This document shows positions 1-63,594 of a stretch of DNA of 63,594 nt, piece by piece. The translations under genes were made by a program, and so were the position numbers. The stretch comes from an uncultured Methanosarcinales archaeon (lineage in GTDB: Archaea; Nanobdellota; Nanobdellia; Woesearchaeales; CAZPJY01). The notes under the pieces were generated by a model. That model was not told the origin of the DNA. It saw only the letters and a program-made list of their open reading frames with translations, and ran no database searches. The stretch is from positions 2,079 through 65,672 of the forward strand of contig CAZPJY010000003.1 in the NCBI GenBank assembly GCA_964587045.1, read 5' to 3'. Position 1 is the stretch's first letter, and each line of letters opens with the position of its first letter.

Positions 1-176
1 CCTCCCTGAGGGACGTATAGCACGTTGGCAATCACACCCTCGTCCACCTGCTCTCCCTGTATGCGGCAGCGCAGCCCGTCGCAGAAAAAGGTAATGACAC
101 CCTTGTCCTTTGCTGAGCCGAAAGTCGCGCACGAAGTCAGGAAAGCCAGGCCGCCGATCAATATCCATTTCCTCAT
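1..176 (-). CDS. putative secreted lipoprotein, N-terminal part (CDS continues past window start)
   Basis: Minus-strand ATG at 176-174 preceded by GGTGG. Translation MRKWILIGGLAFLTSCATFG is a signal peptide ending in a lipobox-like LTSC. Frame is open to base 1. Too short for the ORF track. Confidence 0.4.
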   Translation of the reverse strand, partial: MRKWILIGGLAFLTSCATFGSAKDKGVITFFCDGLRCRIQGEQVDEGVIANVLYVPQG

Positions 177-254
177 GGTTCCACCCTGGGTGTGTTAGAC
201 TGTTTCTATATTTAAAACTTAACCAAGGAGACCGCCCACTGGACATGCCCCCCC

Positions 255-1052
255 ATGAGGTTTTTATTGTCCAGAAACCTTATGATATCCATGAGAAGGT
301 TGACCATTGAGCAAAAAGAAGTGATGATGGGAAAGCTCAGGGTAGGTGAATCCCTCAATAGGGTCTCCAGGGAGATGGGGCTCGGTAAGAGCACAATTTA
401 CTATCACTACAAAAAAGCCTTCGGACGGAAATATCAGCTGGCGACAATACCTGAGGATGATGTGATTCAAGGTGAGATTCTGGGGGCATTCGCCGGGGAT
501 GGTAATTATTATCACCGTAAGGATAGAGGTCATCATAGGATTTCTATCGGTTTGAGCTCCAAACATGACAGTGGATATGCTAAATATCTGACAAATCTAC
601 TCGAGAATCATTTCAACCTGAACGTGTTCGTTTATGACAATGGATCATTACTCTCTCTCGTCTTCAATTCTCGGGTTGTGGTTGATTGGATCAGGGATTA
701 TCTTTTCATCGAGAAGAATAAAACACTCACTGTGAGACTCAAGGAAGGTTATTACAGTGATGAATTCATTGCATCATTTCTTCGAGGACTTTATGACACG
801 GATGGTCATGTCTCAAAAGCGGGAGATATTCATTTTGGGATAATCTCAATCAGGTTGATTCTGCAGATGTCAGATTATTTGACATATTTCGGGATCGAGC
901 ACTCCATCTTCAAACAAAAACACAGGCCAAATGAGCACAAAATCCTCAGAATTAGGATACGAAGGCGCTCAAGGCTCCAGTTTTGGGAGATAATTGGATT
1001 CTCACATCCAAGGAAAGCTAGAAGGTTATTAAATGCGGCGGCCGAGATTTGA
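255..1052 (+). CDS. LAGLIDADG-family homing endonuclease with N-terminal helix-turn-helix domain (free-standing)
   Basis: Two LAGLIDADG motifs (ILGAFAGDGN and FLRGLYDTDGHV). N-terminal HTH-like LNRVSREMGLGKSTIYYHYKK. Gene is about 37-42% G+C on hand-counted lines versus about 58% next door. Last 19 nt overlap tRNA-Gly on the other strand. Confidence 0.85.
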   Translation: MRFLLSRNLMISMRRLTIEQKEVMMGKLRVGESLNRVSREMGLGKSTIYYHYKKAFGRKYQLATIPEDDVIQGEILGAFAGDGNYYHRKDRGHHRISIGLSSKHDSGYAKYLTNLLENHFNLNVFVYDNGSLLSLVFNSRVVVDWIRDYLFIEKNKTLTVRLKEGYYSDEFIASFLRGLYDTDGHVSKAGDIHFGIISIRLILQMSDYLTYFGIEHSIFKQKHRPNEHKILRIRIRRRSRLQFWEIIGFSHPRKARRLLNAAAEI

Positions 1053-1107
1053 ACTCGGATCGCTGCCTTGGCAAGGCAAAATCTTAACCAGATTGGACCA
1101 CCGCCGC
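1034..1107 (-). tRNA. tRNA-Gly (anticodon GCC)
   Basis: Reverse complement folds as a cloverleaf: acceptor GCGGCGG/CCGCCGC, anticodon arm TTGCC-TTGCCAA-GGCAG, T arm CCGAG-TTCAAAT-CTCGG, discriminator A. 74 nt, no encoded CCA. Confidence 0.9.
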
Positions 1108-1146
1108 ATGTTGGTGAAGGTATTGATACCCCGTTTAAATAATTTA

Positions 1147-1219
1147 TGGGCCCGGCCGGACTCGAACCGGCGACTCTCACCGTGTAAGGGTGATGTCATA
1201 GCCACTAGACCACGAGCCC
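1147..1219 (-). tRNA. tRNA-Val (anticodon UAC)
   Basis: Reverse complement: acceptor GGGCTCG/CGGGCCC, anticodon arm TCACC-CTTACAC-GGTGA, T arm GCCGG-TTCGAGT-CCGGC, discriminator A. 73 nt. Confidence 0.9.
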
Positions 1220-1267
1220 CCTATCAGCGAGGGTAAGGGTGCCGTATTTAAATATTTTCACCCAACA

Positions 1268-1279
1268 CATTTAAATAGG
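1268..1279 (+). promoter_or_regulatory. TATA-like box upstream of scpA
   Basis: CATTTAAATAGG lies about 20-25 nt upstream of the ATG at 1297. The same TATTTAAA-type box recurs upstream of many genes in the window. Confidence 0.4.
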
Positions 1280-1296
1280 ACAACTCCTATCTAGTG

Positions 1297-2064
1297 ATGA
1301 GAATGCAGGACAAGATTTTCGAGATGCTCCTCGATCAGGACGAGATAACCTGGAAGACCATGATCTTCGACCTGGTCAAGAGCGAGGAGATGGACCCCTG
1401 GGACATTGACATATCCCTGCTCGCGCAGCGCTTCCTCGAGACGCTTCGGAAGCTCAAGGAGATGGACTTCAGGGTGAGCGGCAAGATCCTGCTCGCTGCA
1501 GCCATCCTCCTGCGCCTCAAGTCCAACCGGCTGATGAACGAGGACCTCAACAGGTTCGACCAGCTCCTGGCCTCGAGGGAAGTGCCTGAGGAGGAGTTCT
1601 TCGACGAGTTCTACGCGATGGTCGCGCCTGAGGAAGGGGCTGTCAAGGACGAGCCCAGGCTGGTTCCGAGGACGCCGCAGCCCAGGAAGCGAAAGGTGAG
1701 CGTGTTCGACCTGGTCAGCGCACTGGAGAAGGCGTTGGAGGTGCACGACCGCAGGCCGCCCAAGGCCGGACCTGGGGAGCGCATGAAGATCCCGAAGAAG
1801 GGCGTCGACATAAGCGTGATCATCAAGGACGTCTACGACCGCATCTGGACGTACTTCAAGGGCAGGAGCAGCAAGGATATGCTCTCCTTCACAGAGCTCA
1901 TCCCAAGCGATACCAAGGAGGACAAGATCTACACGTTCATACCCCTCCTGCACCTTACCAACCAGCGCACGATCGACCTGCACCAGAAGAAGCACTTCGA
2001 CGAAATCTACATCCAGCTGCTGCAGACCAACAAGAAGGCGCTGAAGCTGGAAGGCTTGGGCTAA
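1297..2064 (+). CDS. scpA: segregation and condensation protein A (kleisin ScpA)
   Basis: N-terminus EEMDPWDIDISLLAQRFLETLRKLKEMDFRVSGKILLAAAILLRLKS is typical of ScpA. The ORF track starts at GTG 1294; the first ATG is at 1297. Confidence 0.8.
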   Translation: MRMQDKIFEMLLDQDEITWKTMIFDLVKSEEMDPWDIDISLLAQRFLETLRKLKEMDFRVSGKILLAAAILLRLKSNRLMNEDLNRFDQLLASREVPEEEFFDEFYAMVAPEEGAVKDEPRLVPRTPQPRKRKVSVFDLVSALEKALEVHDRRPPKAGPGERMKIPKKGVDISVIIKDVYDRIWTYFKGRSSKDMLSFTELIPSDTKEDKIYTFIPLLHLTNQRTIDLHQKKHFDEIYIQLLQTNKKALKLEGLG

Positions 2065-3302
2065 GCCAGGTGCGACCTGTACTTCTCAAGGACTGAATCC
2101 TCAAGAATCTCCAGCCCCATCTCTACGAGGTATAGCACGTCCTTCTTAGACAGGATCCGCGTGATCTCAGCGATTGAGTAATGCTCGTGTATCTTCTGCC
2201 AGCTCTTCATCAGGATCTCTGCGTCGAAGGCGTTCCTCATCAGGCACTCTCCAAACCTGGGATGTGCCTCGTTGATCTTTTGGAGGAAGCCGTTGAGCTT
2301 TTCAGGATCGTCCTTCAGCGAGAAGATGATCTTTTCGAAACATTTGAGGAAGTGGGTGGACTTCTTGCTCATGGTTGCGAACCGCACCTGTGAGAGGTCG
2401 GCTGCGGACAGCCTGCCTGACTCGAGCAGCTCTGAGAGCCTGTTGCCGACAGTCCCGAAGTCACGCAGGATCTGGTTGAGGCCTGTACCGATGAACCGCG
2501 GTGTCCACAGCCCGGACTCGCCGAAGAAGAAGACATTGTCCAGTGCGTCCTGCTTGAGCTCCCCCATGAGTATCGTGCCCTGGGTCTTGCAGACGACCCG
2601 CGCATCCTTAAGGGACGGATAGTAAGCGAGGTACTCGCTCAGGTACTTCTCAAGATCCTCGCAGGCCATCCTGCTGTTGTCGAGGTAAGGGAAGACGTGC
2701 ACCTGGACGCGGTCCTCTGAATAGGGCATTATGCCTCCAATCATGAGGCCGTCGAAGTCCGGCGTCCTCATTATTTCCCAGACGAACTTGGTCGGGTCAA
2801 AGCTGACGTTATCCACCGTGACACCAAGGATGGGGTAGCTTGAGTAGGTGGATACCAGCCGCGCTTCCCTCACAATAGGGCTGTCTGCCCCCAAGCAGTC
2901 TATCAGGAGCGGCGCCTCGTATGTTTCCCCCCCGCCTCGGACCGAGACGCGTTGGCCATCCCTGGAGAACCCTTGTACCTCGAAGTTGGACACGAATGTC
3001 GCGTTGGGGCTCCTTGCGATTAGGGCCCCGAGCAGCTTCCTTTCGTCCAGCTGGCAGTAGGTGTCTGTAAAAACCCATTTCGCGCCCAGGTAATGCCCGA
3101 ACTCCAGCTTGTCAATCCTAGAGTTCGCGATCGAGTCCCCAAGTCCCAGCGAGCCAACCAGGTCCCGAAACGAGGCCCAGGATTTGGAGGTGGTCCCGAT
3201 CTCTCCCCTGTCGATCACGCACACCCTGTGCTTAGGGCTTAGCACTGATGCTAGCGCCAGTCCCGCAGGGCCTGCGCCTGCGATGATGCAATCGAACTCC
3301 AT
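2061..3302 (-). CDS. FAD-dependent oxidoreductase, lycopene cyclase / geranylgeranyl reductase-like
   Basis: MEFDCIIAGAGPAGLALASVL is a Rossmann GxGxxG dinucleotide-binding N-terminus. I prefer the internal ATG at 3302 because the 25-codon upstream extension overlaps the divergent promoter. Confidence 0.6.
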   Translation of the reverse strand: MEFDCIIAGAGPAGLALASVLSPKHRVCVIDRGEIGTTSKSWASFRDLVGSLGLGDSIANSRIDKLEFGHYLGAKWVFTDTYCQLDERKLLGALIARSPNATFVSNFEVQGFSRDGQRVSVRGGGETYEAPLLIDCLGADSPIVREARLVSTYSSYPILGVTVDNVSFDPTKFVWEIMRTPDFDGLMIGGIMPYSEDRVQVHVFPYLDNSRMACEDLEKYLSEYLAYYPSLKDARVVCKTQGTILMGELKQDALDNVFFFGESGLWTPRFIGTGLNQILRDFGTVGNRLSELLESGRLSAADLSQVRFATMSKKSTHFLKCFEKIIFSLKDDPEKLNGFLQKINEAHPRFGECLMRNAFDAEILMKSWQKIHEHYSIAEITRILSKKDVLYLVEMGLEILEDSVLEKYRSHLA

Positions 3303-3376
3303 TGCCAAATTTAGGAATCCCTGTTTAATAAAAGTGTCGATGAGGGCAAATTTATTTATACACCGGTTCCAAAACA
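3303..3376. promoter_or_regulatory. divergent intergenic promoter region
   Basis: A 74-nt AT-rich spacer holds TTTAATAAAAG and AAATTTATTTATACA boxes between divergent starts at 3302 (-) and 3377 (+). Confidence 0.35.
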
Positions 3377-5176
3377 ATGTTCATGCCTGGGAAAAAGAGT
3401 GTGATCGTGCTATTTTTACTGCTCTTGGCCCCCGTAGCCTTCGCGTGCATCGACGCAAGCGAGTGCCCCTTGCCCGGATGCCCAGGGGCCATCAGGCTAT
3501 GCGACGAGGGGGCCTGCGCCGCCACCCCCTGCATCATATCCGTCGAGGACAACTACGACGAGTACCAGGACTACTTCAACCCAATCGACATACTGTTCGA
3601 GGATGCAAGCCACCACTCCGACATCGAGAGGTCTATCTTCTCCTGGGTGAGGCTCAGCGACCTGCTCGAGCGGATCATCTTCTACATCTTCCTGGGGATC
3701 GGCATAGTGGGTATAGTGTTCCTTGCCAGGGCCGTCAGGGGCAGGAGCCACCACGAGATAGCGATCATCCTGATCATACTCATGTTCGTGCTGGTCGGGT
3801 TTTCCCTCCTCCGCATAATAGAGAGCCTCAACCTCAGCGAGGCCTGGATGGGCACTTCGGTCAAGAGCTTCCAGTTCCCGACCCTCCAGCGCGTGTCGCA
3901 GGACCTCGAACTGCAGTACGGGGTTGAGACTGAGGACCTAAGCGAGGAGGAGCTGGCGGCTTTCTCAGCCCACGCGACCGACGGCATCGAGCTCAGGTGG
4001 ACAGGCAACTTCGAGGACTATGAGGGGAGCATCCTCATATTCGAGTTCGAGAGCACCGCTGCGCTCGCAGAGTACGAGTCCGACCTCGAGCCGCACTTCT
4101 CGAAAAGCAGGGTGGGGACCGAGACGGTCTATTCCATAACATCGTACGACGGGCCTGGGGAGGAGGTCAGCACCAAGGTGTGGTCGGAGGACAGGTACCT
4201 GTTCGTCGCGACCGGGAGGGAAGCGTTCCTCAACAGCTCATTCCACGACGTCTATGCCTTCATCCCGGGCGAGGAGCCGCCAAGGCCTCCGCCAACACCC
4301 CCTTCGCCGTTGAGGGTCGACGATCTCTCCATCACCTTCCTGGACCCGTCTGCAGACGAGGTCACTTCATCACCGACGATAACCTTCCAGGTTCAGGGCG
4401 AGCAGCCAGTGGTGAGGGACTCCATATCCATAATCAACGTGCCGGGATTCATCGACAGGTCCTTGTGCTCTGGCGACGAGTTCTTAGCAGTCTGCGAGTT
4501 CCAGGCGCTGCATTTCAACCAGGGTGTGAACCACGTCACCGCCATCGCCGAGGACATCAAGGGCAGGAAGGCCCGGGAGACCTTGAGGTTTGTCTACGAC
4601 TCCCTGCCCCCGAAAGTTGTGGGCTTCGAGCCAGGCAACAATTCCATAACGCGCGACCCGACCCTGCATCTGAAGCTCGAGGATAAGGGAGCAGGGATTG
4701 CCAACTCGTTCTCGGCCGAGGTGGACGGCAAGGCGTCGGTCGCGTCAGCGGACTGCGATGAGTTTGAGGGCGGCGCCTACTGCAGCGTGACGGTCACCGG
4801 GATAAAGCAGGGGTGGAACATGATCCGCCTTACTGTCCGGGATATGGGAGGCAACAGCGCCGTCTTCGGCCTGCGGTTGCTCTACGACCTTGTCCCGCCT
4901 GTGATAACCGACATCTCTCCTCCGATGCGCGCATCTGTTTCGAGCCCCCGCATAAGTTTCAGGGTCACCGACAGCGTGGCAGTCGACACCGGGTCCATAA
5001 GGGTCGAGGGCATCGGCGGCTTTGAGAACGGGACCGAGCAGTGCTACCAGCAGGGCGAGTCGTACCTGTGCGTGTTCGACGCCGCGGCGAAGAAGGGTTA
5101 CAACGATTTCCGCATCCACGCCGGGGACTACGCAGGCAACGCTGCAGAAGTGTATCACGTGTTCGACTATTACTGA
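3377..5176 (+). CDS. secreted/membrane-anchored surface protein with Cys-rich N-domain, Pro-rich linker and three Ig-like repeats
   Basis: Signal peptide MFMPGKKSVIVLFLLLLAPVAFAC. Internal TM segments. PPRPPPTPPSP linker. Three ~95-aa repeats, each with a Cys pair and ending in (L/V)PP. Confidence 0.6.
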   Translation: MFMPGKKSVIVLFLLLLAPVAFACIDASECPLPGCPGAIRLCDEGACAATPCIISVEDNYDEYQDYFNPIDILFEDASHHSDIERSIFSWVRLSDLLERIIFYIFLGIGIVGIVFLARAVRGRSHHEIAIILIILMFVLVGFSLLRIIESLNLSEAWMGTSVKSFQFPTLQRVSQDLELQYGVETEDLSEEELAAFSAHATDGIELRWTGNFEDYEGSILIFEFESTAALAEYESDLEPHFSKSRVGTETVYSITSYDGPGEEVSTKVWSEDRYLFVATGREAFLNSSFHDVYAFIPGEEPPRPPPTPPSPLRVDDLSITFLDPSADEVTSSPTITFQVQGEQPVVRDSISIINVPGFIDRSLCSGDEFLAVCEFQALHFNQGVNHVTAIAEDIKGRKARETLRFVYDSLPPKVVGFEPGNNSITRDPTLHLKLEDKGAGIANSFSAEVDGKASVASADCDEFEGGAYCSVTVTGIKQGWNMIRLTVRDMGGNSAVFGLRLLYDLVPPVITDISPPMRASVSSPRISFRVTDSVAVDTGSIRVEGIGGFENGTEQCYQQGESYLCVFDAAAKKGYNDFRIHAGDYAGNAAEVYHVFDYY

Positions 5177-5820
5177 ATCTTCCGCTGGATGGTCTTGCTC
5201 CACCGGCCCTTGTCGTAGAAGACCATCCTGCCTCTGGCCTCGTATCCTGCGGGTGGTTTTTTCCCAAGCGCTGTCAGCATATCAAAGAATGACCCTGGCT
5301 CCTGGACGAGAAGGTCCAATATTTCTCCTGCTGTTTCCCTGCTCGCCACAGCGAGGAACCTGAAGTAGCTCCTGGTGTCATAGTGGGCGACCAGTCTGGA
5401 GCTGCTGATCAGCTCTTTCAATCTCTGCATGTAGGCACGTCTGGGCATGTAGTTGTGGGGTTTGCTTAGTTCCATCTTGTCTTCCTCATCGTACTCCCAG
5501 GAGGCCGCAAGCCACATGAGCGGTAGGGGTTTGCTGTAGATGAGGATGGCATCATCATAGCTTTGCATCAGTTGAGCGTACCTGTCCCGTGCCGGGTCGT
5601 TGACGTATAGAATCCTGTTGCCTGTCTCAGGCCCGAAATCCGGCAGGTCGTGCCACCTGCCAGCCCATCTGCCGATCGGCTGGATGCTTGTCAGGTATCT
5701 GTAGGGAAGGAGCTTGAGCCTCTCTGCCTCGCCGAAGCTTTGCAGGGCTTCAGGGCGCTCTGTCATGTAGCCAGCTGCCTTCCAGTTTAGCTTGATGATG
5801 AGACTGTCCAAGTCTGCCAT
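5170..5820 (-). CDS. hypothetical protein
   Basis: 216-aa ORF with ordinary amino-acid composition. No motif recognised. Confidence 0.5.
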   Translation of the reverse strand: MADLDSLIIKLNWKAAGYMTERPEALQSFGEAERLKLLPYRYLTSIQPIGRWAGRWHDLPDFGPETGNRILYVNDPARDRYAQLMQSYDDAILIYSKPLPLMWLAASWEYDEEDKMELSKPHNYMPRRAYMQRLKELISSSRLVAHYDTRSYFRFLAVASRETAGEILDLLVQEPGSFFDMLTALGKKPPAGYEARGRMVFYDKGRWSKTIQRKIQ

Positions 5821-5886
5821 TGGTTCGGATTAATCAGCTCTCGTTTAAAAATCTTTCGTTTTTTTATTACTCAGAAGTGATAAAAA

Positions 5887-6525
5887 TTATTCCAAGATTC
5901 TGAACGCAGTCTTGTAGGGCCGAGCCAGCTTGCTGGACGGGTGGTCCTTCACGAACTTCTTAATCCTCCTGATGTAGTTCGGGTTGAGCTTTTCAGCCGT
6001 CTCAAGCTCGCAGAGGGTGCCGTAGAGCTCGTTCTTCTCCTTTGTAACCTTGTTTATCAGGATCAGCATCCTCTTGTCAAGCGAGCCGAGCTTCTGCTCG
6101 TGATAGACGCGGGCGAACCAGTTGATCATAAGCAGCATGTAATCCTCCTTGGTCTTCCAAGGCATCTTCTTCTTGCGCTGCTGGCTGGAAAAGCACGAAA
6201 GGGGAGGCGCGGCGAAGAACCGCTTGTGGTTGATGAAGTATATAAGGAAGTACAGGGCATGCGGGAGCTTCCCGAAACTGACGAAGCAGCTGGGCGTAAT
6301 ATCTTTGCGGTGCTCAATCCTGTACAGGAGACGGCCGTACTTCCACTTCTTCAGCACCTCCATCTGGTACTTCTGAGTAGAATATATGTAGATATAGGTG
6401 CTGTCGAAAGCGACGACATCAATCTTCTCCACGTTCTTCTCGAACTGCTTGAAGCGGTGCGCGAGACTTATACCCCTCTCAATCGCCCGAAAATCGTCGC
6501 TGGAAAGCTTATATTCGTCAGGCAT
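5887..6525 (-). CDS. hypothetical protein (Lys-rich)
   Basis: 212-aa ORF. I prefer it over the antisense plus-strand extension of aIF6 (5941-6621), which has the L/V/E-rich look of an antisense artefact. Confidence 0.5.
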   Translation of the reverse strand: MPDEYKLSSDDFRAIERGISLAHRFKQFEKNVEKIDVVAFDSTYIYIYSTQKYQMEVLKKWKYGRLLYRIEHRKDITPSCFVSFGKLPHALYFLIYFINHKRFFAAPPLSCFSSQQRKKKMPWKTKEDYMLLMINWFARVYHEQKLGSLDKRMLILINKVTKEKNELYGTLCELETAEKLNPNYIRRIKKFVKDHPSSKLARPYKTAFRILE

Positions 6526-6621
6526 TGCTACTTTGGGCTATTGTTTGCGGTATATATATTTTTCTATGCATTTAAATACCTCCGAAAGTATAATAAAACC
6601 AGGCCCTTTCCCAGAAGGGCT

Positions 6622-7293
6622 ATGCATGTCGAAAGAGCCAGTTTCAACGGCAATCCAAACCTGGGCCTGTACTGCCTGGCGACCGACACCTACTGCCTGG
6701 TCGGAAAAGAGGTTCCAAGCAGGGTGAGATCCCTGATCAAAGACGTGCTGAAGGTCCCAGTCCACCCCATAACCCTCGCAGGAACATCGCTCATAGGCGT
6801 ATTCGCCGCTGCCAACTCCAAGGGGCTGATAGTCCCAGGCATCACGTTCGAACACGAACGCAGGGCCCTTGACGCGCTCGGGCTGAACTATGCAGTCATC
6901 GAGACCAAGCTGACAGCCCTGGGCAACAACGTGCTCGCAAGCGACCATGCGGCGCTGGTCAGCAGGGGGTTCCTAGATGAGGAGCGCAAGGCCGTCTCCG
7001 ATGCCCTCGGCGTGCCGGTCAAGCAGGCAACGATAGCCGAGCTCGACATAATCGGCTCGCTTGCGGTGCACAACGGCAAGGGCTGCTTGGTGCACCGGGA
7101 GATCGGTGCTGCGGAAATGAAGTTCGTGGAGCGCAACATCCGGGTGCCATGCACCCCAGGCACAGTCAACATGGGCAACCCTTTCGTTAGCAGCGGAATC
7201 TTAGCAAACGATTATGGGTTCATCATCGGAGAGATGAGCGGCGGACCTGAGGTCCAGAACGCTGACGAGGCGTTCGGATTCATAGAGGTGTAG
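6622..7293 (+). CDS. eif6: translation initiation factor 6 (aIF6)
   Basis: MHVERASFNGNPNLGLYCLATDTYCLVG... is the pentein-repeat aIF6 signature. ATG 6622 is in frame within ORF 5941-7293 and preceded by TATA-like AAGTATAATAAAA. Conserved aIF6-pfdA-ftsY order. Confidence 0.85.
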   Translation: MHVERASFNGNPNLGLYCLATDTYCLVGKEVPSRVRSLIKDVLKVPVHPITLAGTSLIGVFAAANSKGLIVPGITFEHERRALDALGLNYAVIETKLTALGNNVLASDHAALVSRGFLDEERKAVSDALGVPVKQATIAELDIIGSLAVHNGKGCLVHREIGAAEMKFVERNIRVPCTPGTVNMGNPFVSSGILANDYGFIIGEMSGGPEVQNADEAFGFIEV

Positions 7294-7296
7294 GAA

Positions 7297-7707
7297 ATGG
7301 ACAATAAAGAAAAGCTTCAGGAAAAATACATGGAGCTGCAGATTCTCGAGCAGCAGCTCAAGCAGGTCCAGAAGCAGATACAAAACATCGACGCCCAGAT
7401 CGGGGAAGCATTGAGCATCCAGCAGCAGATGGCGGACTGGAAAGATGTAAAGGAAGGCAACGAGATCCTCGTACCGCTCTTCAACGGAATCTTCTTCAAG
7501 GCCAAGGTCGATGATCCGAAGTCATTCGTGGTGAACGTCGGTGCAGACTCGGTCGCCACCAAGAACCATGAGGAAGCTTCAGAGCTCATAGAAAAGCAGG
7601 TCATCGAGCTCAACCATTACAGGGGCGATTTTATCAGGCAGTTAAACCACCTGGCACAGCGCGCGCAGGCCGTTGAGGCCGAACTGGTCAAGATTTCGCA
7701 GGGGTAA
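7297..7707 (+). CDS. pfdA: prefoldin alpha subunit
   Basis: 136-aa coiled-coil / beta-hairpin / coiled-coil layout (EILVPLFNGIFFKAKVDD in the centre). Located between aIF6 and ftsY. Confidence 0.8.
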   Translation: MDNKEKLQEKYMELQILEQQLKQVQKQIQNIDAQIGEALSIQQQMADWKDVKEGNEILVPLFNGIFFKAKVDDPKSFVVNVGADSVATKNHEEASELIEKQVIELNHYRGDFIRQLNHLAQRAQAVEAELVKISQG

Positions 7708-7708
7708 A

Positions 7709-9004
7709 ATGTTCAAGTTTCTAAAAGACAAACTCAAGGCTGCGGTATCCAAGTTCTCGAAGGACGCCGAAGAGGAGACTGAGGAGGTGCCTGAAAAGCC
7801 CTCAATAATATCTAAGATATTCAAGAAAAAGGAAGAGGAAGCTCCGGCAGAGGAGAAGGCCAAGGAGCCGAGCAAACCTGCTGCAATGGAGGAACCCAAG
7901 AAAAAGGCGCCTGAACCAAAGGAAGAGGAAGTCTCAAAAGTTCCCAAAGAACCTTCAGCCGTGGCTCAAAAAAAGCCGAGCCCGCCATCGCGAGATGAAG
8001 AAAAAAAGGAGAAGCCACCGGCAAAAGAAGAACCAAAAGCTGTCGAAGAAAAACCGCCGGCAAAAGAAGAACCAAAAACCGTTGAAGAAAGTCCCAAAGA
8101 GGTTGTCGAGCCGCAGAAGAGGGGCTTTTTCCAGAAGGTAAGCGACGCCATCACGAAGAAGCCCCTTTCAGAGGCGAAGTTCGAGGAGCTCTTCTTCGAT
8201 TTGGAAGTGGCGCTTATGGAAAACAATGTGGCAGTCGAGGTCATCGACCGCATTAAGGCTGACCTGAAAAAGGAGCTGGTCGGAAGCCCGGTACTCAGGG
8301 GCAAGATACAAGACATAATCATGTCGACCCTTTCAGATACCATCAACGACATCCTCGACACAGAGACCTTCGACCTGGTGGATCGGATAAAGTCATCTGG
8401 TAAGAGGCCTTATGTGATAGCTTTCGTCGGCGTGAACGGCAGCGGCAAGACCACCAACCTGGCGAAGGTCGCAAAGAAGCTCCAGGACGCAGGTCTCTCA
8501 TGCGTGATGGCCGCCTGCGATACCTTCCGCGCTGCCGCAATACAGCAGATCGAGGAGCACGCGCAAAAGCTGGGCATCAAGCTGATCAAGCACGACTATG
8601 GGTCGGACGCGGCAGCGGTCGCATTCGACGCGGTAAAACACGCCCAGTCCAAGGGCAAGGATGTCGTGCTAATCGACACAGCCGGCCGGACGCACACCAA
8701 CACCAACCTAATGCAGGAGCTGGCAAAAGTGGTGAGGATAGCAAAGCCTGACCTCTCCCTCTTCGTCGGGGACAGCCTGACCGGAAACGACGTGGTGGAG
8801 CAGGCCAAGCAGTTCAACGACGCTGTCGGGTTCGACGGCATCATCCTCACCAAGCTCGACGTCGACGAGAAGGGTGGCGCGGCGATATCGATCTCCTACG
8901 TGACTGGCAAGCCCATCCTGTATTATGGCACCGGACAGACTTACGCTGACCTCAAGCCCTTCGACAAGTCATTGGTGCTAAAGAGCCTTGAGATGGGTTC
9001 ATGA
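7709..9004 (+). CDS. ftsY: signal recognition particle receptor FtsY
   Basis: C-terminal NG domain motifs FVGVNGSGKTTNLAK, DTAGR, TKLD. N-terminal K/E/P-rich acidic A-domain. ATG at 7709 lies just after the pfdA stop. Confidence 0.9.
   Translation: MFKFLKDKLKAAVSKFSKDAEEETEEVPEKPSIISKIFKKKEEEAPAEEKAKEPSKPAAMEEPKKKAPEPKEEEVSKVPKEPSAVAQKKPSPPSRDEEKKEKPPAKEEPKAVEEKPPAKEEPKTVEESPKEVVEPQKRGFFQKVSDAITKKPLSEAKFEELFFDLEVALMENNVAVEVIDRIKADLKKELVGSPVLRGKIQDIIMSTLSDTINDILDTETFDLVDRIKSSGKRPYVIAFVGVNGSGKTTNLAKVAKKLQDAGLSCVMAACDTFRAAAIQQIEEHAQKLGIKLIKHDYGSDAAAVAFDAVKHAQSKGKDVVLIDTAGRTHTNTNLMQELAKVVRIAKPDLSLFVGDSLTGNDVVEQAKQFNDAVGFDGIILTKLDVDEKGGAAISISYVTGKPILYYGTGQTYADLKPFDKSLVLKSLEMGS
8012..8089 (+). repeat. 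2 x 39-nt in-frame tandem repeat in the ftsY A-domain
   Basis: AAGCCACCGGCAAAAGAAGAACCAAAAGCTGTCGAAGAA followed by AAACCGCCGGCAAAAGAAGAACCAAAAACCGTTGAAGAA (KPPAKEEPKAVEE / KPPAKEEPKTVEE). Confidence 0.8.
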
Positions 9005-9076
9005 TAGAAACTTTTTTATAATCGATACCACAAAGAGCCCCTTGTTTGGGGGTAACACATTTAGGAGGTACTAATC

Positions 9077-9394
9077 ATGGCAAAGAAATCATCATCAGAT
9101 GACAGTAAGGTATTCGCACTCCTTTCTTATCTTGGCATACTTGTGCTGATACCTCTAATAATGAAGAAGGACGACGCGTTCGTGAAGTTCCACGCCAAGC
9201 AGGGACTGGTGCTGTTCATCTTCGAACTGGTGCTGTATGTCCTAGCGGTGATTCCGGTCATCGGATGGATACTGGCACCGATCGGATGGGTTATCGCGCT
9301 GATACTCTCCATCATGGGCATAATCTACTCGCTTCAGGGCAAAAAGTGGGTGATGCCTGTGCTTGGTAAGTACGCAGACAAGTTTTCTCTCTGA
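9077..9394 (+). CDS. small membrane protein, DUF4870-like
   Basis: 105 aa. ALLSYLGILVLIPLIMKKDDAFVKFHAKQGLVL plus two further TM helices, the pattern typical of the DUF4870 family. Confidence 0.6.
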   Translation: MAKKSSSDDSKVFALLSYLGILVLIPLIMKKDDAFVKFHAKQGLVLFIFELVLYVLAVIPVIGWILAPIGWVIALILSIMGIIYSLQGKKWVMPVLGKYADKFSL

Positions 9395-9408
9395 TTCTTT
9401 CTCTTTTT

Positions 9409-9558
9409 TCATTCTCTTAAGAGCACCATGTAGCCTAAAGTTGCCACTGCTGAGAACACGAAGAGCCACTGCAGGCTGGAGAACGCGACGACAGCTGCGA
9501 GTACGGAGACACGGCCTCCGTTGAGGTAGAGCTCCCGGGCCATGAAGTAGTTGGGCAT
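9409..9558 (-). CDS. possible 49-aa membrane peptide
   Basis: Hand-translated: MPNYFMARELYLNGGRVSVLAAVVAFSSLQWLFVFSAVATLGYMVLLRE. ATG lies 2 nt after the hel308-N stop, with an AAGAATAATAAAGG box about 30 nt upstream. Below the ORF-track size cut-off. Confidence 0.3.
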   Translation of the reverse strand: MPNYFMARELYLNGGRVSVLAAVVAFSSLQWLFVFSAVATLGYMVLLRE

Positions 9559-9560
9559 AC

Positions 9561-10262
9561 CTATTCTTTCCGTTTCCTGCCTTTATTATTCTTTCTCTTG
9601 TGGAACTCAACCTGCCCTCCGAAGTACACGCCTTCCTTGAGCTCGACCGGCCTCCACGTGTCAAGCACCAGCTGGGCTCCCAGCCACTGAGCGAGGGTTT
9701 TTGGGTTCCCTATGGTAGCGGAGAGCGCTATTACCTGTACCTTCGGGAGCATTGCCCTGAGCAGAGTGATAAGAACCTCGAGGGTGGGCCCCCTGCCCGG
9801 ATCGTTGAGCATGTGTATCTCGTCGACGACGACCACCTTCACCTCAGGCAGCCAGGGTGTGTGGTGCCTGATCAGGCTGTCCAGCTTCTCCGAAGTGCAT
9901 ATGATGAGGTCGAAGTCACGCAGGTAGGTATCGGCCTTGTCCATGTCTCCGATGGAGAGCGCGACCCTGGCATGTCCCTTGTACCTCCTGACGAACTCCT
10001 TGTACTTCTCTGTTGCGAGAGCCTTCAGTGGCACTATGTAGACCGCCTTGCCCTTCGAGTGGAGTATGGTCTTGAGCATGGCCATCTCGGCAACGAGGGT
10101 CTTTCCGGAGGCCGTGGGTGTGCAGACCAGGAGGCTCTTTCCCCTGAGCAGTCCTGCCTTGACTGCTTTGCTCTGGGCCGGCCTGAGCTCCTTGATGCCT
10201 TCGCCCTCCAGGATTTTGTAGATGTCTGATGGCAGATCCTTCTTGACCTGTTCGAGCCTCAT
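9561..10262 (-). CDS. hel308: Hel308/Ski2-type helicase, N-terminal fragment (RecA1 domain only)
   Basis: LRPAQ, Walker A CTPTASGKT, VVDEIH, LSAT motifs. Ends RPVELKEGVYFGGQVEFH plus a 12-aa basic tail KRKNNKGRKRKE. No RecA2 domain. Confidence 0.85.
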   Translation of the reverse strand: MRLEQVKKDLPSDIYKILEGEGIKELRPAQSKAVKAGLLRGKSLLVCTPTASGKTLVAEMAMLKTILHSKGKAVYIVPLKALATEKYKEFVRRYKGHARVALSIGDMDKADTYLRDFDLIICTSEKLDSLIRHHTPWLPEVKVVVVDEIHMLNDPGRGPTLEVLITLLRAMLPKVQVIALSATIGNPKTLAQWLGAQLVLDTWRPVELKEGVYFGGQVEFHKRKNNKGRKRKE

Positions 10263-10342
10263 GGGCCTTGGGATTGGGAGGGTGACTATTAAGTTTTTGG
10301 GTGCGAAAGTCTTAAATAATCACGGCTGCCGTGCCGGTTGGT

Positions 10343-11371
10343 ATGGAGTCACAGCCGATACTTGCTTCAGGACTGATAAGCAAGATATTGCCCCAGCTCG
10401 CTGAAACATACTACCTGTTAAACGCGCTGATGTACAACGACAGGAGCTCGGAGCTTACAGACTACATTGCGCATCTCGACCCTTTTGCCAAGGATGTTTT
10501 CGCAAACTTCACCATGCACATTTCGGAAAACGCGCCTGCAGAGCTCAACAAGGTGCTGAGCGCCATCGGAGAATACTCAGTCACCATCGCGACGAACGTC
10601 ACCCACCCCAGGAAGGAGAGGCTCAGGAGCATAAGCGATATTATAATCGAGAAGGCAACGCCCTACTCAGGAGGCAAGGGCGGACAGCTGATACTGCCCT
10701 ACAGCACAGACCCTTCTGCTCCGTATGTTGAGAAGCTGACAGGGCTGATTCTGAAGCACAACAAAGGAGACCTGACCGAGGCAGTTGATAAGGCAATGGC
10801 AGAGGTCGAGCTGGATGAGAGCAGGAGGCTGCTGCAATGCAAGGTCAGGAACGCATTCATCACCTCAGAGCGCAGGAGGATCACTGGATTGGCCGACCGG
10901 GTCTCCAAGTCTCTATGGGTCGGCGAGAAATTATCCGAGAAGAGGAGGAGGTTCAAGGCGGCACGTGAGTATGACCTGATGGTCGCGTCACCGATGCTGT
11001 TGGGCAACATCAGCCACGAGCTGATGCTCGCACTGATATCTGTCGCCTCCATAGGAGGCATAACCGGGCTGGACGGGCAGGATCTCACCGTCAACCACCT
11101 GCTGCTCGGGTTCGAAGAGGACATCAGGGCGGGTAAGAGGCTCATCGAACGAATCGCATCGATCGCAGCGGACGAAGGATATTCAAGAAGCCTGGTGGAG
11201 GGCCGCATAAAGGAGCTGCGGCAGGATCTCATGGCGGACAAGGAAGCGCAAAAGGCTGCTCTGCGTGTTCGGCTCTCCTTTCGCGAGAGCTTCCTGCAGG
11301 CCACGGGGTCGGATGTCCGGCTGGATTCCAAGATAGATGAAGAGTACGCCTTGAGAGAAGGCTATATGTAG
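10343..11371 (+). CDS. hypothetical protein
   Basis: ORF 10331-11371. First ATG at 10343, about 30 nt after a CTTAAATAATC box. Helical, no motif recognised. Confidence 0.5.
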   Translation: MESQPILASGLISKILPQLAETYYLLNALMYNDRSSELTDYIAHLDPFAKDVFANFTMHISENAPAELNKVLSAIGEYSVTIATNVTHPRKERLRSISDIIIEKATPYSGGKGGQLILPYSTDPSAPYVEKLTGLILKHNKGDLTEAVDKAMAEVELDESRRLLQCKVRNAFITSERRRITGLADRVSKSLWVGEKLSEKRRRFKAAREYDLMVASPMLLGNISHELMLALISVASIGGITGLDGQDLTVNHLLLGFEEDIRAGKRLIERIASIAADEGYSRSLVEGRIKELRQDLMADKEAQKAALRVRLSFRESFLQATGSDVRLDSKIDEEYALREGYM

Positions 11372-12303
11372 TTCTTGTTCTTGAAGTATATGTAAAGGAA
11401 CAGTATCGATACCACCATGAGGCCTATTGCGAAGGGGTATCCGCCCAGCCAGCTGATCTCTGGCATGAAGCGGAAGTTCATGCCGTATATCCCAGTTATG
11501 AGTGTCGGCACGAGGATGAACGAGCCGTACACCGTCAGCTTCCTCATGATCTCGTTGAGGTTGTTCGATACAGAGGTCAGGTATATGTCCACGGTGCTCG
11601 TTATGATATCCCTGAAGGTCTCCTCCATGTCGATCAGCTGCACAACGTCGTTGTACACTTCGCGGAACCTGTGGGCTTGCCGCTTGTCGAGATGGCTGAG
11701 GTATCCCTTCTCTATTGCCGTTATTACCTCCCTGTTGGCTATGAGCGCCTTGTGGTAGAATATCAGCGTCTTTTTGATGGAGAAGAGCTTGTTCAGCACC
11801 GACTTGTCAGGGTTTTTCAGCACCCTCTCTTCCACCAGTTCAGCATCATCCTCAATCTCTCCTGATACGCGGAAGAAGTCATTGGATATCTCATCCAGTA
11901 TCTTGTATATGAGCATGGTCGGGTTCTCGAGGATCTTTAGCTTGATGGACTCTGCCAGGGCGCGCAGCCTGTCCACGGCAGCTATCTTCTTTGGCTTGAG
12001 GGTGATTGTCGTCGAACCTATGACGAAGAACGAGACCGGCACCAGCCTCTGCCTCTTGTCTGCAAGGTTGGGCGCGGCATAGACGACCTGGGAATACTCC
12101 TCGGAGTCGAAATATTCGGGCCTTGCGAACTTCTCCAGAAGTTCCGATAGGTCCTGGGTTAGTATGCCTGTGATGTGGGATAGCTGTTCGAGCTCGTGCT
12201 TGGTGGGATCGACGCAGTCTATCCAGAGATGTCCTTCTTTCTTGTGGTCCTCAAGGGTGCCTTCACTTATCTTGCCGTTCACTACCCTTGTAATTATTAA
12301 CAT
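11362..12303 (-). CDS. corA: CorA-family magnesium/cobalt transporter
   Basis: C-terminal GIYGMNF (GMN motif) followed by two TM helices. 313 aa. Confidence 0.85.
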   Translation of the reverse strand: MLIITRVVNGKISEGTLEDHKKEGHLWIDCVDPTKHELEQLSHITGILTQDLSELLEKFARPEYFDSEEYSQVVYAAPNLADKRQRLVPVSFFVIGSTTITLKPKKIAAVDRLRALAESIKLKILENPTMLIYKILDEISNDFFRVSGEIEDDAELVEERVLKNPDKSVLNKLFSIKKTLIFYHKALIANREVITAIEKGYLSHLDKRQAHRFREVYNDVVQLIDMEETFRDIITSTVDIYLTSVSNNLNEIMRKLTVYGSFILVPTLITGIYGMNFRFMPEISWLGGYPFAIGLMVVSILFLYIYFKNKNYI

Positions 12304-12481
12304 AGCTGGTGACTGGACATTTCAGTATTTAAACTTTTAGCGTCACTTGGGGATATAAACCCATACAAATCTCCCATTTTTACAGGAAATATCTTCTATA
12401 GGACAATAATATTTATATATTAGTAGATAAATTTCTATACTAGTATAATAAACCACTTTTTGGTCGTCGGACGGTGAGCAT

Positions 12482-13591
12482 GTGAATCAGAGCAATCTCC
12501 TTAATTGGCTACATTCTGAAGGTTTGCTTGCGACAGCCGAATCCAATGCTCAAGCTATGAAAAACGTGTTCACAGAAGTCCTCGGCATAAATGAAGAAAA
12601 ACCTCTCCTAATCAGCGACTTCGGTCTACCCAGCAGGCGCGCGGCACCAGTGCTCACCGGCGCATTCATCATCGCCGCGCGCCGTGCTGGCCTAGAGCTC
12701 AACATGGTCATGCAGAAGCCGAAGTTCAAGGGCGAAAAAGCCGAAGAAGACATAGTCAACATGATTCAGGGCCTCGAAGGCCAGGGCGTCCTCATCAAGG
12801 CCCTCTCAGGAAGGCTCGGCTACAGGGAATCGACCAACCAGAGCATAAGGCACTACCTGAGGAAAGCTGGACACAGGTTCATCTCCACACAAGGGCTCGC
12901 CTACCTGCACAACTCCCAGATAGACTGGCTCTTCTCATCAATAAATGTTGACTACCCCCTCATGCGTAAGCTGGGATCGGTCATCAAGCAGCTGCTTGAC
13001 GACGCGCATGAGGTTCACATCACCTCACCTGGAGGCACAGACCTCTATCTCAGCATCAGCGGCAAGAAGGCGATAGCCAACGTCGCTGATTACCTCACGG
13101 CAGGCAGGGGCGGGAACCTGCCAGCCGGCGAGGTCTACTTACCACCTGTCAAAGGGAAGGCCGAAGGCGTCCTGGTGGTTGACGGCTCGCTCAGGACAAC
13201 CGATAACACTTACATTTTCTCCAGGCCAACAGTCCTTACCATTGAAGCAGGCCAGATAGTGGACATCCAAGGAGAGGGAGCCCGCGCGATGGAGCTCACC
13301 CTCGACACTGCCGAGCTACATTCTCCCAACCCTCAAAACACCAGGTTGGTATCTGAGCTGGGCATAGGCATCAACCCAAACGCCCGCGTTGTCGGCCCGA
13401 CCATAATAAACGAAAAAGCGTTAGGCACCGCGCACATTGCGATAGGCTCAAACGACTGGTTCGGTGGCGATATCAAGGCAAACCTACACCTCGACCAGGT
13501 GTTCTGCAAGCCAAAGATCGAGCTCGATGGAAAATGCATATCACTCGAGGAGGCATCCCTAGCCTCCTCCCAACTAGTAAGCATACCATGA
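12482..13591 (+). CDS. M29-family (aminopeptidase T/S-like) metallo-aminopeptidase
   Basis: GNLPAGEVYLPP, LVVDGS and LGTAHIAIGSN motifs. GTG start, because the overlapping ATG is followed immediately by a stop. Confidence 0.65.
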   Translation: MNQSNLLNWLHSEGLLATAESNAQAMKNVFTEVLGINEEKPLLISDFGLPSRRAAPVLTGAFIIAARRAGLELNMVMQKPKFKGEKAEEDIVNMIQGLEGQGVLIKALSGRLGYRESTNQSIRHYLRKAGHRFISTQGLAYLHNSQIDWLFSSINVDYPLMRKLGSVIKQLLDDAHEVHITSPGGTDLYLSISGKKAIANVADYLTAGRGGNLPAGEVYLPPVKGKAEGVLVVDGSLRTTDNTYIFSRPTVLTIEAGQIVDIQGEGARAMELTLDTAELHSPNPQNTRLVSELGIGINPNARVVGPTIINEKALGTAHIAIGSNDWFGGDIKANLHLDQVFCKPKIELDGKCISLEEASLASSQLVSIP

Positions 13592-14487
13592 GGATTGAAA
13601 AAAAGCAGCTGGAAATAGAAAGCCTGCCCGACGGTTCGCCGGTCATATTATCATATCTACAAATCCAGGGGAAGCCATCAAAAAAGAAAGCTGCCATAAT
13701 AGCCACGCAGCACGGCGACGAGTTCTTCTCAATCGCAATCATCAACTCATTCATAACCAGCCTCACGAGTTTTGATGGCGAGCTTTTGATATTCCCTGTC
13801 GCAAACCCGCTGGCCTTCAACATACGACGAAGGAGGAACATGATTGACAGGCAGGACATGAACCGCATGTGGCCCGGCAAGAAGGATGGGACCCTAACCC
13901 AGCAGCTTTGCTACCACATCTTCAGGACGATAAAGGACTGCGACTGCGTCCTCGACCTGCACAACGGCAACGAGCACACCCTCGTCGCTCCCCAAGCCAG
14001 GATGAGCGAAAAGCAGCAGCAAAAAGAGAGGGACCTCGCAAAAAACCTGGGAGTCAGCTTCGTCGTGCCCAGCGGGCTGAAAGGGCAAAACACCCTCATC
14101 CACACCCTGAACAAGCACGGCATCCCCGGAGTCACGATCGAGATCGGCGAGGGCCAGCGCATTGACACAACCTTCATTAAGAAAGGTGTGCATATCATCA
14201 GGAATTTCCTGGCATACAACAGGATGCTACCCAAGGCAGTTGGCCAAAAAAAAACCCTGTTCTTCAAGCAGGACGGATACGAGTACATGAGAGCTGAAGA
14301 AGGAGGTCTTTTCATACCAAACCTTGAAGCGCTGGGCAAGAAGACACAACTGCTGGGCGAGCTCACCAGCTTCGCCGACTACACGACCAAGCAGATTAAG
14401 CTCGAGTCGCCAAAGTACATACTTTCTCTTTTCGTATCAGGTGTTATATCAGAAGGCCACATCATCGCAAGAATCAGCAAAGACTAA
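13588..14487 (+). CDS. succinylglutamate desuccinylase/aspartoacylase (AstE/AspA, M14-like) family zinc hydrolase
   Basis: ATQHGDE (HxxE zinc site) and LDLHNG motifs. ATGA start/stop overlap with the M29 gene. Confidence 0.65.
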   Translation: MRIEKKQLEIESLPDGSPVILSYLQIQGKPSKKKAAIIATQHGDEFFSIAIINSFITSLTSFDGELLIFPVANPLAFNIRRRRNMIDRQDMNRMWPGKKDGTLTQQLCYHIFRTIKDCDCVLDLHNGNEHTLVAPQARMSEKQQQKERDLAKNLGVSFVVPSGLKGQNTLIHTLNKHGIPGVTIEIGEGQRIDTTFIKKGVHIIRNFLAYNRMLPKAVGQKKTLFFKQDGYEYMRAEEGGLFIPNLEALGKKTQLLGELTSFADYTTKQIKLESPKYILSLFVSGVISEGHIIARISKD

Positions 14488-15314
14488 GCCACCTTCTCGA
14501 GATAGTCCACAATAAGCTTAGGTATGTCGATCCCTGTCGCGGCGACCAGCCCCTGGAACTGCGGCGCCCGGTTCACCTCAATAACATAAGGCTTGCCTTC
14601 AGAGAGGACTATATCCACGCCGGCGATCTCGATTCCCATCACCTTGGCAGCCTTCACAGCCAGGCTCTCGACCTCCTTGGTCGGCCTGAAGGCTTCGATT
14701 CCCCCTCCGAGGGCCACGTTGGAACGCCACTCCCCTTCCTTGGCTTTCCTCATGCCCGAGGCAACGACCTTGCCGCCAATGACAAAGACCCGGATGTCCG
14801 ATCCTCCAGCCTCGATGAATTCCTGGATCAGGCTTTTAGGCCTCAGGGTAGACTTGAAATCTTCTTCACGGCTGACGTCCCTGCCCTTCGAACCGAGGAT
14901 GGGCTTGACAACAGGCTTCTCGAGATCGATGGCCTTCAGCAGCGACTTGCACCTGATGAAGTAGCTCTTTGGGTGCGGCACCTTTGCGCGGGAGAGCATC
15001 GCGAGGGTGAAGACCTTATCATAATCCCGCGAGACGTGGACCGGAGCGTCCACGACCTTGACTCCCAACGTCTCGAGGATGTTGAGGAACCTCCTGCCGT
15101 CGTCCTTGACCACTGACGTGAATCCTCCCCTTACCAGGAGTACGTCGGGCAGCGTGTACTCGGAGTCTTTATAGAAGAGCTTGACCTCCTTTCCCAGCTC
15201 GTAAGAGACGTTCCTGGGGTCGATGAAGGCGCATTCCATCCCCCTCTCTGATATCTCCTCGAGTATTCTCTTGTTCTCCCAGCTCTGGGAAACCGCAGCA
15301 ACATCGATGCGCAT
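14484..15314 (-). CDS. RimK/LysX-type ATP-grasp ligase
   Basis: VVKPILGSKGRDV, IQEFIEAGGSDIRVFVIGGKVV and GVDIV...YVIEVNRAPQF are ATP-grasp signatures. Convergent with the AstE-like gene, with a 4-nt overlap. Confidence 0.7.
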   Translation of the reverse strand: MRIDVAAVSQSWENKRILEEISERGMECAFIDPRNVSYELGKEVKLFYKDSEYTLPDVLLVRGGFTSVVKDDGRRFLNILETLGVKVVDAPVHVSRDYDKVFTLAMLSRAKVPHPKSYFIRCKSLLKAIDLEKPVVKPILGSKGRDVSREEDFKSTLRPKSLIQEFIEAGGSDIRVFVIGGKVVASGMRKAKEGEWRSNVALGGGIEAFRPTKEVESLAVKAAKVMGIEIAGVDIVLSEGKPYVIEVNRAPQFQGLVAATGIDIPKLIVDYLEKVA

Positions 15315-15390
15315 CGTACCACCGGAATCCTGCTCATATTTAATCCTTTTCTAATAAGCTTTTTATAGTCCCGGAGTTTCGCAACCTTGC

Positions 15391-17790
15391 ATGCGATTGC
15401 GCACCCTCCATCTTAAAAATATAAGGAGCTACGACGAGGTAGAGATAGCTTTCCCGAATGGGTCAGTCCTCCTCAGCGGAGACATCGGCGCGGGCAAGTC
15501 GACCATACTACTGGCAGTCGAGTTCGCGCTCTTCGGCCTGATGAAAGGGTCCCTCTCAGGTGCCGCGCTGCTGCGCCATGGCGAAAAGGACGGGAGCGTC
15601 CGCCTTTCCTTCGATCTCGACGGCAAACAGGTCGTTATCAAGAGGAGTCTCAAGAGGGACGCGCGGGGAGTGCGCCAGGACAAGGGCTCAATATCCATCA
15701 GCGGTTCGAGCACCGAATGCACGCCGGTGGAGCTGCGCGCGCGCGTCGTGGAGATGCTCGGCTACCCTCCCCAATCGCTCTCAAAGGACAAGGCCCTGAT
15801 CTACAGGTACACGGTATACACTCCACAAGAGGAGATGAAGCAGATACTGACCGCCAACGCGGACGAGCGCCTCGACATCCTGAGATCTGTGTTCGGAATC
15901 GACAAGTACCGGCGGGCCAGGCAAAACGTCGTTCCCATCAGCAGGTCCATCCGCTCGATGGTCGACCAGATGGAAGGCAGGCTCACAAGCTTCGAGCAGA
16001 CCAAGAAAGAGTTTGCAGAAAACAAAGAGAAGGTACAGGAGATCAAGTCCAGGCTGGACAGGCTCGCGCCGAGGCTTGAGGAGCAGCGCTCCAAGGCCAA
16101 GGCAGCAGAGCGGGAGATGCAGCGCAGCCAGGAAGCCATGACCAGGATTGAAAAGACCATCGCAATAGGCGAGGCGCTGCGGGAACGCATAGTCCACCAC
16201 AAGGAGGAGGAGGTCGAGGTGTCCCGTGAAATCGCCGAGCTCGACGCAGCACACGACACCCTGCTGGTCCCGACCTTCAAGGAATTCGGCATCAGGCCAA
16301 CACACCTCGGGCTCGATGAAGTGAGGAAGCTGCTCAACGAGCGCAGGGCCGAGGCCTCCAATTTGATAAAGGAGAGGTCAGCGCTCCACGAGAGATACAG
16401 GTCGCTTTCTAAGGAGTACGAGACCCTCAGGTCGGTTCCTGACCACAGCGTCCGCATAGAGATCCTCACAGCTAAGGTGAACAAGAGGGCCGAGCTGGCC
16501 GAACGCAGGAAGTACGCACAGGAAAAAATCATCGCGGCCGAGAGGAGAATCTCAGAGGTCAGGACCGTCATCGAGCAGTCAACTCAAATCGCCGAGACCA
16601 TAGGATCCCTCGATGTATGCCCACTGTGCAAGCAGAAGGTGGACGCGGAGCACAAGCATACCATAAGGACTGACGAAAGGGAGAAGGTCCGAACAGCCAA
16701 ATCATCTCTGGAAAGCGCTGAGGCAGATGTGTCGGTTGCAAAAAAGAAGCTTGAATCGGCCGAAGCAGAGCTCAATGAGACTGACCAGTACGCACTTGAG
16801 CTGGCCAGGCTTACCTCGCAGAGGAACGATTCCCTCTCGAGGCTTAAGGAGGTCACCATACTTCTGGCTGAGACCAAGTCCAGGCTGGAGAGCCTCCCAG
16901 AATCTGAAGAGGTGAAGCTTCGGAAACTCGAGGAACTCGCAGAGAGGCTGCGCGAGTTCGAGGAGGCCAAGGATGCTTTCGTGCGAGCCGCGGAAAGGCT
17001 CAGGCAGAACGAGATCTCAGCTGCCCAGAGGAGGGAGCAACTGAAACGCATAGGCTCCCAGCTCAGAGAAGCTGTCGAGCAGGAGAAGGGACTTTTGGCC
17101 ACCCTCACCGACGCCGACACTGTGAAGGGAAGGCTCTCCTCGTCAAAACAGCAGGTTGAGAGGGAGAGGGAAGCCCTGCGCAGGCTCGAGCTGGAGGAGG
17201 CCGAGCTGAAGGCTTCCCTGCGCGCCGCGACTGAGCGGGCGGGCAGCCTCGCCGATGCGTTCAAGGAGCTAAGGGAGATCAAGAGTAAGCAGGCCAGGCT
17301 GAAGCGCCTGCGCGCCTGGCTAAACGACCACTTCTCGAGGCTGATGGAGGTCATCGAGAGGCATGTGATGGCCCAGCTCCACCGCGAGTTCGACGCATTG
17401 TTCAGGAACTGGTTCGACCTCCTACTCGAGGACGAATCCCTCAGCGCGAGGCTGGGGACCGACTTCGCTCCTTTGCTCGAGCAGAACGGATACGACACAG
17501 ACATAACCAACCTGTCGGGAGGTGAGCGCACCTCCCTCGCCCTGGCCTACCGGCTCGCTCTCAACAAGGTCATCAACGACTACATCTCGACTATCCACAC
17601 GCGCGACCTCATAATCCTTGACGAGCCGACCGACGGCTTCTCGACAGAGCAGCTCGACAGGGTAAGGGAAGTGCTGGAGGATCTGAGGATAAGCCAGGTG
17701 ATTCTGGTGTCGCATGAGCCGAAAATGGAGAGCTTCGTAGAAAATATTATAAGGATAAATAAATCTGAACACTTGAGTAGGGTGATGTGA
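15391..17790 (+). CDS. rad50: Rad50 (SMC-like DNA double-strand-break repair ATPase)
   Basis: Walker A GDIGAGKST, long coiled coils, central zinc hook CPLC (SLDVCPLCKQKV), signature LSGGERTSLALAYRLAL, Walker B LIILDEPTDGF. Confidence 0.85.
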   Translation: MRLRTLHLKNIRSYDEVEIAFPNGSVLLSGDIGAGKSTILLAVEFALFGLMKGSLSGAALLRHGEKDGSVRLSFDLDGKQVVIKRSLKRDARGVRQDKGSISISGSSTECTPVELRARVVEMLGYPPQSLSKDKALIYRYTVYTPQEEMKQILTANADERLDILRSVFGIDKYRRARQNVVPISRSIRSMVDQMEGRLTSFEQTKKEFAENKEKVQEIKSRLDRLAPRLEEQRSKAKAAEREMQRSQEAMTRIEKTIAIGEALRERIVHHKEEEVEVSREIAELDAAHDTLLVPTFKEFGIRPTHLGLDEVRKLLNERRAEASNLIKERSALHERYRSLSKEYETLRSVPDHSVRIEILTAKVNKRAELAERRKYAQEKIIAAERRISEVRTVIEQSTQIAETIGSLDVCPLCKQKVDAEHKHTIRTDEREKVRTAKSSLESAEADVSVAKKKLESAEAELNETDQYALELARLTSQRNDSLSRLKEVTILLAETKSRLESLPESEEVKLRKLEELAERLREFEEAKDAFVRAAERLRQNEISAAQRREQLKRIGSQLREAVEQEKGLLATLTDADTVKGRLSSSKQQVEREREALRRLELEEAELKASLRAATERAGSLADAFKELREIKSKQARLKRLRAWLNDHFSRLMEVIERHVMAQLHREFDALFRNWFDLLLEDESLSARLGTDFAPLLEQNGYDTDITNLSGGERTSLALAYRLALNKVINDYISTIHTRDLIILDEPTDGFSTEQLDRVREVLEDLRISQVILVSHEPKMESFVENIIRINKSEHLSRVM

Positions 17791-18665
17791 TGCAGTACGA
17801 GACTTTCCTTGAGCTGATGGAAGATTTCTTCCCGAACAGAGCAGAGGAGATACTGGACCAGGAGTACAGGAAGTTCGGCATCGACGATATCGAAACTGCT
17901 GATGAGAATCAGAAGTTCCAGCTGGTCAACGAGATAATCTCCAAGTACGGCAAGTTCAGCAGCCAGAGGAACAGACTTCTCTACGACAGCATGCTCGAGG
18001 TCCTGTCGCTCAAGCCCAAGATCAACATCGAGACTGCCAAGGTCACCGACGTCGGCCCGACGGAGAACATCGTCCTCAACGAGCTCAAGCAGTACGGCAA
18101 GAAGCTCAACAACTTCTACGAGGACTACGAGCTGGTGCTCAACATTTACTGGCAAAAAGGTCTCGAGATGATATTCAAGGGCGAGGAGGAATATGAAGTT
18201 CTGGCGACGGTGAGCAGGGAGCTGCGCGCTCTGAGGCAGCAGCTCTTCGACCACTACACAGACATGCTTGAGAGCCTCCACCTCTCCCAGATCAACAAGC
18301 TGGCCAGGATGAGGAGATCTGAGGTGTTCCATCTCACCGGCGAGAGCATGATCAACTTCACGCCCAACCTGAACAACCAGCAAAAGCAGCTGCTAAACAT
18401 CCTGCACGAGTTCTGGAACAAGATCCAGCTGACGCTGAGCGAACTGCGCGACCTCTTCCTCGACGCGATGGACGAGGACATCAAGCTCAAGCGACGCAGC
18501 TACGACGACCAGGAACTGGTCTCGTTCACCCAGGATGAGATCAAGATGATCTGGAACAAGCTGATTAATGAGTACGACAACCTCCAGCTGAAGATCGCCT
18601 CAGACCCGGCGATCGAGGAGGTCAACAGGCAGCTGGCTAGTATCGAAGACCGCCGAGCTCAATAG
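17790..18665 (+). CDS. hypothetical acidic coiled-coil protein, translationally coupled to rad50
   Basis: ATG overlaps the rad50 TGA (TGATG). About 291 aa, helical, E/D/L/Q-rich. No phosphoesterase (Mre11) motifs seen. Confidence 0.55.
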   Translation: MQYETFLELMEDFFPNRAEEILDQEYRKFGIDDIETADENQKFQLVNEIISKYGKFSSQRNRLLYDSMLEVLSLKPKINIETAKVTDVGPTENIVLNELKQYGKKLNNFYEDYELVLNIYWQKGLEMIFKGEEEYEVLATVSRELRALRQQLFDHYTDMLESLHLSQINKLARMRRSEVFHLTGESMINFTPNLNNQQKQLLNILHEFWNKIQLTLSELRDLFLDAMDEDIKLKRRSYDDQELVSFTQDEIKMIWNKLINEYDNLQLKIASDPAIEEVNRQLASIEDRRAQ

Positions 18666-18912
18666 GCTTGTCCGGCTTCTCATCCACTATATCTTTTACA
18701 AGCCTGTACACATACAGCAGGGAACCTGCCCAGAAGATGTAGCGGAAGCCCTGGAAGAGGAAGTGCCAGAAAAGCACGCTGCCCCCACAATCGCTCGCGC
18801 ACGACGCGTACCCTATCAGGTTGTCGACGACTGCCGAGCCTACCAGCCCGAAGAAGAAGAGTGTTACGACCATCATCATGAAATGGTACCTGAGGGAATC
18901 CATCAGCATCAT
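18637..18912 (-). CDS. small membrane protein
   Basis: 91 aa with two or three hydrophobic helices (MMMVVTLFFFGLVGSAVV, FWHFLFQGFRYIFWAGSLLYV). AT-rich promoter region shared with tRNA-Pro. Confidence 0.45.
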   Translation of the reverse strand: MMLMDSLRYHFMMMVVTLFFFGLVGSAVVDNLIGYASCASDCGGSVLFWHFLFQGFRYIFWAGSLLYVYRLVKDIVDEKPDKPIELGGLRY

Positions 18913-18946
18913 TGTGGCTGAGCATGTATAAAATTCTTGCCAAAAA

Positions 18947-18956
18947 GTATATTAAT
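18947..18956 (+). promoter_or_regulatory. TATA-like box upstream of the intron-containing tRNA
   Basis: GTATATTAAT is centred about 34 nt upstream of the tRNA 5' end at 18985. Confidence 0.35.
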
Positions 18957-18984
18957 GCGGCCGCTGTTCCTTGAGGCAGCACTC

Positions 18985-19107
18985 GGGGCCGTAGTGTAGC
19001 TTGGTCCATCATTCCAGGTCGGGGTTTCGTTGAGGTCAGCCCTCCCTTATGGGCTGCGACGATGAGACGGAAACCTGGCGACCGGGGTTCGAATCCCCGC
19101 GGCCCCA
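18985..19107 (+). tRNA. intron-containing tRNA, best read as tRNA-Pro (anticodon GGG; CGG not excluded)
   Basis: Acceptor GGGGCCG/CGGCCCC plus A73 (Pro-like). D loop has A14, G18G19, A21. Anticodon stem CCAGG/CCTGG encloses 55 nt. T arm CGGGG-TTCGAAT-CCCCG. Splicing at 37/38 gives the loop UCGGGGA. Confidence 0.75.
19025..19072 (+). other. tRNA intron (48 nt, canonical 37/38 position)
   Basis: Relaxed BHB: stem CCAGG/CCTGG, 3' bulge AA|A, central helix UCGG/ACGG (U.G, C-G, G-C, G.A), 5' bulge GG|U, then an intron helix. Internal hairpin CAGCCC...GGGCTG. Confidence 0.6.
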
Positions 19108-19188
19108 TCAAGTATTCTGGGTGGTACCGCCCTGAAAGTGATAGAAAACTATTTAAATGAGTGAACCTCTGGATTTCTCGGTGGTGGA

Positions 19189-20619
19189 ATGAGGTATCAC
19201 GCAATAGTAGTTGTTTTAATTTTTCTCCTGTCAGCTGCTGCTGTACAGGGCATCCTGATAGTGGACACAGAGCCGCTGAACGCCAACATTTTCCTCAACC
19301 AGTCCGCCACTTACAACGTAACCATCACTAACACTGACCGCAGCAACCCAAACATCTTCTCAATCTACACCCAAGACCCCCACTGGGTCTTGACGGCGAG
19401 CCCTAAGCTCACAAGTGTCGGGCCTGACAGCTCAGCAAGCACAGTAATCACGCTGAAGCCACTCGAAAGCCTGCCCAGCCGTTTGCAGGGAATCGAGCTT
19501 AGGGTCAAGTCGCACACCACGGACCAGCTGGTCTTACGGAGAATCCTCATCAACATCAAGCCTGACTCGCCCCCGCCTCCACAGGAGTACCTGCCGTCGC
19601 TCAAGGCGGTCGCAGAAGTCGACAACAACGGACAGGTCACGCCTGGTGGGGACCTGGTCCTGAGGCTTCACCTGACCAACAGGAACCCGAGAGTATATGA
19701 AACCATGCGGATACAAATCCTGGGCAAGCTGATGAGCGAGGATGTGACCATATCCCTCGCGGGACTGGAGGAGCGCACCAAGATCTTCACTAAGCATATC
19801 GGCCAGTTCGACCCTCCTCAAAAGGACGAGCTCACAGTGATTGTGAGTGCCGAAAACGAGACCCTTGCAACAATAGAGGACATCCCTGTCGAGATTGTCG
19901 AATACAGCCCGTTCTTCAACAAGGATAGATCCACAGACGCCAAGTTCCTCAAGACCACCAGCGAGATAATGCTCACGAACATCGGGAATGTGGTCCGCGA
20001 AGAGCAGATTAAGGTCAAGACGTCCTGGCTCAAGAACATCTTCACATCAGCAGAGCCAGAATCCAGCACCCTGATCGAAAGCGGTGACAGGTACCTGTCG
20101 TGGAAGATTCGCCTGAGGCCTGATGAGAGCGCGACCATAACTATCACGACCAACTACAGGAGCGTCTTTGCCTTCGTTGTCACAATTGTCGTCATCCTGG
20201 TGCTCTACCTGCTCCTGCGGAGCCCGGTAGTGATAAGGAAGGAAGCCATCAAGATAGGACGTGAGGAAGGCGGCATATCAGAGCTCAAAATCCTGATTTA
20301 CGTTAAGAACCGCACCCAAGGAAGGGTCAAGGCGGTCAGAATTCTTGACAAGGTACCATCGCTGGTCGACGTAATCGAAGACTCCTACTTAGGCTCCATC
20401 CAGCCGTCCCAGATCATCGTGAACGAGAAGCGCGGCACCAAGCTCGCCTGGGAGCTAGACCAGCTGGACGGGTTTGAGGAGAGGATTATCTCCTACCGCA
20501 TCAAGTCCAAGCTTTCCATAATCGGCGGATTCAGACTGCCGGCAGGTCAGGTGCAGTTCAGGTGGATGTCCATGAACAAGAGGACGGTCAGATCAAATTC
20601 CCTGCACGTTCTGGCGTAA
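19189..20619 (+). CDS. membrane-anchored extracellular protein (signal peptide, large ectodomain, one C-proximal TM helix)
   Basis: MRYHAIVVVLIFLLSAAAVQG signal. N-x-T/S-rich ectodomain. TM FAFVVTIVVILVLYLLL near residue 330. Confidence 0.6.
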   Translation: MRYHAIVVVLIFLLSAAAVQGILIVDTEPLNANIFLNQSATYNVTITNTDRSNPNIFSIYTQDPHWVLTASPKLTSVGPDSSASTVITLKPLESLPSRLQGIELRVKSHTTDQLVLRRILINIKPDSPPPPQEYLPSLKAVAEVDNNGQVTPGGDLVLRLHLTNRNPRVYETMRIQILGKLMSEDVTISLAGLEERTKIFTKHIGQFDPPQKDELTVIVSAENETLATIEDIPVEIVEYSPFFNKDRSTDAKFLKTTSEIMLTNIGNVVREEQIKVKTSWLKNIFTSAEPESSTLIESGDRYLSWKIRLRPDESATITITTNYRSVFAFVVTIVVILVLYLLLRSPVVIRKEAIKIGREEGGISELKILIYVKNRTQGRVKAVRILDKVPSLVDVIEDSYLGSIQPSQIIVNEKRGTKLAWELDQLDGFEERIISYRIKSKLSIIGGFRLPAGQVQFRWMSMNKRTVRSNSLHVLA

Positions 20620-20620
20620 A

Positions 20621-20630
20621 CTATTTAAAG
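20621..20630 (+). promoter_or_regulatory. TATA box for tRNA-Tyr
   Basis: CTATTTAAAG is centred about 29 nt upstream of the tRNA 5' end at 20655. Confidence 0.5.
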
Positions 20631-20654
20631 AGCTTGAGATACCTCCAGCATTAG

Positions 20655-20777
20655 CCCCACGTAGCTCAATTGGCTAGAGCGTTCGGCTGTAGATTCTCGC
20701 TGACGTACCCTGCGGGTAAGGATGACTGCGAGACAGCTGAAACCGAAAGGTTCCTGGTTCAAGTCCGGGCGTGGGGA
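20655..20777 (+). tRNA. tRNA-Tyr (anticodon GUA), intron-containing
   Basis: C1-G72 pair (CCCCACG/CGTGGGG) plus A73, the archaeal/eukaryal Tyr identity set. Anticodon stem TTCGG/CCGAA. Loop CTGTAG|intron|A. T arm CCTGG-TTCAAGT-CCGGG. Confidence 0.9.
20693..20741 (+). other. tRNA intron (49 nt, 37/38)
   Basis: Lies between G37 (20692) and A38 (20742). 3' junction is GAA|ACC, as in the Pro tRNA. Contains CTGA, hairpin ACCC-TGC-GGGT, GGATGA, an 11-nt spacer and CTGA. Confidence 0.8.
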
Positions 20778-20779
20778 CC

Positions 20780-20785
20780 TTTTTT
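20780..20785 (+). terminator. oligo-T stretch after tRNA-Tyr
   Basis: A T6 run starts 3 nt after the discriminator base. Oligo-T is the usual archaeal termination signal. Confidence 0.5.
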
Positions 20786-20936
20786 GTATGATACTATATT
20801 ATTGAGGGTAATCAAGCTCAAATCACCGCAATCTTTATAAACCCCTACGAAATCCCCCTGACAGATGCGGGTCAGGACTTTCTATTATAATAAGCGTGTA
20901 TGACACGTCCGGGATATAGAAAGACCGCTGTCAGCT

Positions 20937-21011
20937 GCCCTGGTAGTGTAGTTCGGCCTATCATGAAGCCCTGTCGAGGCTTCGACCCGGGTTCGAATCC
21001 CGGCCAGGGCG
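20937..21011 (+). tRNA. tRNA-Asp (anticodon GUC)
   Basis: Acceptor GCCCTGG/CCAGGGC plus G73, anticodon arm AAGCC-CTGTCGA-GGCTT, T arm CCGGG-TTCGAAT-CCCGG. 75 nt. Confidence 0.9.
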
Positions 21012-21016
21012 TATAT

Positions 21017-21125
21017 GGGCCGGTAGCTCAGCCTGGTAGAGCACTCGGCTTTTAACCGAGTGGTCGCGGGTTCGAACCAGGGCGCTGGCGAAATGCTGGC
21101 CCTTGAGAAAGTCCCGTCCGGCCCA
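21017..21125 (+). tRNA. tRNA-Lys (anticodon UUU) with an intron in the T-loop
   Basis: 5' part is canonical (GGGCCGG TA GCTC AGCCTGGTA GAGC A CTCGG CTTTTAA CCGAG TGGTC GCGGG TTCGAA). The matching T-stem and acceptor 3' strands (CCCGT CCGGCCC A) appear only after a 35-nt insert. Starts 5 nt after tRNA-Asp. Confidence 0.8.
21077..21111 (+). other. non-canonical tRNA intron (35 nt, between positions 59 and 60)
   Basis: BHB: T-stem GCGGG/CCCGT, 3' bulge AG|T, 4-bp helix TTCG/AGAA (3 WC + G.A), 5' bulge AA|C, intron helix CAGGG/CCTTG. Confidence 0.7.
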
Positions 21126-21148
21126 TTCATGATATCGAGGGGAAATCC

Positions 21149-21409
21149 ATGAGACGAAAAATAAAAGTCGCAAGCCACGTGCTCATGCCCAAGCACGAGA
21201 AGCTGAGCGAGAAGGCGAAAAACGATCTTCTTAATACATACAACATCACTGAAACGGAGCTGCCGGAAATACTGATTACGGACCCAGCCATTATAAACAT
21301 GAAGCCTTCTGTCGGCGATGTGATAAGGATTACCCGCAACAGCCCAACAGCAGGGACCACCTACTTCTACAGGTGCGTCAAGGAAAACAAAGGTGTCAAA
21401 TATGAATAG
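21149..21409 (+). CDS. rpoH: DNA-directed RNA polymerase subunit H (Rpb5 homologue)
   Basis: 86 aa. HVLMPKHEKLSEKAKNDLL...GDVIRITRNSPTAGTTYFYRCV is the RpoH core. First gene of the rpoH-B-A operon. Confidence 0.9.
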   Translation: MRRKIKVASHVLMPKHEKLSEKAKNDLLNTYNITETELPEILITDPAIINMKPSVGDVIRITRNSPTAGTTYFYRCVKENKGVKYE

Positions 21410-22889
21410 AAACGCGCGCGTTCTCCTCGGAAACTACTTCAGGCAGCAGAGCATCGTGTCCTCAGACATCGAGTCCTTCAACAACTTCGTCGAGAACGAG
21501 CTCCAGAAGATCATCGATGAGAACAGGGAGATAGAGCCCACCATCATCCCGCAGAACATCGACGAGTTCAAGATCAGGCTCGACAAGATCTGGGTCACCA
21601 AGCCCGAGATAACCGAAGCCGACGGCTCCAAGAGGAGCATATTCCCCGTCGAGGCTAGACTCCGTAAGATATCTTACTCAGCGCCTATCTTCATCGAAGC
21701 CAGCTCCCACATCAACGGAATCCAGAGGGAGAGCTTCACCACGCAGATAGGGAACCTACCAATAATGCTCAAGAGCAACTTCTGCCATCTCTCAAAACTA
21801 TCGCGGGAGGAGCTGATCAAGCAGGGTGAGGACCCAGACGACCTGGGAGGGTATTTCATCATCAACGGAACTGAGAAAGTGCTGATCAACATCGAAGACC
21901 TGGCGTCAAACAAGCTGATGGTCGTCAAGGAGACTTCAGGCGTGTCACAGTATTCTGGCAAGCTCTTCTCCGAGAGGGGATCCTTCAAGATACCGCACAC
22001 CGTTGAAAAGATGAAGGACGGCATCTACTACCTCTCATTCACCAGGGTCAAGAGGGTCCCGATAATCTACGTGATAAAGGCGCTCGGGCTGACCAAGGAT
22101 GAGGAGATCATGAAGTTCGTATCCGACAAGGAACAGTATGACGGCGTGCTGATCAACCTGTTCGAGTTCGCGAACGTTAAGACCGAGGATGACGCCCTCG
22201 ACCTCCTGGCAAAGAAGATAGGCATCGCACAGGCCAAGGAGATAAGGATCGAGAGGATGAAGGAGATCCTGGACAAGTACCTGCTGCCGCATCTCGGCAT
22301 AACACCTCAGGACAGGATCTACAAGGCGTACAACCTGTGCAAGATATTCAAGAATTTCATACTCGTGTCCGACGGCAGGGCGCCCCAGGACGACAAAGAC
22401 CATTACATGAACAAGAGGCTGAAGCTCTCAGGCGACCTATTATCCGACCTCTTCAGGGTGAACCTCAAGGTGCTGATAGGAGATCTGCTCTACAACTTCC
22501 AAAGGATTGTGAAGAGGGGAAAATTCCCGTCTATAAAGGTCATCATCAGGGACCAGCTGCTGACGAGCAGGATATACAGCTCGATGGCCACAGGCTCCTG
22601 GGTTGGCGGCAGGAAGGGCATCAGCCAGAGGATCCAGAGGCTGAATTTCCTGGAGACGGTCTCCCACCTCCAGCGCGTCGTCTCGCCGCTGTCGGCTTCG
22701 CAGGAGAACTTCGAGGCGAGGGAGCTGCATCCCACCCATCTCGGAAGGCTCTGCCCTATCGAGACTCCGGAAGGGACCAACATAGGACTCAGGAAGAACC
22801 TGTCAATGTTGGCTGACGTTTCGCTTGAGAGCGACGAGGAATCAGCGATGAGAAGCCTGAAAGGAATAGGCCTCAAGCCGGTGCTGTAG
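21402..22889 (+). CDS. rpoB2: DNA-directed RNA polymerase subunit B'' (N-terminal half of B)
   Basis: Homologous to the Rpb2 N-terminal half (protrusion/lobe/fork). Split B''/B' layout. ATG 21402 overlaps the rpoH stop; the ORF track starts at GTG 21393. Confidence 0.9.
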   Translation: MNRNARVLLGNYFRQQSIVSSDIESFNNFVENELQKIIDENREIEPTIIPQNIDEFKIRLDKIWVTKPEITEADGSKRSIFPVEARLRKISYSAPIFIEASSHINGIQRESFTTQIGNLPIMLKSNFCHLSKLSREELIKQGEDPDDLGGYFIINGTEKVLINIEDLASNKLMVVKETSGVSQYSGKLFSERGSFKIPHTVEKMKDGIYYLSFTRVKRVPIIYVIKALGLTKDEEIMKFVSDKEQYDGVLINLFEFANVKTEDDALDLLAKKIGIAQAKEIRIERMKEILDKYLLPHLGITPQDRIYKAYNLCKIFKNFILVSDGRAPQDDKDHYMNKRLKLSGDLLSDLFRVNLKVLIGDLLYNFQRIVKRGKFPSIKVIIRDQLLTSRIYSSMATGSWVGGRKGISQRIQRLNFLETVSHLQRVVSPLSASQENFEARELHPTHLGRLCPIETPEGTNIGLRKNLSMLADVSLESDEESAMRSLKGIGLKPVL

Positions 22890-22895
22890 GTGATT

Positions 22896-24701
22896 ATGAT
22901 GGACGAAGTGTACCTAAACGGCAAATTTGTCGGAAGCGTTGAAGACGGAAGGGAGCTCAAGGAGAAATTCATCGCCGAGCGGAGGAAGGGCAAGATTGAG
23001 AGCAATCTCAGCATCTACCTAAACGAGAACTCAGGCCAGATCTTCATCGAAGGCTCCAAGGGCAGGGTGAGGCGACCAGTCATCGTCGTGAAGAACGGAC
23101 AGTCCACACTCACCGAGCGGCATGTCAACCAGCTCGAGAAGGGAGAGACCACCTGGGCTGACATCGTCAGGGAGGGCGTGATAGAATACATCGACGCAGC
23201 AGAGGAGGAGAACTCGCTCATAGCCTTCTTCGAAAAAGACCTCACCAAGGACCATACACACTTGGAGATAACGCCGCTCGCGATGCTCGGCGTCTGCACA
23301 GCTCTGGTACCTTATGGAAACTACAACCAGTCCACACGCCTCAACGCAGGCTCAAAGAACCAAAAGCAGGCGCTGGGGTTCTACGCTGCCAACTTCGAAG
23401 TGAGGATGGACATGGATGTAAACATCCTCCACAGCCCTCAAAAGCCCATCGTCACAACCCAAATGTACGACCTGGCAAACTACAACCAGCACCCGGCAGG
23501 CCAGAACCTGGTTGTCGCCGTCATGAGCTACAAGGGCTACAACATGGAGGACGCCATCGTGATAAACAAGGCCTCGATCGAGAGGGGGCTTGGTAGGAGC
23601 ACCTACTACAGGCCGTCGATAGCAGAGGAGTTGAGGTACTCTGGCGGGCTGACCGACGAGGTCTGCATCCCAGACAAGGACGTCAAGGGCTACAAGTCCG
23701 AGCGCGACTACAGGTACCTTGAAGAAGACGGCATAATCTACGTCGGCGCAAAGGTAGAGGAAGGGGATGTGATAATCGGCAAGACGTCACCCCCTAGATT
23801 CCTGTCCAGCCTCGACGAATACAACCTGACATCTAGCAACAGGCGTGAGTCGTCAGTCGCGCTGCTGCACGGCGAGCAGGGCGTTATTGATTTCGTTCTG
23901 CTAACCGAGAACGTTGAGGGTAACAAGCTGGTCCAGGTGAGGATACGCGACCAGCGTATCCCTGAGATCGGGGATAAGTTCACCTCGAGGCACGGCCAGA
24001 AGGGAGTCGTTGGGCTGATAGTCCCGCAGTCTGATATGCCTTTCACCACATCCGGTGTCATACCCGACCTCGTATTCTCCCCACACGGCATCCCATCACG
24101 GATGACCGTCGCCCACCTGATAGAGCTGATCGGCGGTAAGGTCGGAGCCTTGGCTGGGCGTTACATCGACGGGACCACTTTCGATTCTGAGCCCGAAATG
24201 GCGCTTCGGGAAGAGCTGCTATCGCTCGGCTTCCGGGAGGACGGCAGGGAGACCATGTACGACGGCGTGACAGGCGAGATATACGAGGCTAAGATATTCG
24301 TCGGGAGCATGTACTATCTCAAGCTCAAGCATATGGTTGCAAACAAGATCCACTCGAGAGGACGCGGTCCGATCCAGCTGCTGACAAGGCAGCCGACCGA
24401 AGGCCGCGCCAAGGAAGGAGGGCTCCGCCTCGGTGAGATGGAGAAGGACACCTTCGTCGCGCACGGCGCAAGCCTGCTGCTCAAGGAGCGTTTCGACTCC
24501 GACAAGACCATAGTTCCTGTATGCGAGACATGCGGCACCATCGCTGTCCATGACGAGTTCAAGAACAGGTCGTACTGCCCGAGCTGCGGCGACAACACAG
24601 ACATCTCATACATTGAGATGGCTTACGCATTCAAACTGATAATGGACGAATTCAAATCGCTTGGCGTGCTGCCGACGATGCAGCTGCGCAACAAGTTTTA
24701 G
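22896..24701 (+). CDS. rpoB1: DNA-directed RNA polymerase subunit B' (C-terminal half of B)
   Basis: GDKFTSRHGQKGV, RMTVAHLIE, GEMEKD motifs and a C-terminal zinc ribbon CETCG...CPSCG. First ATG at 22896; GTG at 22890 is also possible. Confidence 0.9.
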   Translation: MMDEVYLNGKFVGSVEDGRELKEKFIAERRKGKIESNLSIYLNENSGQIFIEGSKGRVRRPVIVVKNGQSTLTERHVNQLEKGETTWADIVREGVIEYIDAAEEENSLIAFFEKDLTKDHTHLEITPLAMLGVCTALVPYGNYNQSTRLNAGSKNQKQALGFYAANFEVRMDMDVNILHSPQKPIVTTQMYDLANYNQHPAGQNLVVAVMSYKGYNMEDAIVINKASIERGLGRSTYYRPSIAEELRYSGGLTDEVCIPDKDVKGYKSERDYRYLEEDGIIYVGAKVEEGDVIIGKTSPPRFLSSLDEYNLTSSNRRESSVALLHGEQGVIDFVLLTENVEGNKLVQVRIRDQRIPEIGDKFTSRHGQKGVVGLIVPQSDMPFTTSGVIPDLVFSPHGIPSRMTVAHLIELIGGKVGALAGRYIDGTTFDSEPEMALREELLSLGFREDGRETMYDGVTGEIYEAKIFVGSMYYLKLKHMVANKIHSRGRGPIQLLTRQPTEGRAKEGGLRLGEMEKDTFVAHGASLLLKERFDSDKTIVPVCETCGTIAVHDEFKNRSYCPSCGDNTDISYIEMAYAFKLIMDEFKSLGVLPTMQLRNKF

Positions 24702-24712
24702 GAGGAAGCACG

Positions 24713-27337
24713 ATGGAAGAAGACATGAGACGGATCGTGCACAAGCAGGTCGACACCCTGGTTTTCGGAATACTGTCACCAAAACACATCAAGAAGATGG
24801 CAGCGGCCAAGATTGTGACGCCCGAGCTTTACGACAAGGAGGGCTACCCGGTCGACGGTGGACTCATGGATATCAGGCTCGGCGTGATAGATCCAGGACT
24901 GAGATGCAAGACCTGCGGGAGCAAACTCAAGGAATGCCCAGGACACTTCGGCTACATAGAGCTGGCAAGACCGGTATTCCACGTCAAGCTCATCGCAATC
25001 ATCCTAGACCTGCTAAGGATGACATGCAATGACTGCGGCAGGGTGCTGCTACCGCAGAACAAGATCGGACGCATAAAGAACATGCTCGACAAGCTCCCAA
25101 CAGGAAATGATATAACCGCGCGGCGTAAAGCCGTAAAGGAGCTGATGGGTAAGCTCAAGAGCGCAAGCAAGTGCCCTCACTGCAACTTCAAGCAGATTAA
25201 GATAATGCTCGACAAGCCCACAACCCTCATGGAGGGAGAGAAGAGGCTGTCCCCAATCGAGGTACGGGCGAGGCTGGAGAAGATCAGCGATGACGACCTG
25301 GAGTTGATAGGCTTCTCGCCGAAGCATTTCAGGCCCGAGTGGGCAGTGCTCACCATACTCGCAATTCCGCCGGTTACCATGAGGCCGTCGATCACCCTCG
25401 AATCGGGCGAGAGGAGCGAAGACGACCTGACCCACAAGCTCGGCGACATCGTGAGAATCAACCAGAGGCTGTTCGAGAACATCAACGCCGGTGCGCCGGA
25501 GATCATCATCGAGGACCTTTGGGACCTTCTCCAGTACCACGTTACAACCTTCTTCGACAACGACATCGCCCAGCTCCCTCCGGCGAGGCACAGGAGCGGC
25601 CAGCCCCTCAAGACCCTGACCGCCAGGATCAAGTCCAAGGAGGGAAGGATCAGGCACAACCTGGCAGGCAAGAGGACCAACTTCTCCGCAAGGACCGTCA
25701 TCTCTCCCGACCCAATGCTGAACCTCAACGAGGTCGGCGTGCCTATGGTCGTGGCCATGAAGCTAACCGTTCCAGAGCAGGTGACTCCCTGGAACCTTGA
25801 GTACTTAAGGGAGTTCGTCAAGAAGGGCCCCAAGGAATACCCGGGCGCCAACTACATCGTGAGGCCTGACGGCAAGAAGAAGAAGATAGCGGATGACACG
25901 TGGGAGCAGTGCATCGAAGAGCTTGAGCCGGGCTATACGGTAGAGAGGCATCTCCTCGACGGTGACATTGCGATTTTCAACAGGCAACCTTCACTCCACA
26001 GGATGAGCATGATGTGCCACAAGGTCAAGGTCCTGCCTTATAAGACTTTCAGGCTGAACCCTGCCGTATGCGCGCCTTACAACGCGGACTTCGACGGGGA
26101 CGAGATGAACCTGCACATTCCCCAGACCGAGGAGGCGCGAGCCGAGGCCGAGATCCTGATGGAGGTCCAGACACAGCTCATCTCGCCTCGCTACGGCCTG
26201 TCCATTATCTCATGCAACGAGGACGCCATCAGTGGCAACTACGTCCTCACCAAGGAAGTCCACGTGCCGAGGCACATAGCCCTGGACCTGCTGGTCAAGG
26301 CCGGATTCAAGGACTTCTCCAGGCTGCCAAGGAAGGAAACCATCAGCGGCAAGGAGATCTTCTCGATGGCCCTCCCCGAGGACTTCGAGTTCGAAGGCTA
26401 CTCCAAGGCGTGCAAGGACAACGTCGACCACAAGAAGCTCAAGACCGACTCCTACATCCTGATCAAGAAGGGCATGCTCCTCAACGGGGTCGTTGACAAG
26501 AGCGTGCTGGGATCCGGCTCAGGACTGCTCATCAGGACCATACACAAGAAGTACGGATCCGAAAAGACCCTCGAGGTGCTCAACAAGATATACCGGCTTG
26601 GGTTAGGGACCCTCCTGCTTAAGGGGTTCTCGACCTCGACATCAGACCTCGACATACCCAACGAGGCGACCAACAAGGTCAAGGCGATCGTCGAGCAGGC
26701 TTACAACGAAGTGGAGGACCTGATAAACCAGTACGAGACCCGCACGCTCGAGGCTTTCCCCGGGATGAGCCTGGACGAGACCTTAGAGAGGAAGATACTC
26801 GAGGTGCTGAACAAGGCCAGAAACGATGCGGGCAATGTCGTCATGGCCAATGTCGACCTCAATTCCAACACGCTCAAGATCGTCCAGAGCGGGGCAAAGG
26901 GGAGCTCCATCCACATCGCGCAGATGACAGCCATCGTCGGACAGCAGGCGATGAGGGGAAAGAGAATCCAGAAAGGCTACTATGAAAGGACGCTGTCGCA
27001 CTTCAGGAAGGGAGACCTGCGCCCAGCTGCGCACGGTTTCATCAGGAACTCATTCCGGCAAGGCCTCTCCCCATCTGAGTTCTTCTTCATGGGCATGACC
27101 GGACGTGACAGCTTGATGGACACCGCGCTCCGCACTCCCAAGAGCGGTTACCTCTACAGGCGCCTGGCCAACGCTATGCAGGACCTCAAAGTCGAGTATG
27201 ACAGCACTGTGAGGGATGCAGCAGGAAAGATTGTTCAGTTCCAGTACGGAGAGGATTCAATCGACGTATCCCGCTCGGAGAACGGCAGGGTCAACGTTCA
27301 AAACATTATCGATTCCGTGACAGGTGGTTCAAGATGA
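24713..27337 (+). CDS. rpoA1: DNA-directed RNA polymerase subunit A'
   Basis: Zinc motifs [16 protein letters not shown] and CNDCG. Catalytic loop [11 protein letters not shown]. 874 aa. Confidence 0.95.
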
Positions 27338-28464
27338 GCGACCCATACAAAGAATTCAAAGACGTACTCCCTCTGAGCATCATCGATGAGATAAAAGCGA
27401 AGCTTCCCGACAAGGCTGCGCCGACCAAGATCAAGAAGATTCTTGAGATGGCTGCCGAGGAGTACCAGAAAGCCAAGGTAGACCCGGGGGAATGTGTGGG
27501 CCTCGTTGCCGCGGAATCCATCGGCGAGCCGGGCACCCAGATGACTCTGAACACCTTCCACCTGGCGGGTGTCGCTGAGATGAACATCACCATGGGCCTG
27601 CCCAGAATCATCGAGATCCTGGACGGGAGGCAGAACGCCTCGACTCCCATGATGGAGATCTACCTCAAACCGCCCTACAACAAGGGGAAAGACATAAGGA
27701 AGATCGCACAGAAGGTCAAGGAGACAACACTGGGAGAAGTCATCAGCGAGTTCGAGATCAACATCGCGGAGACGACCATCACAGTCAGGGTCGACAAGGA
27801 CAAGATGTCCATGATGGACACAAGGCTGTCCACGGTCCAGAAGCTACTGGACAAGAGCCTCAAAGGCTTCACAATAAAGGAGAAGGAAGGGGACATAATC
27901 CTCAAGGCCAAGGGAAAGGACTTCAACCTCAACGAGCTCTTCAAGTCAAAGGAGAAGATTAAAGGCATCTACCTCAAGGGTGTGAAGTCGATCAAGCAGG
28001 TCCTGCCTGTAAAACGCGGCGAGGAGTTCGTGATAATCACTTCAGGCAAGAACCTCGCAGACGTCCTGGGCCTGGACTTCGTCGATTCGGAGAGAACTTT
28101 CACAAACGACATCTTCGAGATCGAGAGGAACCTGGGGATAGAGGCCGCGAGGCAGGCGATAATCAACGAGGTCCAGAAGGTCATCGATGGCCAGGGCCTC
28201 AACGTGAACATCAGGCACCTGATGCTCGTCGCTGACACGATGTGTGCCAGCGGGACTATCAAGGGCATAACGAGATACGGAGTGGTGAGCCAGAAGTCCA
28301 GCGTGCTGGCAAGGGCATCTTTCGAGACGCCAATTCGACACATCATCAAGGCCGCCCTCATCGGCGAGGAGGACAAGCTCAACTCCGTCGTTGAGAACGT
28401 GATGATCAACCAACCGGTCCCGGTTGGAACAGGCCTGCCCGGGCTCGTGACCAAGGTAAGATAA
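27334..28464 (+). CDS. rpoA2: DNA-directed RNA polymerase subunit A''
   Basis: [17 protein letters not shown] trigger-loop region. ATGA overlap with rpoA1. Confidence 0.95.
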
Positions 28465-28465
28465 A

Positions 28466-28756
28466 ATGGCAAAGAAGAAAGTTGTAGTCAATCCAGCAAT
28501 CGCAGAGATCAAGGATAACATCAAGAAAGGCAAGCTAATATTCGGCAGCGAGACCACACTCAAGCAGATGCGGACCGGCAACCTCACCAAGGTGTACCTT
28601 TCATCCAACGCCTCAGCGGAGCTCAAGGGCGACCTTGAGCATTACTCTCCGCTCGCAAACGTAGAGATTGTACAGCTAGACATCCCAAACGACGAGCTCG
28701 GGGTGGTCTGCAAGAAGCCGTTCTCAATTGCTGTGATAGGACTTCTTAAAGGTTAG
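28466..28756 (+). CDS. rpl30e: ribosomal protein L30e
   Basis: 96 aa. KGKLIFGSETTLKQMRTGNLTKVYLSSN...CKKPFSIAVIGLL. Canonical position after rpoA''. Confidence 0.85.
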   Translation: MAKKKVVVNPAIAEIKDNIKKGKLIFGSETTLKQMRTGNLTKVYLSSNASAELKGDLEHYSPLANVEIVQLDIPNDELGVVCKKPFSIAVIGLLKG

Positions 28757-28761
28757 GTAAA

Positions 28762-29181
28762 TTGACCAAGATAAAATACGACATAAGCCTCATCGAGTTC
28801 ATAAGGCTCTTCGACCAGATAACCCGGACCAACGTGAAGGACTGCTTCGAGGACCAAAACGGGCTTCTAATTTTTGTAGTCGAGCTGGGAGAGATTGGGA
28901 AAGCAGTCGGCAAGAAGGGCTCAAACGTCAAAATTGTGGAGAATAGGCTCAACAGAAAGATTAAAATAGTAGAATTCAATCCCCAAAAGCTGTCCTTCAT
29001 CGCGAATTATATCTATCCTTTGAAGGCCGTTCACATAACTGAGGAGGACGGAATCGTGACCATAAAGGGTCCTGATGTCCAGACCAAAGGCCTTCTCATA
29101 GGGCGCAACGCCCAAAACCTGCGCAACCTGGAGAGGGTCGTCCGCAGGTACTTCGAAGTCAAAGAAATCAAGGTTGTATAA
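28762..29181 (+). CDS. nusA: archaeal NusA-like termination factor (two KH domains)
   Basis: 139 aa. [18 protein letters not shown] and [17 protein letters not shown] are KH GxxG loops. TTG start. Confidence 0.85.
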
Positions 29182-29618
29182 TGGCGAAGAAATCCAAAGG
29201 CATCAATGCTGGCAAGAAGCTCAAGACTAGGAGGCACAAATTCAGGTGGGCCGACAAGTGGTTCACCAAGCAGATTCTCGACCTCAAGAAGAAGTCTGAT
29301 CCCCTGAGGGGAGCTTCGCAGGCGCGGGCCATAGTCCTGGAGAAGATCCAGCTCGAGGCGAAGCAGCCCAACTCAGCCATGCGGAAGTGCGTGAGGGTAC
29401 AGCTCATAAAGAATGGCAAACAGATCACCGCATTCTGCCCCGGAGACGGCGCCAACAAGCTCATCGATGAGCACGACGAGGTCATAATCGAATGCATCGG
29501 TGGCAAGATGGGACGCGCCAAAGGGGACATCCCGGGAGTGCGCTGGCAGGTCATCAAAGTGAACAGCCAGTCGCTCGTCGCGCTCAGGAAGGGCAAGCTG
29601 GAGAAGGCTAGAAAATGA
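29181..29618 (+). CDS. rps12: ribosomal protein uS12
   Basis: [30 protein letters not shown] is the S12 signature. 145 aa. Confidence 0.95.
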
Positions 29619-30208
29619 TTAAGGCGTTCAACAGATGGAGCACCGAAGGCATCTCAGTCGCGGATACAGGCCTGGCAAGGTACATAAATCTGTCCCCTGT
29701 GATAGTCCCGAAGACAGGCGCGAGGTTCGCCGGCCAGAGGTTCCACAAGTCCAAGCTCTTCATCGTTGAGAGGCTTATCAACAAGATCATGAACACCGGC
29801 CACAGGGCCAAGAAGCACAAGATAACCTCCGGGCACCAGACAGGGAAGGCAAACCAGGCGTACGAAATCGTTGAGAAATCCTTCGACATCATAGAGAAGG
29901 TGTCCAAGAAGAACCCAATCGATGTCTTCGTCAAGGCCATCGAGAACGCCGCACCCAGGGAGGAGATAATCACCATCGAGTATGGAGGGGCCAGGTACCC
30001 AAAAGCGGTCGAGTGCTCTCCCCAACGCAGGATTGACATGGTGCTCAAGCTATTCACCCAAGGGGTCTACCAGAAGTCATTCAACAGCAGGAAGAGCGCG
30101 GCGCAAGCCTTGGCCGACGAGATCCTCAATGCCTACAACATGAATCCTGCATCGAACGCGCTTTCCAAGAAGCTGGAGCTCGAGAGGCAGGCCGACGCGT
30201 CCCGATAG
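29615..30208 (+). CDS. rps7: ribosomal protein uS7
   Basis: 197 aa. ATGA overlap with rps12. [29 protein letters not shown] is typical of S7. Confidence 0.9.
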
Positions 30209-30252
30209 TTCTATCATAACTTTAATATAGTCGCAGCACCTAGTGTTGCTCC

Positions 30253-30624
30253 ATGAAGCACGATGACGAGCTGCCGTTCAGTGAGGCCCAAGACGGGCTC
30301 AAATCACTGCAGTCGAGGGTGAGAAGCCTAGAGCAGTCAATGGCTGAGGAGAGCAAGGCCGCGAGGAAAAACGATTTCACACTGCAGACCAACGAGCAGC
30401 AACTGTTCTCGCAGATGGAGGACATACGATCAGGCATAAGGAACATCAACAACAGTATCCTGCAGTTCAAGCACGACCTCAAGCTCGCCATCTTCACCCT
30501 GAGGCGCACCGCGCCGTCCGAGGCGGTAAGTTCAATCCAGGACAGAATCGACAGCATCAAGTTCGAGCAGTTCCTCAGATCCGACCAGGCAGAGCGGATC
30601 ATCCGTGACGTGATGAGAAAATAA
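30253..30624 (+). CDS. hypothetical coiled-coil protein
   Basis: 123-aa helical ORF directly after rps7. No motif recognised. Confidence 0.45.
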   Translation: MKHDDELPFSEAQDGLKSLQSRVRSLEQSMAEESKAARKNDFTLQTNEQQLFSQMEDIRSGIRNINNSILQFKHDLKLAIFTLRRTAPSEAVSSIQDRIDSIKFEQFLRSDQAERIIRDVMRK

Positions 30625-30652
30625 TTTATACCTGGTTCTCCTGCGCTTATCC

Positions 30653-31567
30653 ATGGGCATGTCGACAGTGGTGGCTTTCACACTCATCTTCATCGGAATG
30701 ATGGTCCTGTTCAGCGGCGCTATCATCACATACCAAAACGCAGTCTCGACACAGACTACGGCCATGCGGGATGAGGTTGACCTTCAGTATTCCAAGACAC
30801 ACGCCAGGCTCAACATCACGTCTGAGGGAGGTGTCAGGTGGGAGTACCTCTTTGTTACGGTCGAAAACAGCGGCAGCGTCGCCATGGAGGCTGTCGACCT
30901 TTATGTCAACGGTGAGCTGGTCCAGAGGAACGACTCCAACAGGACCGTGGCTGCGGTGCTCGAGCTCGGCTCTGCAGACCTGTTCGATCCAGGAGAGGTA
31001 TGGAACATCACTTATTACGGCAACTTCTCAGTGGGTTCGCACATCGTGAAAGTTATAGGGAGTTATGGTCCTTCAGACTCCTCGAGCGTGGCGCTCGGGT
31101 ACGAGCCTGGAATCGAGACCCTCAGCATCACCTCGGGGGTGTGGAGCCCCGCGAGCCCAGGACCTGCTCTCAACGCGTCCGAGCTCTTCGCAATCAACAA
31201 CGATGGCGACACAGCACTCCTGTTGGATGCCCTTGGCGAAGACAACATCGGACTTTCCGTCGAGAACCCCTCAGACTTCCCGCAGAACGTGACCAAGGTG
31301 CACATAATAGTGGACTACGACGCCCCCGGACTGGACGGTTTCACCTTCAGGGTCGAGGGGCGCGACGGCACCTATGACGGCGTGCTATTCTGTTTCGGAG
31401 TTTACAACGCCAGCACCGGCGAGGAGACGGTCACCCTGGACTGCGACGACCAGCACGAGTTTTCCGGAGAGGACCTCGAAAACCTTTACGTCAACGCCAT
31501 CAACAACGACGCGGCCTTCAACGTGAGCATCGACTGGATCAGGATCGAGACAGACTATTCGTATTAA
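30653..31567 (+). CDS. FlaF/FlaG-like (archaellin/type IV pilin-like N-terminus) protein with C-terminal extension
   Basis: MGMSTVVAFTLIFIGMMVLFSGAIITYQN is a class III signal/pilin-like hydrophobic N-terminus. VENSGSVAMEAVDLYVNGELV resembles the FlaF/FlaG beta-domain. No other archaellum genes are nearby. Confidence 0.5.
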   Translation: MGMSTVVAFTLIFIGMMVLFSGAIITYQNAVSTQTTAMRDEVDLQYSKTHARLNITSEGGVRWEYLFVTVENSGSVAMEAVDLYVNGELVQRNDSNRTVAAVLELGSADLFDPGEVWNITYYGNFSVGSHIVKVIGSYGPSDSSSVALGYEPGIETLSITSGVWSPASPGPALNASELFAINNDGDTALLLDALGEDNIGLSVENPSDFPQNVTKVHIIVDYDAPGLDGFTFRVEGRDGTYDGVLFCFGVYNASTGEETVTLDCDDQHEFSGEDLENLYVNAINNDAAFNVSIDWIRIETDYSY

Positions 31568-31606
31568 GGAAAAGATTTTAAAACTTCAGGAGAAGTTTTG
31601 GATTTT

Positions 31607-32236
31607 ATGCCCAAGGCGATAATCTTCGACTGCTGGAACACACTCTTCACGCATGACGTCAATTTCGAGTGTTTCGCGCAGCGGATAGGCCAAAGCTTCT
31701 CAGACTACAGGTTCCTAAAAAAATTCGAGAAGCACTTCATGCTAAAGAAGCACGACTTCCTCGAAGAACCGGTGAGGAGCCTCCTTTACGAGCTGGGAGT
31801 AGACCCATCCCCGCAGGTGGTGCGGGATCTCGTACGGGACCTCAATACCTGCTTGGCAAGCCAGCGTCCCTTCCCCGAGACCCTGGAAGTGCTTGCCAGG
31901 CTCAAGGAAAAACACAAGCTGGGCCTCATCACCAACACTTTCTCAGCAAGCTTTGATCCCCTCAAGATCAACTTCAGGCTTGAGGATATCTTCGACGCAA
32001 TCCTACGGTCCGACGAGACCTGCCTGCTAAAGCCTGACCTCAACATGTTCTCCCTGATGGCCCGCAAGCTCAAGGTGAAGAAGAGCGAGATGCTGATGGT
32101 AGGCGACTCCCTCAAGGACGACGTGATGGGAGCGCAGGCCGCTGGACTTAAGGCCGTTCTCATCGACAGGAGGAACAAGCACCCCGACTTCCAGCCGAGG
32201 ATAACCAGCCTTGTCCAGATATTCGAGCACATTTAA
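31607..32236 (+). CDS. HAD-superfamily hydrolase (subfamily IA-like)
   Basis: Motif I IIFDCWNTLF (DxYGT-like variant), LITNT, and motif IV MVGDSLKDDVMGA. Confidence 0.7.
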   Translation: MPKAIIFDCWNTLFTHDVNFECFAQRIGQSFSDYRFLKKFEKHFMLKKHDFLEEPVRSLLYELGVDPSPQVVRDLVRDLNTCLASQRPFPETLEVLARLKEKHKLGLITNTFSASFDPLKINFRLEDIFDAILRSDETCLLKPDLNMFSLMARKLKVKKSEMLMVGDSLKDDVMGAQAAGLKAVLIDRRNKHPDFQPRITSLVQIFEHI

Positions 32237-32240
32237 ATAC
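32229..32240 (+). promoter_or_regulatory. TATA box upstream of dph2-like gene
   Basis: CATTTAAATACA is centred about 27 nt before ATG 32262, consistent with a leaderless transcript. Confidence 0.4.
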
Positions 32241-32261
32241 ATGTCTCCATTCTCCCGAACC

Positions 32262-32948
32262 ATGGACATAATGCACGTCGAAGGCCGGTACAAGGGGGAA
32301 GTCAAGCTCCCCCGGGCCGTGATCGCTAAGCTCCCCAACAGAATCGCGCTGCTGACTACCGTGCAGCACATGGGCAGCCTTGATGCCATCAAGCAGCAGC
32401 TCGAGGAGTCCGGGAGGCAGGTCGTCCTGCCTGAGCTGGAGCACTGTAAATATCCAGGCCAGGTCCTGGGGTGCGCAATCGGCAAGCTAAGGGGCGACTT
32501 CGACGTCATCCTGTACGTCGGGGACGGCCGGTTCCACCCAAAAGCCCTAGCGCTCGAAAACGATTCTGACGTGATGGTATTCGACCCTTCGTCGCTCTCG
32601 CTGGACAAGGTCAGCAGCGAGGACGTATTCGACATCAAGAGGAAGGTGAAGGGGGCGTATATCAGATTCCTCAGCGCAAAGAAGGTCGGCGTCCTGGTCA
32701 CGACCAAGCCCGGCCAGCACGTGAGCGGGGCAGCCGAGAGGCTGAAGAAGATGTATCCCGACAAGAGGTTCTACACCCTCATCTCCGATGAGATCAGGCT
32801 GGACTCACTCGAGGATTTCCCCTTCATAGACATCTTCGTCAACACCGCATGCCCGAGACTCGCTTATGACGACTCCTCCCCAAAGCCCATAATCGACCTG
32901 AGGGAGCTAGAGAAGCAGGATTATGGCGAGCACAAAGCCCACGATTAG
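32262..32948 (+). CDS. dph2: diphthamide synthesis protein Dph2 homologue lacking the N-terminal domain
   Basis: LLTTVQH, YPGQVLGC, YVGDGRFHP and NTACPRL match Dph2 domains 2 and 3. Only about 228 aa. Alternative in-frame ATG at 32241. Confidence 0.65.
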   Translation: MDIMHVEGRYKGEVKLPRAVIAKLPNRIALLTTVQHMGSLDAIKQQLEESGRQVVLPELEHCKYPGQVLGCAIGKLRGDFDVILYVGDGRFHPKALALENDSDVMVFDPSSLSLDKVSSEDVFDIKRKVKGAYIRFLSAKKVGVLVTTKPGQHVSGAAERLKKMYPDKRFYTLISDEIRLDSLEDFPFIDIFVNTACPRLAYDDSSPKPIIDLRELEKQDYGEHKAHD

Positions 32949-33007
32949 GCCGACGAACAGGCCCGCCAAGAACTCCTTGAGTCCGTAGTGTATCTGCTGG
33001 GTCTGGT

Positions 33008-33262
33008 TCATTTTGGCAGCTGCGGCTTATTGGGTCCGGATTCTTTCAGCTCAATCCTGCCAAAAGACCACAGCACTGCAGCGGCACCGTAGAATATGGG
33101 CAGCAGGAGGAACTCGTTCACCCGTATCGCAAAGGCGATGTTTTGGTAGAACAGCGGCCTGACGGCGAACCAAATGGTGAAGTACAGCCCGATCCCGGCG
33201 CAGGCGCCTGCGAGGAACAGGAGCACAAGCCCTATCATTTCGTGTCGCATGAGGTTGCTCAT
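33008..33262 (-). CDS. small membrane protein
   Basis: 84 aa, three hydrophobic helices. ATGA overlap with the upstream ORF. Last gene of the RDD-sppA operon. Confidence 0.5.
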   Translation of the reverse strand: MSNLMRHEMIGLVLLFLAGACAGIGLYFTIWFAVRPLFYQNIAFAIRVNEFLLLPIFYGAAAVLWSFGRIELKESGPNKPQLPK

Positions 33263-33600
33263 CTTCTCTTACCCCCCTTCTTAGTCAGTTCCTTTCTTAG
33301 CAGCTTTATCTCATCCAGCTCCTCTGCAGAGATCTGCTTGAGCAGCTGAATCTCCTTGACCTGCTCGCTGATGACGATCCGAAGCTCCTCTTTTACGTCC
33401 TCGTTCGTCGCGGCTATGATCATCAGGAATATCAGGCTCAGCCACAGGAAGATGGCGTGGACCATGTCCCATGTAAGGCTCATCTCATTTGAGTACATGA
33501 TGTTGATAAAGTAGAATCCCAAGAAGCCGACGATGAAGCCTACAGGGAGGAGGACCCACTCGAACAAGTTAGCGTCGCGAATCTTACCAAACATCCCCAA
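33259..33600 (-). CDS. small membrane protein with C-terminal coiled coil
   Basis: 113 aa, two or three TM helices, then EELRIVISEQVKEIQLLKQISAEELDEIKLLRKEL. Confidence 0.5.
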   Translation of the reverse strand: MGMFGKIRDANLFEWVLLPVGFIVGFLGFYFINIMYSNEMSLTWDMVHAIFLWLSLIFLMIIAATNEDVKEELRIVISEQVKEIQLLKQISAEELDEIKLLRKELTKKGGKRR

Positions 33601-33649
33601 ACCACCTCTTTTAACTCAAACAGGACCCGGCAGGTATAAAAGGTTTTCG

Positions 33650-34531
33650 TTAGGTTACTACCCTTACACCTTCCATGACTCCCAGGTCTGGCTTCTTGGC
33701 TGCTAATCCTGTGAGGAGGTCATAGATTGAGCGTTCGACCTCGTAATTTACGATCTCTACTGAGGTGTTCAGCTGACGCTCCAGGTAGGCGACCGCCTCA
33801 GGCGTGTTTCCCAGCTCGTCAACAAGCCCCGCCTCGTAGGCCTGGTAGCCTGTCATGAAGAGTCCGTCAGCGATCGCTTCGACCCTCTCCCTCGACATGT
33901 TCCTGTTCTGAGCCACCTCGTCGACGAAGAAGGAGTGTATCAGGTCGATTTGCTGCTGGAACAGCTCCCGCTCCTCGTCCGTGATGTTTCTGAAAGGGCT
34001 GCCGAAGTCCTTGTAGGCCGCTGACACAAACCTCTGGTACGTCACGTTGTATCGCTCAAGCAGACCTGAGAATTCCAGGTAGGAGCCAATCACGCCGATG
34101 CTTCCGGTGATTGACATCCGGTTTGCGATGATGTGGTCGGTGGCCGAAGCAACCCAGTATCCGCCGCTCGCGCCTACCTCCTGGATGAGCGCTACAGTTG
34201 GGATGTCAAGGCTCTTGATGGCCTGGCCTATCTCGTCGCTAGCCACCGGGCTTCCACCCGGCGAATTGATGCGAAAGAGCACGGCCTTTATCTCAGGGTT
34301 GGCCTTCACCTCATCTATGAGCGAGAGGACTTCGGTGGAAGTCGTCCCGCCACTCCCGTAGCCTGACGAGAGGACCGTGATCGGGCCAGCGATATCGATA
34401 GCAGCCACGTTGCCAGTCCCGATGTCCTCGCCTGTGAAGTACCATGCGGCGACAGCGCTCGCCAGCCATATCAGCACGATTATGATAATCATCTTCTTCC
34501 ACACGTCCCAAGTGGCGTCCTTTTGTATCAT
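33650..34531 (-). CDS. sppA: signal peptide peptidase SppA (S49, 36K type)
   Basis: FRINSPGGSP, ASGGYWVASA and SITGSIGVIG motifs. I prefer the start at MIQKDATW (34531), which overlaps the RDD stop. The 74-codon upstream extension in the ORF track overlaps the RDD gene. Confidence 0.8.
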   Translation of the reverse strand: MIQKDATWDVWKKMIIIIVLIWLASAVAAWYFTGEDIGTGNVAAIDIAGPITVLSSGYGSGGTTSTEVLSLIDEVKANPEIKAVLFRINSPGGSPVASDEIGQAIKSLDIPTVALIQEVGASGGYWVASATDHIIANRMSITGSIGVIGSYLEFSGLLERYNVTYQRFVSAAYKDFGSPFRNITDEERELFQQQIDLIHSFFVDEVAQNRNMSRERVEAIADGLFMTGYQAYEAGLVDELGNTPEAVAYLERQLNTSVEIVNYEVERSIYDLLTGLAAKKPDLGVMEGVRVVT

Positions 34532-35016
34532 ACCCACCCCTTGAAGTAGTCCTGGACCACCCGCGTATTGCTCAGACGGTCCGACAGCCGGCGTTTGGTG
34601 TAGAACATCATGATAGGATCCACGATCCACAAGATCGCGAAGGGCAGGAAGGGCAAAACCGCCATGTTGCGCAGGACTGCCTGCCAGAAGGTAGGCGCCG
34701 GGTCGACGCGGATGTTGAGTAGCATCTTGCCGACAGTGCGTTGGGTCTTCCACTCGAGCAGCGTGAAGTACAGCAGCATCAGTATGCCCATGGCAAACAG
34801 GGCGCTGTAGACAGGGTCGCCGAAGGACTGCGCTTCCGTGTATATGGACGAAAAGCTTGAGCCCGCAGGGAAAATCTTTGAGAAGAACGCCCGGAAGGGC
34901 CCAAGCACGATGATGTTGATTACGAGCAGGTCAATCGCGAAAGCTGCCACACGCCTGATAAGCTGAGCGTCATCTGTGTCGACCTTGCCCCTGATTGACC
35001 TAAGGCTCTTTGCCAT
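34528..35016 (-). CDS. RDD-family-like membrane protein
   Basis: 162 aa. RRVAAFAIDLLVINIIVLGPF plus two more TM helices and a C-terminal RLSDRLSNTRVV, the pattern typical of RDD domain proteins. Confidence 0.5.
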   Translation of the reverse strand: MAKSLRSIRGKVDTDDAQLIRRVAAFAIDLLVINIIVLGPFRAFFSKIFPAGSSFSSIYTEAQSFGDPVYSALFAMGILMLLYFTLLEWKTQRTVGKMLLNIRVDPAPTFWQAVLRNMAVLPFLPFAILWIVDPIMMFYTKRRLSDRLSNTRVVQDYFKGWV

Positions 35017-35090
35017 GCAAATATGGAAGGTGGGGTGCTATATAATATTACCCAAAGTCTTATAAATCCAATGCCATTCTCACAGAGGAT

Positions 35091-35423
35091 ATGCCGCCTT
35101 TCAAGAAGCCAATGGACCCAGAGGAGGAAATCAGGAGAGTCAAGCTTCCGAGAGGGAACCAGACCTTCGCTCTTCTCGAACAGCGACTGGGCGCGAGCAG
35201 GGTGAGGGCGCGCTGCCTCGACGGCAAGACGCGCGTCTGCCGCATCCCCGGCAGGCTGAAGCGCAGGCTCTGGCTGAGGGAAGGCGACATAATCCTAGTC
35301 GAACCCTGGGAAGAGCTGGGGGACGAGAAGGGCGATGTCATCTTCAAGTACCGCAAGAATCAGGTGGAATGGCTCAAGAAGCAGGGGCACCTCGAGCAGC
35401 TCGACGACTTCGACGAATTCTAA
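35091..35423 (+). CDS. eif1a: translation initiation factor 1A (aIF1A)
   Basis: S1/OB core RARCLDGKTRVCRIPGRLKRRLWLREGDIILVEPW. 110 aa. Confidence 0.9.
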   Translation: MPPFKKPMDPEEEIRRVKLPRGNQTFALLEQRLGASRVRARCLDGKTRVCRIPGRLKRRLWLREGDIILVEPWEELGDEKGDVIFKYRKNQVEWLKKQGHLEQLDDFDEF

Positions 35424-35472
35424 CCACTCCGGAATGAAAAACTTTAAATATTATGCTTTTAGAGGACAGACC

Positions 35473-36012
35473 ATGAGGGGGTATTTCGTATCTTTCATCC
35501 TGATCATACTAAACGTAGCCCTGCTCATCGGCATGCTGGGCTTCCTGCCTGATGTCATTTTCTTCAAGGAGGCAATCCTGATCATTCTCATATTCATAGC
35601 TTCATTCATCTCCCTAACGCGGCACAACCCTGTTTACGACTCACTGCTGTGGGCGCTCACCCTCTTCAACTCGCTTTATGTCTTCGTCAGCGCGGAGAGG
35701 TGGCTCAGCGTCCTTCTGGTGCTTGTGAACATGGCAGGCTTCGTTTTCGCACTCTCGCGCTTCCCCAAGAGGAGGAGGCGTAGGCAGCTCATCAGCAAGC
35801 GCGAGCTCATCGAGAGGGAGCTCGAGGACCTAAGGGCAACCTACGATCTTCCCAAGAAGGGGCCCAAGCCTTTCGTCGGCAATGTAACATCCAAGAAGTT
35901 CCACGACAGGAGAAGCCCCTACGCAAAGAGGATCAAGCAAAACAACCGCGTCCTTTTCGACTCCCGTGAGGAGGCCATAGCCGAAGGCTACGAGGAAGTG
36001 CCCTGGAAGTGA
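35473..36012 (+). CDS. membrane protein with basic C-terminal domain
   Basis: MRGYFVSFILIILNVALLIGMLGF plus three further TM helices. C-terminal KKFHDRRSPYAKRIKQNNRVLFDSREEAIAEGYE. ATG lies about 25 nt after an AACTTTAAATATTA box. Confidence 0.55.
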   Translation: MRGYFVSFILIILNVALLIGMLGFLPDVIFFKEAILIILIFIASFISLTRHNPVYDSLLWALTLFNSLYVFVSAERWLSVLLVLVNMAGFVFALSRFPKRRRRRQLISKRELIERELEDLRATYDLPKKGPKPFVGNVTSKKFHDRRSPYAKRIKQNNRVLFDSREEAIAEGYEEVPWK

Positions 36013-36047
36013 AGTTATTTATACTAGCTCCGCATTGCCGGTACCCT

Positions 36048-36182
36048 ATGGATCTCAAAAGCGCTTTCTCGACAGCAAAGGCGATCGGCTCGCAGAACGA
36101 AGCCCGCAACGTCATGGTCTTCCGCATCATAATATTTGTTATAATAGCAGCGATCCTCATTTATTTCTCCATCCGGGGCTAG
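36048..36182 (+). CDS. possible 44-aa single-pass membrane peptide
   Basis: Hand-translated: MDLKSAFSTAKAIGSQNEARNVMVFRIIIFVIIAAILIYFSIRG. GTTATTTATAC box about 25 nt upstream. Below the ORF-track cut-off. Confidence 0.35.
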   Translation: MDLKSAFSTAKAIGSQNEARNVMVFRIIIFVIIAAILIYFSIRG

Positions 36183-37405
36183 GAGTTGTACCTCTCCACT
36201 ATCTCCCTAACCCTCTCGGCGAAATGCGGGACGTCATCAGCTGGCGGCAGCGGCTCAATCTGCTCGGGGTTCTCCCTTATGGGCAAGAAGGCCTCCTCTG
36301 CGGCCCTGCCGAACACTATCATAGTTTCCTTCTCCTTCTTTTCGTCATAGAAGAAATCTGAGATCCACGCCTGCCCCTTATAGACCTGGAGATGCTTCTC
36401 AGCCTCCTCATAGAAAGCCTTTATCAGGCGGGTCTCGGTGTCAACGTCAAGCAACTGGGTGCCTCCCAGCTTGTATATCTTGCGGTAGAAGGCCTTGTCG
36501 ATATCGATGGCCATCTTGAAAAGACCTCTTGTGTGGTCGTCCCCGGAAATTGGGGAGTGCCTGTGGTCGTAGACATACTCCTTGATGTCCGGGTCGTACC
36601 TGCCAGTGTTTATCTGGCACCGCTTGAAGGGCCGCTTGAAGAGGTAAGACACTGTGCCTATCTCAAGGCCCCAGTCGGGATGTATGGGTATGAAGGGTGC
36701 GAGTTTTGCCGACATGCCGAACTCGCCTGACAGGAGGTAGTTATAGCCTCCAATGTATTCCAGGAACTCGTGGATTAGGTTGTTGCTGCCGAACACCTTG
36801 TCCAGCGCGCTTATGAGCGGACGGACCGAAAGCCTCAGGACGCGCCCGTACATCTCGTACCTGCCCTCTTCGTTTCGGGCCACCCTGTGGTAGTACGCCT
36901 TGACGAAATCGTAGCTCAAGCCGGTCAGAGGGAGTATCAGGCTCTGGAGGAAGCGCTCGTCGTAGGTCTTGATGTCCGCGTCATGCAGGATGTACTGGAG
37001 GCTCGGATCCTTCTGCAGTTGGGTGTAGTAGTAGAGAAGGGATGTCCACACGTTCAGTCCCTTGCCTGCATTGATGTTGATGCCTTCCTTCTTCATATCT
37101 TCCTGAAGCTCGAGCATCTCGGGAGCAGAGTTCCATATTATCGTGTACGCATCCCCACAGCTGTCTTTTACTTGCCGGAAGTCGGACTCCTCCGATGCCT
37201 GATCGAGGCCTCCGACGAGGTAGTCCAGGTATGGGGCTTTCTTGTCGATTGGGCATATGCCATCCACGAACGTCGGGCTGACCGCGTCTTCAAGGGTGAA
37301 TGGCACGAAGCCGAGCACTTTCTTGTTCTTGGACCTCAGCCTTTCTGTAGCATCGCCCCTGATCTTGGTAAGGTCGACAATTATGGTGTTCGTGTTAAAA
37401 GGCAT
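36179..37405 (-). CDS. GT-A glycosyltransferase, mannosyl-/glucosyl-3-phosphoglycerate synthase-like
   Basis: About 408 aa. NAGKGLNVW and ILHDADI (DxD) motifs recall the GT55/GT81 compatible-solute synthases. The family assignment is from memory only. Confidence 0.4.
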   Translation of the reverse strand: MPFNTNTIIVDLTKIRGDATERLRSKNKKVLGFVPFTLEDAVSPTFVDGICPIDKKAPYLDYLVGGLDQASEESDFRQVKDSCGDAYTIIWNSAPEMLELQEDMKKEGININAGKGLNVWTSLLYYYTQLQKDPSLQYILHDADIKTYDERFLQSLILPLTGLSYDFVKAYYHRVARNEEGRYEMYGRVLRLSVRPLISALDKVFGSNNLIHEFLEYIGGYNYLLSGEFGMSAKLAPFIPIHPDWGLEIGTVSYLFKRPFKRCQINTGRYDPDIKEYVYDHRHSPISGDDHTRGLFKMAIDIDKAFYRKIYKLGGTQLLDVDTETRLIKAFYEEAEKHLQVYKGQAWISDFFYDEKKEKETMIVFGRAAEEAFLPIRENPEQIEPLPPADDVPHFAERVREIVERYNS

Positions 37406-37485
37406 CGGTCTCACATCTAGCTTGGAAATACTACGAAATACACCCCCTCACTCACTGGGTTGTAGGCATATTTAAAAATATTTCG

Positions 37486-37779
37486 CTAAATGTCCAAAAA
37501 GACATTTCTGATTCCCTTATCGACGACGAATCTGGTCGAGCTCTCACCGACAGAAAGGCTGTACTCCCCTGGCAGGAGATGTGCGTAGACCACTCCCTGC
37601 TCATCAGTGAGGGTCTCGCAGAAGTGGCCCTGCCCATCCCACCGAACCAGCTCGTCAGGGAGGGGGGTGCCGTCGTGGGTCAGGACTATGCTGACGTTCA
37701 CCAGCTCGCCTGATGTGAACGGTGCGCAATGCGGGCCGCACCCGGCGAGCAGCAGCAACAGCGGTATGAGCCATCTCAT
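37486..37779 (-). CDS. small secreted lipoprotein
   Basis: MRWLIPLLLLLAGCGPH is a signal peptide with the lipobox LLAGC. 97 aa. Confidence 0.6.
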   Translation of the reverse strand: MRWLIPLLLLLAGCGPHCAPFTSGELVNVSIVLTHDGTPLPDELVRWDGQGHFCETLTDEQGVVYAHLLPGEYSLSVGESSTRFVVDKGIRNVFLDI

Positions 37780-37852
37780 AATGCAAAGAGCAGGGCATCA
37801 TGTATATTAACGTTTCCGCAAGGCTTAAAAAAAAGCTACTAGTTCTCGGCAC

Positions 37853-38692
37853 ATGCCGCCGCAGGGGATGCACGCGCTGATGTCGCACATGACATACAGC
37901 AAGAGGGACACGAAGAATCTGGTATACTCAATCATGCCTGACCTGGTCTGGCTCTACACCGACTTTGACGAGCACGTCTGCCATTCCAGGCGCACAATCC
38001 GGCAGGTCCAGAGGTTCGTCGGAGAGAACCCGTCTGACGGGTCCAGGTACATCCCGCTGTACATCAAGCACCACATTGTGGCAGACAGGCTGTGCGACTC
38101 TCGACACGGCGTACTCACGGCGTACGCGCAGGAAATGCTCCAGCTCGCACGCAATAGTGGCCTGTTCAAGAGGACGGGCCTCTTCTTCAACGAAAAGAAG
38201 CAGTTCTCGTTCGCCCAGCTGCTGGACGACCTGGCCATGGACCAAGCCATATTCGAGCGGTACGGCACCTCACACCTCGACGCACTCAACTATTCGGCGA
38301 GGCACATTGACCGCAGCTACGCGTACAGGCTCCTCACAAACTCCTTCATCCCGCGCTCGCACAAGAAGAGGAGGATATTAAGTGAGAAGACATCGTCCCT
38401 CATTGAGGAGATATCGAAGACAGACTTCCACTTCCTGACCGACACTGAGAGCATTCTCGCGACGGTCAAGAAGAAGGTGAACCACAATAAGAAAAGGGCG
38501 ATGAACTCCTTTGCAAGCAGGTTCTTCATACCATTATTAGAGGAGAAGAAACCCATTCTCGAGGGGATAATCAAGGAACAAAAGGAGATGTACCTCGGCA
38601 GAATCGACGACCTGCTCAGGCTCATCTACGACAGGACCAACAGCTTCATGTCCGAGGTGCCTGACCACACCATCGGCGAGCTCTTTGGCTGA
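37853..38692 (+). CDS. hypothetical protein
   Basis: 279-aa ORF, helical, no motif recognised. Start codon uncertain. Confidence 0.45.
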   Translation: MPPQGMHALMSHMTYSKRDTKNLVYSIMPDLVWLYTDFDEHVCHSRRTIRQVQRFVGENPSDGSRYIPLYIKHHIVADRLCDSRHGVLTAYAQEMLQLARNSGLFKRTGLFFNEKKQFSFAQLLDDLAMDQAIFERYGTSHLDALNYSARHIDRSYAYRLLTNSFIPRSHKKRRILSEKTSSLIEEISKTDFHFLTDTESILATVKKKVNHNKKRAMNSFASRFFIPLLEEKKPILEGIIKEQKEMYLGRIDDLLRLIYDRTNSFMSEVPDHTIGELFG

Positions 38693-38697
38693 GGGCA

Positions 38698-39057
38698 TCA
38701 ATCCATATTGAGAGTATCAATCAACATCGTACTGAGCTTCTCTACCGCTGCCTTTGCCCTCCTCCTGTAGTACCACCCGCCGATGCTGAAGAGCTGTCCG
38801 AACTTAATGCTGCGCTTCACTGCCAGACTGGCCTTGCGGGCCTCCCAATAATCCTTGAAGTCGTATTTGAGTATGTCGTCGATCGCGGCCTTCCTCGCAT
38901 CCCAGTCCGGCACATTCTGCTCCATCTCAACCACATCAGAAGCGAGGCTCACAGGCATGGAATACTCACCGAAGGTGTCGTCAATAGTCCAGTAGACCTT
39001 GACCGCCTTGGTGGAATCAAGCCTCTCAAGCAATCTGTCCAATTCGATAGCAACCAC
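38698..39057 (-). CDS. hypothetical small protein (start uncertain)
   Basis: C-terminal part of the 330-aa ORF 38698-39690, the rest of which is antisense to hel308-C. In-frame GTG at 39057 lies about 27 nt from the TTATATAAAA box. Alternative ATG (MPVSLASD...) further in. Confidence 0.4.
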   Translation of the reverse strand: MVAIELDRLLERLDSTKAVKVYWTIDDTFGEYSMPVSLASDVVEMEQNVPDWDARKAAIDDILKYDFKDYWEARKASLAVKRSIKFGQLFSIGGWYYRRRAKAAVEKLSTMLIDTLNMD

Positions 39058-39079
39058 CCCGTGCTGGTATAGGAACTCC

Positions 39080-39128
39080 TTATATAAAAAACATTCCACC
39101 GGACAGGCCTTCACAAAATTTATTAAGA
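39080..39128. promoter_or_regulatory. back-to-back TATA boxes (minus-strand small ORF and hel308 C-fragment)
   Basis: TTATATAAAA (39080-39089) is about 27 nt from GTG 39057 on the minus strand. AAAATTTATTAAG (39116-39128) is about 27 nt from ATG 39149 on the plus strand. Confidence 0.4.
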
Positions 39129-39148
39129 GCTGGAGATTCGATGCCCTT

Positions 39149-40696
39149 ATGAGGATAAAGCAGCCGACAGGGATTCCGGCCATCGATTTGGCCCTGGACA
39201 CCCTGGATAAGAAAAAGCAGGCCTTCATCTTCGTGAACTCCAAGAGGTCAGCCGAAAGAACCGCAGAGGACGTGGCCAAGAGCGCGGGGATGGAGGGCGA
39301 TGAGCTCAAGGCGCTCGCAGACCAGGTCAAAGGCGTGCTCCCCAAGCCCACCAAGCAGTGCGCCAGGCTCGCATTCTGCCTTGAGAGGGGCGTCGCGTTC
39401 CACCACGCGGGCCTGGTCGGAAAGCAGAGGGAGCTGATAGAAGATGGTTTCCGCAGAGGAGTCATCAAGATCATCGCGTGCACCCCCACCCTCGCAGCCG
39501 GGGTCGACCTGCCCGCGTTCCGCACCATCCTCAGGGATGTCAAGAGGTACGGCAGCCCGTGGGGACTGTCCTGGATCCCTGTGCTCGAGTACATGCAGCA
39601 GGCCGGCAGGGCCGGAAGGCCGTCCTTCGACGACTTCGGCGAGGCATTGGTTGTCGCGGCAAACGATGCCGACCGAAAGGAGATAATCAAGCGTTACCTG
39701 TCGGGCGAGCCTGAAGAGATATTCTCTAAGCTCGCCGTGGAGCCTGTCCTGAGGACGTACGTGCTCTCACTGATAGTCGCAGGCTACATCACCGACGAGA
39801 AGGGCATGTTCGGATTCTTCGAGAGGACCTTTTGGGCGCACCAGTACAAGGACATGGAGAAGCTCAAGAGCAAGCTGCAGAAGGTGGTGCAGCAGCTTAA
39901 GGAATGGGAGTTCCTCACACCTTCAGACGATTTCGTGAGCGCCGACGACCTGGGCAAGGAGGATGCCGGGCTCAAGGCGACGCTCATCGGAAGGAGGGTG
40001 GCTGAGCTCTACTTAGACCCCCTGACCGCCTACAGCCTGATGCAGGGCCTGCGTCTCGCCTCTTCCGCAGAGGTCAAGGCCGTCACCTTCCTCAACCTCG
40101 TGGCCTCGGCTTTGGAGATGCGGCCCTACCCAAGGATCAAGGCCGCGGAGTGGGAGGACATGCAGGAGAAGCTTGCGGCCTACTCCCCCTACCTCGTTGT
40201 AAAAGAGCCCTCCCTCTACGCAGCCGAGTACGAGGACTTCCTCTCCTCCTTCAAGCTGACCCTGATGCTGATGGACTGGGTGGAGGAAAAGGACGAGGAG
40301 TACCTGCTCGAGGGGTACAGCATCAGGCCGGGCGAGCTGCGAGTCAAGCTCGACCTGGCGGACTGGCTCCTCTACGCGTGCGAGGAGCTCTCGAATATCA
40401 TGCAGTTCCGCGCTGTCAGGTCGCACGTGTCCAAGACCAGGTTCAGGGCAAGGTACGGCGTCAAGGAGGAGCTGTTTGCTCTGCTGAAGCTCAAGAACGT
40501 CGGGCGCGTCAGGGCCAGACGCCTCTACAACTCGCGCATCCGCGACCTCAGCGACGTGAAGCGGGCTGATGCCCACGTCCTCTCACAAATCGTCGGGCCT
40601 GCGGTCGCAAAGGACATCAAGAAGCAGGTCGGCCAAGAGGTCGAAGTGGTGCCAGAACGCAAGAGGAAAGGGCAGGTTTCGCTCAAGGATTTCTAG
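39149..40696 (+). CDS. hel308: Hel308/Ski2-type helicase, C-terminal fragment (RecA2, winged-helix, ratchet and HhH-like domains)
   Basis: AFIFVNSKR, AFHHAGL, TPTLAAGVDLPA and QQAGRAGRP motifs. C-terminal LKNVGRVRARRLYNSRIRDLSDV is HhH-like. Begins MRIKQPTG. No RecA1 motifs. Confidence 0.85.
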   Translation: MRIKQPTGIPAIDLALDTLDKKKQAFIFVNSKRSAERTAEDVAKSAGMEGDELKALADQVKGVLPKPTKQCARLAFCLERGVAFHHAGLVGKQRELIEDGFRRGVIKIIACTPTLAAGVDLPAFRTILRDVKRYGSPWGLSWIPVLEYMQQAGRAGRPSFDDFGEALVVAANDADRKEIIKRYLSGEPEEIFSKLAVEPVLRTYVLSLIVAGYITDEKGMFGFFERTFWAHQYKDMEKLKSKLQKVVQQLKEWEFLTPSDDFVSADDLGKEDAGLKATLIGRRVAELYLDPLTAYSLMQGLRLASSAEVKAVTFLNLVASALEMRPYPRIKAAEWEDMQEKLAAYSPYLVVKEPSLYAAEYEDFLSSFKLTLMLMDWVEEKDEEYLLEGYSIRPGELRVKLDLADWLLYACEELSNIMQFRAVRSHVSKTRFRARYGVKEELFALLKLKNVGRVRARRLYNSRIRDLSDVKRADAHVLSQIVGPAVAKDIKKQVGQEVEVVPERKRKGQVSLKDF

Positions 40697-41721
40697 TCAG
40701 TCTCAGGGAACAGCGTGCTGACCGAGTCGTCCGTGTGTATGGAGAATATCGCGTTGGCAAAGAGCTTCGACACGCTTATCTGCTCGAACCACTTGTTCTT
40801 CTTGTTGAATTCCTTGCCTTGGTAGACGGTGTTGAGTCCCACTATCTTCACGCCGAGCTTCCCGAACCTCTCCTCTGCCGGAGGGGAGAACAGGGGGTGG
40901 GAGCAGAATATCTGGATGGACGCCGGCTTGTGGTCCTTCATCCTCTTTATCGCCGCCTCCACGGTCCCGCCGGAGTCGACGATGTCGTCGAGTATCACTA
41001 CATGCTTTCCGGTCACGTCGCCCACCAGTCCGAAGCTCTCAGCCTCGCCGGCCCTGGGGCGTATCTTGTTGATTATGGCAAAGCTCGCGCCGATCATGTT
41101 CGCAAACCTGATGGTCCTCCTCGCAGCCCCGGCATCAGGCGCGACGGCCACGTAGTCTTTCCTCGCGTCCCTGATCTCCTTGAAGTGCTCAGCCAGCCTC
41201 CCGATGCCCGTCAGGTTGTCTACCTTGACGTTCTTTGGGTAGAAAAAGCCCTGTATCTGCGAAGAGTGGAAGTCCAGGGTGAGGACGCGGTCAGCGCCGC
41301 TCTTGTCGATGAGGTCGGCAAGCAGCCTGGCGGATATGGGGCTCCGCCCTTGCGTCTTCCTGTCCTGCCTGCCGTACGCGAAGTAGGGGATCACGTTGGT
41401 TATCCTCGAGGCGCTCGCAAGCTTCAGGGTCTGGTTGATCAGGTAGAGCCTGTGCAGGTTGTCATGCACGTTGTATGACTTGTCGTAAGGGGCGTGCATG
41501 TAGTGTATGACGAAGACGTCCTTTCCGCGCACGTTTTCCTTTATCGTAAAGAACATCTCGCCGTCGCGGAATCGCTTCTCGTCGTACTCTAAGGCCTTCA
41601 GGGTCTTGGACTCGTTGGATATCTTCGCCCTCGAGCTCCGGTAAAGCTCGTTGAGGTAATGAATGATGCGCTCGGCAAAGTAGTCGCCGTTGACAGTGAG
41701 TATCCTCAGTTCGTGCTCCAT
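40693..41721 (-). CDS. prs: ribose-phosphate pyrophosphokinase (PRPP synthetase)
   Basis: NVIPYFAYGRQDRK and VVILDDIVDSGGT motifs. I prefer the start at MEHELRIL (41721). Confidence 0.85.
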   Translation of the reverse strand: MEHELRILTVNGDYFAERIIHYLNELYRSSRAKISNESKTLKALEYDEKRFRDGEMFFTIKENVRGKDVFVIHYMHAPYDKSYNVHDNLHRLYLINQTLKLASASRITNVIPYFAYGRQDRKTQGRSPISARLLADLIDKSGADRVLTLDFHSSQIQGFFYPKNVKVDNLTGIGRLAEHFKEIRDARKDYVAVAPDAGAARRTIRFANMIGASFAIINKIRPRAGEAESFGLVGDVTGKHVVILDDIVDSGGTVEAAIKRMKDHKPASIQIFCSHPLFSPPAEERFGKLGVKIVGLNTVYQGKEFNKKNKWFEQISVSKLFANAIFSIHTDDSVSTLFPETD

Positions 41722-41807
41722 CGAACCACCCTTAGAACTGGGATGGGCAGGCCGTTTATAAAATTTTGCCAATGTATATATATTCATCCCTCATTTCGGC
41801 ATGCCGA

Positions 41808-42899
41808 ATGGAACCCTTAGTCGTTGGCATCGATCCCGGCACCACTCTCGGCTACGCAGTGCTCGACACCTACGGCAACCTCATCGCCATCAGGTCGGGG
41901 AGGACTTACTCCCTTCCGATACTGCTAAAGGAGCTGACCTCTCTGGGCGACGTCGCGATGGTGGCCACAGACAAGGCCAACCCGCCGACCCTGTGCCGCA
42001 AGGTCTCAGCCAAGCTTGGAGCAGCCCTGTCCTGGCCCAGGAAGGACCTCGCCGTGGCCGAGAAGAAGTCGCTTACCAAGAGGTACTCGTACGCCAACAG
42101 CCACGAGATGGACTCCCTCGCCGCAGCACTTTACGCTCTGAAGGGCGTCAGGCCCAAGATGAGGCGGATAGAGAGCTATGTCAGGCGGTCCAAGGACCCG
42201 GCGCTCGAGGCTCCCCTAAAAAAGCTGATGATACGCCAGGGTTCGCTTAGCTTGGCTGATGCTGTCGACATCCTGACAACGCCTTCCGCTCCGCCCACAG
42301 TCAGCAGGGAGAGGAAAAAGGAGGGCAGGGACAGGAAGCTTGACAGGCTCAGGGAGCTGCTCACCCAAAAGGATCGGGAGATAGCAATCCTCAGGAGGAA
42401 GGGCAAGGGCCGCGTCATAAGGGTGGAGGAGTTGAGGGACCCCCGAACCTCAAGCGACGAGCTGGTCCACCTCAAGGAGCGGCGTATCAGGTCCCTGGAC
42501 CAGCAGGCCAGGCTGCTGCGCGAGGTCATCAGGGCCAAGGACGGCGAGATCAGGCTGCTTAACAGGATGCTGTCGCTCGCAGGCTCAAACCTGCTGGTCA
42601 GGCGGGTCAGGTCGCTTGGCAAAGCTGAGCTTGGGGATGTCAAGCAGCAGGAGATAATCATGATCGAGGACCCCTCGTCTTTCAGCGCGTCAGCGGTGCA
42701 GCTACTTGCCGATAAGCATGCGATGCTCATATCACCCAAGAGGTTCCCTGCGCAGGTGTCTAGGCAGGTGTCAACCATCCGCATGAAGCCAGTCCTGGCA
42801 AGCCAGCATTATGCCGTTGTGGACAGTAAAGAATTCGACAGCGCAAGGAGCGGGCTGGACATAAGCGAGGTAGTGGAGAGCTACAGGTCAGACCGCTAG
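41808..42899 (+). CDS. DUF460/COG2433-type protein (RNase H-fold N-domain plus coiled coil)
   Basis: MEPLVVGIDPGTTLGYAVLD is a RuvC/YqgF-like N-terminus, followed by a basic coiled-coil region. Family assignment is from memory. Confidence 0.5.
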   Translation: MEPLVVGIDPGTTLGYAVLDTYGNLIAIRSGRTYSLPILLKELTSLGDVAMVATDKANPPTLCRKVSAKLGAALSWPRKDLAVAEKKSLTKRYSYANSHEMDSLAAALYALKGVRPKMRRIESYVRRSKDPALEAPLKKLMIRQGSLSLADAVDILTTPSAPPTVSRERKKEGRDRKLDRLRELLTQKDREIAILRRKGKGRVIRVEELRDPRTSSDELVHLKERRIRSLDQQARLLREVIRAKDGEIRLLNRMLSLAGSNLLVRRVRSLGKAELGDVKQQEIIMIEDPSSFSASAVQLLADKHAMLISPKRFPAQVSRQVSTIRMKPVLASQHYAVVDSKEFDSARSGLDISEVVESYRSDR

Positions 42900-43733
42900 C
42901 CAGCCGTGGTAGAACACCACGCTGATGGTGTCGCCGACCTGCCCGCTGACTTTTCCGCCCAGCCTCTCGCTCTGGAAGGTCTCGGGGTCCATCACCTCAG
43001 GGTGAGGCTTCAGACGGGTGAGCTGAGCCTCCTTCACTTCTAGCCGGGCCCATTCCGGCGCCTTCTTGGACCAGCGCTTCCCGGTGGCCAGGTCGACCCC
43101 TGAGAAGGTCTCTCCGAGCGATGTTATCCGGATCGCCTTGCCGTCGCACGCGATCACATCCCCTGGTGACAGGCCCGGAAGCCTGACCTTTACCGATATC
43201 CTCTTCAGGGCCTTGCTGGTCTGGTGGTCGCGCGAATACAGGTGGTCTGAGACCGACATGGTGCCACCGAACTCTGAGACGAGCTTCCTGGCAAGCTTGA
43301 CCGCAAAACCTGACCTGGTGAGCTTCACGTCCACTCCGCCTCTGACCTCCTTGAAGTCGGTCGCATGCACGCCCTCAGCCTTACCGACTTCGGAGTTCAC
43401 CCGATCGATCGCTTCATCTGACGGGTTCCTGAGCTGCAGGGTGGCCTCGAAATACCTGGTTCCTGCCTTGGAGCACGCGGGACACGTCCTGACCTCGTAG
43501 GAGAAGCCGTCGACCGTCTCCTTGATGCCGGGCTTGAGCCTCAGCCCAGCTGGGAAGCGAACCTTCAGCAGCCTCTCTGCCACGCCGGGTTTGCGCCAGA
43601 CGTTCTTGACCAGAACCTTGCCGCACGTGCAGAATACGACGGGCTTTTGCGCCTTCCGAGACCTCTTTGGCCTGCAGTCTGGGCAGAACTCTTCTTTTCC
43701 TATCTCCTTTCCGCACCCCGGGCAGAATCCCAT
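42888..43733 (-). CDS. NMD3-like zinc-ribbon protein
   Basis: MGFCPGCG...CPDC...CTCG...CPAC Cys clusters followed by a beta-rich domain, as in archaeal NMD3 homologues. Confidence 0.55.
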   Translation of the reverse strand: MGFCPGCGKEIGKEEFCPDCRPKRSRKAQKPVVFCTCGKVLVKNVWRKPGVAERLLKVRFPAGLRLKPGIKETVDGFSYEVRTCPACSKAGTRYFEATLQLRNPSDEAIDRVNSEVGKAEGVHATDFKEVRGGVDVKLTRSGFAVKLARKLVSEFGGTMSVSDHLYSRDHQTSKALKRISVKVRLPGLSPGDVIACDGKAIRITSLGETFSGVDLATGKRWSKKAPEWARLEVKEAQLTRLKPHPEVMDPETFQSERLGGKVSGQVGDTISVVFYHGWLAV

Positions 43734-43782
43734 ACGGGGGGGAGAGGCTGAGGAGTATTAAAAGCTTGGGGAAAATATAAAT

Positions 43783-44079
43783 ATGTCCCTGCCTTTGCGT
43801 CACCGCATGGCAGACCACAAACTCAAGCTTTTCGCACAAGCGGTCGCAGACCACCTGAAAGGGACGGTGAACGAGCGAAGCGATCATCTCATGGAGATCC
43901 ACAAGAAAGGCCTGATCGGCAGCAAGATAATGGGATTCGCCTTCTGGCTTCAGGATCCCACAGGCGTGAGGTACCTGGCTTACAGGCCCAGCGCAGGTCA
44001 GAAGGTGAGCCAATCCCTCAAATCGGTGATGCATAAGGTCCGTGACGGCTATTCCGTGTACATCATCGAGGAAATTTGA
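43783..44079 (+). CDS. hypothetical protein
   Basis: 98-aa ORF whose ATG directly follows AAAATATAAAT. I prefer it over the overlapping 237-aa minus-strand ORF, which also runs antisense through nmd3. Confidence 0.4.
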   Translation: MSLPLRHRMADHKLKLFAQAVADHLKGTVNERSDHLMEIHKKGLIGSKIMGFAFWLQDPTGVRYLAYRPSAGQKVSQSLKSVMHKVRDGYSVYIIEEI

Positions 44080-44119
44080 ACCGCAAATCTTATAAGAGAC
44101 GCATAAATCCTTCTCTCCT

Positions 44120-44749
44120 ATGCTCAAGAAATCGCCCTATGAGGGCAAGACCACATGGCAGAAGGTGTGGTACTTCATCTGGGATGATGACAGCATCTGG
44201 AGCTGGATTGTAAATATCATCATCGCATTCGTCCTCATCAAGTTCATCGTCTACCCAGGCCTCGGCCTCATGTTAGGGACCACGCATCCGATAGTGGCTG
44301 TGGTCTCAGGCAGCATGGAGCACCACGGCTCGTTCGACGACTGGTGGGTCTCACAGGCAGCGTGCGGCAGGACGCCGTGCAGGCAGGCCGACTGGTACAT
44401 CAACAATAACATAACCGAGGCCGACTTCCAGGAGTTCCCCTTCAAAAACGGCTTCAACACGGGCGATATAATGATACTGCGCAGCTCTGACGAGGTGTCT
44501 GTGGGCGACGTCATAGTGTTCCAGTCCAACCGCCCGGACCCCATAATACACAGGGTGATACGCATCTGGGATGTCGACGGGGAGATGCACTTCCAGACCA
44601 AGGGCGACGCCAACATAGCCAGCTCGCTCGCGATAGGCGAGTATGACATACCTGATGACCGGGTGATCGGCAAGGCCTGGATCAGGGTGCCGCTGCTCGG
44701 GTGGATTAAGATAGGTTTCGTCAATCTGATACAACTGTTCACTGGGTGA
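44120..44749 (+). CDS. signal peptidase I (archaeal/ER Sec11 type, S26B)
   Basis: N-terminal TM helix, VVSGSMEH (Ser nucleophile), PIIHRVI (His), TKGDAN. Confidence 0.8.
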   Translation: MLKKSPYEGKTTWQKVWYFIWDDDSIWSWIVNIIIAFVLIKFIVYPGLGLMLGTTHPIVAVVSGSMEHHGSFDDWWVSQAACGRTPCRQADWYINNNITEADFQEFPFKNGFNTGDIMILRSSDEVSVGDVIVFQSNRPDPIIHRVIRIWDVDGEMHFQTKGDANIASSLAIGEYDIPDDRVIGKAWIRVPLLGWIKIGFVNLIQLFTG

Positions 44750-44754
44750 TCCGA

Positions 44755-45069
44755 ATGTTTTGTCCAAAATGCGGGGCGATACTGCTCCCGAAAACAAAAG
44801 ACGGCAAGAAGGTTCTCGCGTGCTCCTGCGGCTACACTGACAGGAAGGGTGAGATGAACACGACCATGCAGGAGAAGGTCCAAAAGAAGGAGGAGATAGA
44901 GGTCGTCGACAAGGAGGTCGAGACCAACCCCATCGCTGAGGTGGAGTGCCCCAAATGCGGCCACGGCAGGGCCTTCTACTGGTTCGTGCAGACGCGCGCG
45001 GCCGACGAGCCTGCGACGCGCTTCAACAAGTGCGAGAAGTGCAAGCACATCTGGAGGGACTACAGCTAG
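44755..45069 (+). CDS. tfs: transcription factor S (TFS / RpoM)
   Basis: N-terminal ribbon CPKCG...CSCG. C-terminal ribbon CPKCG...QTRAADEP...CEKCKH carries the acidic hairpin. Confidence 0.9.
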   Translation: MFCPKCGAILLPKTKDGKKVLACSCGYTDRKGEMNTTMQEKVQKKEEIEVVDKEVETNPIAEVECPKCGHGRAFYWFVQTRAADEPATRFNKCEKCKHIWRDYS

Positions 45070-45300
45070 ATGGGGCCTGGCACCTTCACCCTACTGGTAA
45101 GGCCGAAGAGCCCTAAGACGCGGCTGGTCGGATGGGATGACGAGCGCAAAGCGTACAGGCTCAACGTCAGAGCGCAGCCTGAGGGGGGCAAGGCGAATGC
45201 TGAGATCATCAAGTTCTTTTCAAGGGAGTTCGGCCTTGACGCAAGAATCATATCAGGCGCAACGTCGCACCGGAAGGTGGTGCGGCTAAGCAAGGTTTAA
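45070..45300 (+). CDS. DUF167 (YggU) family protein
   Basis: 76 aa. VRAQPEGGKANAEIIKFFSREFG...ISGATSHRKVV is the DUF167 signature. Confidence 0.75.
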   Translation: MGPGTFTLLVRPKSPKTRLVGWDDERKAYRLNVRAQPEGGKANAEIIKFFSREFGLDARIISGATSHRKVVRLSKV

Positions 45301-45622
45301 TATAAACTTCTTTTCGGGAGCAGTTCAAGGTCTATCGAAGATTTTTCTCGGACTGAGCAAGGATATAGTATTTCCTGCGGAGCACTTTAAGGACGGTTCC
45401 GGGCAACTGCTATCTCAGCTTGAGGTCCAGGCAGTTTGATGCGCAACCAAGGCCATTCATCCCATATCTTGCCCACTACCATCCTGATATGCTTGAGGAG
45501 GCCCTCGACCGCTACTCCTGCTACGGGGGGAACGAGAACAGGGAGGCGATCCTCGAACAGCTTAGGGAGAAATACACCTGATTTTAGCTGAAGGAAGAGT
45601 TTGAGGAAAAGAACCTAAAACC

Positions 45623-46312
45623 CTATTCGTCTGAGTCGCTGGTCTTGGATTCCTCGGAGTCCTTGATCGCGTCCTCAATGCAGGTCAGGAGGATCGCGCT
45701 TTCCAGCGGTACGTCCTTTGAGTCGTTGACTCTTATGACATACTTGTCAGAGCCCAGCAGTCCGCGTTTCCAGTTGATCTGCTTGTCGATTTGGTAGTCG
45801 ATGTTGCCCAGGTTGTCCTTTATCGTGTGGTTTCCGAAAACGCTTGAGTTGGTGATCTTCTGGGACCTGCCTATCTCATTTTTGTATTCGTCGTAGAAGT
45901 GGAAGATGTAGCCCCACTTGAACAGGTCGTTCCAGCGCTCCTCAGCCAGGTATCCCAGCACGTGGCCATCTCCGTCGTAGACCGTCGCCGAGCGGTTCAG
46001 CTTGAAGAGGTACCTTTTATCCTCTTCTTCGAAGGCTACGAGCGTCCCGTCGACAGTCTCGAGGTCGAACCTGTCGCCCCCGAACACCTTGAAATCCTTG
46101 CCGCTGACCGTGGCGACGCGCTCGTTGTCCACGATGATGTTGTAGTCCTTGCCGATGTTGAGAACAGCCTCTTCGACTGTGATCTGCCTGGCCGAGAAGA
46201 GCTTGTCATAGGCCCCTGTTTTCGCGTCCTCAGGCTGGCTCAGTACTCCGTAGATCGCCGCCCCAAACAGGCCTGCTGCGAGCGTGATGGTTGCTAATGG
46301 TTTGAACCGCAT
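45623..46312 (-). CDS. membrane-anchored protein, Tubby C-terminal-like / LURP-one (YxjI-like) fold
   Basis: N-terminal anchor MRFKPLATITLAAGLFGAAIYGV. Repeated beta-rich pattern (FDLETVDGTLVAFEEEDKRYLFKLNRSATVYDGDGHVLGY). Assignment tentative. Confidence 0.4.
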   Translation of the reverse strand: MRFKPLATITLAAGLFGAAIYGVLSQPEDAKTGAYDKLFSARQITVEEAVLNIGKDYNIIVDNERVATVSGKDFKVFGGDRFDLETVDGTLVAFEEEDKRYLFKLNRSATVYDGDGHVLGYLAEERWNDLFKWGYIFHFYDEYKNEIGRSQKITNSSVFGNHTIKDNLGNIDYQIDKQINWKRGLLGSDKYVIRVNDSKDVPLESAILLTCIEDAIKDSEESKTSDSDE

Positions 46313-46458
46313 TGTATCATCTCCTTTCGTGGCGAGAAATCCCTTATTTTTAAAGGTTTCTTTCTTTAACTACTGATAAGTAGTATTTGAAATTGTCATT
46401 TTCCACTGGACAGGCTTAAGCACTAAACATAAAAAGGGCCGGATTATTCCCGGAACTG

Positions 46459-49269
<2,811 letters not shown>

Positions 49270-49271
49270 GT

Positions 49272-49523
49272 TCACCCGTGCCTCAGCTTCAGGTAAAGAA
49301 TCGACAACGCCAACAACAGTCCCACGCTGTTCATCGCGGCCACGGGTCCGTTTCTGATGATAATCGCGTAGACTATCCAAAGGACTAATCCCACCACATA
49401 GACGACGTATCTCCATAGGCTCAGGTCCCTGGTTTTTTTGGTCTTCCAGCTCTTGATGGCCTGGGGGAGAAGCGATATGACCACGAGGATGCCTGCAGCG
49501 TATCCTAAAATATCAATCCACAT
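49272..49523 (-). CDS. SemiSWEET / PQ-loop sugar transporter
   Basis: 83 aa, three TM helices, with the PQ motif in SLLPQAIKSWKTKKT. Confidence 0.7.
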   Translation of the reverse strand: MWIDILGYAAGILVVISLLPQAIKSWKTKKTRDLSLWRYVVYVVGLVLWIVYAIIIRNGPVAAMNSVGLLLALSILYLKLRHG

Positions 49524-49623
49524 GACCAGGTGAATGGCTTGGCTAACTTAAATACCTTGTGCAAATCGGTGTCTTCCTGGCCTGGGGGAAAAACTTTTAG
49601 GATACCTGTTCTTCCACCGCAGC

Positions 49624-49923
49624 ATGAGAATAGAATACAGGCACAACCTGACGCATGAGGAAGCCTACAGGAGAATCAACAACCTCATAATTGATATGCA
49701 AAGGGAGCATGCTGATAAGATAAGCAATCCCAAGATGAGCTGGAATCACGAACGCACGAGGATGGACTACAGCATGATGATCATGGGGTTCAGCACAAGA
49801 GGGCAGGTCACCTTGAGCGAGGGCAAGATCAGCCTAAAGGGAGAGCTTCCACTGATGGCTAAGATGTTCTCCGGAAAGATCGAGGAAATGGTTAGGGAGC
49901 AGTTAAAGGACCTGCTTGCCTGA
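49624..49923 (+). CDS. hypothetical protein (possibly PHA-granule-region-like family)
   Basis: 99-aa ORF. Weak recollection of similarity to the polyhydroxyalkanoic acid system family. Not verifiable here. Confidence 0.3.
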   Translation: MRIEYRHNLTHEEAYRRINNLIIDMQREHADKISNPKMSWNHERTRMDYSMMIMGFSTRGQVTLSEGKISLKGELPLMAKMFSGKIEEMVREQLKDLLA

Positions 49924-49969
49924 CGCAGGCGAGCAATCTTTTTATACTGCCCGTGCGTTCACGCCTTCC

Positions 49970-50512
49970 ATGGCTGTCACCATCACGTATTTTGTTCACG
50001 GGACCACCACCGACAACGAAAGGCACCTGGCCACGGGCTGGTCTCCTGGAGAGCTGAGCGAAAAAGGCATCGAGGAATCGAAAAAGCTTGCAGCCCAGGT
50101 GTCACACCTGCGCTTCGACGCAGTCTTCTGCTCTGACCTGAAGCGCGCTGTCGATTCCGCCAGGCTCGCGTTCGAAGGCTATCCGATTTTAGAGGACAAG
50201 CGTTTACGCGAGTGCGATTACGGCGACCTCACCGGGCATCCAGCAGGAGAGTTCAAGCCGAACATGGACAAATACGTCGACGAACCTTTCCCGAACGGGG
50301 AGAGCTATCACGACGTCGAGGCGAGAATCGCTGATTTTCTGGGATTTCTCGGAAAGGAATATCCCGGCAAGCACATCGCAGTCTTCGCCCACCAGGCACC
50401 CCAGCTGGCGCTTGAAGTGCTGCTGAAAGGGAGGACGTGGGAGCAGGCCATCGACGAGGACTGGAGGAAAAGGAAGGCCTGGCAGCCAGGCTGGACATAT
50501 GTTCTCAGGTAA
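49970..50512 (+). CDS. histidine phosphatase superfamily (phosphoglycerate mutase-like) protein
   Basis: YFVHGTTTDN, CSDLKRA, RLRECDYGDLTG, NGESY, VFAHQ. The usual RHG triad reads VHG here. ATG 49970 lies about 25 nt after a TTTTTATAC box. Confidence 0.65.
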   Translation: MAVTITYFVHGTTTDNERHLATGWSPGELSEKGIEESKKLAAQVSHLRFDAVFCSDLKRAVDSARLAFEGYPILEDKRLRECDYGDLTGHPAGEFKPNMDKYVDEPFPNGESYHDVEARIADFLGFLGKEYPGKHIAVFAHQAPQLALEVLLKGRTWEQAIDEDWRKRKAWQPGWTYVLR

Positions 50513-50527
50513 ATCTACGCGCAAGGA

Positions 50528-51409
50528 TCAGCGGCACCGACCTTCCACGGTCCTGAGGTCCTTGCTTTCCATGGTAATCTTCCCCGAGCTCACGTCCACG
50601 GAATACTGCCTCCTCACCAGGGCGATCTGGTCGCACAGGCCCCAGTCCCCGATGAAGCCGACAACGTGGTAGATGACATAACGTATTGAGTCCCCGTCCT
50701 CGTAGAGGTAGTGGTCCAGGATGGGATTCTGGCTGCCTGCGCCAGGATGCTCAACATACCACAGGTACTCAATCAGCTCCTTTGCGTTCTCGTCAGTTAT
50801 GGGCCTTTGGCTGAAGGTGCCCAGTCCCTCCTCCTTTTGGAACTTGTCGTACCCCGACTTGTCCAGATAACTGCATTTGTGGACCCTGCTCAGCAGGACG
50901 TCAGAGGGATTTTTGGCATACACCCTCGTGAACTCGAAGTACTTGTCGGTCTCGCGCTCTCCTGTCAGGTTGCGGTAGTACGCGCTGTTCCTGCTCGACG
51001 CTTCGGACCATGCGAGCGCCTGGGTCCTGTTGTCTGTGCAGAGCTCGATCCATTCTAATCCCCGTTCCTTTGGGGGCTTGATGCTGATCGTGTTCTCGTA
51101 GTATATGTTTCCTTGGAGGGTTCCCTCATTGTAGAAGCCAGGTATGTATGACGTCCCGTTGTATGCCGCGTTGAGGATTTCCGCGTCTGTGAATTCGGGA
51201 TCAGGAGGCCGCACGATTGAACGGTCTTGGGCAGGCTCTGTCTCCTCGCCGGTGCCGGGCGGCGGTTCCACCTCTTCCATGTAATGTAAGGGGCCCATTT
51301 CATCTTCATCTGGTTTTGTCTCTTCGGCGTACTGCTGCTGGGCGCATCCACTGATCATCCCAAGTAGGAGGATGCTGAACAGGAGGATATGTTCAATTCG
51401 CATGTTCAT
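50528..51409 (-). CDS. secreted lipoprotein, function unknown
   Basis: MNMRIEHILLFSILLLGMISGCAQQ is a signal peptide with the lipobox ISGC, followed by an acidic Pro-rich linker. Confidence 0.6.
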   Translation of the reverse strand: MNMRIEHILLFSILLLGMISGCAQQQYAEETKPDEDEMGPLHYMEEVEPPPGTGEETEPAQDRSIVRPPDPEFTDAEILNAAYNGTSYIPGFYNEGTLQGNIYYENTISIKPPKERGLEWIELCTDNRTQALAWSEASSRNSAYYRNLTGERETDKYFEFTRVYAKNPSDVLLSRVHKCSYLDKSGYDKFQKEEGLGTFSQRPITDENAKELIEYLWYVEHPGAGSQNPILDHYLYEDGDSIRYVIYHVVGFIGDWGLCDQIALVRRQYSVDVSSGKITMESKDLRTVEGRCR

Positions 51410-51572
51410 ATGCGTGCCGTTCAGAATATTTAAAGATACCCTTTCCACAATTAATCTCAGACGGCTCGCTCTCCATCGCCGACGGCGAAGGAAAAATTAC
51501 CTATGATTTGCGAAGCACCACCTGTCAGGAGAAGGAAGGGTTTGGAGTGTATGGAAGCCTTGGGAAAAGGGT

Positions 51573-51761
51573 CTATTTTCTAATCTTAATTAAAACCGCA
51601 CAAATAATTATGGCGACTATTGAAACCCCAAACATGATCCAGTCATATAGAAGAGCCTGTCGAGTATAAACAATTTTGACGACATTGATCATGCTCATTA
51701 AACCGATCCCAATCCAGAATGCGATGCTCCATTCTAGAACTCTTTTTGATTTATTTAACAT
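51573..51761 (-). CDS. small two-TM membrane protein (paralogue B)
   Basis: 62 aa. WSIAFWIGIGLMSMINVV...WIMFGVSIVAIIICAVLIK. Same layout as the upstream paralogue, with an 11-nt overlap. Confidence 0.5.
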   Translation of the reverse strand: MLNKSKRVLEWSIAFWIGIGLMSMINVVKIVYTRQALLYDWIMFGVSIVAIIICAVLIKIRK

Positions 51762-51948
51762 TCTTCTTTCCTCTTTTCAACAAAATCATGTTTAAAATCA
51801 GGCCAATTACAGCAACTCCTGTTATTAGATAGTTATAAAGTAATATATCACTTTGAGCACCACCCTTTAGATTCATAATCATGTTGATTATACTATAAAC
51901 TCCTCCACCAATCCAAAAACCTATGCCATATTTGTTTAAGTCGCTCAT
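51751..51948 (-). CDS. small two-TM membrane protein (paralogue A)
   Basis: 65 aa. YGIGFWIGGGVYSIINMI...YLITGVAVIGLILNMILLK. Confidence 0.5.
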   Translation of the reverse strand: MSDLNKYGIGFWIGGGVYSIINMIMNLKGGAQSDILLYNYLITGVAVIGLILNMILLKRGKKNVK

Positions 51949-52168
51949 ACATGATATGTAGTGGACCGAATATATAAACTGTCTCCTTTTTGTAATAGTA
52001 AAGAAACTTCAAACCCCCAAAGATTTTTAGCAGATTTTATATTGAGTTTAATCGATGTTATAATACCCGAAGGGCTGAAATTTAGTGCAATGTTCCCGAA
52101 GGAAAATTTTAGAGTTTGGAATTCTGGCCATTATCTTTATATATTTAAATGATTTTTTTAATTATTAG

Positions 52169-52564
52169 ATGAAACCTCATAAAATCCTTTATAAAAATCA
52201 GGAAGATGTTTGGAATAAAGCAGAAGCTAATTTACAGAACTTACTATCAATTTGTGATACTGTAAAAGAAGCTTACGTGTGGGCTTCTCTTGCTGAAGGG
52301 AAATTTGGCGTTTATGAAGAACCATATCGAGGTCAAATTGGTTCAGATATAGACTTAGTTATTGTAATGAAAGAACCAATGCATCTTCCAAAAGATTGGA
52401 AATTTACTAAAGTCGAAAAATCATGGTTTGATTTATATCATTTAGGATATTTTGAATACGAAGGACATAAACACCAAATTGACGGTTTAATTGTTATTCC
52501 ATCTAAACATGATATGAGTAAAATGAAAAAAACATTAGAAGGAAGATCAAGAAAAATATTTTAG
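52169..52564 (+). CDS. minimal nucleotidyltransferase (pol-beta superfamily, MNT-like)
   Basis: 131 aa. GQIGSDIDLVIVM matches the G[SG]...DxD nucleotidyltransferase motif. Confidence 0.65.
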   Translation: MKPHKILYKNQEDVWNKAEANLQNLLSICDTVKEAYVWASLAEGKFGVYEEPYRGQIGSDIDLVIVMKEPMHLPKDWKFTKVEKSWFDLYHLGYFEYEGHKHQIDGLIVIPSKHDMSKMKKTLEGRSRKIF

Positions 52565-52657
52565 GCCGGAATTCTAAATTGAAACTAATCACTGTTATAT
52601 GTTTTTTCTGCAAGAAAAAATCAAATCTAAGAGTTGACAGTATGACGCAGGACACTT

Positions 52658-53170
52658 TTACGTTAATTTCGCTAAAACTTCTTTTAATGTATCTTCTGGG
52701 GGCTTTTTGGTATCTATAATAATAGCATTTTCAGGAATGTTAGAGTCAATATCTTCTTTTTCATCTTCTATATTTTTGCTCTTAACATTTCTATATTCAA
52801 TATCACGTTTTTTCATTTCATTAAGATCTAGATTGAATTGGAACCATAATGATTCGAAGTTATTATTTGAAATAAATTCTTGGTACTTCTCAATAACTTC
52901 CTTATATCTGAATTGACCTTCGATGAAAATGTAGTCGTAATGATCAATTTCTAATAATTTTAGTATTACAATTTTTATAAATTCAACTGAATTTGTATGA
53001 GCTATTAGATCTTTTCCCTTATATTTGAACTGCATTTGCTTTCTAAAATCATCTTCAGAAAAATATGCGCAATCTTTTTTATATTCAACTTTTAAAATTT
53101 TAAGAAGCTTCTTTGTTACTGTAGTCTTACCAACTGCAGGAGCACCTCTGATGAAGATGATTTTAACCAT
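52658..53170 (-). CDS. P-loop NTPase / small-molecule or nucleotide kinase-like protein
   Basis: MVKIIFIRGAPAVGKTTVTKKL (Walker A) and YIFIEGQF (Walker B-like). About 170 aa. The upstream 58 codons of ORF 52658-53344 run into repeat DNA and are not counted. Confidence 0.6.
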   Translation of the reverse strand: MVKIIFIRGAPAVGKTTVTKKLLKILKVEYKKDCAYFSEDDFRKQMQFKYKGKDLIAHTNSVEFIKIVILKLLEIDHYDYIFIEGQFRYKEVIEKYQEFISNNNFESLWFQFNLDLNEMKKRDIEYRNVKSKNIEDEKEDIDSNIPENAIIIDTKKPPEDTLKEVLAKLT

Positions 53171-53244
53171 AAAGATATTATAAAGCCCGCTAGTTAAATA
53201 GTTTTCTAAAGTAAAAGTGTCCGAGTAATATTGCACATATCCCT

Positions 53245-53274
53245 TGTTAAATTGAGTACTTGTATTCGATTCAA
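53245..53274 (+). repeat. 30-nt direct repeat, left copy (flanks the duplicated cassette)
   Basis: TGTTAAATTGAGTACTTGTATTCGATTCAA. Matches 54233-54262 at 28 of 30 positions. Confidence 0.85.
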
Positions 53275-53343
53275 TCGCTGTTAGTCTCCTTTTGCGAAGC
53301 AAAAGTTCGACGAACGTCGTGTGGAGAAAGTTAAAACGCAGCA

Positions 53344-53649
53344 CTACTGAATTAAATTATTCCAATAGCCAGCAACTTCATTAACCGGATCAGTCATCCA
53401 TTCACTTACTGCTGGACAGCTTTTTGCAGCGTGGTAAGCATCGTCATATGCCTTATACGCTTCTCCAATTGCTATATTCAGTAATTTCACTTGTCCTTCG
53501 CTTAATGGAAAAGAATTGATAGTAAAACGTCTGTCATGTATATTTTTACTCAGCACTTTTTTTTGCTCTTCTTCTAGAGGAAGTGAAGCTATCAATCCTT
53601 TCAATATATTAACTTCTTCTGAAAGTCTTTTTTCAAGCGATGCTGCCAT
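53344..53649 (-). CDS. hypothetical 101-aa helical protein, copy 1
   Basis: MAASLEKRLSEEVNILKGL... The ATG lies about 22 nt downstream of a CTTTTATATATCCC box on the minus strand. The ORF track gives a longer 134-aa form starting at 53748. Confidence 0.5.
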   Translation of the reverse strand: MAASLEKRLSEEVNILKGLIASLPLEEEQKKVLSKNIHDRRFTINSFPLSEGQVKLLNIAIGEAYKAYDDAYHAAKSCPAVSEWMTDPVNEVAGYWNNLIQ

Positions 53650-53820
53650 GCTTCTTGGTAAAAAAAAGGGATATATAAAAGTTACTATTCTGAAGAAGCG
53701 ACAACATACAATCGGCGAAAATATGACGGGCTGCATTTTTATTGACACTAATCGCTGTTAGTCTCCTTTTGCGAAGCAAAAGTTCGACGAACGTCGTGTG
53801 GAGAAAGTTAAAACGCAGCA

Positions 53821-54126
53821 CTACTGAATTAAATTATTCCAATAGCCAGCAACTTCATTAACCGGATCAGTCATCCATTCACTTACTGCTGGACAGCTTT
53901 TTGCAGCGTGGTAAGCATCGTCATATGCCTTATACGCTTCTCCAATTGCTATATTCAGTAATTTCACTTGTCCTTCGCTTAATGGAAAAGAATTGATAGT
54001 AAAACGTCTGTCATGTATATTTTTACTCAGCACTTTTTTTTGCTCTTCTTCTAGAGGAAGTGAAGCTATCAATCCTTTCAATATATTAACTTCTTCTGAA
54101 AGTCTTTTTTCAAGCGATGCTGCCAT
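53821..54126 (-). CDS. hypothetical 101-aa helical protein, copy 2 (identical)
   Basis: Identical to copy 1, shifted by 477 nt. The longer form starts at 54225. Confidence 0.5.
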   Translation of the reverse strand: MAASLEKRLSEEVNILKGLIASLPLEEEQKKVLSKNIHDRRFTINSFPLSEGQVKLLNIAIGEAYKAYDDAYHAAKSCPAVSEWMTDPVNEVAGYWNNLIQ

Positions 54127-54232
54127 GCTTCTTGGTAAAAAAAAGGGATATATAAAAGTTACTATTCTGAAGAAGCGACAACATACAATCGGCGAAAATA
54201 TGACGGGCTGCATTTTTATTGACACTAATTCC

Positions 54233-54262
54233 TGTTAAATTGAGCACTTGTATTCGATTTAA
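54233..54262 (+). repeat. 30-nt direct repeat, right copy
   Basis: TGTTAAATTGAGCACTTGTATTCGATTTAA. Confidence 0.85.
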
Positions 54263-54459
54263 CTGTTCATATCGGCAATTGGCCCTAAACCAACAGATTA
54301 CCCAACCTCCCTTATGGAATAGATTTGAATATCTCGAGAATTTCCCAGAAAATAAATAAGAACCTCCTCGGAAAAAAATATTGAATACTACTTTGTAACG
54401 GTCGAGAGCTCCTGTGCTTCCACAACGAATAAATAGCCTAAGATAATCCCAAGAATCCC

Positions 54460-56001
54460 ATGCACGAGAACCTCCCCCACAGCCCCGGCTGCTACCTCTT
54501 CAAGGACGCCCACGGAAACATCATCTACATCGGCAAGGCCAAGGACCTAAAAAAGAGGGTCGCAAGCTACTTCCAGAAGCGCGGCCACGACGCCAAGACC
54601 GGCATCCTCGTCGAGCACATCCGCGACGTCGACTTCATCGCGACCGACAACGAAAAGGAGGCGCTGATTCTCGAACGAACATTGATCCGCAAGCACATGC
54701 CCCGCTACAACATCGACCTCAAAGACTCCAAGAACTACGCCTTCCTCCAGCTAACGGACGAGGACTTCCCCAGGCTGCTCCTCGCAAGGAAGAGGGACGG
54801 CGCAGGCCACTTCTACGGCCCCTTCGTCTCGGCAGAGGAGCGCGACCACGTGCGCCAGGTGCTCAACCGGACCTTCAGGATACGGACGTGCAGGCGCATG
54901 CCCAGGCGCGCGTGCCTGCGCTACCACATCGGGCTCTGCTCTGCGCCCTGCGTAGGCAAGATATCGGAGGCTGACTACGCCCGCGACATCAGGAACGCCT
55001 CCATGGTGCTGAAAGGCAGGACGAAAGAGCTGCTGGACAAGCTGAGGGCAGAGATGGAGATACACTCCGAAGCGCAGAGGTTCGAGTACGCCATGCGGCT
55101 GCGCGACCAGATCTTCGCCCTCGAGCACCTGGAGGAGCGGCAGAAGATGGACCGCGCGCGAAGCTACGACGAGGACGTCATCAGTTACATAGTAAAGGAC
55201 GGGACCGTCCACCTCGCCGTGTTCAAGATTTACAAGGGTACGCTCTCGGCAAAGGAGGAGTACACCTTCGCAGAGAACCCCGACTTCCTCGAGGAGTTCG
55301 CGACAGGCTACTACGAGGAAAAGGTCCCCAAGGAGATCATCGTGCCGAGGAGACTGAGCGACGCGCTTGCCGAGTGGCTTTCAGACAAGAGGGGCGGCAA
55401 GGTCAGGATCACCGTCCCCAAGCAGGGCACGAAAAAGGACCTGCTCTCCCTTGCTGAAAAGAACATCGAGCTAGCGCTCTTCGCAGACGAGATCTCGCTT
55501 GAAGACCTGCAGAAGAGGCTGAAGCTGCAGGAGCGGCCCTCGATCATCGACTGCTTCGACATCTCGCACCTCTCAGGCACCTCGACTGTCGGATCGATGG
55601 TGCAGTTTCGGAACGCCAAGCCGTACAAGTCCAACTACCGGCGCTTCAGGATACGGACTGTGAGGGGCATCGACGACCCGAGGTCAATCGCAGAGGTGGT
55701 CCGCAGGAGGTATTCCCGCGTGATCGCAGAGCAGGACGACCTGCCCAACCTGATAGTCGTCGACGGCGGCAGGGGCCAGCTCAACGCCGCGCTGAAAGAG
55801 CTCGAACTATTGCACCTAAGGATTCCGACAGTCGGGCTCGCCAAGCGATTCGAGGAGGTGCACGTGCCGGGCATGTCCAACCCGATAAGGCTCGAGCGCA
55901 AGTCGCACGCCCTGAAGCTGCTGCAGAGGGTCAGGGACGAGGCGCACCGCTTCGCAATAACCTACCAGAAGCTGCTGCGGGGAAAGAGGGCGCTAGAGTG
56001 A
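54460..56001 (+). CDS. uvrC: excinuclease ABC subunit C, short form without C-terminal (HhH)2 domain
   Basis: GIY-YIG N-terminus (PGCYLFKD...IIYIGKAKDLKKR), UVR-like helix (QRFEYAMRLRDQIFALE), and endonuclease domain ending RDEAHRFAITYQKLLRGKRALE-stop. 513 aa. Confidence 0.85.
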   Translation: MHENLPHSPGCYLFKDAHGNIIYIGKAKDLKKRVASYFQKRGHDAKTGILVEHIRDVDFIATDNEKEALILERTLIRKHMPRYNIDLKDSKNYAFLQLTDEDFPRLLLARKRDGAGHFYGPFVSAEERDHVRQVLNRTFRIRTCRRMPRRACLRYHIGLCSAPCVGKISEADYARDIRNASMVLKGRTKELLDKLRAEMEIHSEAQRFEYAMRLRDQIFALEHLEERQKMDRARSYDEDVISYIVKDGTVHLAVFKIYKGTLSAKEEYTFAENPDFLEEFATGYYEEKVPKEIIVPRRLSDALAEWLSDKRGGKVRITVPKQGTKKDLLSLAEKNIELALFADEISLEDLQKRLKLQERPSIIDCFDISHLSGTSTVGSMVQFRNAKPYKSNYRRFRIRTVRGIDDPRSIAEVVRRRYSRVIAEQDDLPNLIVVDGGRGQLNAALKELELLHLRIPTVGLAKRFEEVHVPGMSNPIRLERKSHALKLLQRVRDEAHRFAITYQKLLRGKRALE

Positions 56002-56388
56002 CCTCTTCTCCTTCCTGACGAATATCTCGATGTCCCGCAGCACGCGGAGAATCGCCCTCCTGAACGCGTGCTTGGAAGTGCCGCCGTCCTCGTTCCTGGC
56101 AAAGACCTTCAGGCCAATCTGGAACACGATGGAAAGCGCCTTTCTGGCGCTGGTGGAGTCAGGCCTTATCACGATCTCGATCTTCTTGCCGAAAAAGTTG
56201 TCCTTCTCATCCACCCACAGGTAATAGAACTCCATGGGCGTGCCGCGGTTCCTGATGCCGGACTTGACAGCAGAATGCGAGCCTATCACCCCGTTGTCCT
56301 TGAGGATTATCCGGATCTTGTGCGTGACGAAGCGCACGATGGCCCCGCGGTCCAGCTCGTGGACCATCTCCTCGAACTCTTGGGTCAT
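55993..56388 (-). CDS. hypothetical protein
   Basis: 131-aa ORF convergent with uvrC (9-nt overlap). No motif recognised. Confidence 0.45.
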   Translation of the reverse strand: MTQEFEEMVHELDRGAIVRFVTHKIRIILKDNGVIGSHSAVKSGIRNRGTPMEFYYLWVDEKDNFFGKKIEIVIRPDSTSARKALSIVFQIGLKVFARNEDGGTSKHAFRRAILRVLRDIEIFVRKEKRSL

Positions 56389-56439
56389 GCTACCCCGAGG
56401 GAGGCCAAAATAGATAAACCTTTTGCAAATTGCGACAGC

Positions 56440-57651
56440 CTAGGCTTTTTTCTCTATTTCAGAAAGGATGTCCTTGACGAACTCGTCTTGGGAAACGACG
56501 TTGACCTTGCGCTCACCGCGTTTCCTTACGGCAACCGAGCCGCTCTTTTCCTCCTTGTCACCTATCACGACCATGTAGGGGATCTTATCCTCGACGAACT
56601 TCATCACCTTGTTGTTCATGGTCGCTGAGTCGAAGTCGGTCTCGACCCTCACGCCCAGCCCGACCAGCTTCTCGACCAGCTTCTCGCAGGACGCGGTGTT
56701 CCTGTCCGTGAAGTTCACGACCTTTACCTGTACCGGCGAGAGCCACAGGGGCAGCTTGCCTTGGGTCTTCTCGAGCAAATAAGCAATGGTCCTCTCGATG
56801 CATCCTATCGAGGAGCGGTGGATCACCATGGGCGTGTGGTCCTTTCCGTCCTCACCCATGTAGGTGAGCTGGAAGCGTCCGGGAAGAGCGAAATCGAGCT
56901 GTATGGTAATCAGCGTGTCCTCCTTGCCGTAGATATTCTTGTACTGGATGTCGAGCTTGGGCCCGTAGAAGGCGGCCTCGTCAGGGGCCTCGGCGTAGTT
57001 GACCTTGATCTTGTCAAGTATCTTCTTCATGGTCGCCTGGGATTCGTTCCACGCTTTGGGGTTGTCGATGTATTTATCCTTGTTCTTAGGGTCCCATTTC
57101 GAGAAACGGTACCATACCTGGTCTATCTTGAATACCTTCATGATGCGCTCGACCTGGTGCAGGACCCGTTCGAATTCGCCCTCAAGCTGGTCAAAGGCGC
57201 AGATGATGTGTGCGTCCGCCAGCGTGAACTGCCTGATCCTAGTCAAGCCCATCAGTTCGCCCCTCTGCTCGTTCCTGAACAGGTTCGCCATCTCAGCGTA
57301 CCTCTTCGGCAGCTCCTTGTAGCTTCTGGTCCTGCTCTTGAATATCATGAAGTGGAACGGACATGTCATGGGACGCAGCGCGAAAGTCTCGTTGCCGACC
57401 TTCAAAACGAACATGGACTCCCTGTAGTGGTCCCAGTGCCCCGATATCTTGTACAGGTCGTTCTTTGCAAGGACAGGCGTTGAGGTGTACTCGTACCCCT
57501 GCTTTAGCTCCTCATCGGTGATGTACCTCTCGATTATCCTCCTCAGGGTTGCGCCCTTGGGAGTGAACAGCGGAAGTCCTGAACCTATGTCTTTTTGGAA
57601 GATGTAGAGGTCGAGCTCCTGGCCTATTTCCTGGTGGCTTTTCATTTCCAT
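56440..57651 (-). CDS. thrS: threonyl-tRNA synthetase, catalytic plus anticodon-binding domains only
   Basis: HQEIGQELDLY..., FTPKGATLRR, ISGHWDHYRESMF, FRNEQRGEL.GLTRIRQFT, and a C-terminal anticodon-binding fold. 403 aa. No N-terminal editing domain. Confidence 0.85.
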   Translation of the reverse strand: MEMKSHQEIGQELDLYIFQKDIGSGLPLFTPKGATLRRIIERYITDEELKQGYEYTSTPVLAKNDLYKISGHWDHYRESMFVLKVGNETFALRPMTCPFHFMIFKSRTRSYKELPKRYAEMANLFRNEQRGELMGLTRIRQFTLADAHIICAFDQLEGEFERVLHQVERIMKVFKIDQVWYRFSKWDPKNKDKYIDNPKAWNESQATMKKILDKIKVNYAEAPDEAAFYGPKLDIQYKNIYGKEDTLITIQLDFALPGRFQLTYMGEDGKDHTPMVIHRSSIGCIERTIAYLLEKTQGKLPLWLSPVQVKVVNFTDRNTASCEKLVEKLVGLGVRVETDFDSATMNNKVMKFVEDKIPYMVVIGDKEEKSGSVAVRKRGERKVNVVSQDEFVKDILSEIEKKA

Positions 57652-57732
57652 GGCACCCGTCTTAAGCCTGGAATTATTTAAATATTTGTATTATCGGTGG
57701 TTTTAAATATCCCGATACAGACAATTCAAAGC

Positions 57733-58551
57733 ATGGACGCTGAATCCCTCTATCTGCGGCTCGAGAAGGATTTCATCCGGCAAGGGATGAGCGACGACTG
57801 GTCGGCTCAAACTGACCAGGTCAAAGACCTCCTCTCCGAAAACTTCCGAACCAGGTATATGGGGCTTGTGTGCGACTTTGCCGAGAGGGTCAGCAAGGTG
57901 TACACAGCGGTCTTTCCCGAACAGGAAATTATGGACACGATACTTGACAGCAACGGACGCGACGCGATGCTCTTCCTTCACCATCCAGCAGTTTGGAACA
58001 TATCAAGCGGTCCATGGCTGCAGATGGCCCGCGACCGCCTGACGCGACTGAGGGGTCGGGGAATCTCCCTGTACTGCCTGCACGCCCCCCTTGACCATTT
58101 CAGCCGGTATTCGACCAGCTTTTGCCTTGCGCAAGCGCTAGGCGCAACAGACATCATAAAGCTCGGCGACTTCGGCGTCACAGGCACCACTGGCTGCAGA
58201 ACCGTTGATGAGCTCCGAAGCAAGCTGGGGGATGCAGTCGGCCACCGGACCAGCCTGCATGCCTACGGGCCAGAACGCATCAAGCGTCTCGCCCTAGTCG
58301 CAGGCGGGGCAAATGACCCTGAAACCATGGAAAGCATCCCGAAGGAAAGCGTCCTGGTCACGGGCATCACGGTCGAGAACGACTACTCAGCCAGAGCCCA
58401 CGAAATCGCGCGGGAGAGGAGGATCAGCTTACTGGGCGCAACGCACTACTCGACCGAAAAGTTCGCCTGCATTGAGATGTGCAATTACTTTGCCAAGCTC
58501 GGCCTCCCCTCCGAGTTCGTACCGGGGAAGCCCTGCCTACAAGACCTTTAA
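57733..58551 (+). CDS. NIF3 (YbgI/GTP cyclohydrolase 1 type 2) family dinuclear-metal protein
   Basis: MLFLHHPAVWN, LYCLHAPLD and LLGATHYSTE motifs. ATG 57733 follows TATTTAAATATTTG and TTTTAAATATCC boxes. Confidence 0.7.
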   Translation: MDAESLYLRLEKDFIRQGMSDDWSAQTDQVKDLLSENFRTRYMGLVCDFAERVSKVYTAVFPEQEIMDTILDSNGRDAMLFLHHPAVWNISSGPWLQMARDRLTRLRGRGISLYCLHAPLDHFSRYSTSFCLAQALGATDIIKLGDFGVTGTTGCRTVDELRSKLGDAVGHRTSLHAYGPERIKRLALVAGGANDPETMESIPKESVLVTGITVENDYSARAHEIARERRISLLGATHYSTEKFACIEMCNYFAKLGLPSEFVPGKPCLQDL

Positions 58552-58602
58552 CCAAAATGTTTAAGTATTTGCTGAATACAAAAAGCACAGGGGTGGATCG
58601 AC

Positions 58603-59166
58603 ATGGAAGGAAAAAAATTCGACTGGTTCTCCTTTACAACAACCGATTTGGTCATCATCGCGATTATTGCTGCCGTTTTCGGCGTGATTGGGGTTTACAA
58701 TCAGCTCATCACCAATCTCTTGATAATCCCTTTCGGGTTCTACGGCGGCATGATAGTGGGAGGGCTTTTCCAGACTCCGGGCATAATGGCTTATGCCATC
58801 ATGAAAAAGAAAGGCGCATCCTTTGTGACCCAAAACCTCTTCGGCATCGCGCAGCTGCTATTCGGAAACCCCTTCGGATTCCTCCTCCTGCTTTTTACCT
58901 TCTCCCAAAGCCTGGGCCAGGAACTCACCTTCTTTTGCTCCAAATACAAACGGGCAGGTGATTGGAAGATGTGGGCTTTAGCCGGTGCTGTGAGCTGGAT
59001 CTTTGCACAAGTCCCAAACTACGCACTATACGGCTTCGGGGACATGGCATGGTGGAGCTGGCTCATCCCGCTCATCGTCGTGGGAATACCCAGTTCAATC
59101 CTTTTCCCGACTCTCCTTACGAAAGCCGTGCTAAAGATTGTCCCTGCGCGCTTCATCAGCAAATAA
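58603..59166 (+). CDS. ECF transporter substrate-specific (S) component, YkoE-like
   Basis: 187 aa, about 6 TM helices. First gene of an S / fused-ATPase / T operon (ykoEDC-like order). Substrate not inferable. Confidence 0.55.
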   Translation: MEGKKFDWFSFTTTDLVIIAIIAAVFGVIGVYNQLITNLLIIPFGFYGGMIVGGLFQTPGIMAYAIMKKKGASFVTQNLFGIAQLLFGNPFGFLLLLFTFSQSLGQELTFFCSKYKRAGDWKMWALAGAVSWIFAQVPNYALYGFGDMAWWSWLIPLIVVGIPSSILFPTLLTKAVLKIVPARFISK

Positions 59167-59169
59167 ACC

Positions 59170-60801
59170 TTGTTGAAGAGATTGGAACCGGCCATCAATG
59201 TACAGGGACTCTCATTTGGGTATTCGGAGGAGGCCATACTGAAAGGCATATCCCTTCAGGTGGAGCCGCACGAGTTCGTATTGGTGCTTGGACCTAGCGG
59301 GTGCGGCAAGAGCACCCTCGCCATGTGCCTGAACGGACTCATCCCAAACCTCATCAAGGGAGAGTTCTTTGGAAGCGTGCGCATCAACGGCAGGGACATC
59401 TCCCAGCACTTCGACAAGACAATCGGCACCCAGGTAGGCATCCTCTTCCAGGACCCGGACTCGCAGATTTCCAACCTACGCGTACGCGACGAGATTGCCT
59501 TCGGCTGCGAAAACCTCCTGCTGCCAGCATCGAAAACCGCCGAAAGAGTGGAAAGCTACGCAGGAATGCTCGGGCTCTCCGGACTCCAGGAATCCCTGTG
59601 CCGCGAGCTCTCCTACGGGCAGCGGCAGAGGGTAGCGCTGGCCTCAATCCTGGCAATGGAACCCCACACCCTAATCCTGGACGAGCCACTCTCCAACCTG
59701 GACTGCCAGGGCACCAAGGAATTCATAAGCTTTCTCGGGAGACTGAAGGCCGAAGGGAAATCGACGGTCGTGCTGATCGAGCACAAGATTGACGAAATCC
59801 TGCACCTGCTCGACAGGGTGGTCGTCATCGACGAGGGCAAGGTCCTTCTCGACGGCACACCCGATGCGGTGTTCTGCGAGCACTCGCGGCTCCTACTCGA
59901 GGAGAAGGGCGTGTGGATTCCGCAGCTTGCAGAATTCCTGCTGCACACAGATGACCTCCCAGTGCTGCCGCCGCGCATCGGCCCCGTGTACGAGGCGTTG
60001 AGAGCAAGGTACACCTTCACTTCCCAACCTGTTCCGAAAAAGGAAATCAAAGAGAGCCTGATCAGCCTGAAAGGCGTGACAGCAGGGTACGTCAAGGGCC
60101 GCGACATCCTGCGAGGCATAAGCCTCAGCTTCGGGAGGGGGGAGGCTATCGCTGTCGTCGGGCCAAACGGCTCAGGCAAGACGACCCTTGGAAAGCTTCT
60201 GGTGGGCCTCCTAAAGCCGTCAGGCGGAAAGCTGGTAATGGGATGCTCGGCTGGTTACATGTTCCAAAACAGCGACGCCCAGTTCCTCAAGTTCAGAGTG
60301 AGCGAGGAGTTGGATGACGCACTTGGAGGCCAGTCATCCCCTGAGCTGGTTGAGGAAACCCTTTCCCGCCACGGTCTGGCCAGGCTAGGGAATAGCAACC
60401 CCTTGGATCTGAGCCTCGGAGAAAAAAAGAGGCTTGTGCTAGCCACCTTCGATCCAAGTCCCGTCGACCTGCTCATCCTCGATGAGCCGACCATGGGGCT
60501 GGACTTCAGGGGGATGAGCCAGCTGATGGAGCTCCTGGAAAGGAAAAAAGGACAAGGAACCACCATGATAGTCATCACCCATGAGATGCGCTTCCTCACG
60601 AACTTTGTGGACAGGACAATAGTGATCGACGACGGCCTGGTAGTCGCCGACCTTTCCCCTCAGGAGCTGTTCTCATCGCCGGAACTACTGGCGCGTCTCT
60701 CGCTTAGTGAGCCTCCGGTCGTGGCGCTCGCACGCAGGCTCGGACTAGAACCGGTCCCTCTCACGCCAAAGGACCTAGCAGGATGCATGAGGCTACGATG
60801 A
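59170..60801 (+). CDS. ECF transporter fused double ATPase (EcfA1-EcfA2, YkoD-like)
   Basis: Two ABC cassettes: GPSGCGKST / LSYGQRQRVALA / LILDEP and GPNGSGKTT / LSLGEKKRLVLA / LILDEP. TTG start. Confidence 0.85.
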   Translation: MLKRLEPAINVQGLSFGYSEEAILKGISLQVEPHEFVLVLGPSGCGKSTLAMCLNGLIPNLIKGEFFGSVRINGRDISQHFDKTIGTQVGILFQDPDSQISNLRVRDEIAFGCENLLLPASKTAERVESYAGMLGLSGLQESLCRELSYGQRQRVALASILAMEPHTLILDEPLSNLDCQGTKEFISFLGRLKAEGKSTVVLIEHKIDEILHLLDRVVVIDEGKVLLDGTPDAVFCEHSRLLLEEKGVWIPQLAEFLLHTDDLPVLPPRIGPVYEALRARYTFTSQPVPKKEIKESLISLKGVTAGYVKGRDILRGISLSFGRGEAIAVVGPNGSGKTTLGKLLVGLLKPSGGKLVMGCSAGYMFQNSDAQFLKFRVSEELDDALGGQSSPELVEETLSRHGLARLGNSNPLDLSLGEKKRLVLATFDPSPVDLLILDEPTMGLDFRGMSQLMELLERKKGQGTTMIVITHEMRFLTNFVDRTIVIDDGLVVADLSPQELFSSPELLARLSLSEPPVVALARRLGLEPVPLTPKDLAGCMRLR

Positions 60802-61577
60802 ATGATATACTGATCTCATACCACAGGAGGGATTCATTCTTCCACGGGCTAGACCCTATCTCAAAGCTAGTTTGGGCTGTGTGCATTGTCACAATTTCGC
60901 TCCTGATCACGCAGAGCGTACCGCAGCTGGCCCTCGCGCTATTGGTCATCATCCTCGCACGTGTTGGCGCGCGGATACCCTTCAGCACGCTGTCCTTCTT
61001 CATCCGGGTGTTTCTCCTCTTCTCTGTCGGATTTTTCGTCCTTCAGCTCTTCGTGACCGAAGGGAATACCCTTCTGTTCAACTTGATGGGACTGCCTATC
61101 ACTCTCGAGGCGCTCAACCACGCAACCAACATCGCCGCCAGGATGTGGGTCTTCATCGGAGTCACAGTCATCTTCATCGACAGCACTGATCCCCAGGACT
61201 TTGCGGTCTCCCTGACCCAGAAGCTGAAGCTGCACTATATTGGCGCGTTCCTAATCTTCTTCGTCCTGAACTTCATGAACCTCTTCCAAAAAGACTATGA
61301 GGAAATGCGCAGCGCATACATCCTGAGGAAAGGACGCAAATTGGGTGGCTTTTTACAACGCCTGAAGGAACAGCAGCACTATATCTCCTTCCTCATTTAC
61401 AAGGGCCTGAGAACTGGCTTGAACCTTTCGCTTTCACTCGAGAGCCGGGCCTTCCGGGCTTACAAGGGACGGACTTTTGCCAGGAAAATCATTATACCAC
61501 TGAGAGGGAAGGTCCTCGCCGCGGCCTCGGTCGTAGCGGTAGCCGCAACCATCGCCTACCCGCTCTTCACTGGATGA
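60783..61577 (+). CDS. ecfT: ECF transporter transmembrane (T) component
   Basis: 264 aa, multi-TM. C-terminal coupling-helix region LSLSLESRAFRAYKGRT. Overlaps the ATPase gene by 19 nt. Confidence 0.75.
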   Translation: MHEATMNDILISYHRRDSFFHGLDPISKLVWAVCIVTISLLITQSVPQLALALLVIILARVGARIPFSTLSFFIRVFLLFSVGFFVLQLFVTEGNTLLFNLMGLPITLEALNHATNIAARMWVFIGVTVIFIDSTDPQDFAVSLTQKLKLHYIGAFLIFFVLNFMNLFQKDYEEMRSAYILRKGRKLGGFLQRLKEQQHYISFLIYKGLRTGLNLSLSLESRAFRAYKGRTFARKIIIPLRGKVLAAASVVAVAATIAYPLFTG

Positions 61578-61620
61578 CAGCACCACAAAGGTTATAAGTA
61601 CAGTCAGGATACACCCCCTT

Positions 61621-62400
61621 ATGGGAGTGGAAAAAGCGTATCTGGTTGTGCTCATTGTCCTATTTTTAGGAATTGCCGGCTGCGCCCCTCAGGCAATCGA
61701 AACCCCTCCTGCACAGCAGGTCCAAAATGACGCTTTGCCGATGACAGTCAGGTTCGCCCACTCAACCGACGCCTTCTACAACGTCCAGGCTGAGTACCCG
61801 CAGTTCCCGAACGCCGACGCAGCCTTCAACGCAGAGGTCTCAAGCTTCGTCGAGGACGCGATAACATCGTTCAAGAGCGACGCCAAGGCCAACTACGAGG
61901 CCAGGGTCGCGACATCCAACGGCACCCTGCCCGCGACGCCCACGGCCCCGTTCGACTTCGTGGCGACGTGGGAACCTGTCCAGCTGAACGACATGTACCT
62001 CAGCTTCTCAGTCAGCGTCTACTACTTCACTGGCGGGGCGCACGGCGCAAACGAGGTGCGCACCTACAACTACGACATGCAGGGGCAGCACCAGATAAGC
62101 ATCCAGGACTTCCTGGGCTCCCAGGACGCCTTCAGCACCTTGGCCAACCTAAGCGCGCAGAAGGTAGCGTCCATGATGGAGTCCAACGGCGCGACGGTCG
62201 AGGGTTTCCTGCAGGAGATGATCGACTCAGGCACCGCGCCCACGGCAGACAACTACAAGGAGTTCACCTTCAACTACAACACACTGACCATCCACTTCCA
62301 GCAGTACCAGGTCGCGCCAGGATACTTTGGACCTGTAACAATCACGTTGAGTAAAAACGAGCTGGAAAGCGCGGGGATATATTCTGAGTACTTTTCCTAG
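61621..62400 (+). CDS. lipoprotein with DUF3298/DUF4163-type domain
   Basis: Signal peptide with lipobox LGIAGC. YYFTGGAHGANEVRTYNYD is the DUF3298 GGAH signature. Confidence 0.65.
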   Translation: MGVEKAYLVVLIVLFLGIAGCAPQAIETPPAQQVQNDALPMTVRFAHSTDAFYNVQAEYPQFPNADAAFNAEVSSFVEDAITSFKSDAKANYEARVATSNGTLPATPTAPFDFVATWEPVQLNDMYLSFSVSVYYFTGGAHGANEVRTYNYDMQGQHQISIQDFLGSQDAFSTLANLSAQKVASMMESNGATVEGFLQEMIDSGTAPTADNYKEFTFNYNTLTIHFQQYQVAPGYFGPVTITLSKNELESAGIYSEYFS

Positions 62401-63594
62401 CTTTCGCTTATTATTATATCGGCCGTTATCCTGCCCGAATCATAGATGGTAGGCAGGCCGCTTCCAGGGTGCGTACCGCCACCCACCAGATAGAGTCCTT
62501 CCGAGAGCTTGTTGTGTGGCCTGAAATAGAGCATCTGCGTCAGCGTGTGCGCCAGGTTGAAGGTCGCGCCTAGGAAGACGTTGTACTTTTTCTCCCAGTC
62601 TTCCGGGGTTATCATCATTTCCGTCACGATGTGCTTTTCGACATCGAACCCCACTCTCTCAGAAATCTTGCTTATCACCTTGTCCCTGAATTTTTTCTTA
62701 ATGCTGCCCCACCTTATGCCTGACTTGTTGTTTGGCACAGGCACGAGGATGTAGATGCCGGACATGCCCTCAGGCGCAAGCGTCGGGTCTGTTGCAGATG
62801 CGTTCCGCACGTAGAAGGATATGTCCTCATTCATCCTCTTTTCCATGAAGATGGAATCCACGAAGTTCTTATAGTCGTTGGAGAAGAATATGGTATGGTG
62901 CTCCAGGTCGACCTCCCTGTCGATTCCGAGGTAGAGCATGAATGTTGAGCATGAGAATTTCTTGGCAGACAAGTCTTTTTTCTTTAGCAGCTTCTTCATC
63001 GCGTATCCTACGTCTGCGTTGACTATTATCTTGTCAGCTTTTACCACTTTTCCGCTCTTCAGAGTGATGGCTCCCCTCCCAACATCTTTGACCTCGGTAT
63101 TGAGATGAATCCTGCCGCCTTTCTTTCGCACTACCCCAGCCATTGCCTCGGATATCTCAGAGAGCCCTCCCTTTACATGCTGTATCCCGAAGTTGTGCTC
63201 TATGTAGGGGATTATCATGAATGCTGCCGGGCAGTGCCAAGGGGACATGCCGAGGTACTTGGACTGGAAGGTGAATGCCATCTTGAGGTCTTCGTCATCG
63301 AAGTACTTGCCCAGCTCGGTGTGCATTGAGTTTGGAAACGAAAGTTTAGGGATGAATCTCATCAGATGGCTGTTGAACAGCATGTAGAATCTGCTGTAAT
63401 TCTTCTGAAGGCAGGGGTACGCAACATCAAACCTCGCTTTCTCCCTAATCAGGAGCTTGTCGAAACCCTTCTCCTCGCCTGGGAAGATTGATTTTATCTC
63501 ACCCCTCATCTTCTTATGGTCACGGCTCATCCTTAGTGACTTCTCCCTGAACACGAGGTGGTACATGGGGTCGAGGTCGTAGAAGGTAAGATAA
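62397..63594 (-). CDS. crtI: phytoene desaturase (CrtI) family FAD oxidoreductase, N-terminus beyond window end
   Basis: FTFQSKYLGMSPW, IQHVKGGLSEISEAM and VGGGTHPGSGLPTIYDSGRI are typical of CrtI. The frame stays open upstream of the Met at 63566 to the window edge (..YLTFYDLDPMYH), and the GxGxxG domain is missing here. Confidence 0.8.
   Translation of the reverse strand, partial: YLTFYDLDPMYHLVFREKSLRMSRDHKKMRGEIKSIFPGEEKGFDKLLIREKARFDVAYPCLQKNYSRFYMLFNSHLMRFIPKLSFPNSMHTELGKYFDDEDLKMAFTFQSKYLGMSPWHCPAAFMIIPYIEHNFGIQHVKGGLSEISEAMAGVVRKKGGRIHLNTEVKDVGRGAITLKSGKVVKADKIIVNADVGYAMKKLLKKKDLSAKKFSCSTFMLYLGIDREVDLEHHTIFFSNDYKNFVDSIFMEKRMNEDISFYVRNASATDPTLAPEGMSGIYILVPVPNNKSGIRWGSIKKKFRDKVISKISERVGFDVEKHIVTEMMITPEDWEKKYNVFLGATFNLAHTLTQMLYFRPHNKLSEGLYLVGGGTHPGSGLPTIYDSGRITADIIISES

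Follow-up and report, generated by a model that had tools for sequence, protein, structure and literature searches.

How a helicase that is elsewhere a single chain comes to be encoded in two places, and whether the two genes still yield one enzyme, is the question raised by the 63,594-nucleotide stretch of DNA analysed here (the window). Work on Hel308/HELQ, a conserved helicase of genome stability, has dealt with it as a single chain. In the window, Hel308/Hjm takes the form of two separate, divergent genes, an N-half and a C-half, which lie 29 kb apart on opposite strands at the positions where a sequence-only reading had placed them (Table 1). It is, in our view, quite probable that this is a stably split hel308, with two unlinked genes whose products most likely assemble non-covalently into a two-subunit Hel308.

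Table 1. The two hel308 genes, their upstream regions and their neighbours in the window. The TATA-like and second elements are readings of the sequence.
Feature	Position	Strand	Description
prefoldin gene	7297-7707	+	Pfam Prefoldin; convergent with the N-half
ftsY	7673-9004	+	convergent with the N-half
small membrane protein gene	9077-9394	+	convergent with the N-half
hel308 N-half	9561-10262	-	233 aa; RecA1 motifs Q, I, Ia, II (DEIH) and III (SAT)
C-terminal part of the N-half			RecA2 β-strands 1-2 (as assigned), WRPVELKEGVYFGGQVEF, then a 13-residue basic tail, HKRKNNKGRKRKE
intergenic region upstream of the N-half	10263-10330	-	common to a divergent gene, 10331-11371 (+)
TATA-like element AAACTTAATA	10296-10287		centre ~29 nt before the N-half ATG; putative promoter
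intergenic region upstream of the C-half	39061-39148	+	between a divergent 120-aa gene (38698-39060, -) and the C-half
second element TTATATAAAAAA	39080-39091		upstream of the C-half; putative promoter
TATA-like element AAATTTATTAAG	39117-39128		centre ~26 nt before the C-half ATG; putative promoter
hel308 C-half	39149-40696	+	515 aa; remaining RecA2, winged helix, ratchet domain 4 and HhH domain 5
RecA2 motifs of the C-half			IVa FHHAGL; V TPTLAAGVDLPA; VI QQAGRAGR
prs	40693-41787	-	ribose-phosphate pyrophosphokinase; convergent with the C-half, 4-nt overlap

The two halves divide the protein cleanly between them. The N-half matches Pfam DEAD (E = 7.7e-34) and aligns with residues 11-215 of Pyrococcus furiosus Hjm (2zj2; E = 1.8e-63), while the C-half matches Helicase_C, HTH_61 (4e-4), Helicase_dom4_arc (4e-25) and HHH_5 (3.3e-5) and aligns from its residue 13 with residues 228-712 of the same structure (E = 7.4e-86), so that the profile search proposed as a check of the earlier reading finds no domain content shared by the two. 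On the NCBIfam model NF002654 the N-half occupies positions 1-223 and the C-half positions 224-711, with zero overlap and zero gap, and P0245, a full-length relative of 726 aa, shows the same division, its residues 1-226 mapping onto 10262-9591 (-) and 229-719 onto 39149-40645 (+) of the window, at 53% identity for the N part and 43% for the C part. The claims that the N piece is the RecA1 half, that the C piece holds the RecA2 half with the winged-helix, ratchet and HhH domains, and that almost nothing is missing at the junction are thus borne out, and the accompanying motif list was correct. Together the halves supply RecA1 and RecA2 with their motifs and domains 3, 4 and 5; two loci dividing an elsewhere single-chain protein without overlap is also the pattern of DPANN split genes. 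The start of the C-half adopted here is that of the JGI gene call, also 515 aa. A TTG codon at 38999 is improbable as the start, since in homologues the 'N(L/I)ALDT' helix is preceded by 11-15 residues, and the extension would overlap the divergent 120-aa gene upstream.

The best NCBIfam and PDB matches of both halves are Hel308, but neither reaches the equivalog cut-off of NF002654 (300.9 bits for the N-half and 430.9 for the C-half, against 887) or the cut-off of NF040935, helicase_Hel308 (232.5 and 296.5 bits, against 1200); instead of a single polypeptide of ~700 aa that passes, there are polypeptides of 233 and 515 aa. These scores fit the generic names that the homologues carry in public records ('DEAD/DEAH box helicase', 'hypothetical protein'). 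With neither half above the equivalog threshold, surveys of the presence or absence of COG1204/Hel308 probably mis-score such genomes, and reconstructions of repair pathways may wrongly call Hel308 missing or truncated in them.

Structural comparison places the break within a domain rather than between two. An AlphaFold2 (AF2) model of the fused N- and C-halves has a pLDDT of 93.6 and a pTM of 0.90, with low confidence at residues 222-230 only, and Foldseek superimposes it on Hjm/Hel308 crystal structures with TM scores of 0.90-0.94 (normalised to target length) and root-mean-square deviations of 2.5-3.6 Å. Domain 2 of PfuHjm begins at residue 198 (PMC2636818); since the N-half reaches Pfu residue 215, the break falls ~18 residues inside RecA2, and the N-half therefore carries a β-hairpin that, going by the published domain boundaries, is assigned to the C-half's domain. 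The strands in question, residues 207-214 and 217-221 of the fused model, have pLDDT values of 94-97; the hairpin is still predicted when the N-half is modelled alone, at a pLDDT of ~72, a weak comparison given the shallower alignment. With RecA2 broken between chains, the ATPase site would have to assemble from two polypeptides.

We compared the window with the best 120 homologues of each half and with a set of 86 N-half loci totalling 754 kb. All 120 N-half homologues are separate proteins of 218-274 aa, typically ~221 aa, and all 120 C-half homologues are 511-579 aa long (~519 aa) and devoid of a DEAD domain; where a source label is given, in a minority of them, it is that of a Woesearchaeota or Nanoarchaeota MAG, with the exception of one 'Thermoproteota'. 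The break point is fixed, in that the N-half ends 0-13 residues past the phenylalanine of '...WRPV.L..G.Y..G.(I/V)EF' in 85 of the 86 loci, the remaining one being cut by a contig end. The 13-residue tail in the window is the longest of the 85, and every one of the long N-half outliers within the best 120 stops at the same split point. In P0242 and P0244, the closest unsplit relatives (57% identity), the sequence is continuous across the junction. A scan of genome contigs with the fused N+C alignment, ranked by E-value, returned only the full-length Hel308 of other archaea; it supplied outgroups (L005-L008) and does not bear on linkage of the halves. Identities across the split clade are 60-71% for N-halves and 49-58% for C-halves. 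Among the best 120 homologues, motifs I, II and III of the N-half are kept in 119, 120 and 120 proteins (111-120 over the RecA1 motifs as a whole), and motifs IVa, V and VI of the C-half in 119, 108 and 119. A split at an identical site, with both halves constrained across related genomes, is again what characterises DPANN split genes, and judged by these comparisons the split is old, conserved and shared throughout a group of tiny DPANN archaea, the Woesearchaeota.

The source of the window is a metagenome assembly, and at one place elsewhere in the window it differs from a JGI contig by 14 nt, which would leave some room for a chimeric contig or for frameshift errors splitting a contiguous gene. 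Both junctions are nevertheless bridged by separately assembled JGI contigs of the window's own population (metagenome 3300031552), two contigs that match window positions 12001-9362 and 38881-40901 with 99.5-100% identity, and the same split recurs in hundreds of independent assemblies (NCBI, JGI, ENA, Logan). Assembly chimerism therefore appears unlikely, and we attach almost no probability to an artefact of any such kind. The view that hel308 is a working split gene rather than a dead one, which the sequence-only reading had favoured, is supported: all close relatives in the sample have the halves as separate genes, with the break at an identical residue and the catalytic motifs retained.

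The same reading had taken the 29-kb geometry as the fit of a single inversion, which in its simplest form would be a recent event spanning roughly 9.6-39.1 kb, in this genome or its close ancestors, with one breakpoint in an intact hel308. The halves do lie on opposite strands, inverting 9561-39148 would rejoin them in frame, and no residues are lost at the junction. But a single inversion will rejoin any two fragments on opposite strands, whatever their order or orientation, so the fit says only that the strands are opposite, and a split common to a deep clade means that the event long predates this genome's gene order: the same split is found in all sampled relatives, down to 60% identity for the N-half and 49% for the C-half. 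The proposed synteny comparison likewise turned against it, since no contiguous hel308 occurs in the sampled split-clade loci and, in GCA_003650545.1, the halves share one contig on opposite strands but are 13.5 kb apart and convergent, differing from the window in both spacing and orientation. No inverted repeats were found at the two junctions, the only matches being short ones of 71-85% identity that lie elsewhere. With close relatives all split, motifs intact and the junctions free of repeats, the locus does not look like a pseudogene pair left by a recent inversion, and we regard such an event as very improbable.

The neighbourhood of the N-half also bears on the age of the break. The prefoldin-ftsY-small protein block (7297-9394, +) is the conserved N-half neighbourhood of the split clade: by tblastn across the 86 loci, ftsY lies tail-to-tail with the N-half in at least 41, while 29 contain prefoldin and 10 have a small-protein homologue. 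The N-half/ftsY junction is thus itself old, which again argues against a recent inversion, and an abutment of the 3' ends of the N-half and ftsY is what would be expected of an old breakpoint, such as an inversion or translocation inside hel308 at the base of the clade, with spacing altered by later rearrangements. The halves are never adjacent, with no C-half within 10 kb of the N-half in the 86 N-half loci and no N-half near the C-half at five C-half loci; neither ftsY nor prs was found beside unsplit hel308 in the DPANN outgroups; and the halves are on opposite strands in both of the two genomes in which both are placed, the window's and GCA_003650545.1. Against this, a fission in place (a stop codon and a restart) followed by separation would lead to the same present state, and it explains at least as easily that nothing was lost or duplicated at the junction; the 5' neighbours of the C-half vary between loci, so that the second breakpoint is untraceable. 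We put an ancestral rearrangement somewhat short of an even chance. It concerns the origin of the split only, and is compatible with a two-subunit function. Among the candidate same-contig pairs considered, P0153/L099 was confirmed, while P0077/P0215, on contigs of nearly equal length (34,230 and 34,231 bp), belong to two distinct contigs and P0056/P0224 had no record in common.

Two separate genes need not mean two separate chains, and both RNA trans-splicing and protein ligation by a split intein are known in Nanoarchaeota. N. equitans has trans-spliced tRNA halves and a split intein in its DNA polymerase. For Hel308 neither route is suggested by the sequences: there is no intein Pfam match in either half; the N-halves run on for only 0-13 residues beyond the conserved strand and the C-half leader is 11-15 residues long, tails and leaders alike being variable and devoid of conserved splice-junction residues; and complementarity between the 3' flank of the N-half and the 5' flank of the C-half is at most 8 nt, the level of chance (shuffled mean 7.1, maximum 10). 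Every relative, moreover, keeps its own stop and start codons. A joining of the halves into single-chain Hel308 after transcription or translation consequently strikes us as extremely improbable.

A further alternative is that the products no longer cooperate and have taken on separate roles, or that one of them is a decaying relic. With the genes unlinked and their neighbours different, co-regulation is not self-evident. Set against this, the motifs of both halves are nearly invariant, the N-half keeps ~18 residues of RecA2 that would be useless without a partner, and the N and C parts are conserved in the same proportion as they are against unsplit proteins such as P0245; we think the loss of cooperation improbable.

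For the two-subunit Hel308 that we favour, we propose the following mechanism. Each gene would be expressed from its own start codon to its own stop codon under a promoter-like upstream region; the earlier reading had credited each half with its own start codon and TATA-like box, and we infer that both upstream regions act as promoters. Subunit A, the N-half, would contribute RecA1 with the ATP-binding motifs I and II and a C-terminal β-hairpin that structurally belongs to RecA2. Subunit B, the C-half, would contribute what remains of RecA2, with a motif VI that has to extend to the ATP site, and its winged-helix, ratchet and HhH domains would close the ring around single-stranded DNA. The complex would be held by docking of the hairpin into the RecA2 sheet of subunit B and by contacts of domain 1 with domains 3 and 4, as in solved Hel308 structures, and the assembled enzyme would hydrolyse ATP and translocate 3'-5' just as single-chain Hel308 does. 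Expression, assembly and activity are, in this sense, what we infer for the pair. The split would go back to one fission, ancestral to a large clade of Woesearchaeota (Nanoarchaeota in GTDB), and would since have been kept by purifying selection. A single origin is likely rather than proven, in view of a modest neighbour-joining bootstrap for monophyly of the split clade (39/100) and of three short, divergent N-half-like proteins that sit outside its core.

The window's Hel308 shares with the archaeal Hel308/Hjm proteins (Ski2-like SF2; 2ZJ2, 2P6R, 2VA8) the five domains, all motifs and their order, but differs in being encoded by two unlinked genes, with the chain broken ~18 residues into RecA2. 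The comparison with N. equitans drawn in the sequence-only reading is apt in kind, as the split genes of Nanoarchaeota are likewise distant, exactly abutting open reading frames whose split site is kept between related genomes, but Hel308 is absent from the published list for N. equitans and Nst1, which includes reverse gyrase, an Lhr-type 'large helicase-related protein', RNA polymerase B, GatE and others (PMC3655853). The Hel308 split moreover occurs in Woesearchaeota-type genomes of many metagenomes, beyond the hyperthermophilic Nanoarchaeales, and is fixed at one residue, whereas the Lhr split site differs between the two nanoarchaea (PMC3655853). Closer in organism group is dph1/2, a different protein family, which according to Narrowe et al. 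(2018, as cited in PMC6349945) is split in Woesearchaeota, Pacearchaeota and other DPANN and which, on that account, is also an information-processing gene split across a lineage. The DNA polymerase B of N. equitans is likewise one enzyme from two distant genes, but its parts are ligated by a split intein, whereas the Hel308 halves have none.

Split Hel308 thus adds to the known class of DPANN split genes, whose list gains an information-processing enzyme, and shows that splits of this kind, far from being just a quirk of N. equitans, can be old and stable in a broad, mostly non-thermophilic clade. We found no description of a split Hel308 in the literature, in a search that reached few subscription-journal papers, so an earlier report is possible. 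We would go only tentatively, and with some doubt, to the stronger statement that, in the split clade, Hel308 is obligately a two-subunit motor with its ATPase site formed in trans, from unlinked genes and with a long-fixed split in RecA2. If this were true, it would be the first natural split in the Hel308/HELQ family, as far as our literature search showed; helicase activity could be regulated through subunit supply or assembly, and the free RecA1 subunit might have another partner. Cut just after the first β-hairpin of RecA2, the pair would offer a natural two-piece system for studying communication between RecA1 and RecA2.

A minor observation concerns prs, which abuts the C-half in the window and in 16 related loci lies upstream of prefoldin-ftsY, beside the N-half instead. 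An inversion of ~33 kb specific to the window (7.3-40.7 kb) would restore the prs-prefoldin-ftsY order of these 16 relatives, a proposal that we dropped as unproven. The locus L118 has the same eIF6-prefoldin-ftsY order as the window, an order that is widespread as a cluster in archaea; prs may therefore just differ in location from one subclade to another.

The two hel308 ORFs of the window, on opposite strands and referred to here as the N-half (RecA1 part) and the C-half (RecA2 onward), align to consecutive portions of a single helicase. Their Pfam domains do not overlap, with DEAD in one and Helicase_C and the downstream domains in the other. In a search against solved structures, the N-half aligns to residues 11-215 of P. 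furiosus Hel308, Hjm (2zj2), and the C-half, from its own residue 13, to residues 228-712. The Hel308-type NCBIfam profile NF002654 is covered from position 1 to 223 in the N-half and from 224 to 711 in the C-half, while the full-length relative P0245 (726 aa) matches window 10262-9591 (-) with its residues 1-226 and 39149-40645 (+) with residues 229-719. Because of these alignments, we read one Hel308 as partitioned exactly between both ORFs, with neither overlap nor loss, which bears out the sequence-only reading that these are two parts of Hel308 and that almost nothing is missing at the junction, where the profile positions abut. No further hel308-like sequence was found within the window.

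For the C-half, the ATG at 39149 is a better start than the TTG at 38999; homologues begin 11-15 residues ahead of the 'N(L/I)ALDT' helix, and the JGI gene call yields an identical protein of 515 aa. Extension to the TTG would run into the divergent gene 38698-39060. A TATA-like, AT-rich element lies about 26-29 nt ahead of the ATG of each half's gene, and these putative promoter elements suggest separate, possibly leaderless, transcripts.

Positions of the hel308 halves and other features in the window
Feature	Position	Strand	Description
hel308 N-half	9561-10262	-	233 aa; Pfam DEAD (7.7e-34)
N-half tail	9561-9599		last 13 codons
hel308 C-half	39149-40696	+	515 aa; Pfam Helicase_C, HTH_61, Helicase_dom4_arc, HHH_5
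prs	40693-41787		4-nt overlap with the 3' end of the C-half
prefoldin-ftsY	7297-9004		eIF6 precedes prefoldin, as in the related locus L118
CorA gene	11362-12303	-	
Low-GC island	51500-54262		
Perfect tandem duplication	53273-53572 and 53750-54049		300-nt copies, spacing 477 nt
Identical ORFs	53344-53748 and 53821-54225		134 aa each
30-nt repeat	53245-53274 and 54233-54262		
UvrC-like ORF	54460-56001		513 aa; assigned by eye

Misassembly does not account for the split. The junctions at which a chimeric join might have lain are crossed by two short contigs of JGI metagenome 3300031552: Ga0315542_1025509 corresponds to window 12001-9362 at 99.5% identity and extends 199 nt beyond the N-half stop codon, and Ga0315542_1038494 corresponds to 38881-40901 at 100% and begins 268 nt ahead of the C-half start. 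The former lacks 14 nt, GTATCGAACAACCT, at window 11571 within the CorA gene and is otherwise identical; as 14 is no multiple of three, CorA is frameshifted in one of the two assemblies, and the difference reflects either variation within the population or a mistake in assembly.

The same division recurs among the closest homologues. The best 120 matches of the N-half measure 218-274 aa (median 221) at 62-71% identity, and the best 120 of the C-half 511-579 aa (median 519) at 49-58%, without a DEAD domain; most of these carry no source label, and the labelled ones are Woesearchaeota, Nanoarchaeota or Nanoarchaeia MAGs, with the exception of one 'Thermoproteota' label. N-half homologues stop 1-3 residues past '...WRPV.L..G.Y..G.(I/V)EF', every one longer than 232 aa having an N-terminal extension or a short tail and none reading through. 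In 85 of 86 metagenomic N-half loci the stop codon falls 0-13 codons past the conserved Phe, the 86th being truncated by the contig end. That the halves are decaying, or work independently, is unlikely, considering that motifs I, II and III are retained in 119-120 of the best 120 N-half homologues and motifs IVa, V and VI in 108-119 of the best 120 for the C-half, and that the N-half still carries strands of RecA2. The same break point and motifs throughout these homologues uphold the earlier suggestion of a split gene that is kept rather than dead. The N-half of the window ends in a 13-residue tail rich in lysine and arginine, HKRKNNKGRKRKE, the longest among 85 related loci, most of which have 1-2 residues past the conserved Phe.

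When the library is clustered at 50% identity, P0241 (225 aa) is essentially the sole representative left of the split N-halves, after which the matches are mostly full-length proteins of ~700-1,260 aa, plus some shorter or partial ones. Among the latter matches, P0242 and P0244 are closest (57% identity) and continue through the junction ('...IDFFETKENLAINRAISDPTLRLALDT...'). Unsplit Hel308 is also found in two MAGs labelled Woesearchaeota (L005 and L006, 45-46% identity) and in Aenigmatarchaeota and Nanohaloarchaea, and in a rough neighbour-joining tree the core split group adjoins the unsplit L005, L006, P0242, P0244 and P0245 with modest bootstrap (39/100). The simplest reading would be a single fission within the Woesearchaeota radiation, retained by selection. 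Several divergent short N-half-like proteins at 50-54% identity, P0254 (231 aa), P0266 (223 aa) and P0247/P0394 (284-285 aa), stop at or near the same site and lie outside the core split clade of the tree; they may have arisen by separate fissions or be members of the clade that evolve fast. Although P0242 continues across the junction, it is only 378 aa long on a 65-kb contig and may therefore be broken at another site.

Joined end to end and modelled with AF2 from an alignment combining separate halves and full-length relatives, the window proteins give a pLDDT of 93.6 and a pTM of 0.90, with low confidence only at residues 222-230. These belong to the tail, which is mostly of low confidence and whose last residues pair with the C-half start as a short strand. 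Foldseek overlays this fused model on Hjm/Hel308 crystal structures with TM 0.90-0.94 (target-length normalised) and rmsd 2.5-3.6 Å. In PfuHjm, domain 1 comprises residues 1-197 and domain 2 residues 198-399 (Oyama et al., PMC2636818); since the N-half reaches as far as Pfu residue 215, the chain break lies ~18 residues into RecA2, and the last two N-half strands (207-214 and 217-221) belong to the partner's domain. This C-terminal hairpin would tether the two subunits, to which contacts of domain 1 with domains 3 and 4 of the Hel308 ring may add, and the ATP site would form between motifs I and II of one chain and motif VI of the other. Modelled alone, the N-half keeps the hairpin at a pLDDT of ~72 versus 94-97 in the fused model, which is weakly supportive given the different alignment depths. 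It is unlikely that the halves are instead joined by protein or RNA trans-splicing: there are neither intein matches nor space for an intein, the N-half tails and C-half leaders are variable, and the flank complementarity of 8 nt is that of chance (shuffled mean 7.1, maximum 10).

By tblastn, none of the 86 N-half loci (754 kb in total, at most 10 kb per side) contains a C-half, and none of five C-half loci contains an N-half. In MAG GCA_003650545.1 both lie on contig QMQO01000001.1, the N-half at 65392-66054 (+) and the C-half at 79530-81269 (-), convergent and 13.5 kb apart; in the window they are divergent and 29 kb apart. The N-half neighbourhood is conserved, whereas C-half neighbours vary. 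In the same comparison, ftsY stands tail-to-tail with the N-half in at least 41 of the 86 loci, with prefoldin beyond it in 29 and then prs in 16, and a small membrane protein separates ftsY from the N-half in 10; the window likewise runs eIF6-prefoldin-ftsY-small protein and then the opposite-strand N-half. In 16 related loci, including L085, L096-L098, L100 and L102, prs is directly upstream of prefoldin-ftsY, beside the N-half, and it has been moved relative to this cluster by rearrangement in one of the lineages. N-half neighbours also vary by subclade (L085; L178-L187): L085 carries an Lhr-type helicase of 955 aa (7103-9970) directly upstream on the same strand, and a widespread groundwater species with the homologue P0056 has enolase, iPGM, N-half, archease and RtcB closely packed on one strand.

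The arrangement had been taken to fit a single inversion, a claim for which the comparison gave no particular support. When all four layouts were worked through, opposite-strand fragments were always rejoined in register by exactly one inversion; because this holds for any such pair, the fit adds nothing beyond the fact of opposite strands. The split is also older than the gene order of the window: it predates the divergence of 60-70% identical sequences, and the present spacing therefore cannot record the event. Synteny among relatives revealed the differently oriented pair of GCA_003650545.1 and no sampled locus with adjoining halves, and, apart from short matches of low identity, inverted repeats are absent from the junctions. 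An ancestral rearrangement with its breakpoint inside hel308 is a reasonable origin, to which we give somewhat less than even weight. In its favour, the halves are never adjacent in the sampled loci, the N-half has long adjoined ftsY, and opposite strands are seen in both genomes where the pair could be placed. Fission in place followed by separation fits equally well, however. Neither ftsY nor prs stands beside unsplit hel308 in the outgroups.

Nanoarchaeota and other DPANN archaea are known to carry split protein genes. The split table for N. equitans/Nst1 holds reverse gyrase and an Lhr-type helicase and does not list Hel308 (PMC3655853), and reviews have added split dph1/2 in Woesearchaeota (PMC6349945). 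A split Hel308 goes unmentioned in a survey of archaeal Ski2-like helicases from 2024, in a review of Hel308/HELQ and a preprint on 208 complete Nanobdellota genomes, both from 2026, and in a survey of gene fusion and fission in archaea, and no prior report was found in a literature coverage that is incomplete, such that an earlier description is possible. Split Hel308 joins a known class of split DPANN genes and does not amount to a novel type of system. The fission is clean and ancient, extends throughout a clade and cuts the motor core of a helicase that has been well studied; it also matters for annotation.

Elsewhere in the window, the low-GC island (36% GC in the 51001-54000 block versus 52-58% elsewhere) contains small membrane ORFs, a 131-aa ORF and an AAA-like ORF of 228 aa. 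The perfect duplication adjoining it gives rise to the two identical 134-aa ORFs, and together they may represent the insertion of a mobile element or a repeat created in assembly. A GC content of 52-58% seems high for the Woesearchaeota-type organisms matched by the window proteins; going by their isolate names, L005 and L006, MAGs of the unsplit outgroup, seem to have ~32-33% GC. The UvrC-like ORF lies just downstream of the island and duplication, and other DNA-repair genes in the window (15391-17790 and 46459-49269) encode a Rad50/SbcC-like SMC ATPase and a bacterial-type UvrA. UvrABC genes are near the N-half in the related locus L001 as well.

Follow-up and report, generated by a model that had tools for sequence, protein, structure and literature searches.

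We consider it very likely that the DNA analysed here, from a DPANN archaeon of the Woesearchaeota type, holds a functional tRNA-Lys(UUU) gene in single copy, and that this gene carries a bulge-helix-bulge (BHB) intron between positions 59 and 60 of the T-loop which is spliced by protein enzymes. This reading is based on the sequences of the gene, of its genome and of its relatives. It brings together a non-canonical intron site and a seemingly strict splicing endonuclease (EndA) of the alpha4 type, a cloneable pair of substrate and enzyme that bears on the determinants of endonuclease specificity.

The tRNA-Lys(UUU) gene and its intron

The window, by which we mean the whole analysed stretch of 63,594 nucleotides, contains the gene at 21017-21125. 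Direct reading shows a tRNA-Lys(UUU) gene whose T-loop is interrupted by 35 nt between positions 59 and 60, with the following division.

21017-21076, plus strand: 5' exon with the acceptor 5' strand, D-arm, anticodon arm, variable loop, T-stem 5' strand and T-loop nucleotides 54-59 (TTCGAA), from the sequence and a match to the Rfam tRNA model
21051-21053, plus strand: anticodon TTT in the loop C-T-TTT-A-A (21049-21055), also given by ARAGORN on the spliced sequence
21077-21111, plus strand: intron of 35 nt at T-loop 59/60, whose removal leads to the ARAGORN call tRNA-Lys(ttt)
21112-21125, plus strand: 3' exon with T60, T-stem 3' strand CCCGT, acceptor 3' strand CCGGCCC and discriminator A, complementary to 21017-21023 and 21066-21070

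The 5' exon reads GGGCCGG TA GCTC AGCCTGGTA GAGC A CTCGG CTTTTAA CCGAG TGGTC GCGGG TTCGAA. It is 83-93% identical to the tRNA-Lys(UUU) of five relatives from the same order (over positions 1-60 or 5-60), and the gene shares about 90% identity with the tRNA-Lys(CUU) of its own genome. The intron, CCAGGGCGCTGGCGAAATGCTGGCCCTTGAGAAAG, occurs only once in the genome. CCA is not encoded in the 3' exon. When exactly 35 nt are excised in silico, the junction of 21076 to 21112 reads ...GGGTTCGAA-TCCCGT..., and ARAGORN calls the 74-nt product tRNA-Lys(ttt). The T-loop of this product is the canonical TTCGAAT, and in its T-arm the product does not differ from intronless orthologues (GCGGG-TTCGAAT-CCCGT). 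The coordinates which the preliminary description had given for the gene with a 35-nt T-loop intron at 59/60 are exact. An alternative 37-nt splice register and other registers were rejected because their T-loops are non-canonical, with loops of 5 or 8 nt elsewhere than 59/60.

It had also been expected that default scans would miscall the gene, and this is what we see. ARAGORN does not call tRNA-Lys(UUU) in the window, with or without its intron option; it calls three other tRNAs there, and with the intron option it mislabels several intron-bearing tRNAs. The Rfam tRNA model gives a weak call that is cut short (21019-21089, 34.2 bits, model positions 3-68). The false acceptor strand in this call is the first GCTGGC of the intron (21084-21089), and not the CTGGCCC that had been proposed as the decoy. 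The only AAA-reading tRNA of the genome is therefore invisible to one program and truncated by the other. Many Woesearchaeota genomes are probably affected in a similar way, because 46 of the 122 Lys-type T-arms that we sampled carry an intron, and such genomes can seem to be without essential tRNAs.

Gene status and neighbourhood

Two neighbours of the gene are important for its interpretation.

20936-21012, plus strand: tRNA-Asp(GUC), intronless, 4-5 nt upstream of tRNA-Lys(UUU), found by ARAGORN and Rfam
21149-21409, plus strand: rpoH, the first gene of the RNA polymerase operon, an ORF whose translation has the HVLMPKHEKL motif; it serves as synteny anchor for tRNA orthology

The tRNA-Lys(UUU) gene is probably co-transcribed with tRNA-Asp, since the short spacing would leave no room for a promoter. 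The cluster of Tyr, Asp and Lys tRNAs is found in relatives too. At its other side the gene ends 23 nt upstream of rpoH. As a side observation, rpoB is split directly after rpoH into B'' (498 aa, ORF 21393-22889) and B' (603 aa, 22890-24701), followed by rpoA' at 24713-27337.

No second tRNA-Lys(UUU) was found in the genome (1.6 Mb in 50 contigs, with a completeness rating of 100%), though a further copy may in principle lie outside the assembled contigs. The search used ARAGORN, Rfam, blastn with the exons, a scan for UUU anticodon arms and a genome-wide BHB procedure, in which every BHB candidate was listed and removed in silico and the product was given to ARAGORN. This last procedure can detect a gene only if it has a single non-canonical intron and its motif is fairly strict. 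The anticodon at 21051-21053 belongs to the only UUU anticodon arm in a tRNA context genome-wide. The preliminary description had named another intact tRNA-Lys(UUU), with this locus unexpressed, as one of the observations that would refute its reading, and no such second gene came to light in the genome.

This bears on the question whether the gene could be a pseudogene, disabled by the 35-nt insertion, with AAA decoding supplied in some other way. The failure of standard tRNA finders to call an intact gene fits this view. But the genome has no other tRNA for AAA, and the codon is used 20 times in the essential genes rpoH, rpoB'', rpoB' and rpoA' combined. Furthermore, both exons are undamaged and complementary to each other, the synteny with rpoH is kept, and the insert has a conserved splicing motif at a site that is common to dozens of species. 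We regard a pseudogene as very improbable.

The bulge-helix-bulge motif

The precursor can be read as the T-stem, a 3-nt bulge, a helix of four positions, a second 3-nt bulge and an intron hairpin.

21066-21070, plus strand: T-stem 5' strand GCGGG (outer helix h), pairing with 21113-21117 (CCCGT); five pairs predicted by RNAfold
21071-21074, plus strand: central helix 5' strand U54 U55 C56 G57, opposite 21106-21109 (AGAA) by direct reading
21075-21077, plus strand: 5' bulge A58 A59 / C, with a cut predicted at 21076/21077 from the motif geometry
21078-21105, plus strand: intron hairpin with helix h', CAGGG/CCTTG closing GCTGGC-GAAAT-GCTGGC, from RNAfold
21106-21109, plus strand: central helix 3' strand AGAA; the site of G21107 is a G in 59 of 59 distinct introns of the pattern scan described below
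21110-21112, plus strand: 3' bulge A G / T60, with a cut predicted at 21111/21112 from the motif geometry

Both flanking helices of the strict hBHBh' motif are present, with the 5-bp T-stem as h and CAGGG/CCTTG plus a 6-bp inner helix as h'. The bulges, the T-stem and the intron helix are all as they had been described before. The two predicted cuts are symmetrical as well, since by the geometry of the motif each would lie two nucleotides into a 3-nt bulge. The earlier characterisation of the motif as near-textbook with a 4-bp TTCG/AGAA helix holds for the layout, but is generous for the central helix. This helix has three Watson-Crick pairs (U54-A21109, U55-A21108 and C56-G21107) and a G57.A21106 mismatch. 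In our own genome, 3 of 4 pairs are found in 5 of the 11 introns for which the central helix was scored, including both T-loop introns, and the intron of tRNA-Pro(GGG) in the window carries the same G.A. We assume that EndA cleaves a motif with this G.A efficiently.

The folding predictions differ between the parts of the motif. The intron hairpin reaches -14.1 kcal/mol on its own and is also present in the minimum free energy (MFE) fold of the whole precursor. The central helix is absent from the RNAfold prediction for the free RNA, which has a 7x7 internal loop in its place; a pair probability of about 0.03 is computed for this helix, and with -48.1 kcal/mol the BHB fold is less favourable than the MFE fold (-53.6 kcal/mol). 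Our support for the central helix is for this reason drawn from comparative evidence and not from free-energy folding. The motif is more than a chance resemblance, as relatives repeat this architecture at the same position.

The same site in relatives

The host is a reduced-genome DPANN archaeon of the Woesearchaeota type, in line with the reduced-genome lineage that had been suggested. Relatives of the same family are absent among 199,900 species genomes. The same-order genomes are small (0.6-2.7 Mb) and labelled Woesearchaeota (DPANN). We assign the order to Woesearchaeales-type DPANN because the introns of several relatives (G003, G025 and G004 are examples) are identical to those of Candidatus Woesearchaeota contigs (L047, L079 and L062). 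In the relatives, tRNA-Lys(UUU) is likewise found upstream of rpoH; some copies are intronless and others carry an insert at the same site.

For a broad view of the distribution we scanned one genome per prokaryote species with a pattern that left the position opposite C56 free. The scan resulted in 64 loci, 61 of them archaeal, with 59 distinct introns of 13-43 nt. Where their lineage is named, the archaeal matches belong to Woesearchaeota or Nanoarchaeota, and the rest are titled 'archaeon' or, doubtfully, Methanosarcinales. The unconstrained partner of C56 is a G in every one of the 59 distinct introns. Three actinobacterial matches were discarded, since each is the T-arm of an ordinary tRNA with a chance match behind it.

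In an order-wide sample of 401 genomes, only the T-stem and the acceptor strand were constrained. It gave 122 Lys-type genes, 75 intronless and 47 with an insert, which is located at 59/60 in 46 cases and at 53/54 in one. The 46 inserts at 59/60 represent 36 or more families of the order. Introns at this site are 12-43 nt long when both searches are taken together. Short introns (12-17 nt) have no inner helix, while the long ones, including ours, have a hairpin. Within the central helix of these 46 introns, pair 54 is U-A in 45, pair 55 is kept in all (once as C-G) and pair 56 is C-G in 45. Pair 57 covaries: the partner of A57 is U in 11 of 14 cases, and G57 (n=32) is found opposite C in 15, U in 5, A in 10 and G in 2, so that 20 of the 32 have a C or U partner. 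As the G.A combination occurs in 10 of the 32 relatives with G57, the mismatch in the window is a common variant. The 3' bulge reads AA/T or AG/T in 43 of the 46.

These comparisons also answer the concern that the insert might be an artefact of assembly or binning. The genome is a metagenome-style assembly in 50 contigs, which gives some ground for such a concern. The gene, however, is found mid-way along a 76-kb contig, and in independent assemblies from many studies the same position holds an insert with this motif. An artefact appears extremely improbable to us.

The taxonomic labels of some database entries deserve a remark. Several metagenome-assembled genomes (MAGs) titled 'uncultured Methanosarcinales archaeon' carry a Woesearchaeota-type tRNA-Lys with a T-loop intron (loci L034, L037, L039, L040, L051, L061, L063, L066, L074, L082, L083, L089, L092 and L094), and this label, a third-party annotation, looks doubtful.

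The splicing endonuclease and ligase

The genome encodes one EndA of 184 aa on contig C31 (locus L001, 397-951, minus strand). The protein matches PF01974 (3.6e-30), PF02778 and, over its full length, TIGR00324 (116.7 bits compared with a cut-off of 59.6), and it has N- and C-terminal domains and the catalytic Tyr, His and Lys. It aligns with the M. jannaschii alpha4 enzyme (PDB 1A79) over residues 16-184 with gaps of single residues only. The spacing from the catalytic Tyr to the His is 10 residues without a gap, as in M. jannaschii, compared with 16 in NEQ205. An acidic loop, VDDENDV, takes the place that the L10 loop has in M. jannaschii; the role of L10 is described in PMC6379350. Taken by its sequence, EndA looks like an M. 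jannaschii-like enzyme of the alpha4 type from a single gene, and it would presumably assemble as such.

We compared EndA with the specificity loops as they are defined in PMC3488258. The CSL loop is absent; A. pernix alpha has 9 extra residues around its own residues 40-46. The Nanoarchaeum-type loop is absent as well; in NEQ205, with its loop 90-98 (KKGKRSERE), the stretch from Tyr to His is 6 residues longer. The same is true more widely: 30 aligned EndAs of the order are all FGADFRVYDRGVKPGEDH-like, with the same spacing and no insertion between Tyr and His. Among these 30 are genomes whose tRNA-Lys introns are only 13-15 nt long and have no h' helix (G003, G025, G026, G031 and G037).

RtcB is present too (2e-159). 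The EndA gene and an RNase Z gene (TIGR02651, 319.5 bits; L001 983-1939, plus strand) point away from each other at a distance of 31 nt and form a small pair of tRNA-processing genes. In some relatives the EndA ORFs have an apparent N-terminal extension of 30-70 residues rich in Lys, Ala and Glu, which depends on putative starts and is absent in our genome (G002, G005, G006, G030, G036 and G037; loci L116, L110, L120, L102, L101 and L121). If it is real, this basic tail could have a role in RNA binding.

The preliminary description had held that a T-loop intron says something about the type of endonuclease. The outcome of our search is not the one that this might lead one to expect, as no heteromeric or three-unit enzyme came to light, but only an M. 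jannaschii-like alpha subunit without the published loops. The intron could still be real and be removed by an enzyme with another architecture of broad specificity, such as a heterotetramer with a subunit that escaped detection, a three-unit enzyme, or EndA together with a helper. This is the conventional expectation for a T-loop intron, as in reviews (PMC3488258, PMC6379350) enzymes of the (alpha-beta)2 and epsilon2 types are linked with non-canonical introns. Among solved structures, our EndA is in fact closest to the Nanoarchaeum heterotetramer's catalytic subunit (3iey_A, 2.1e-36), and the assembly is fragmented. Against this, the genome has one PF01974/PF02778 gene only, even at E<=10, and in a phmmer search with EndA as query, which covered every six-frame ORF of 50 aa or more, the next-best match reached only E=0.34. 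In PDB this query recovers the Nanoarchaeum structural subunit at 2.6e-16, and therefore such a paralogue should have shown up. Exactly one copy was found in 40 of 41 same-order genomes (our own included), that is in all 40 with a match, and several of these genomes are closed or nearly closed; the relatives' EndAs have 175-246 codons, except for two short or partial matches. Finally, our EndA has a full N-terminal domain and the VDDENDV loop, which the Nanoarchaeum catalytic subunit is without. An enzyme of another architecture thus seems unlikely.

A possible splicing pathway

From the motif and the enzymes present we infer that splicing would proceed as follows. In the precursor the T-stem would form, and U54-G57 would pair with the AGAA close to the intron's 3' end. 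The remaining intron would fold as a hairpin and leave the 3-nt bulges AA/C and AG/U, so that the T-arm, with its 5-bp stem and 7-nt loop, would present the motif just like an anticodon arm does. The single EndA would cut two nucleotides into each bulge, and RtcB would join the exons, which would restore the T-loop UUCGAAU. End processing, CCA addition and T-loop modification would then follow.

It is a wider question whether the same holds across Woesearchaeales, where a single M. jannaschii-like EndA, without a second subunit and without the L1/CSL, L2/ASL or L3/NEQ loops, might remove the 59/60 introns of Lys, Asp, Pro and other tRNAs, including those of 12-17 nt that have no h'. We see the chances of this as evenly balanced. 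In these short introns the 5' cut would fall in a hairpin loop. If the proposal is true, the rule that reserves relaxed, non-canonical motifs for heteromeric enzymes or those with a specificity loop needs revision. The tension with the view that alpha4 enzymes cut only strict motifs is mild in our own genome, because its tRNA-Lys(UUU) intron has both flanking helices, but it is real in the relatives with h'-less introns.

Comparison with known systems

The 59/60 site is listed among the known non-canonical tRNA intron sites (Yoshihisa 2014, PMC4090602), and T-loop introns are mentioned in reviews (Hirata 2019, PMC6379350). Introns at 59/60 are known mainly from Thermoproteales and other Crenarchaeota, and from Nanoarchaeota (PMC4090602, PMC6379350). 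The intron described here resembles them in its insertion site, in the logic of helix, bulge, helix, bulge and helix, in the protein-enzyme splicing pathway that its sequence suggests, and in being missed by ordinary tRNA finders. It differs in that its host is a Woesearchaeota-type DPANN archaeon, that the site is used in at least 36 families in an orthologous, syntenic gene, and that the accompanying enzyme is a single alpha subunit and not a heterotetramer.

The resemblance to a canonical 37/38 intron is also close: both have a stem of 5 bp, four nucleotides of the loop that can pair with the 3' part of the intron, and predicted cuts after the sixth and before the seventh loop nucleotide. 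In contrast to the canonical intron, this one is located in the T-arm, and the T-loop, and hence the elbow of D-loop and T-loop, would form only after splicing.

With regard to the enzyme, EndA shares with M. jannaschii EndA (alpha4, 1A79) the context of the catalytic Tyr, His and Lys and the acidic L10-like loop. Enzymes of the alpha4 type, that of M. jannaschii among them, are reported to act on strict motifs only (PMC3488258, PMC6379350), and euryarchaeal hosts of alpha4 and alpha'2 enzymes to have introns at 37/38 only (PMC4090602). Our organism, by contrast, has T-loop introns. In Kaneta et al. (2018, PMC5829648), alpha4-type EndAs in DPANN go together with many disrupted tRNA genes, one Woesearchaeota genome being included, and broad specificity is credited to the 'L3' loop of Nanoarchaeum and ARMAN-2. 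Like the DPANN set of that paper, our genome has a single alpha-type EndA and an intron-rich set of tRNAs. Unlike the L3-loop EndAs discussed there, our EndA and its 30 same-order homologues have no insertion between Tyr and His.

Both the 59/60 site and intron-rich tRNA sets of DPANN are already published, and the locus is an ordinary example of a described class. What goes somewhat beyond the papers cited here is the order-wide retention in an orthologous gene, the recurrence in several tRNAs and an EndA without the L3-type insertion.

Other tRNA introns

A second 59/60 intron in the genome is found in tRNA-Pro(UGG), at 10930-11028 of contig C38, where plain ARAGORN does not call a tRNA-Pro(UGG). 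This intron of 21 nt lies in a T-arm that reads ...CCCGG TTCGAA / AGCATCATCAGATGCCGGCAA / T CCGGG CAGCCCC A, with a central helix TTCG/CGGC (3 of 4 pairs) and an inner helix GCATC/GATGC. In the contigs fetched from relatives, a Lys(CUU) and a Cys gene also have a 59/60 intron, and in many Woesearchaeota contigs the tRNA-Asp(GUC) that adjoins tRNA-Lys carries an insert. Removal of this insert leaves a 3' exon of 14-16 nt, so that its site is in the T-loop, at 59/60 or close by (L015, L017, L029, L031, L034, L036, L037, L041, L049, L055, L056, L058, L060, L066, L068, L073, L077, L089, L091 and L097). The 59/60 position is an intron hot-spot in the order. The T-arm has a 5-bp stem and a 7-nt loop in common with the anticodon arm, and 59/60 may be seen as the counterpart of 37/38. 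This likeness would explain why the site is favoured.

The tRNA-Lys(UUU) genes of some relatives have two or three inserts, in the D-loop after GGTA, in the anticodon loop and in the T-loop. One has an intron at 53/54 with a perfect 4-bp central helix CGCG/GCGC. The loci in question are L029, L030 and L031 (from about 1500 onward) and L015 / G017:C4:65826-65875.

Our genome has about ten canonical 37/38 introns in addition. Two of them are in the window, where BHB-based splicing gives a tRNA-Pro(GGG) with a 48-nt intron at 18985-19107, which ARAGORN labels tRNA-His(atg), and a tRNA-Tyr(GUA) with a 49-nt intron at 20655-20777. Both introns contain GATGA and (C/T)TGA elements that resemble box C/D, and similar elements are found in the introns of tRNA-Trp (80 nt, contig C44), tRNA-Cys (C8) and tRNA-Met (C10).

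The single-intron scan of the genome did not find a further CAU tRNA, Ala-UGC, Arg-CCG or Gln-CUG, and these may contain several introns, lie in parts missing from the assembly, or not exist in the genome at all. Just upstream of the window (contig C3, 234-339), removal of a 31-nt canonical intron with a central helix CTTA/TAGG (4 of 4 pairs) gives a tRNA-Ile(UAU). Nanoarchaeum also uses a UAU isoleucine tRNA in place of a modified CAU tRNA.

Follow-up and report, generated by a model that had tools for sequence, protein, structure and literature searches.

Location and composition of the island

The stretch of DNA analysed here (the window, 63.6 kb) contains an AT-rich island of 2.9 kb at positions 51,570–54,440, which lies between a lipoprotein gene and uvrC. 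The mean G+C content of the island is 33.0%, compared with 54.9% for the remaining window. In 300 nt segments the G+C fraction is 0.25–0.39 across approximately 51,500–54,350 and 0.52–0.64 on either flank, and among the 1 kb segments of the whole 63.6 kb only those covering 52,001–54,000 fall below 0.44 (0.286 and 0.362). The GC3 values are 0.17–0.40 in the island genes versus 0.68–0.86 in uvrA, uvrC, ThrRS and the four genes on the left-hand side. The abrupt drop in composition described in an initial annotation of this DNA is therefore borne out, as sliding-window G+C and GC3 both break sharply, but the value of approximately 47% G+C that it gave for the duplicated cassette is not; this cassette has 37% G+C, and 45% is reached only by its 71 nt 3′ tail.

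In seven of the closest available genomes (L002, L003, L005, L007, L008, L009 and L011) uvrA and uvrC abut, which agrees with the earlier remark that the island parts uvrC from the uvrA side of the region. The island genes were found in none of the related uvrA–uvrC loci examined, all from distant relatives (57% UvrC identity). Deviating composition and codon usage together with absence from these relatives identify the segment as a horizontally acquired genomic island.

No integrase was found in the island, there is no tRNA within 30 kb of it and the flanking direct repeats at its borders are no longer than 9 nt. No direct repeat, tRNA or recombinase thus accounts for the integration, and the original description of an accessory island that is foreign in composition and lacks an integrase is supported. 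We considered the repeat pair D5 (51392–51411 and 54253–54272) and the inverted pair I10 (51068–51081 and 52009–52022) as integration scars and rejected both, because their left copies lie within host coding sequence, approximately 160–500 nt from the island edge. Rfam gave no match at E ≤ 1 to the island, to its flanks or to any of five related loci, and no protein or DNA relative of the island was found among viral contigs, phage records or plasmid records.

Organization of the island

The island is an array of seven cassette-like modules arranged head-to-tail in the order TM2–TM1, NTase, kinase, J1, H, H and J2. The features are as follows.

51573–51948, minus strand: TM cassette, with overlapping genes TM2 and TM1
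51573–51761, minus strand: ORF of TM1, a 2-TM peptide of 62 residues
51751–51948, minus strand: ORF of TM2, a 2-TM peptide of 65 residues
52049–52060, plus strand: junction mini-site TAATCGATG|TTA at the TM/NTase cassette border (minus strand, TAACATCGATT)
52058–52594, plus strand: NTase cassette of 537 nt, with ORF 52169–52564
52058–52114: leader element X of the NTase cassette, with two small hairpins
52115–52129: NTase 5′ inverted-repeat arm, TTTGGAATTCTGGCC
52136: NTase TATA box
52564–52578: NTase 3′ inverted-repeat arm, GGCCGGAATTCTAAA
52586–52597, plus strand: junction mini-site TAATCACTG|TTA between the convergent NTase and kinase cassettes, at the meeting point of their 3′ tails
52595–53246, minus strand: kinase cassette of 652 nt, with ORF 52658–53170
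52602–52620: kinase tail hairpin
52650–52661 and 53211–53222: kinase 12 nt inverted-repeat arms
53245–53274, minus strand: J1, an ORF-less mini-cassette of 34 nt (53247–53280; repeat family D4)
53273–54226, minus strand: exact tandem duplication of 2 × 477 bp (copies 53273–53749 and 53750–54226)
53344–53649 and 53821–54126, minus strand: the two copies of the helical protein H, 101 residues
54226–54237, minus strand: junction mini-site TAATTCCTG|TTA at the right end of the array
54233–54262, minus strand: J2, right end of the array
54263–54459, no strand assigned: transitional intergenic stretch, host or foreign, 39% G+C, with a TATA-like sequence (ATAAATA) 31 nt before the uvrC start

The island proteins fall into the five types that the initial annotation had described. 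TM1 and TM2 are indeed paralogues (34% identity, E = 3e-10); they have no family match and no relatives across the fetched loci. The kinase comprises 170 residues counted from MVKII and has the Walker A sequence GAPAVGKT. The duplication of the 101-residue helical protein proved to be an exact 477 bp tandem repeat, in which every unit contains the helical gene, a TATA box 30 nt upstream of its start, a structured 71 nt 3′ tail and the junction motif TAACAGCGATT. The ORF-less element J1 is bounded by variant junction sites at 53238–53249 and 53272–53283 and is 93% identical to J2. Exact searches retrieved no record of the lipoprotein or of TM2, and the NTase, the 170-residue kinase, TM1 and TM2 are absent from the protein collection under these start codons.

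A TATA octamer is located 30–33 nt upstream of the start codon of each coding gene of the island. That of TM2, TTTATATA, begins 30 nt upstream of the gene (first base 51978), as does the TATTTAA box relative to the kinase ATG. From this spacing, leaderless or near-leaderless mRNAs are predicted. The gene-specific inverted repeats that flank the ORFs were considered as transposon ends; this was dropped because homology with DPANN contigs continues past them.

Relatives of the island genes

The NTase model (AF2 pLDDT 95.9) matches Pol-β folds with TM-scores of 0.3–0.5. Pfam Polbeta matches 14 of the 39 members of the NTase family, in which GS-DIDL is invariant; Polbeta and NTP_transf_2 remain below cut-off. 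For the kinase, AAA_33 and KTI12 match 33 of 39 family members and the PHROG polynucleotide kinase is matched at 1e-7. We class the NTase as Pol-β-type and the kinase as an AAA_33/PNK-like P-loop enzyme. The helical protein is a helical bundle for which sequence and fold searches of the PDB gave only generic helical bundles; it has no family, sequence or fold match beyond these.

The closest relatives are found in DPANN archaea, which are tiny symbionts. The NTase is up to 92% identical to DPANN proteins, and its cassette DNA is 85% identical over 502 nt to L082, L083 and L084; element X is present again, inverted, in L121–123. The kinase is 77% identical to low-GC DPANN genes at both the amino-acid and the nucleotide level, and its cassette aligns at 77% over 668 nt with L085–88 and at 75% over 581 nt with L121–123. 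A further alignment of island DNA to low-GC contigs has 81% identity over 392 nt. The contigs related at the nucleotide level have 22–35% G+C. Among the homologous clusters (49 for the NTase and 76 for the kinase), each named one belongs to the Woese-, Pace- or Nanoarchaeota or to the Diapherotrites. The helical protein has only eight relatives, all distant, on contigs of 30–31% G+C where they adjoin archease.

In DPANN contigs these genes are found in the context of ribosomal proteins, aminoacyl-tRNA synthetases, Lon, ScpA and CDC48, and the NTase has XerA, GNAT, MetRS or a 206-residue ORF as its neighbours. The nearest hint of the donor order is a 3.8 kb JGI contig on which the NTase is followed by genes for 170, 92 and 62 residues; no donor genome that shares the gene order of the island was found.

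Junction sites and attC-like hairpins

A mini-site of 12–20 nt, TAAT-NNN-TG|TTA on the plus strand, recurs at the joints between the seven modules. Six boundaries have this sequence or a near variant of it, all on the same strand. The junction pattern was defined post hoc, after inspection of the sequence; in the form TAACANNRATT it occurs five times in the window, always in the island and on the minus strand, with 0.36 occurrences expected, and when one duplicate copy is removed the four occurrences on one strand compare with at most two in 2000 island-only shuffles. The repeated junction motifs noted at the outset are thus enriched and strand-uniform, and they are probably cassette boundaries. 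The mini-site is also found upstream of the kinase in L121–123.

In the DPANN contigs the NTase, kinase and acetyltransferase cassettes are flanked by attC-like hairpins of 80–88 nt (in L082, which has three, and in L085), with z values of −3.7 to −5.7 and covarying stems. A covariance model built from four of these hairpins found two additional matches in L124. The mini-site of the island matches both ends (R boxes) of the DPANN hairpins, and an identical left flank is joined at G|TT to different cassettes in L082 and L084. These integron-type relatives, and the DPANN origin of the genes, had been missed in the initial annotation and were found with tools.

When attC is taken as an imperfect hairpin of 57–141 nt with R″/R′ (RYYYAAC/GTTRRRY) and L boxes that follows each cassette, such sites are found in L082, L085 and L124 but not in the island. 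The folds of the island junctions are no better than those of shuffled sequences (z of −0.6 to +0.9), a scan of the island for TAAC…GTTA hairpins found none and the covariance model scored at most 7.9 bits there with filters off. The H 3′ tail was considered as a canonical attC and rejected, because its outer boxes are direct and not inverted repeats. No IntI or attI was found. A tblastn search with the XerA of L083 gave no match in the window, and its ten unassigned large ORFs include no tyrosine recombinase. The L083 recombinase itself, which adjoins one DPANN cassette, scores as XerA and below the integron-integrase cut-off. In integrons most cassettes lack a promoter and are expressed from Pc, whereas a TATA box precedes each island gene.

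A different reading of these observations, which we consider unlikely, is that the island is a foreign patchwork assembled by illegitimate recombination and that TAACA..ATT is a DPANN 3′-end signal (termination or processing) present at module ends by chance. The motif does follow a short A/T-rich hairpin in the kinase and H tails, in both cases 71 nt past the stop codon, the island has neither a hairpin site nor a recombinase, and beyond the island and L121–123 the junction 20-mer shows no enrichment across 1.58 Mb of loci. However, the motif also borders the ORF-less J elements and the upstream sides of cassettes. Furthermore, the end points of the H duplication fall within it, although the crossover maps to AAT, 5 nt from G|TT, and the breakpoints of homology with the DPANN contigs coincide with it, the homologous blocks being single-gene modules with sharp ends. 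At the corresponding positions the relatives have the R-box ends of attC-like hairpins, and cassettes are swapped there at G|TT. We therefore favour cassette boundaries over a chance placement of 3′-end signals.

Comparison with known systems

The first reports of integron-type cassettes in Archaea date from 2022, and archaeal cassette arrays that lack an integrase are termed CALINs. Such arrays have been reported in Nanoarchaeota, among other phyla, and typically carry acetyltransferase genes (Ghaly et al., 2022, PMC9668308). Like a CALIN, the island consists of small, mostly single-gene accessory modules with putative boundaries at a G|TTA core, and the homologous DPANN cassettes have imperfect hairpins of 80–88 nt that end in TAAC/GTTA and contain a bulge and covarying stems, and have been exchanged at G|TT and duplicated. 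Unlike a CALIN, the island has only the 12 nt TAAT-NNN-TGTTA core in place of a hairpin, a promoter for each cassette and neither IntI nor attI. Of these, IntI is not required for a CALIN.

Acinetobacter plasmids carry Xer-dependent dif modules with 28 bp pdif sites in alternating orientation. The island is similar in that accessory modules lie between short core sites with no dedicated integrase inside, and in that XerA adjoins one DPANN cassette. However, the candidate sites of the island are 12–20 nt long and all point one way.

The initial annotation had likened the gene content to toxin–antitoxin or anti-virus islands. We regard a working module of this kind, whether an epsilon/zeta-like pair or an antitoxin of the MNT type, in which the membrane peptides would be the effectors, as improbable. 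The resemblance lies in a minimal Pol-β NTase similar to the MNT and ANT folds and in a zeta-like P-loop kinase with a small helical protein encoded directly upstream on the same strand; Pfam Zeta_toxin matches 23 of the 39 kinase members, PezT is matched with E = 0.003 and cassette arrays often bear toxin–antitoxin genes (PMC9668308). However, the Zeta_toxin score of the island kinase is 18.1 bits (cut-off 22.3 bits) and covers the P-loop region only, which falls short of the family-threshold kinase of an epsilon/zeta (PezAT) system. The conserved upstream antitoxin of such a system is also missing, as the kinase gene is not accompanied by the helical gene in L085–88, L113–120 and L121–123 and the two are not a conserved pair in relatives. 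In a HEPN–MNT (type VII) system, an MNT nucleotidyltransferase with G[GS]...DxD adjoins a HEPN toxin with Rx4-6H, and no island ORF has a HEPN match. The only matches in PADLOC-DB 2.0 were to DrmC at 4e-4, which is spurious (43 residues of a TM peptide), and to PDC-S09 at 0.046; neither is a significant or credible match to a component of an anti-phage defence system. In DPANN contigs the kinase, NTase and helical genes occur separately, beside housekeeping genes, and in the island each has its own promoter.

Host lineage and integrity of the assembly

The UvrC of the window is at most 58% identical to that of any of 185,579 species representatives, and UvrA, UvrC, ThrRS, RpoA′ and Rad50 are singletons in 90% clusters. 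No host housekeeping protein has a relative above 58–78% identity. The recipient has approximately 55% G+C and carries a split RpoB (B″/B′), Rad50 and Hel308.

Two contigs bear on the assembly. L001 derives from a JGI metagenome and includes uvrC, the H cassette, the kinase and a portion of the NTase. Aligned with the window, it is 100% identical across 1164 nt and 99.86% identical across 1429 nt; it has a single H copy compared with two in the window. L089 matches the left flank with 99.95% identity and ends exactly at the island edge. A DPANN fragment misjoined into a host contig appears very improbable. The contig is metagenome-derived, NTase-like sequences are common in such communities and the contigs of the JGI sample end at the island's left edge and within the NTase, so that the left junction (51,487–52,332) is spanned by no independent contig. 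However, the right junction with uvrC is crossed in L001 by 788 nt of host and 1,317 nt of island DNA, and the adjacency of uvrA and uvrC in relatives indicates that both flanks belong together. An artefact would have to involve two chimeric joins that together re-established the gene order of the host.

That the segment is an old native low-GC region of the host lineage is scarcely credible: there is no close relative to reveal an empty site, but the island is 75–85% identical in nucleotide sequence to low-GC DPANN contigs whereas the host proteins reach at most 58–78% identity, its GC3 is unameliorated and it is absent from all of the uvrA–uvrC loci examined.

Origin of the island

In our view, the segment at approximately 51,573–54,262 is probably a recently transferred and immobilised array of DPANN cassettes in an unrelated archaeon. 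The donor would be a low-GC DPANN archaeon of the Woese-, Pace- or Nanoarchaeota type and the recipient the archaeon of approximately 55% G+C, which has no close sequenced relative. Each coding module would be a self-contained archaeal transcription unit with its own TATA box and its own 3′ hairpin tail, so that expression in the new host would not depend on a shared promoter. Since only the mini-site core is left and no recombinase is nearby, the array most likely derives from an integron-like pool of DPANN cassettes, of which it would be an immobilised fragment. The H cassette would have been duplicated afterwards by recombination within the junction site. Entry may have been through cell–cell contact, illegitimate recombination or recombination at a secondary site.

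Horizontal transfers between DPANN and other archaea have been used to infer symbiont–host pairs (Dombrowski et al., 2020, PMC7414124). The island resembles such transfers in having a foreign composition and DPANN-affine genes in a chromosome that is not DPANN-like. It differs in that the transfer is visible at the nucleotide level and unameliorated, and its direction can be inferred from composition and gene distribution. The direction symbiont to host is only a possibility.

We also put forward, as a tentative and rather doubtful extension, that DPANN archaea possess a second type of cassette, in which promoter-bearing single-gene modules with a hairpin-less core of 12–20 bp (TAAT-NNN-TG|TTA followed by a CAAT-type start) are moved as double-stranded DNA by a Xer-like tyrosine recombinase and not by IntI acting on folded attC. 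The island would then be an array of this type that passed from an episymbiont to the chromosome of its host. If true, this would represent a new recombination system and a genomic marker tying a DPANN lineage to its host.

Should the cassette interpretation fail, the segment would be an ordinary but clean example of a small horizontally acquired island. As interpreted here, it shows integron-type cassettes crossing archaeal lineages and persisting as self-expressed genes, as judged from their predicted promoters, and its hairpin-less junction is a candidate for a simpler cassette recombination site. The hosts of most DPANN archaea of the Woese-, Pace- and Nanoarchaeota type are unknown, and DPANN DNA that can be traced at the nucleotide level in the chromosome of another archaeon provides a lead to a physical partnership.

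Composition and insertion site of the island

The AT-rich island occupies window positions ~51,570–54,440, between a lipoprotein gene and uvrC. In 300-nt windows the G+C content falls from 0.52–0.64 outside the island to 0.25–0.39 at ~51,500–54,350, and in 1-kb windows over the whole 63.6 kb it is below 0.44 only in 52,001–54,000. The mean G+C content is 33.0% for the island compared with 54.9% for the rest of the window, and GC3 is 0.17–0.40 for the island genes compared with 0.68–0.86 for all neighbouring genes. The abrupt drop reported in the initial annotation is thus a real break in composition, confirmed by sliding-window G+C and by GC3 and unique within the window; the duplicated cassette, which had been put at about 47% G+C, was measured at 37%.

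The genes that frame the island are as follows.

Genes flanking the island (window positions)
46459–49269: uvrA, left flank
49272–51448: genes for a PQ-loop protein, a PHA_gran_rgn protein, a histidine phosphatase and the lipoprotein, between uvrA and the island
54460–56001: uvrC, right flank

In seven of the closest available genomes only ~15–115 nt separate the end of uvrA from the start of uvrC, which bears out the earlier statement that the island splits uvrC from the uvrA side of the region. The island genes were absent from 80 of the 80 uvrC loci examined, and other lineages carry different inserts of native composition in the uvrA/uvrC gap. Taken together, these relatives indicate that the gap is a variable spot with an older insertion, the four-gene block at 49272–51448, whose composition is close to that of the host (GC3 of ~0.70 compared with 0.85 for uvrA and uvrC).

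A chimeric assembly is unlikely, as it would need two false joins that happened to restore the host gene order. A JGI metagenome contig of 2,105 bp (L001) is collinear with window positions 54,913–52,332, with two mismatches, and contains uvrC, the right junction, the H cassette (encoding a 101-residue helical protein), the kinase gene and part of the nucleotidyltransferase (NTase) gene. Since this contig crosses the uvrC/island boundary, the right junction has been assembled independently. Another contig of the JGI sample (L089) is 99.95% identical to 51,487–49,608 and ends where the island begins on its left side, so that independent cover extends to the right junction only. L001 holds a single copy of the 477-bp H unit; either the copy number is polymorphic or the repeat was collapsed in one assembly.

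The host lineage

The host, an archaeon, encodes a split RpoB (B''/B'), RpoA', Rad50, Hel308 and aIF6. Its UvrC shares at most 58% identity with any species representative, and RpoA', RpoA'', Rad50, UvrA, UvrC and ThrRS each form a 90%-identity cluster with no other member in a set of ~15 billion proteins (examples of such genes are those at 24713–27337 and 46459–49269). With the exception of the two short JGI contigs, the lineage is essentially unsampled.

Three further features of the window were noted. A 265-residue LAGLIDADG_3 ORF (255–1052; 1.8e-15) lies in a kilobase of 45% G+C directly beside two tRNA genes (1034–1107 and 1147–1219) and may represent a mobile element or what is left of a homing endonuclease. 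Two tRNA matches (18985–19107 and 20655–20777) are each 123 nt long, a length that suggests tRNA genes with introns. The ThrRS-like ORF at 56440–57651 has only 403 residues and its translation begins at the catalytic core, which would mean a threonyl-tRNA synthetase lacking the N-terminal editing domain.

Proteins encoded by the island

The set of ORFs is that first described: two paralogous 2-TM peptides, an NTase, a P-loop protein and a doubled 101-residue helical protein. The genes for the 2-TM peptides TM1 (62 residues) and TM2 (65 residues) overlap; the peptides share 34% identity (E = 3e-10), and searches of domain families including Pfam, PHROG and NCBIfam gave no family for them. The NTase has 131 residues and a confidently predicted structure (pLDDT 95.9), with weak matches to Pol-beta folds (ANT(4'), PolX, Cid1 and MNT; TM-scores of 0.3–0.5). 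A GS...DxD motif is invariant across its family, 14 of whose 39 members match Pfam Polbeta, all below the cut-off; a PDB sequence search gave no match.

The P-loop kinase has 170 residues when the start is taken at MVKIIFIRGAPAVGKT. Family members match AAA_33 (33 of 39), KTI12 (33 of 39) and Zeta_toxin (23 of 39) in Pfam, residues 1–151 match a PHROG 'polynucleotide kinase' family (1e-7) and the protein matches PRK06762-type NCBIfam models (2e-8). Lys15, Asp40, Arg43, Arg122 and Arg127 are invariant, a pattern which we take to resemble that of the T4 Pnk kinase. The H gene is present twice, in an exact tandem repeat of 477 bp. Its product is modelled as a helical bundle (pLDDT 84.6) with a conserved CPAVSEWM motif, and sequence and fold searches found no relative of known function.

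The island is not a recognisable defence or toxin–antitoxin system. The initial annotation had likened it to a toxin–antitoxin or anti-virus island, a comparison that the data do not support: PADLOC gave no credible match for the island genes, and the genes for the NTase, the kinase and the H protein are separate in DPANN contigs, so that they constitute neither a conserved operon nor a toxin–antitoxin pair.

Relatives in DPANN archaea

Homologous clusters number 76 for the kinase (identity up to 77%) and 49 for the NTase (up to 92%), and all those with a name belong to Woesearchaeota, Pacearchaeota, Nanoarchaeota or Diapherotrites. Searches of viral, phage and plasmid collections gave no relatives of the island. 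At the nucleotide level the NTase block is 85% identical over 502 nt to low-GC contigs, with a further NTase locus at 81% over 392 nt, and the kinase block is 77% identical over 668 nt and 75% over 581 nt; the contigs that align have 22–35% G+C. In the longer contigs the NTase and kinase genes neighbour those for ribosomal proteins, aminoacyl-tRNA synthetases, Lon, ScpA and CDC48; they belong to the resident gene complement of small archaeal genomes with low G+C. The H protein appeared to be an orphan in a word-indexed search, and an exhaustive search gave eight relatives (30–46% identity), the closest of which adjoins archease in contigs of 30–31% G+C. The island is therefore foreign and has DPANN affinity; its composition, the distribution of its genes and their context agree in pointing to a DPANN lineage as the source from which this genome received it, and the unameliorated G+C content suggests that the transfer was recent.

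Cassette architecture and junction site

The DPANN homology consists of single-gene blocks, each including a promoter and a 3' tail and ending abruptly. The repeated junction motifs noted in the initial annotation were recovered and separate these blocks. The junction site reads TAACA-NNR-ATT followed by ANNTNCAAT on the minus strand and TAAT-NNN-TG|TTA on the plus strand, and divides the island into seven modules.

Modules of the island (window positions)
up to 52057: TM module
52058–52594: NTase module, 537 nt
52595–53246: kinase module, 652 nt
53247–53280: J1 module, an ORF-less mini-cassette, 34 nt
53281–53757: H1 module, 477 nt
53758–54234: H2 module, 477 nt
54235 to ~54262: J2 module, an ORF-less mini-cassette, ~28 nt

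The window contains five copies of TAACANNRATT (0.36 expected), all of them inside the island and on one strand; when only the island was shuffled, 2000 times, the count never exceeded two. As the pattern was defined post hoc, these figures overstate its significance somewhat. Elsewhere in the 1.58 Mb of fetched loci the junction 20-mer (at most one mismatch) is found only upstream of the kinase gene in three DPANN contigs (L121–L123). The ends of the 477-bp duplication fall within the junction site, in the shared AAT. A promoter-like box accompanies each module: the TATA-like octamer TTTATATA (TATTTAA for the kinase) starts 30–33 nt before the start codon of every transcription unit. Such spacing is expected of archaeal promoters that yield leaderless or short-leader mRNAs.

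Other repeats were also observed. Gene-specific inverted repeats of 12–15 nt bracket each cassette gene, with one arm just ahead of the TATA box and its partner at the stop codon (52115–52129/52564–52578 and 52650–52661/53211–53222 in the window; also at 1036–1431, 1594–2118 and 2356–2751 in the DPANN contig L082). Of 108 ORFs called in the low-GC loci, those of NTase, kinase and GNAT cassettes alone are bracketed in this way. The arms of the two L082 NTase paralogues differ at five positions with perfect compensation, and the two mismatches in the window NTase arms would form G–U pairs. A leader element of ~60–80 nt, which contains a TTAGTGCAAYG box and two small hairpins of the CCCGAAGGG type, precedes different cassettes (NTase, glycosyltransferase) in either orientation (window 52058–52114; L082 ~2251–2300; L121 ~4857–4935, inverted). 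Identical kinase genes in L121 and L123 (compared at 5513–5562 and 634–683, respectively) share 37 nt past the stop codon and diverge completely just past GTTTCAAATCAT, a sharp context switch at a CAAT-type motif.

attC-like hairpins in DPANN contigs

Homologous genes in DPANN contigs are flanked by strongly folding, imperfect hairpins of 80–88 nt.

attC-like hairpins (contig positions)
L082: 836–921, 1450–1537, 2160–2253
L084: 544–631
L085: 8575–8660
L124: 6267–6348, 7062–7150

The four L082 and L085 hairpins have z-scores of -3.7 to -5.7 (0 of 200 shuffles fold as well) and share TAACA...TGTTA ends, a 2-nt bulge, an inner stem of 10–12 bp and a variable tip. When the four are aligned, the end pairs do not vary, and compensatory changes are seen at 10 of the 17 pairs. 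A covariance model derived from these four located the two L124 sites, around a HAD-hydrolase gene (E = 6e-4 and 2e-3). Exchange of cassettes can be seen directly: an identical NTase gene is followed by different DNA in L082 and L083 from that in L084, the switch falling directly after TAACAT, and a shared left flank ...CTACCTAATAGATG joins at G|TT to an NTase cassette in L082 and to an acetyltransferase cassette in L084. The recombinase beside one DPANN cassette scores 226.9 bits as an archaeal XerA (cut-off 220) and 201 against the integron-integrase model, below its cut-off of 265.

Hairpins and G|TT exchange characterise integron attC sites and cassettes. In Archaea, Nanoarchaeota among them, such sites and cassettes have been reported, for the most part in arrays that lack an integrase (PMC9668308). 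The hairpin-flanked DPANN genes are apparently integron-type arrays beside a recombinase of XerA rather than IntI type.

Proposed history of the island

In the island itself folding of the junction regions is no stronger than in shuffled sequences, a dedicated hairpin scan found none and the covariance model with filters off gave at most 7.9 bits. No recombinase match was found in the island, in agreement with the earlier remark that it has no recognisable integrase. The island fails the attC test and is not classed as an integron or CALIN. The boundary TAAT-NNN-TGTTA corresponds to both end boxes of the hairpin brought together. The spacing is identical at all six island boundaries and the mini-site also occurs in L121–L123, which makes it unlikely that six hairpins decayed independently of one another in the host; the short junction form was probably already present in the donor lineage.

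In our view, the island is best described as an array of cassettes that descends from integron-like elements, lacks hairpins at its junctions and carries genes with promoters of their own. Site-specific recombination would have assembled the array in a DPANN genome, and a fragment of it may then have entered this chromosome at the variable uvrA/uvrC gap, where no repeats beyond 9 nt are left at the island borders. The array would now be immobile for lack of hairpins and a recombinase, with its genes presumably expressed from their own predicted promoters. The island is a clean and apparently recent case of horizontal gene acquisition; its donor signal is informative and the structure of its cassette junctions is unusual. 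It would gain in interest should the mini-site turn out to be a site of recombination or the donor a symbiont of this organism.
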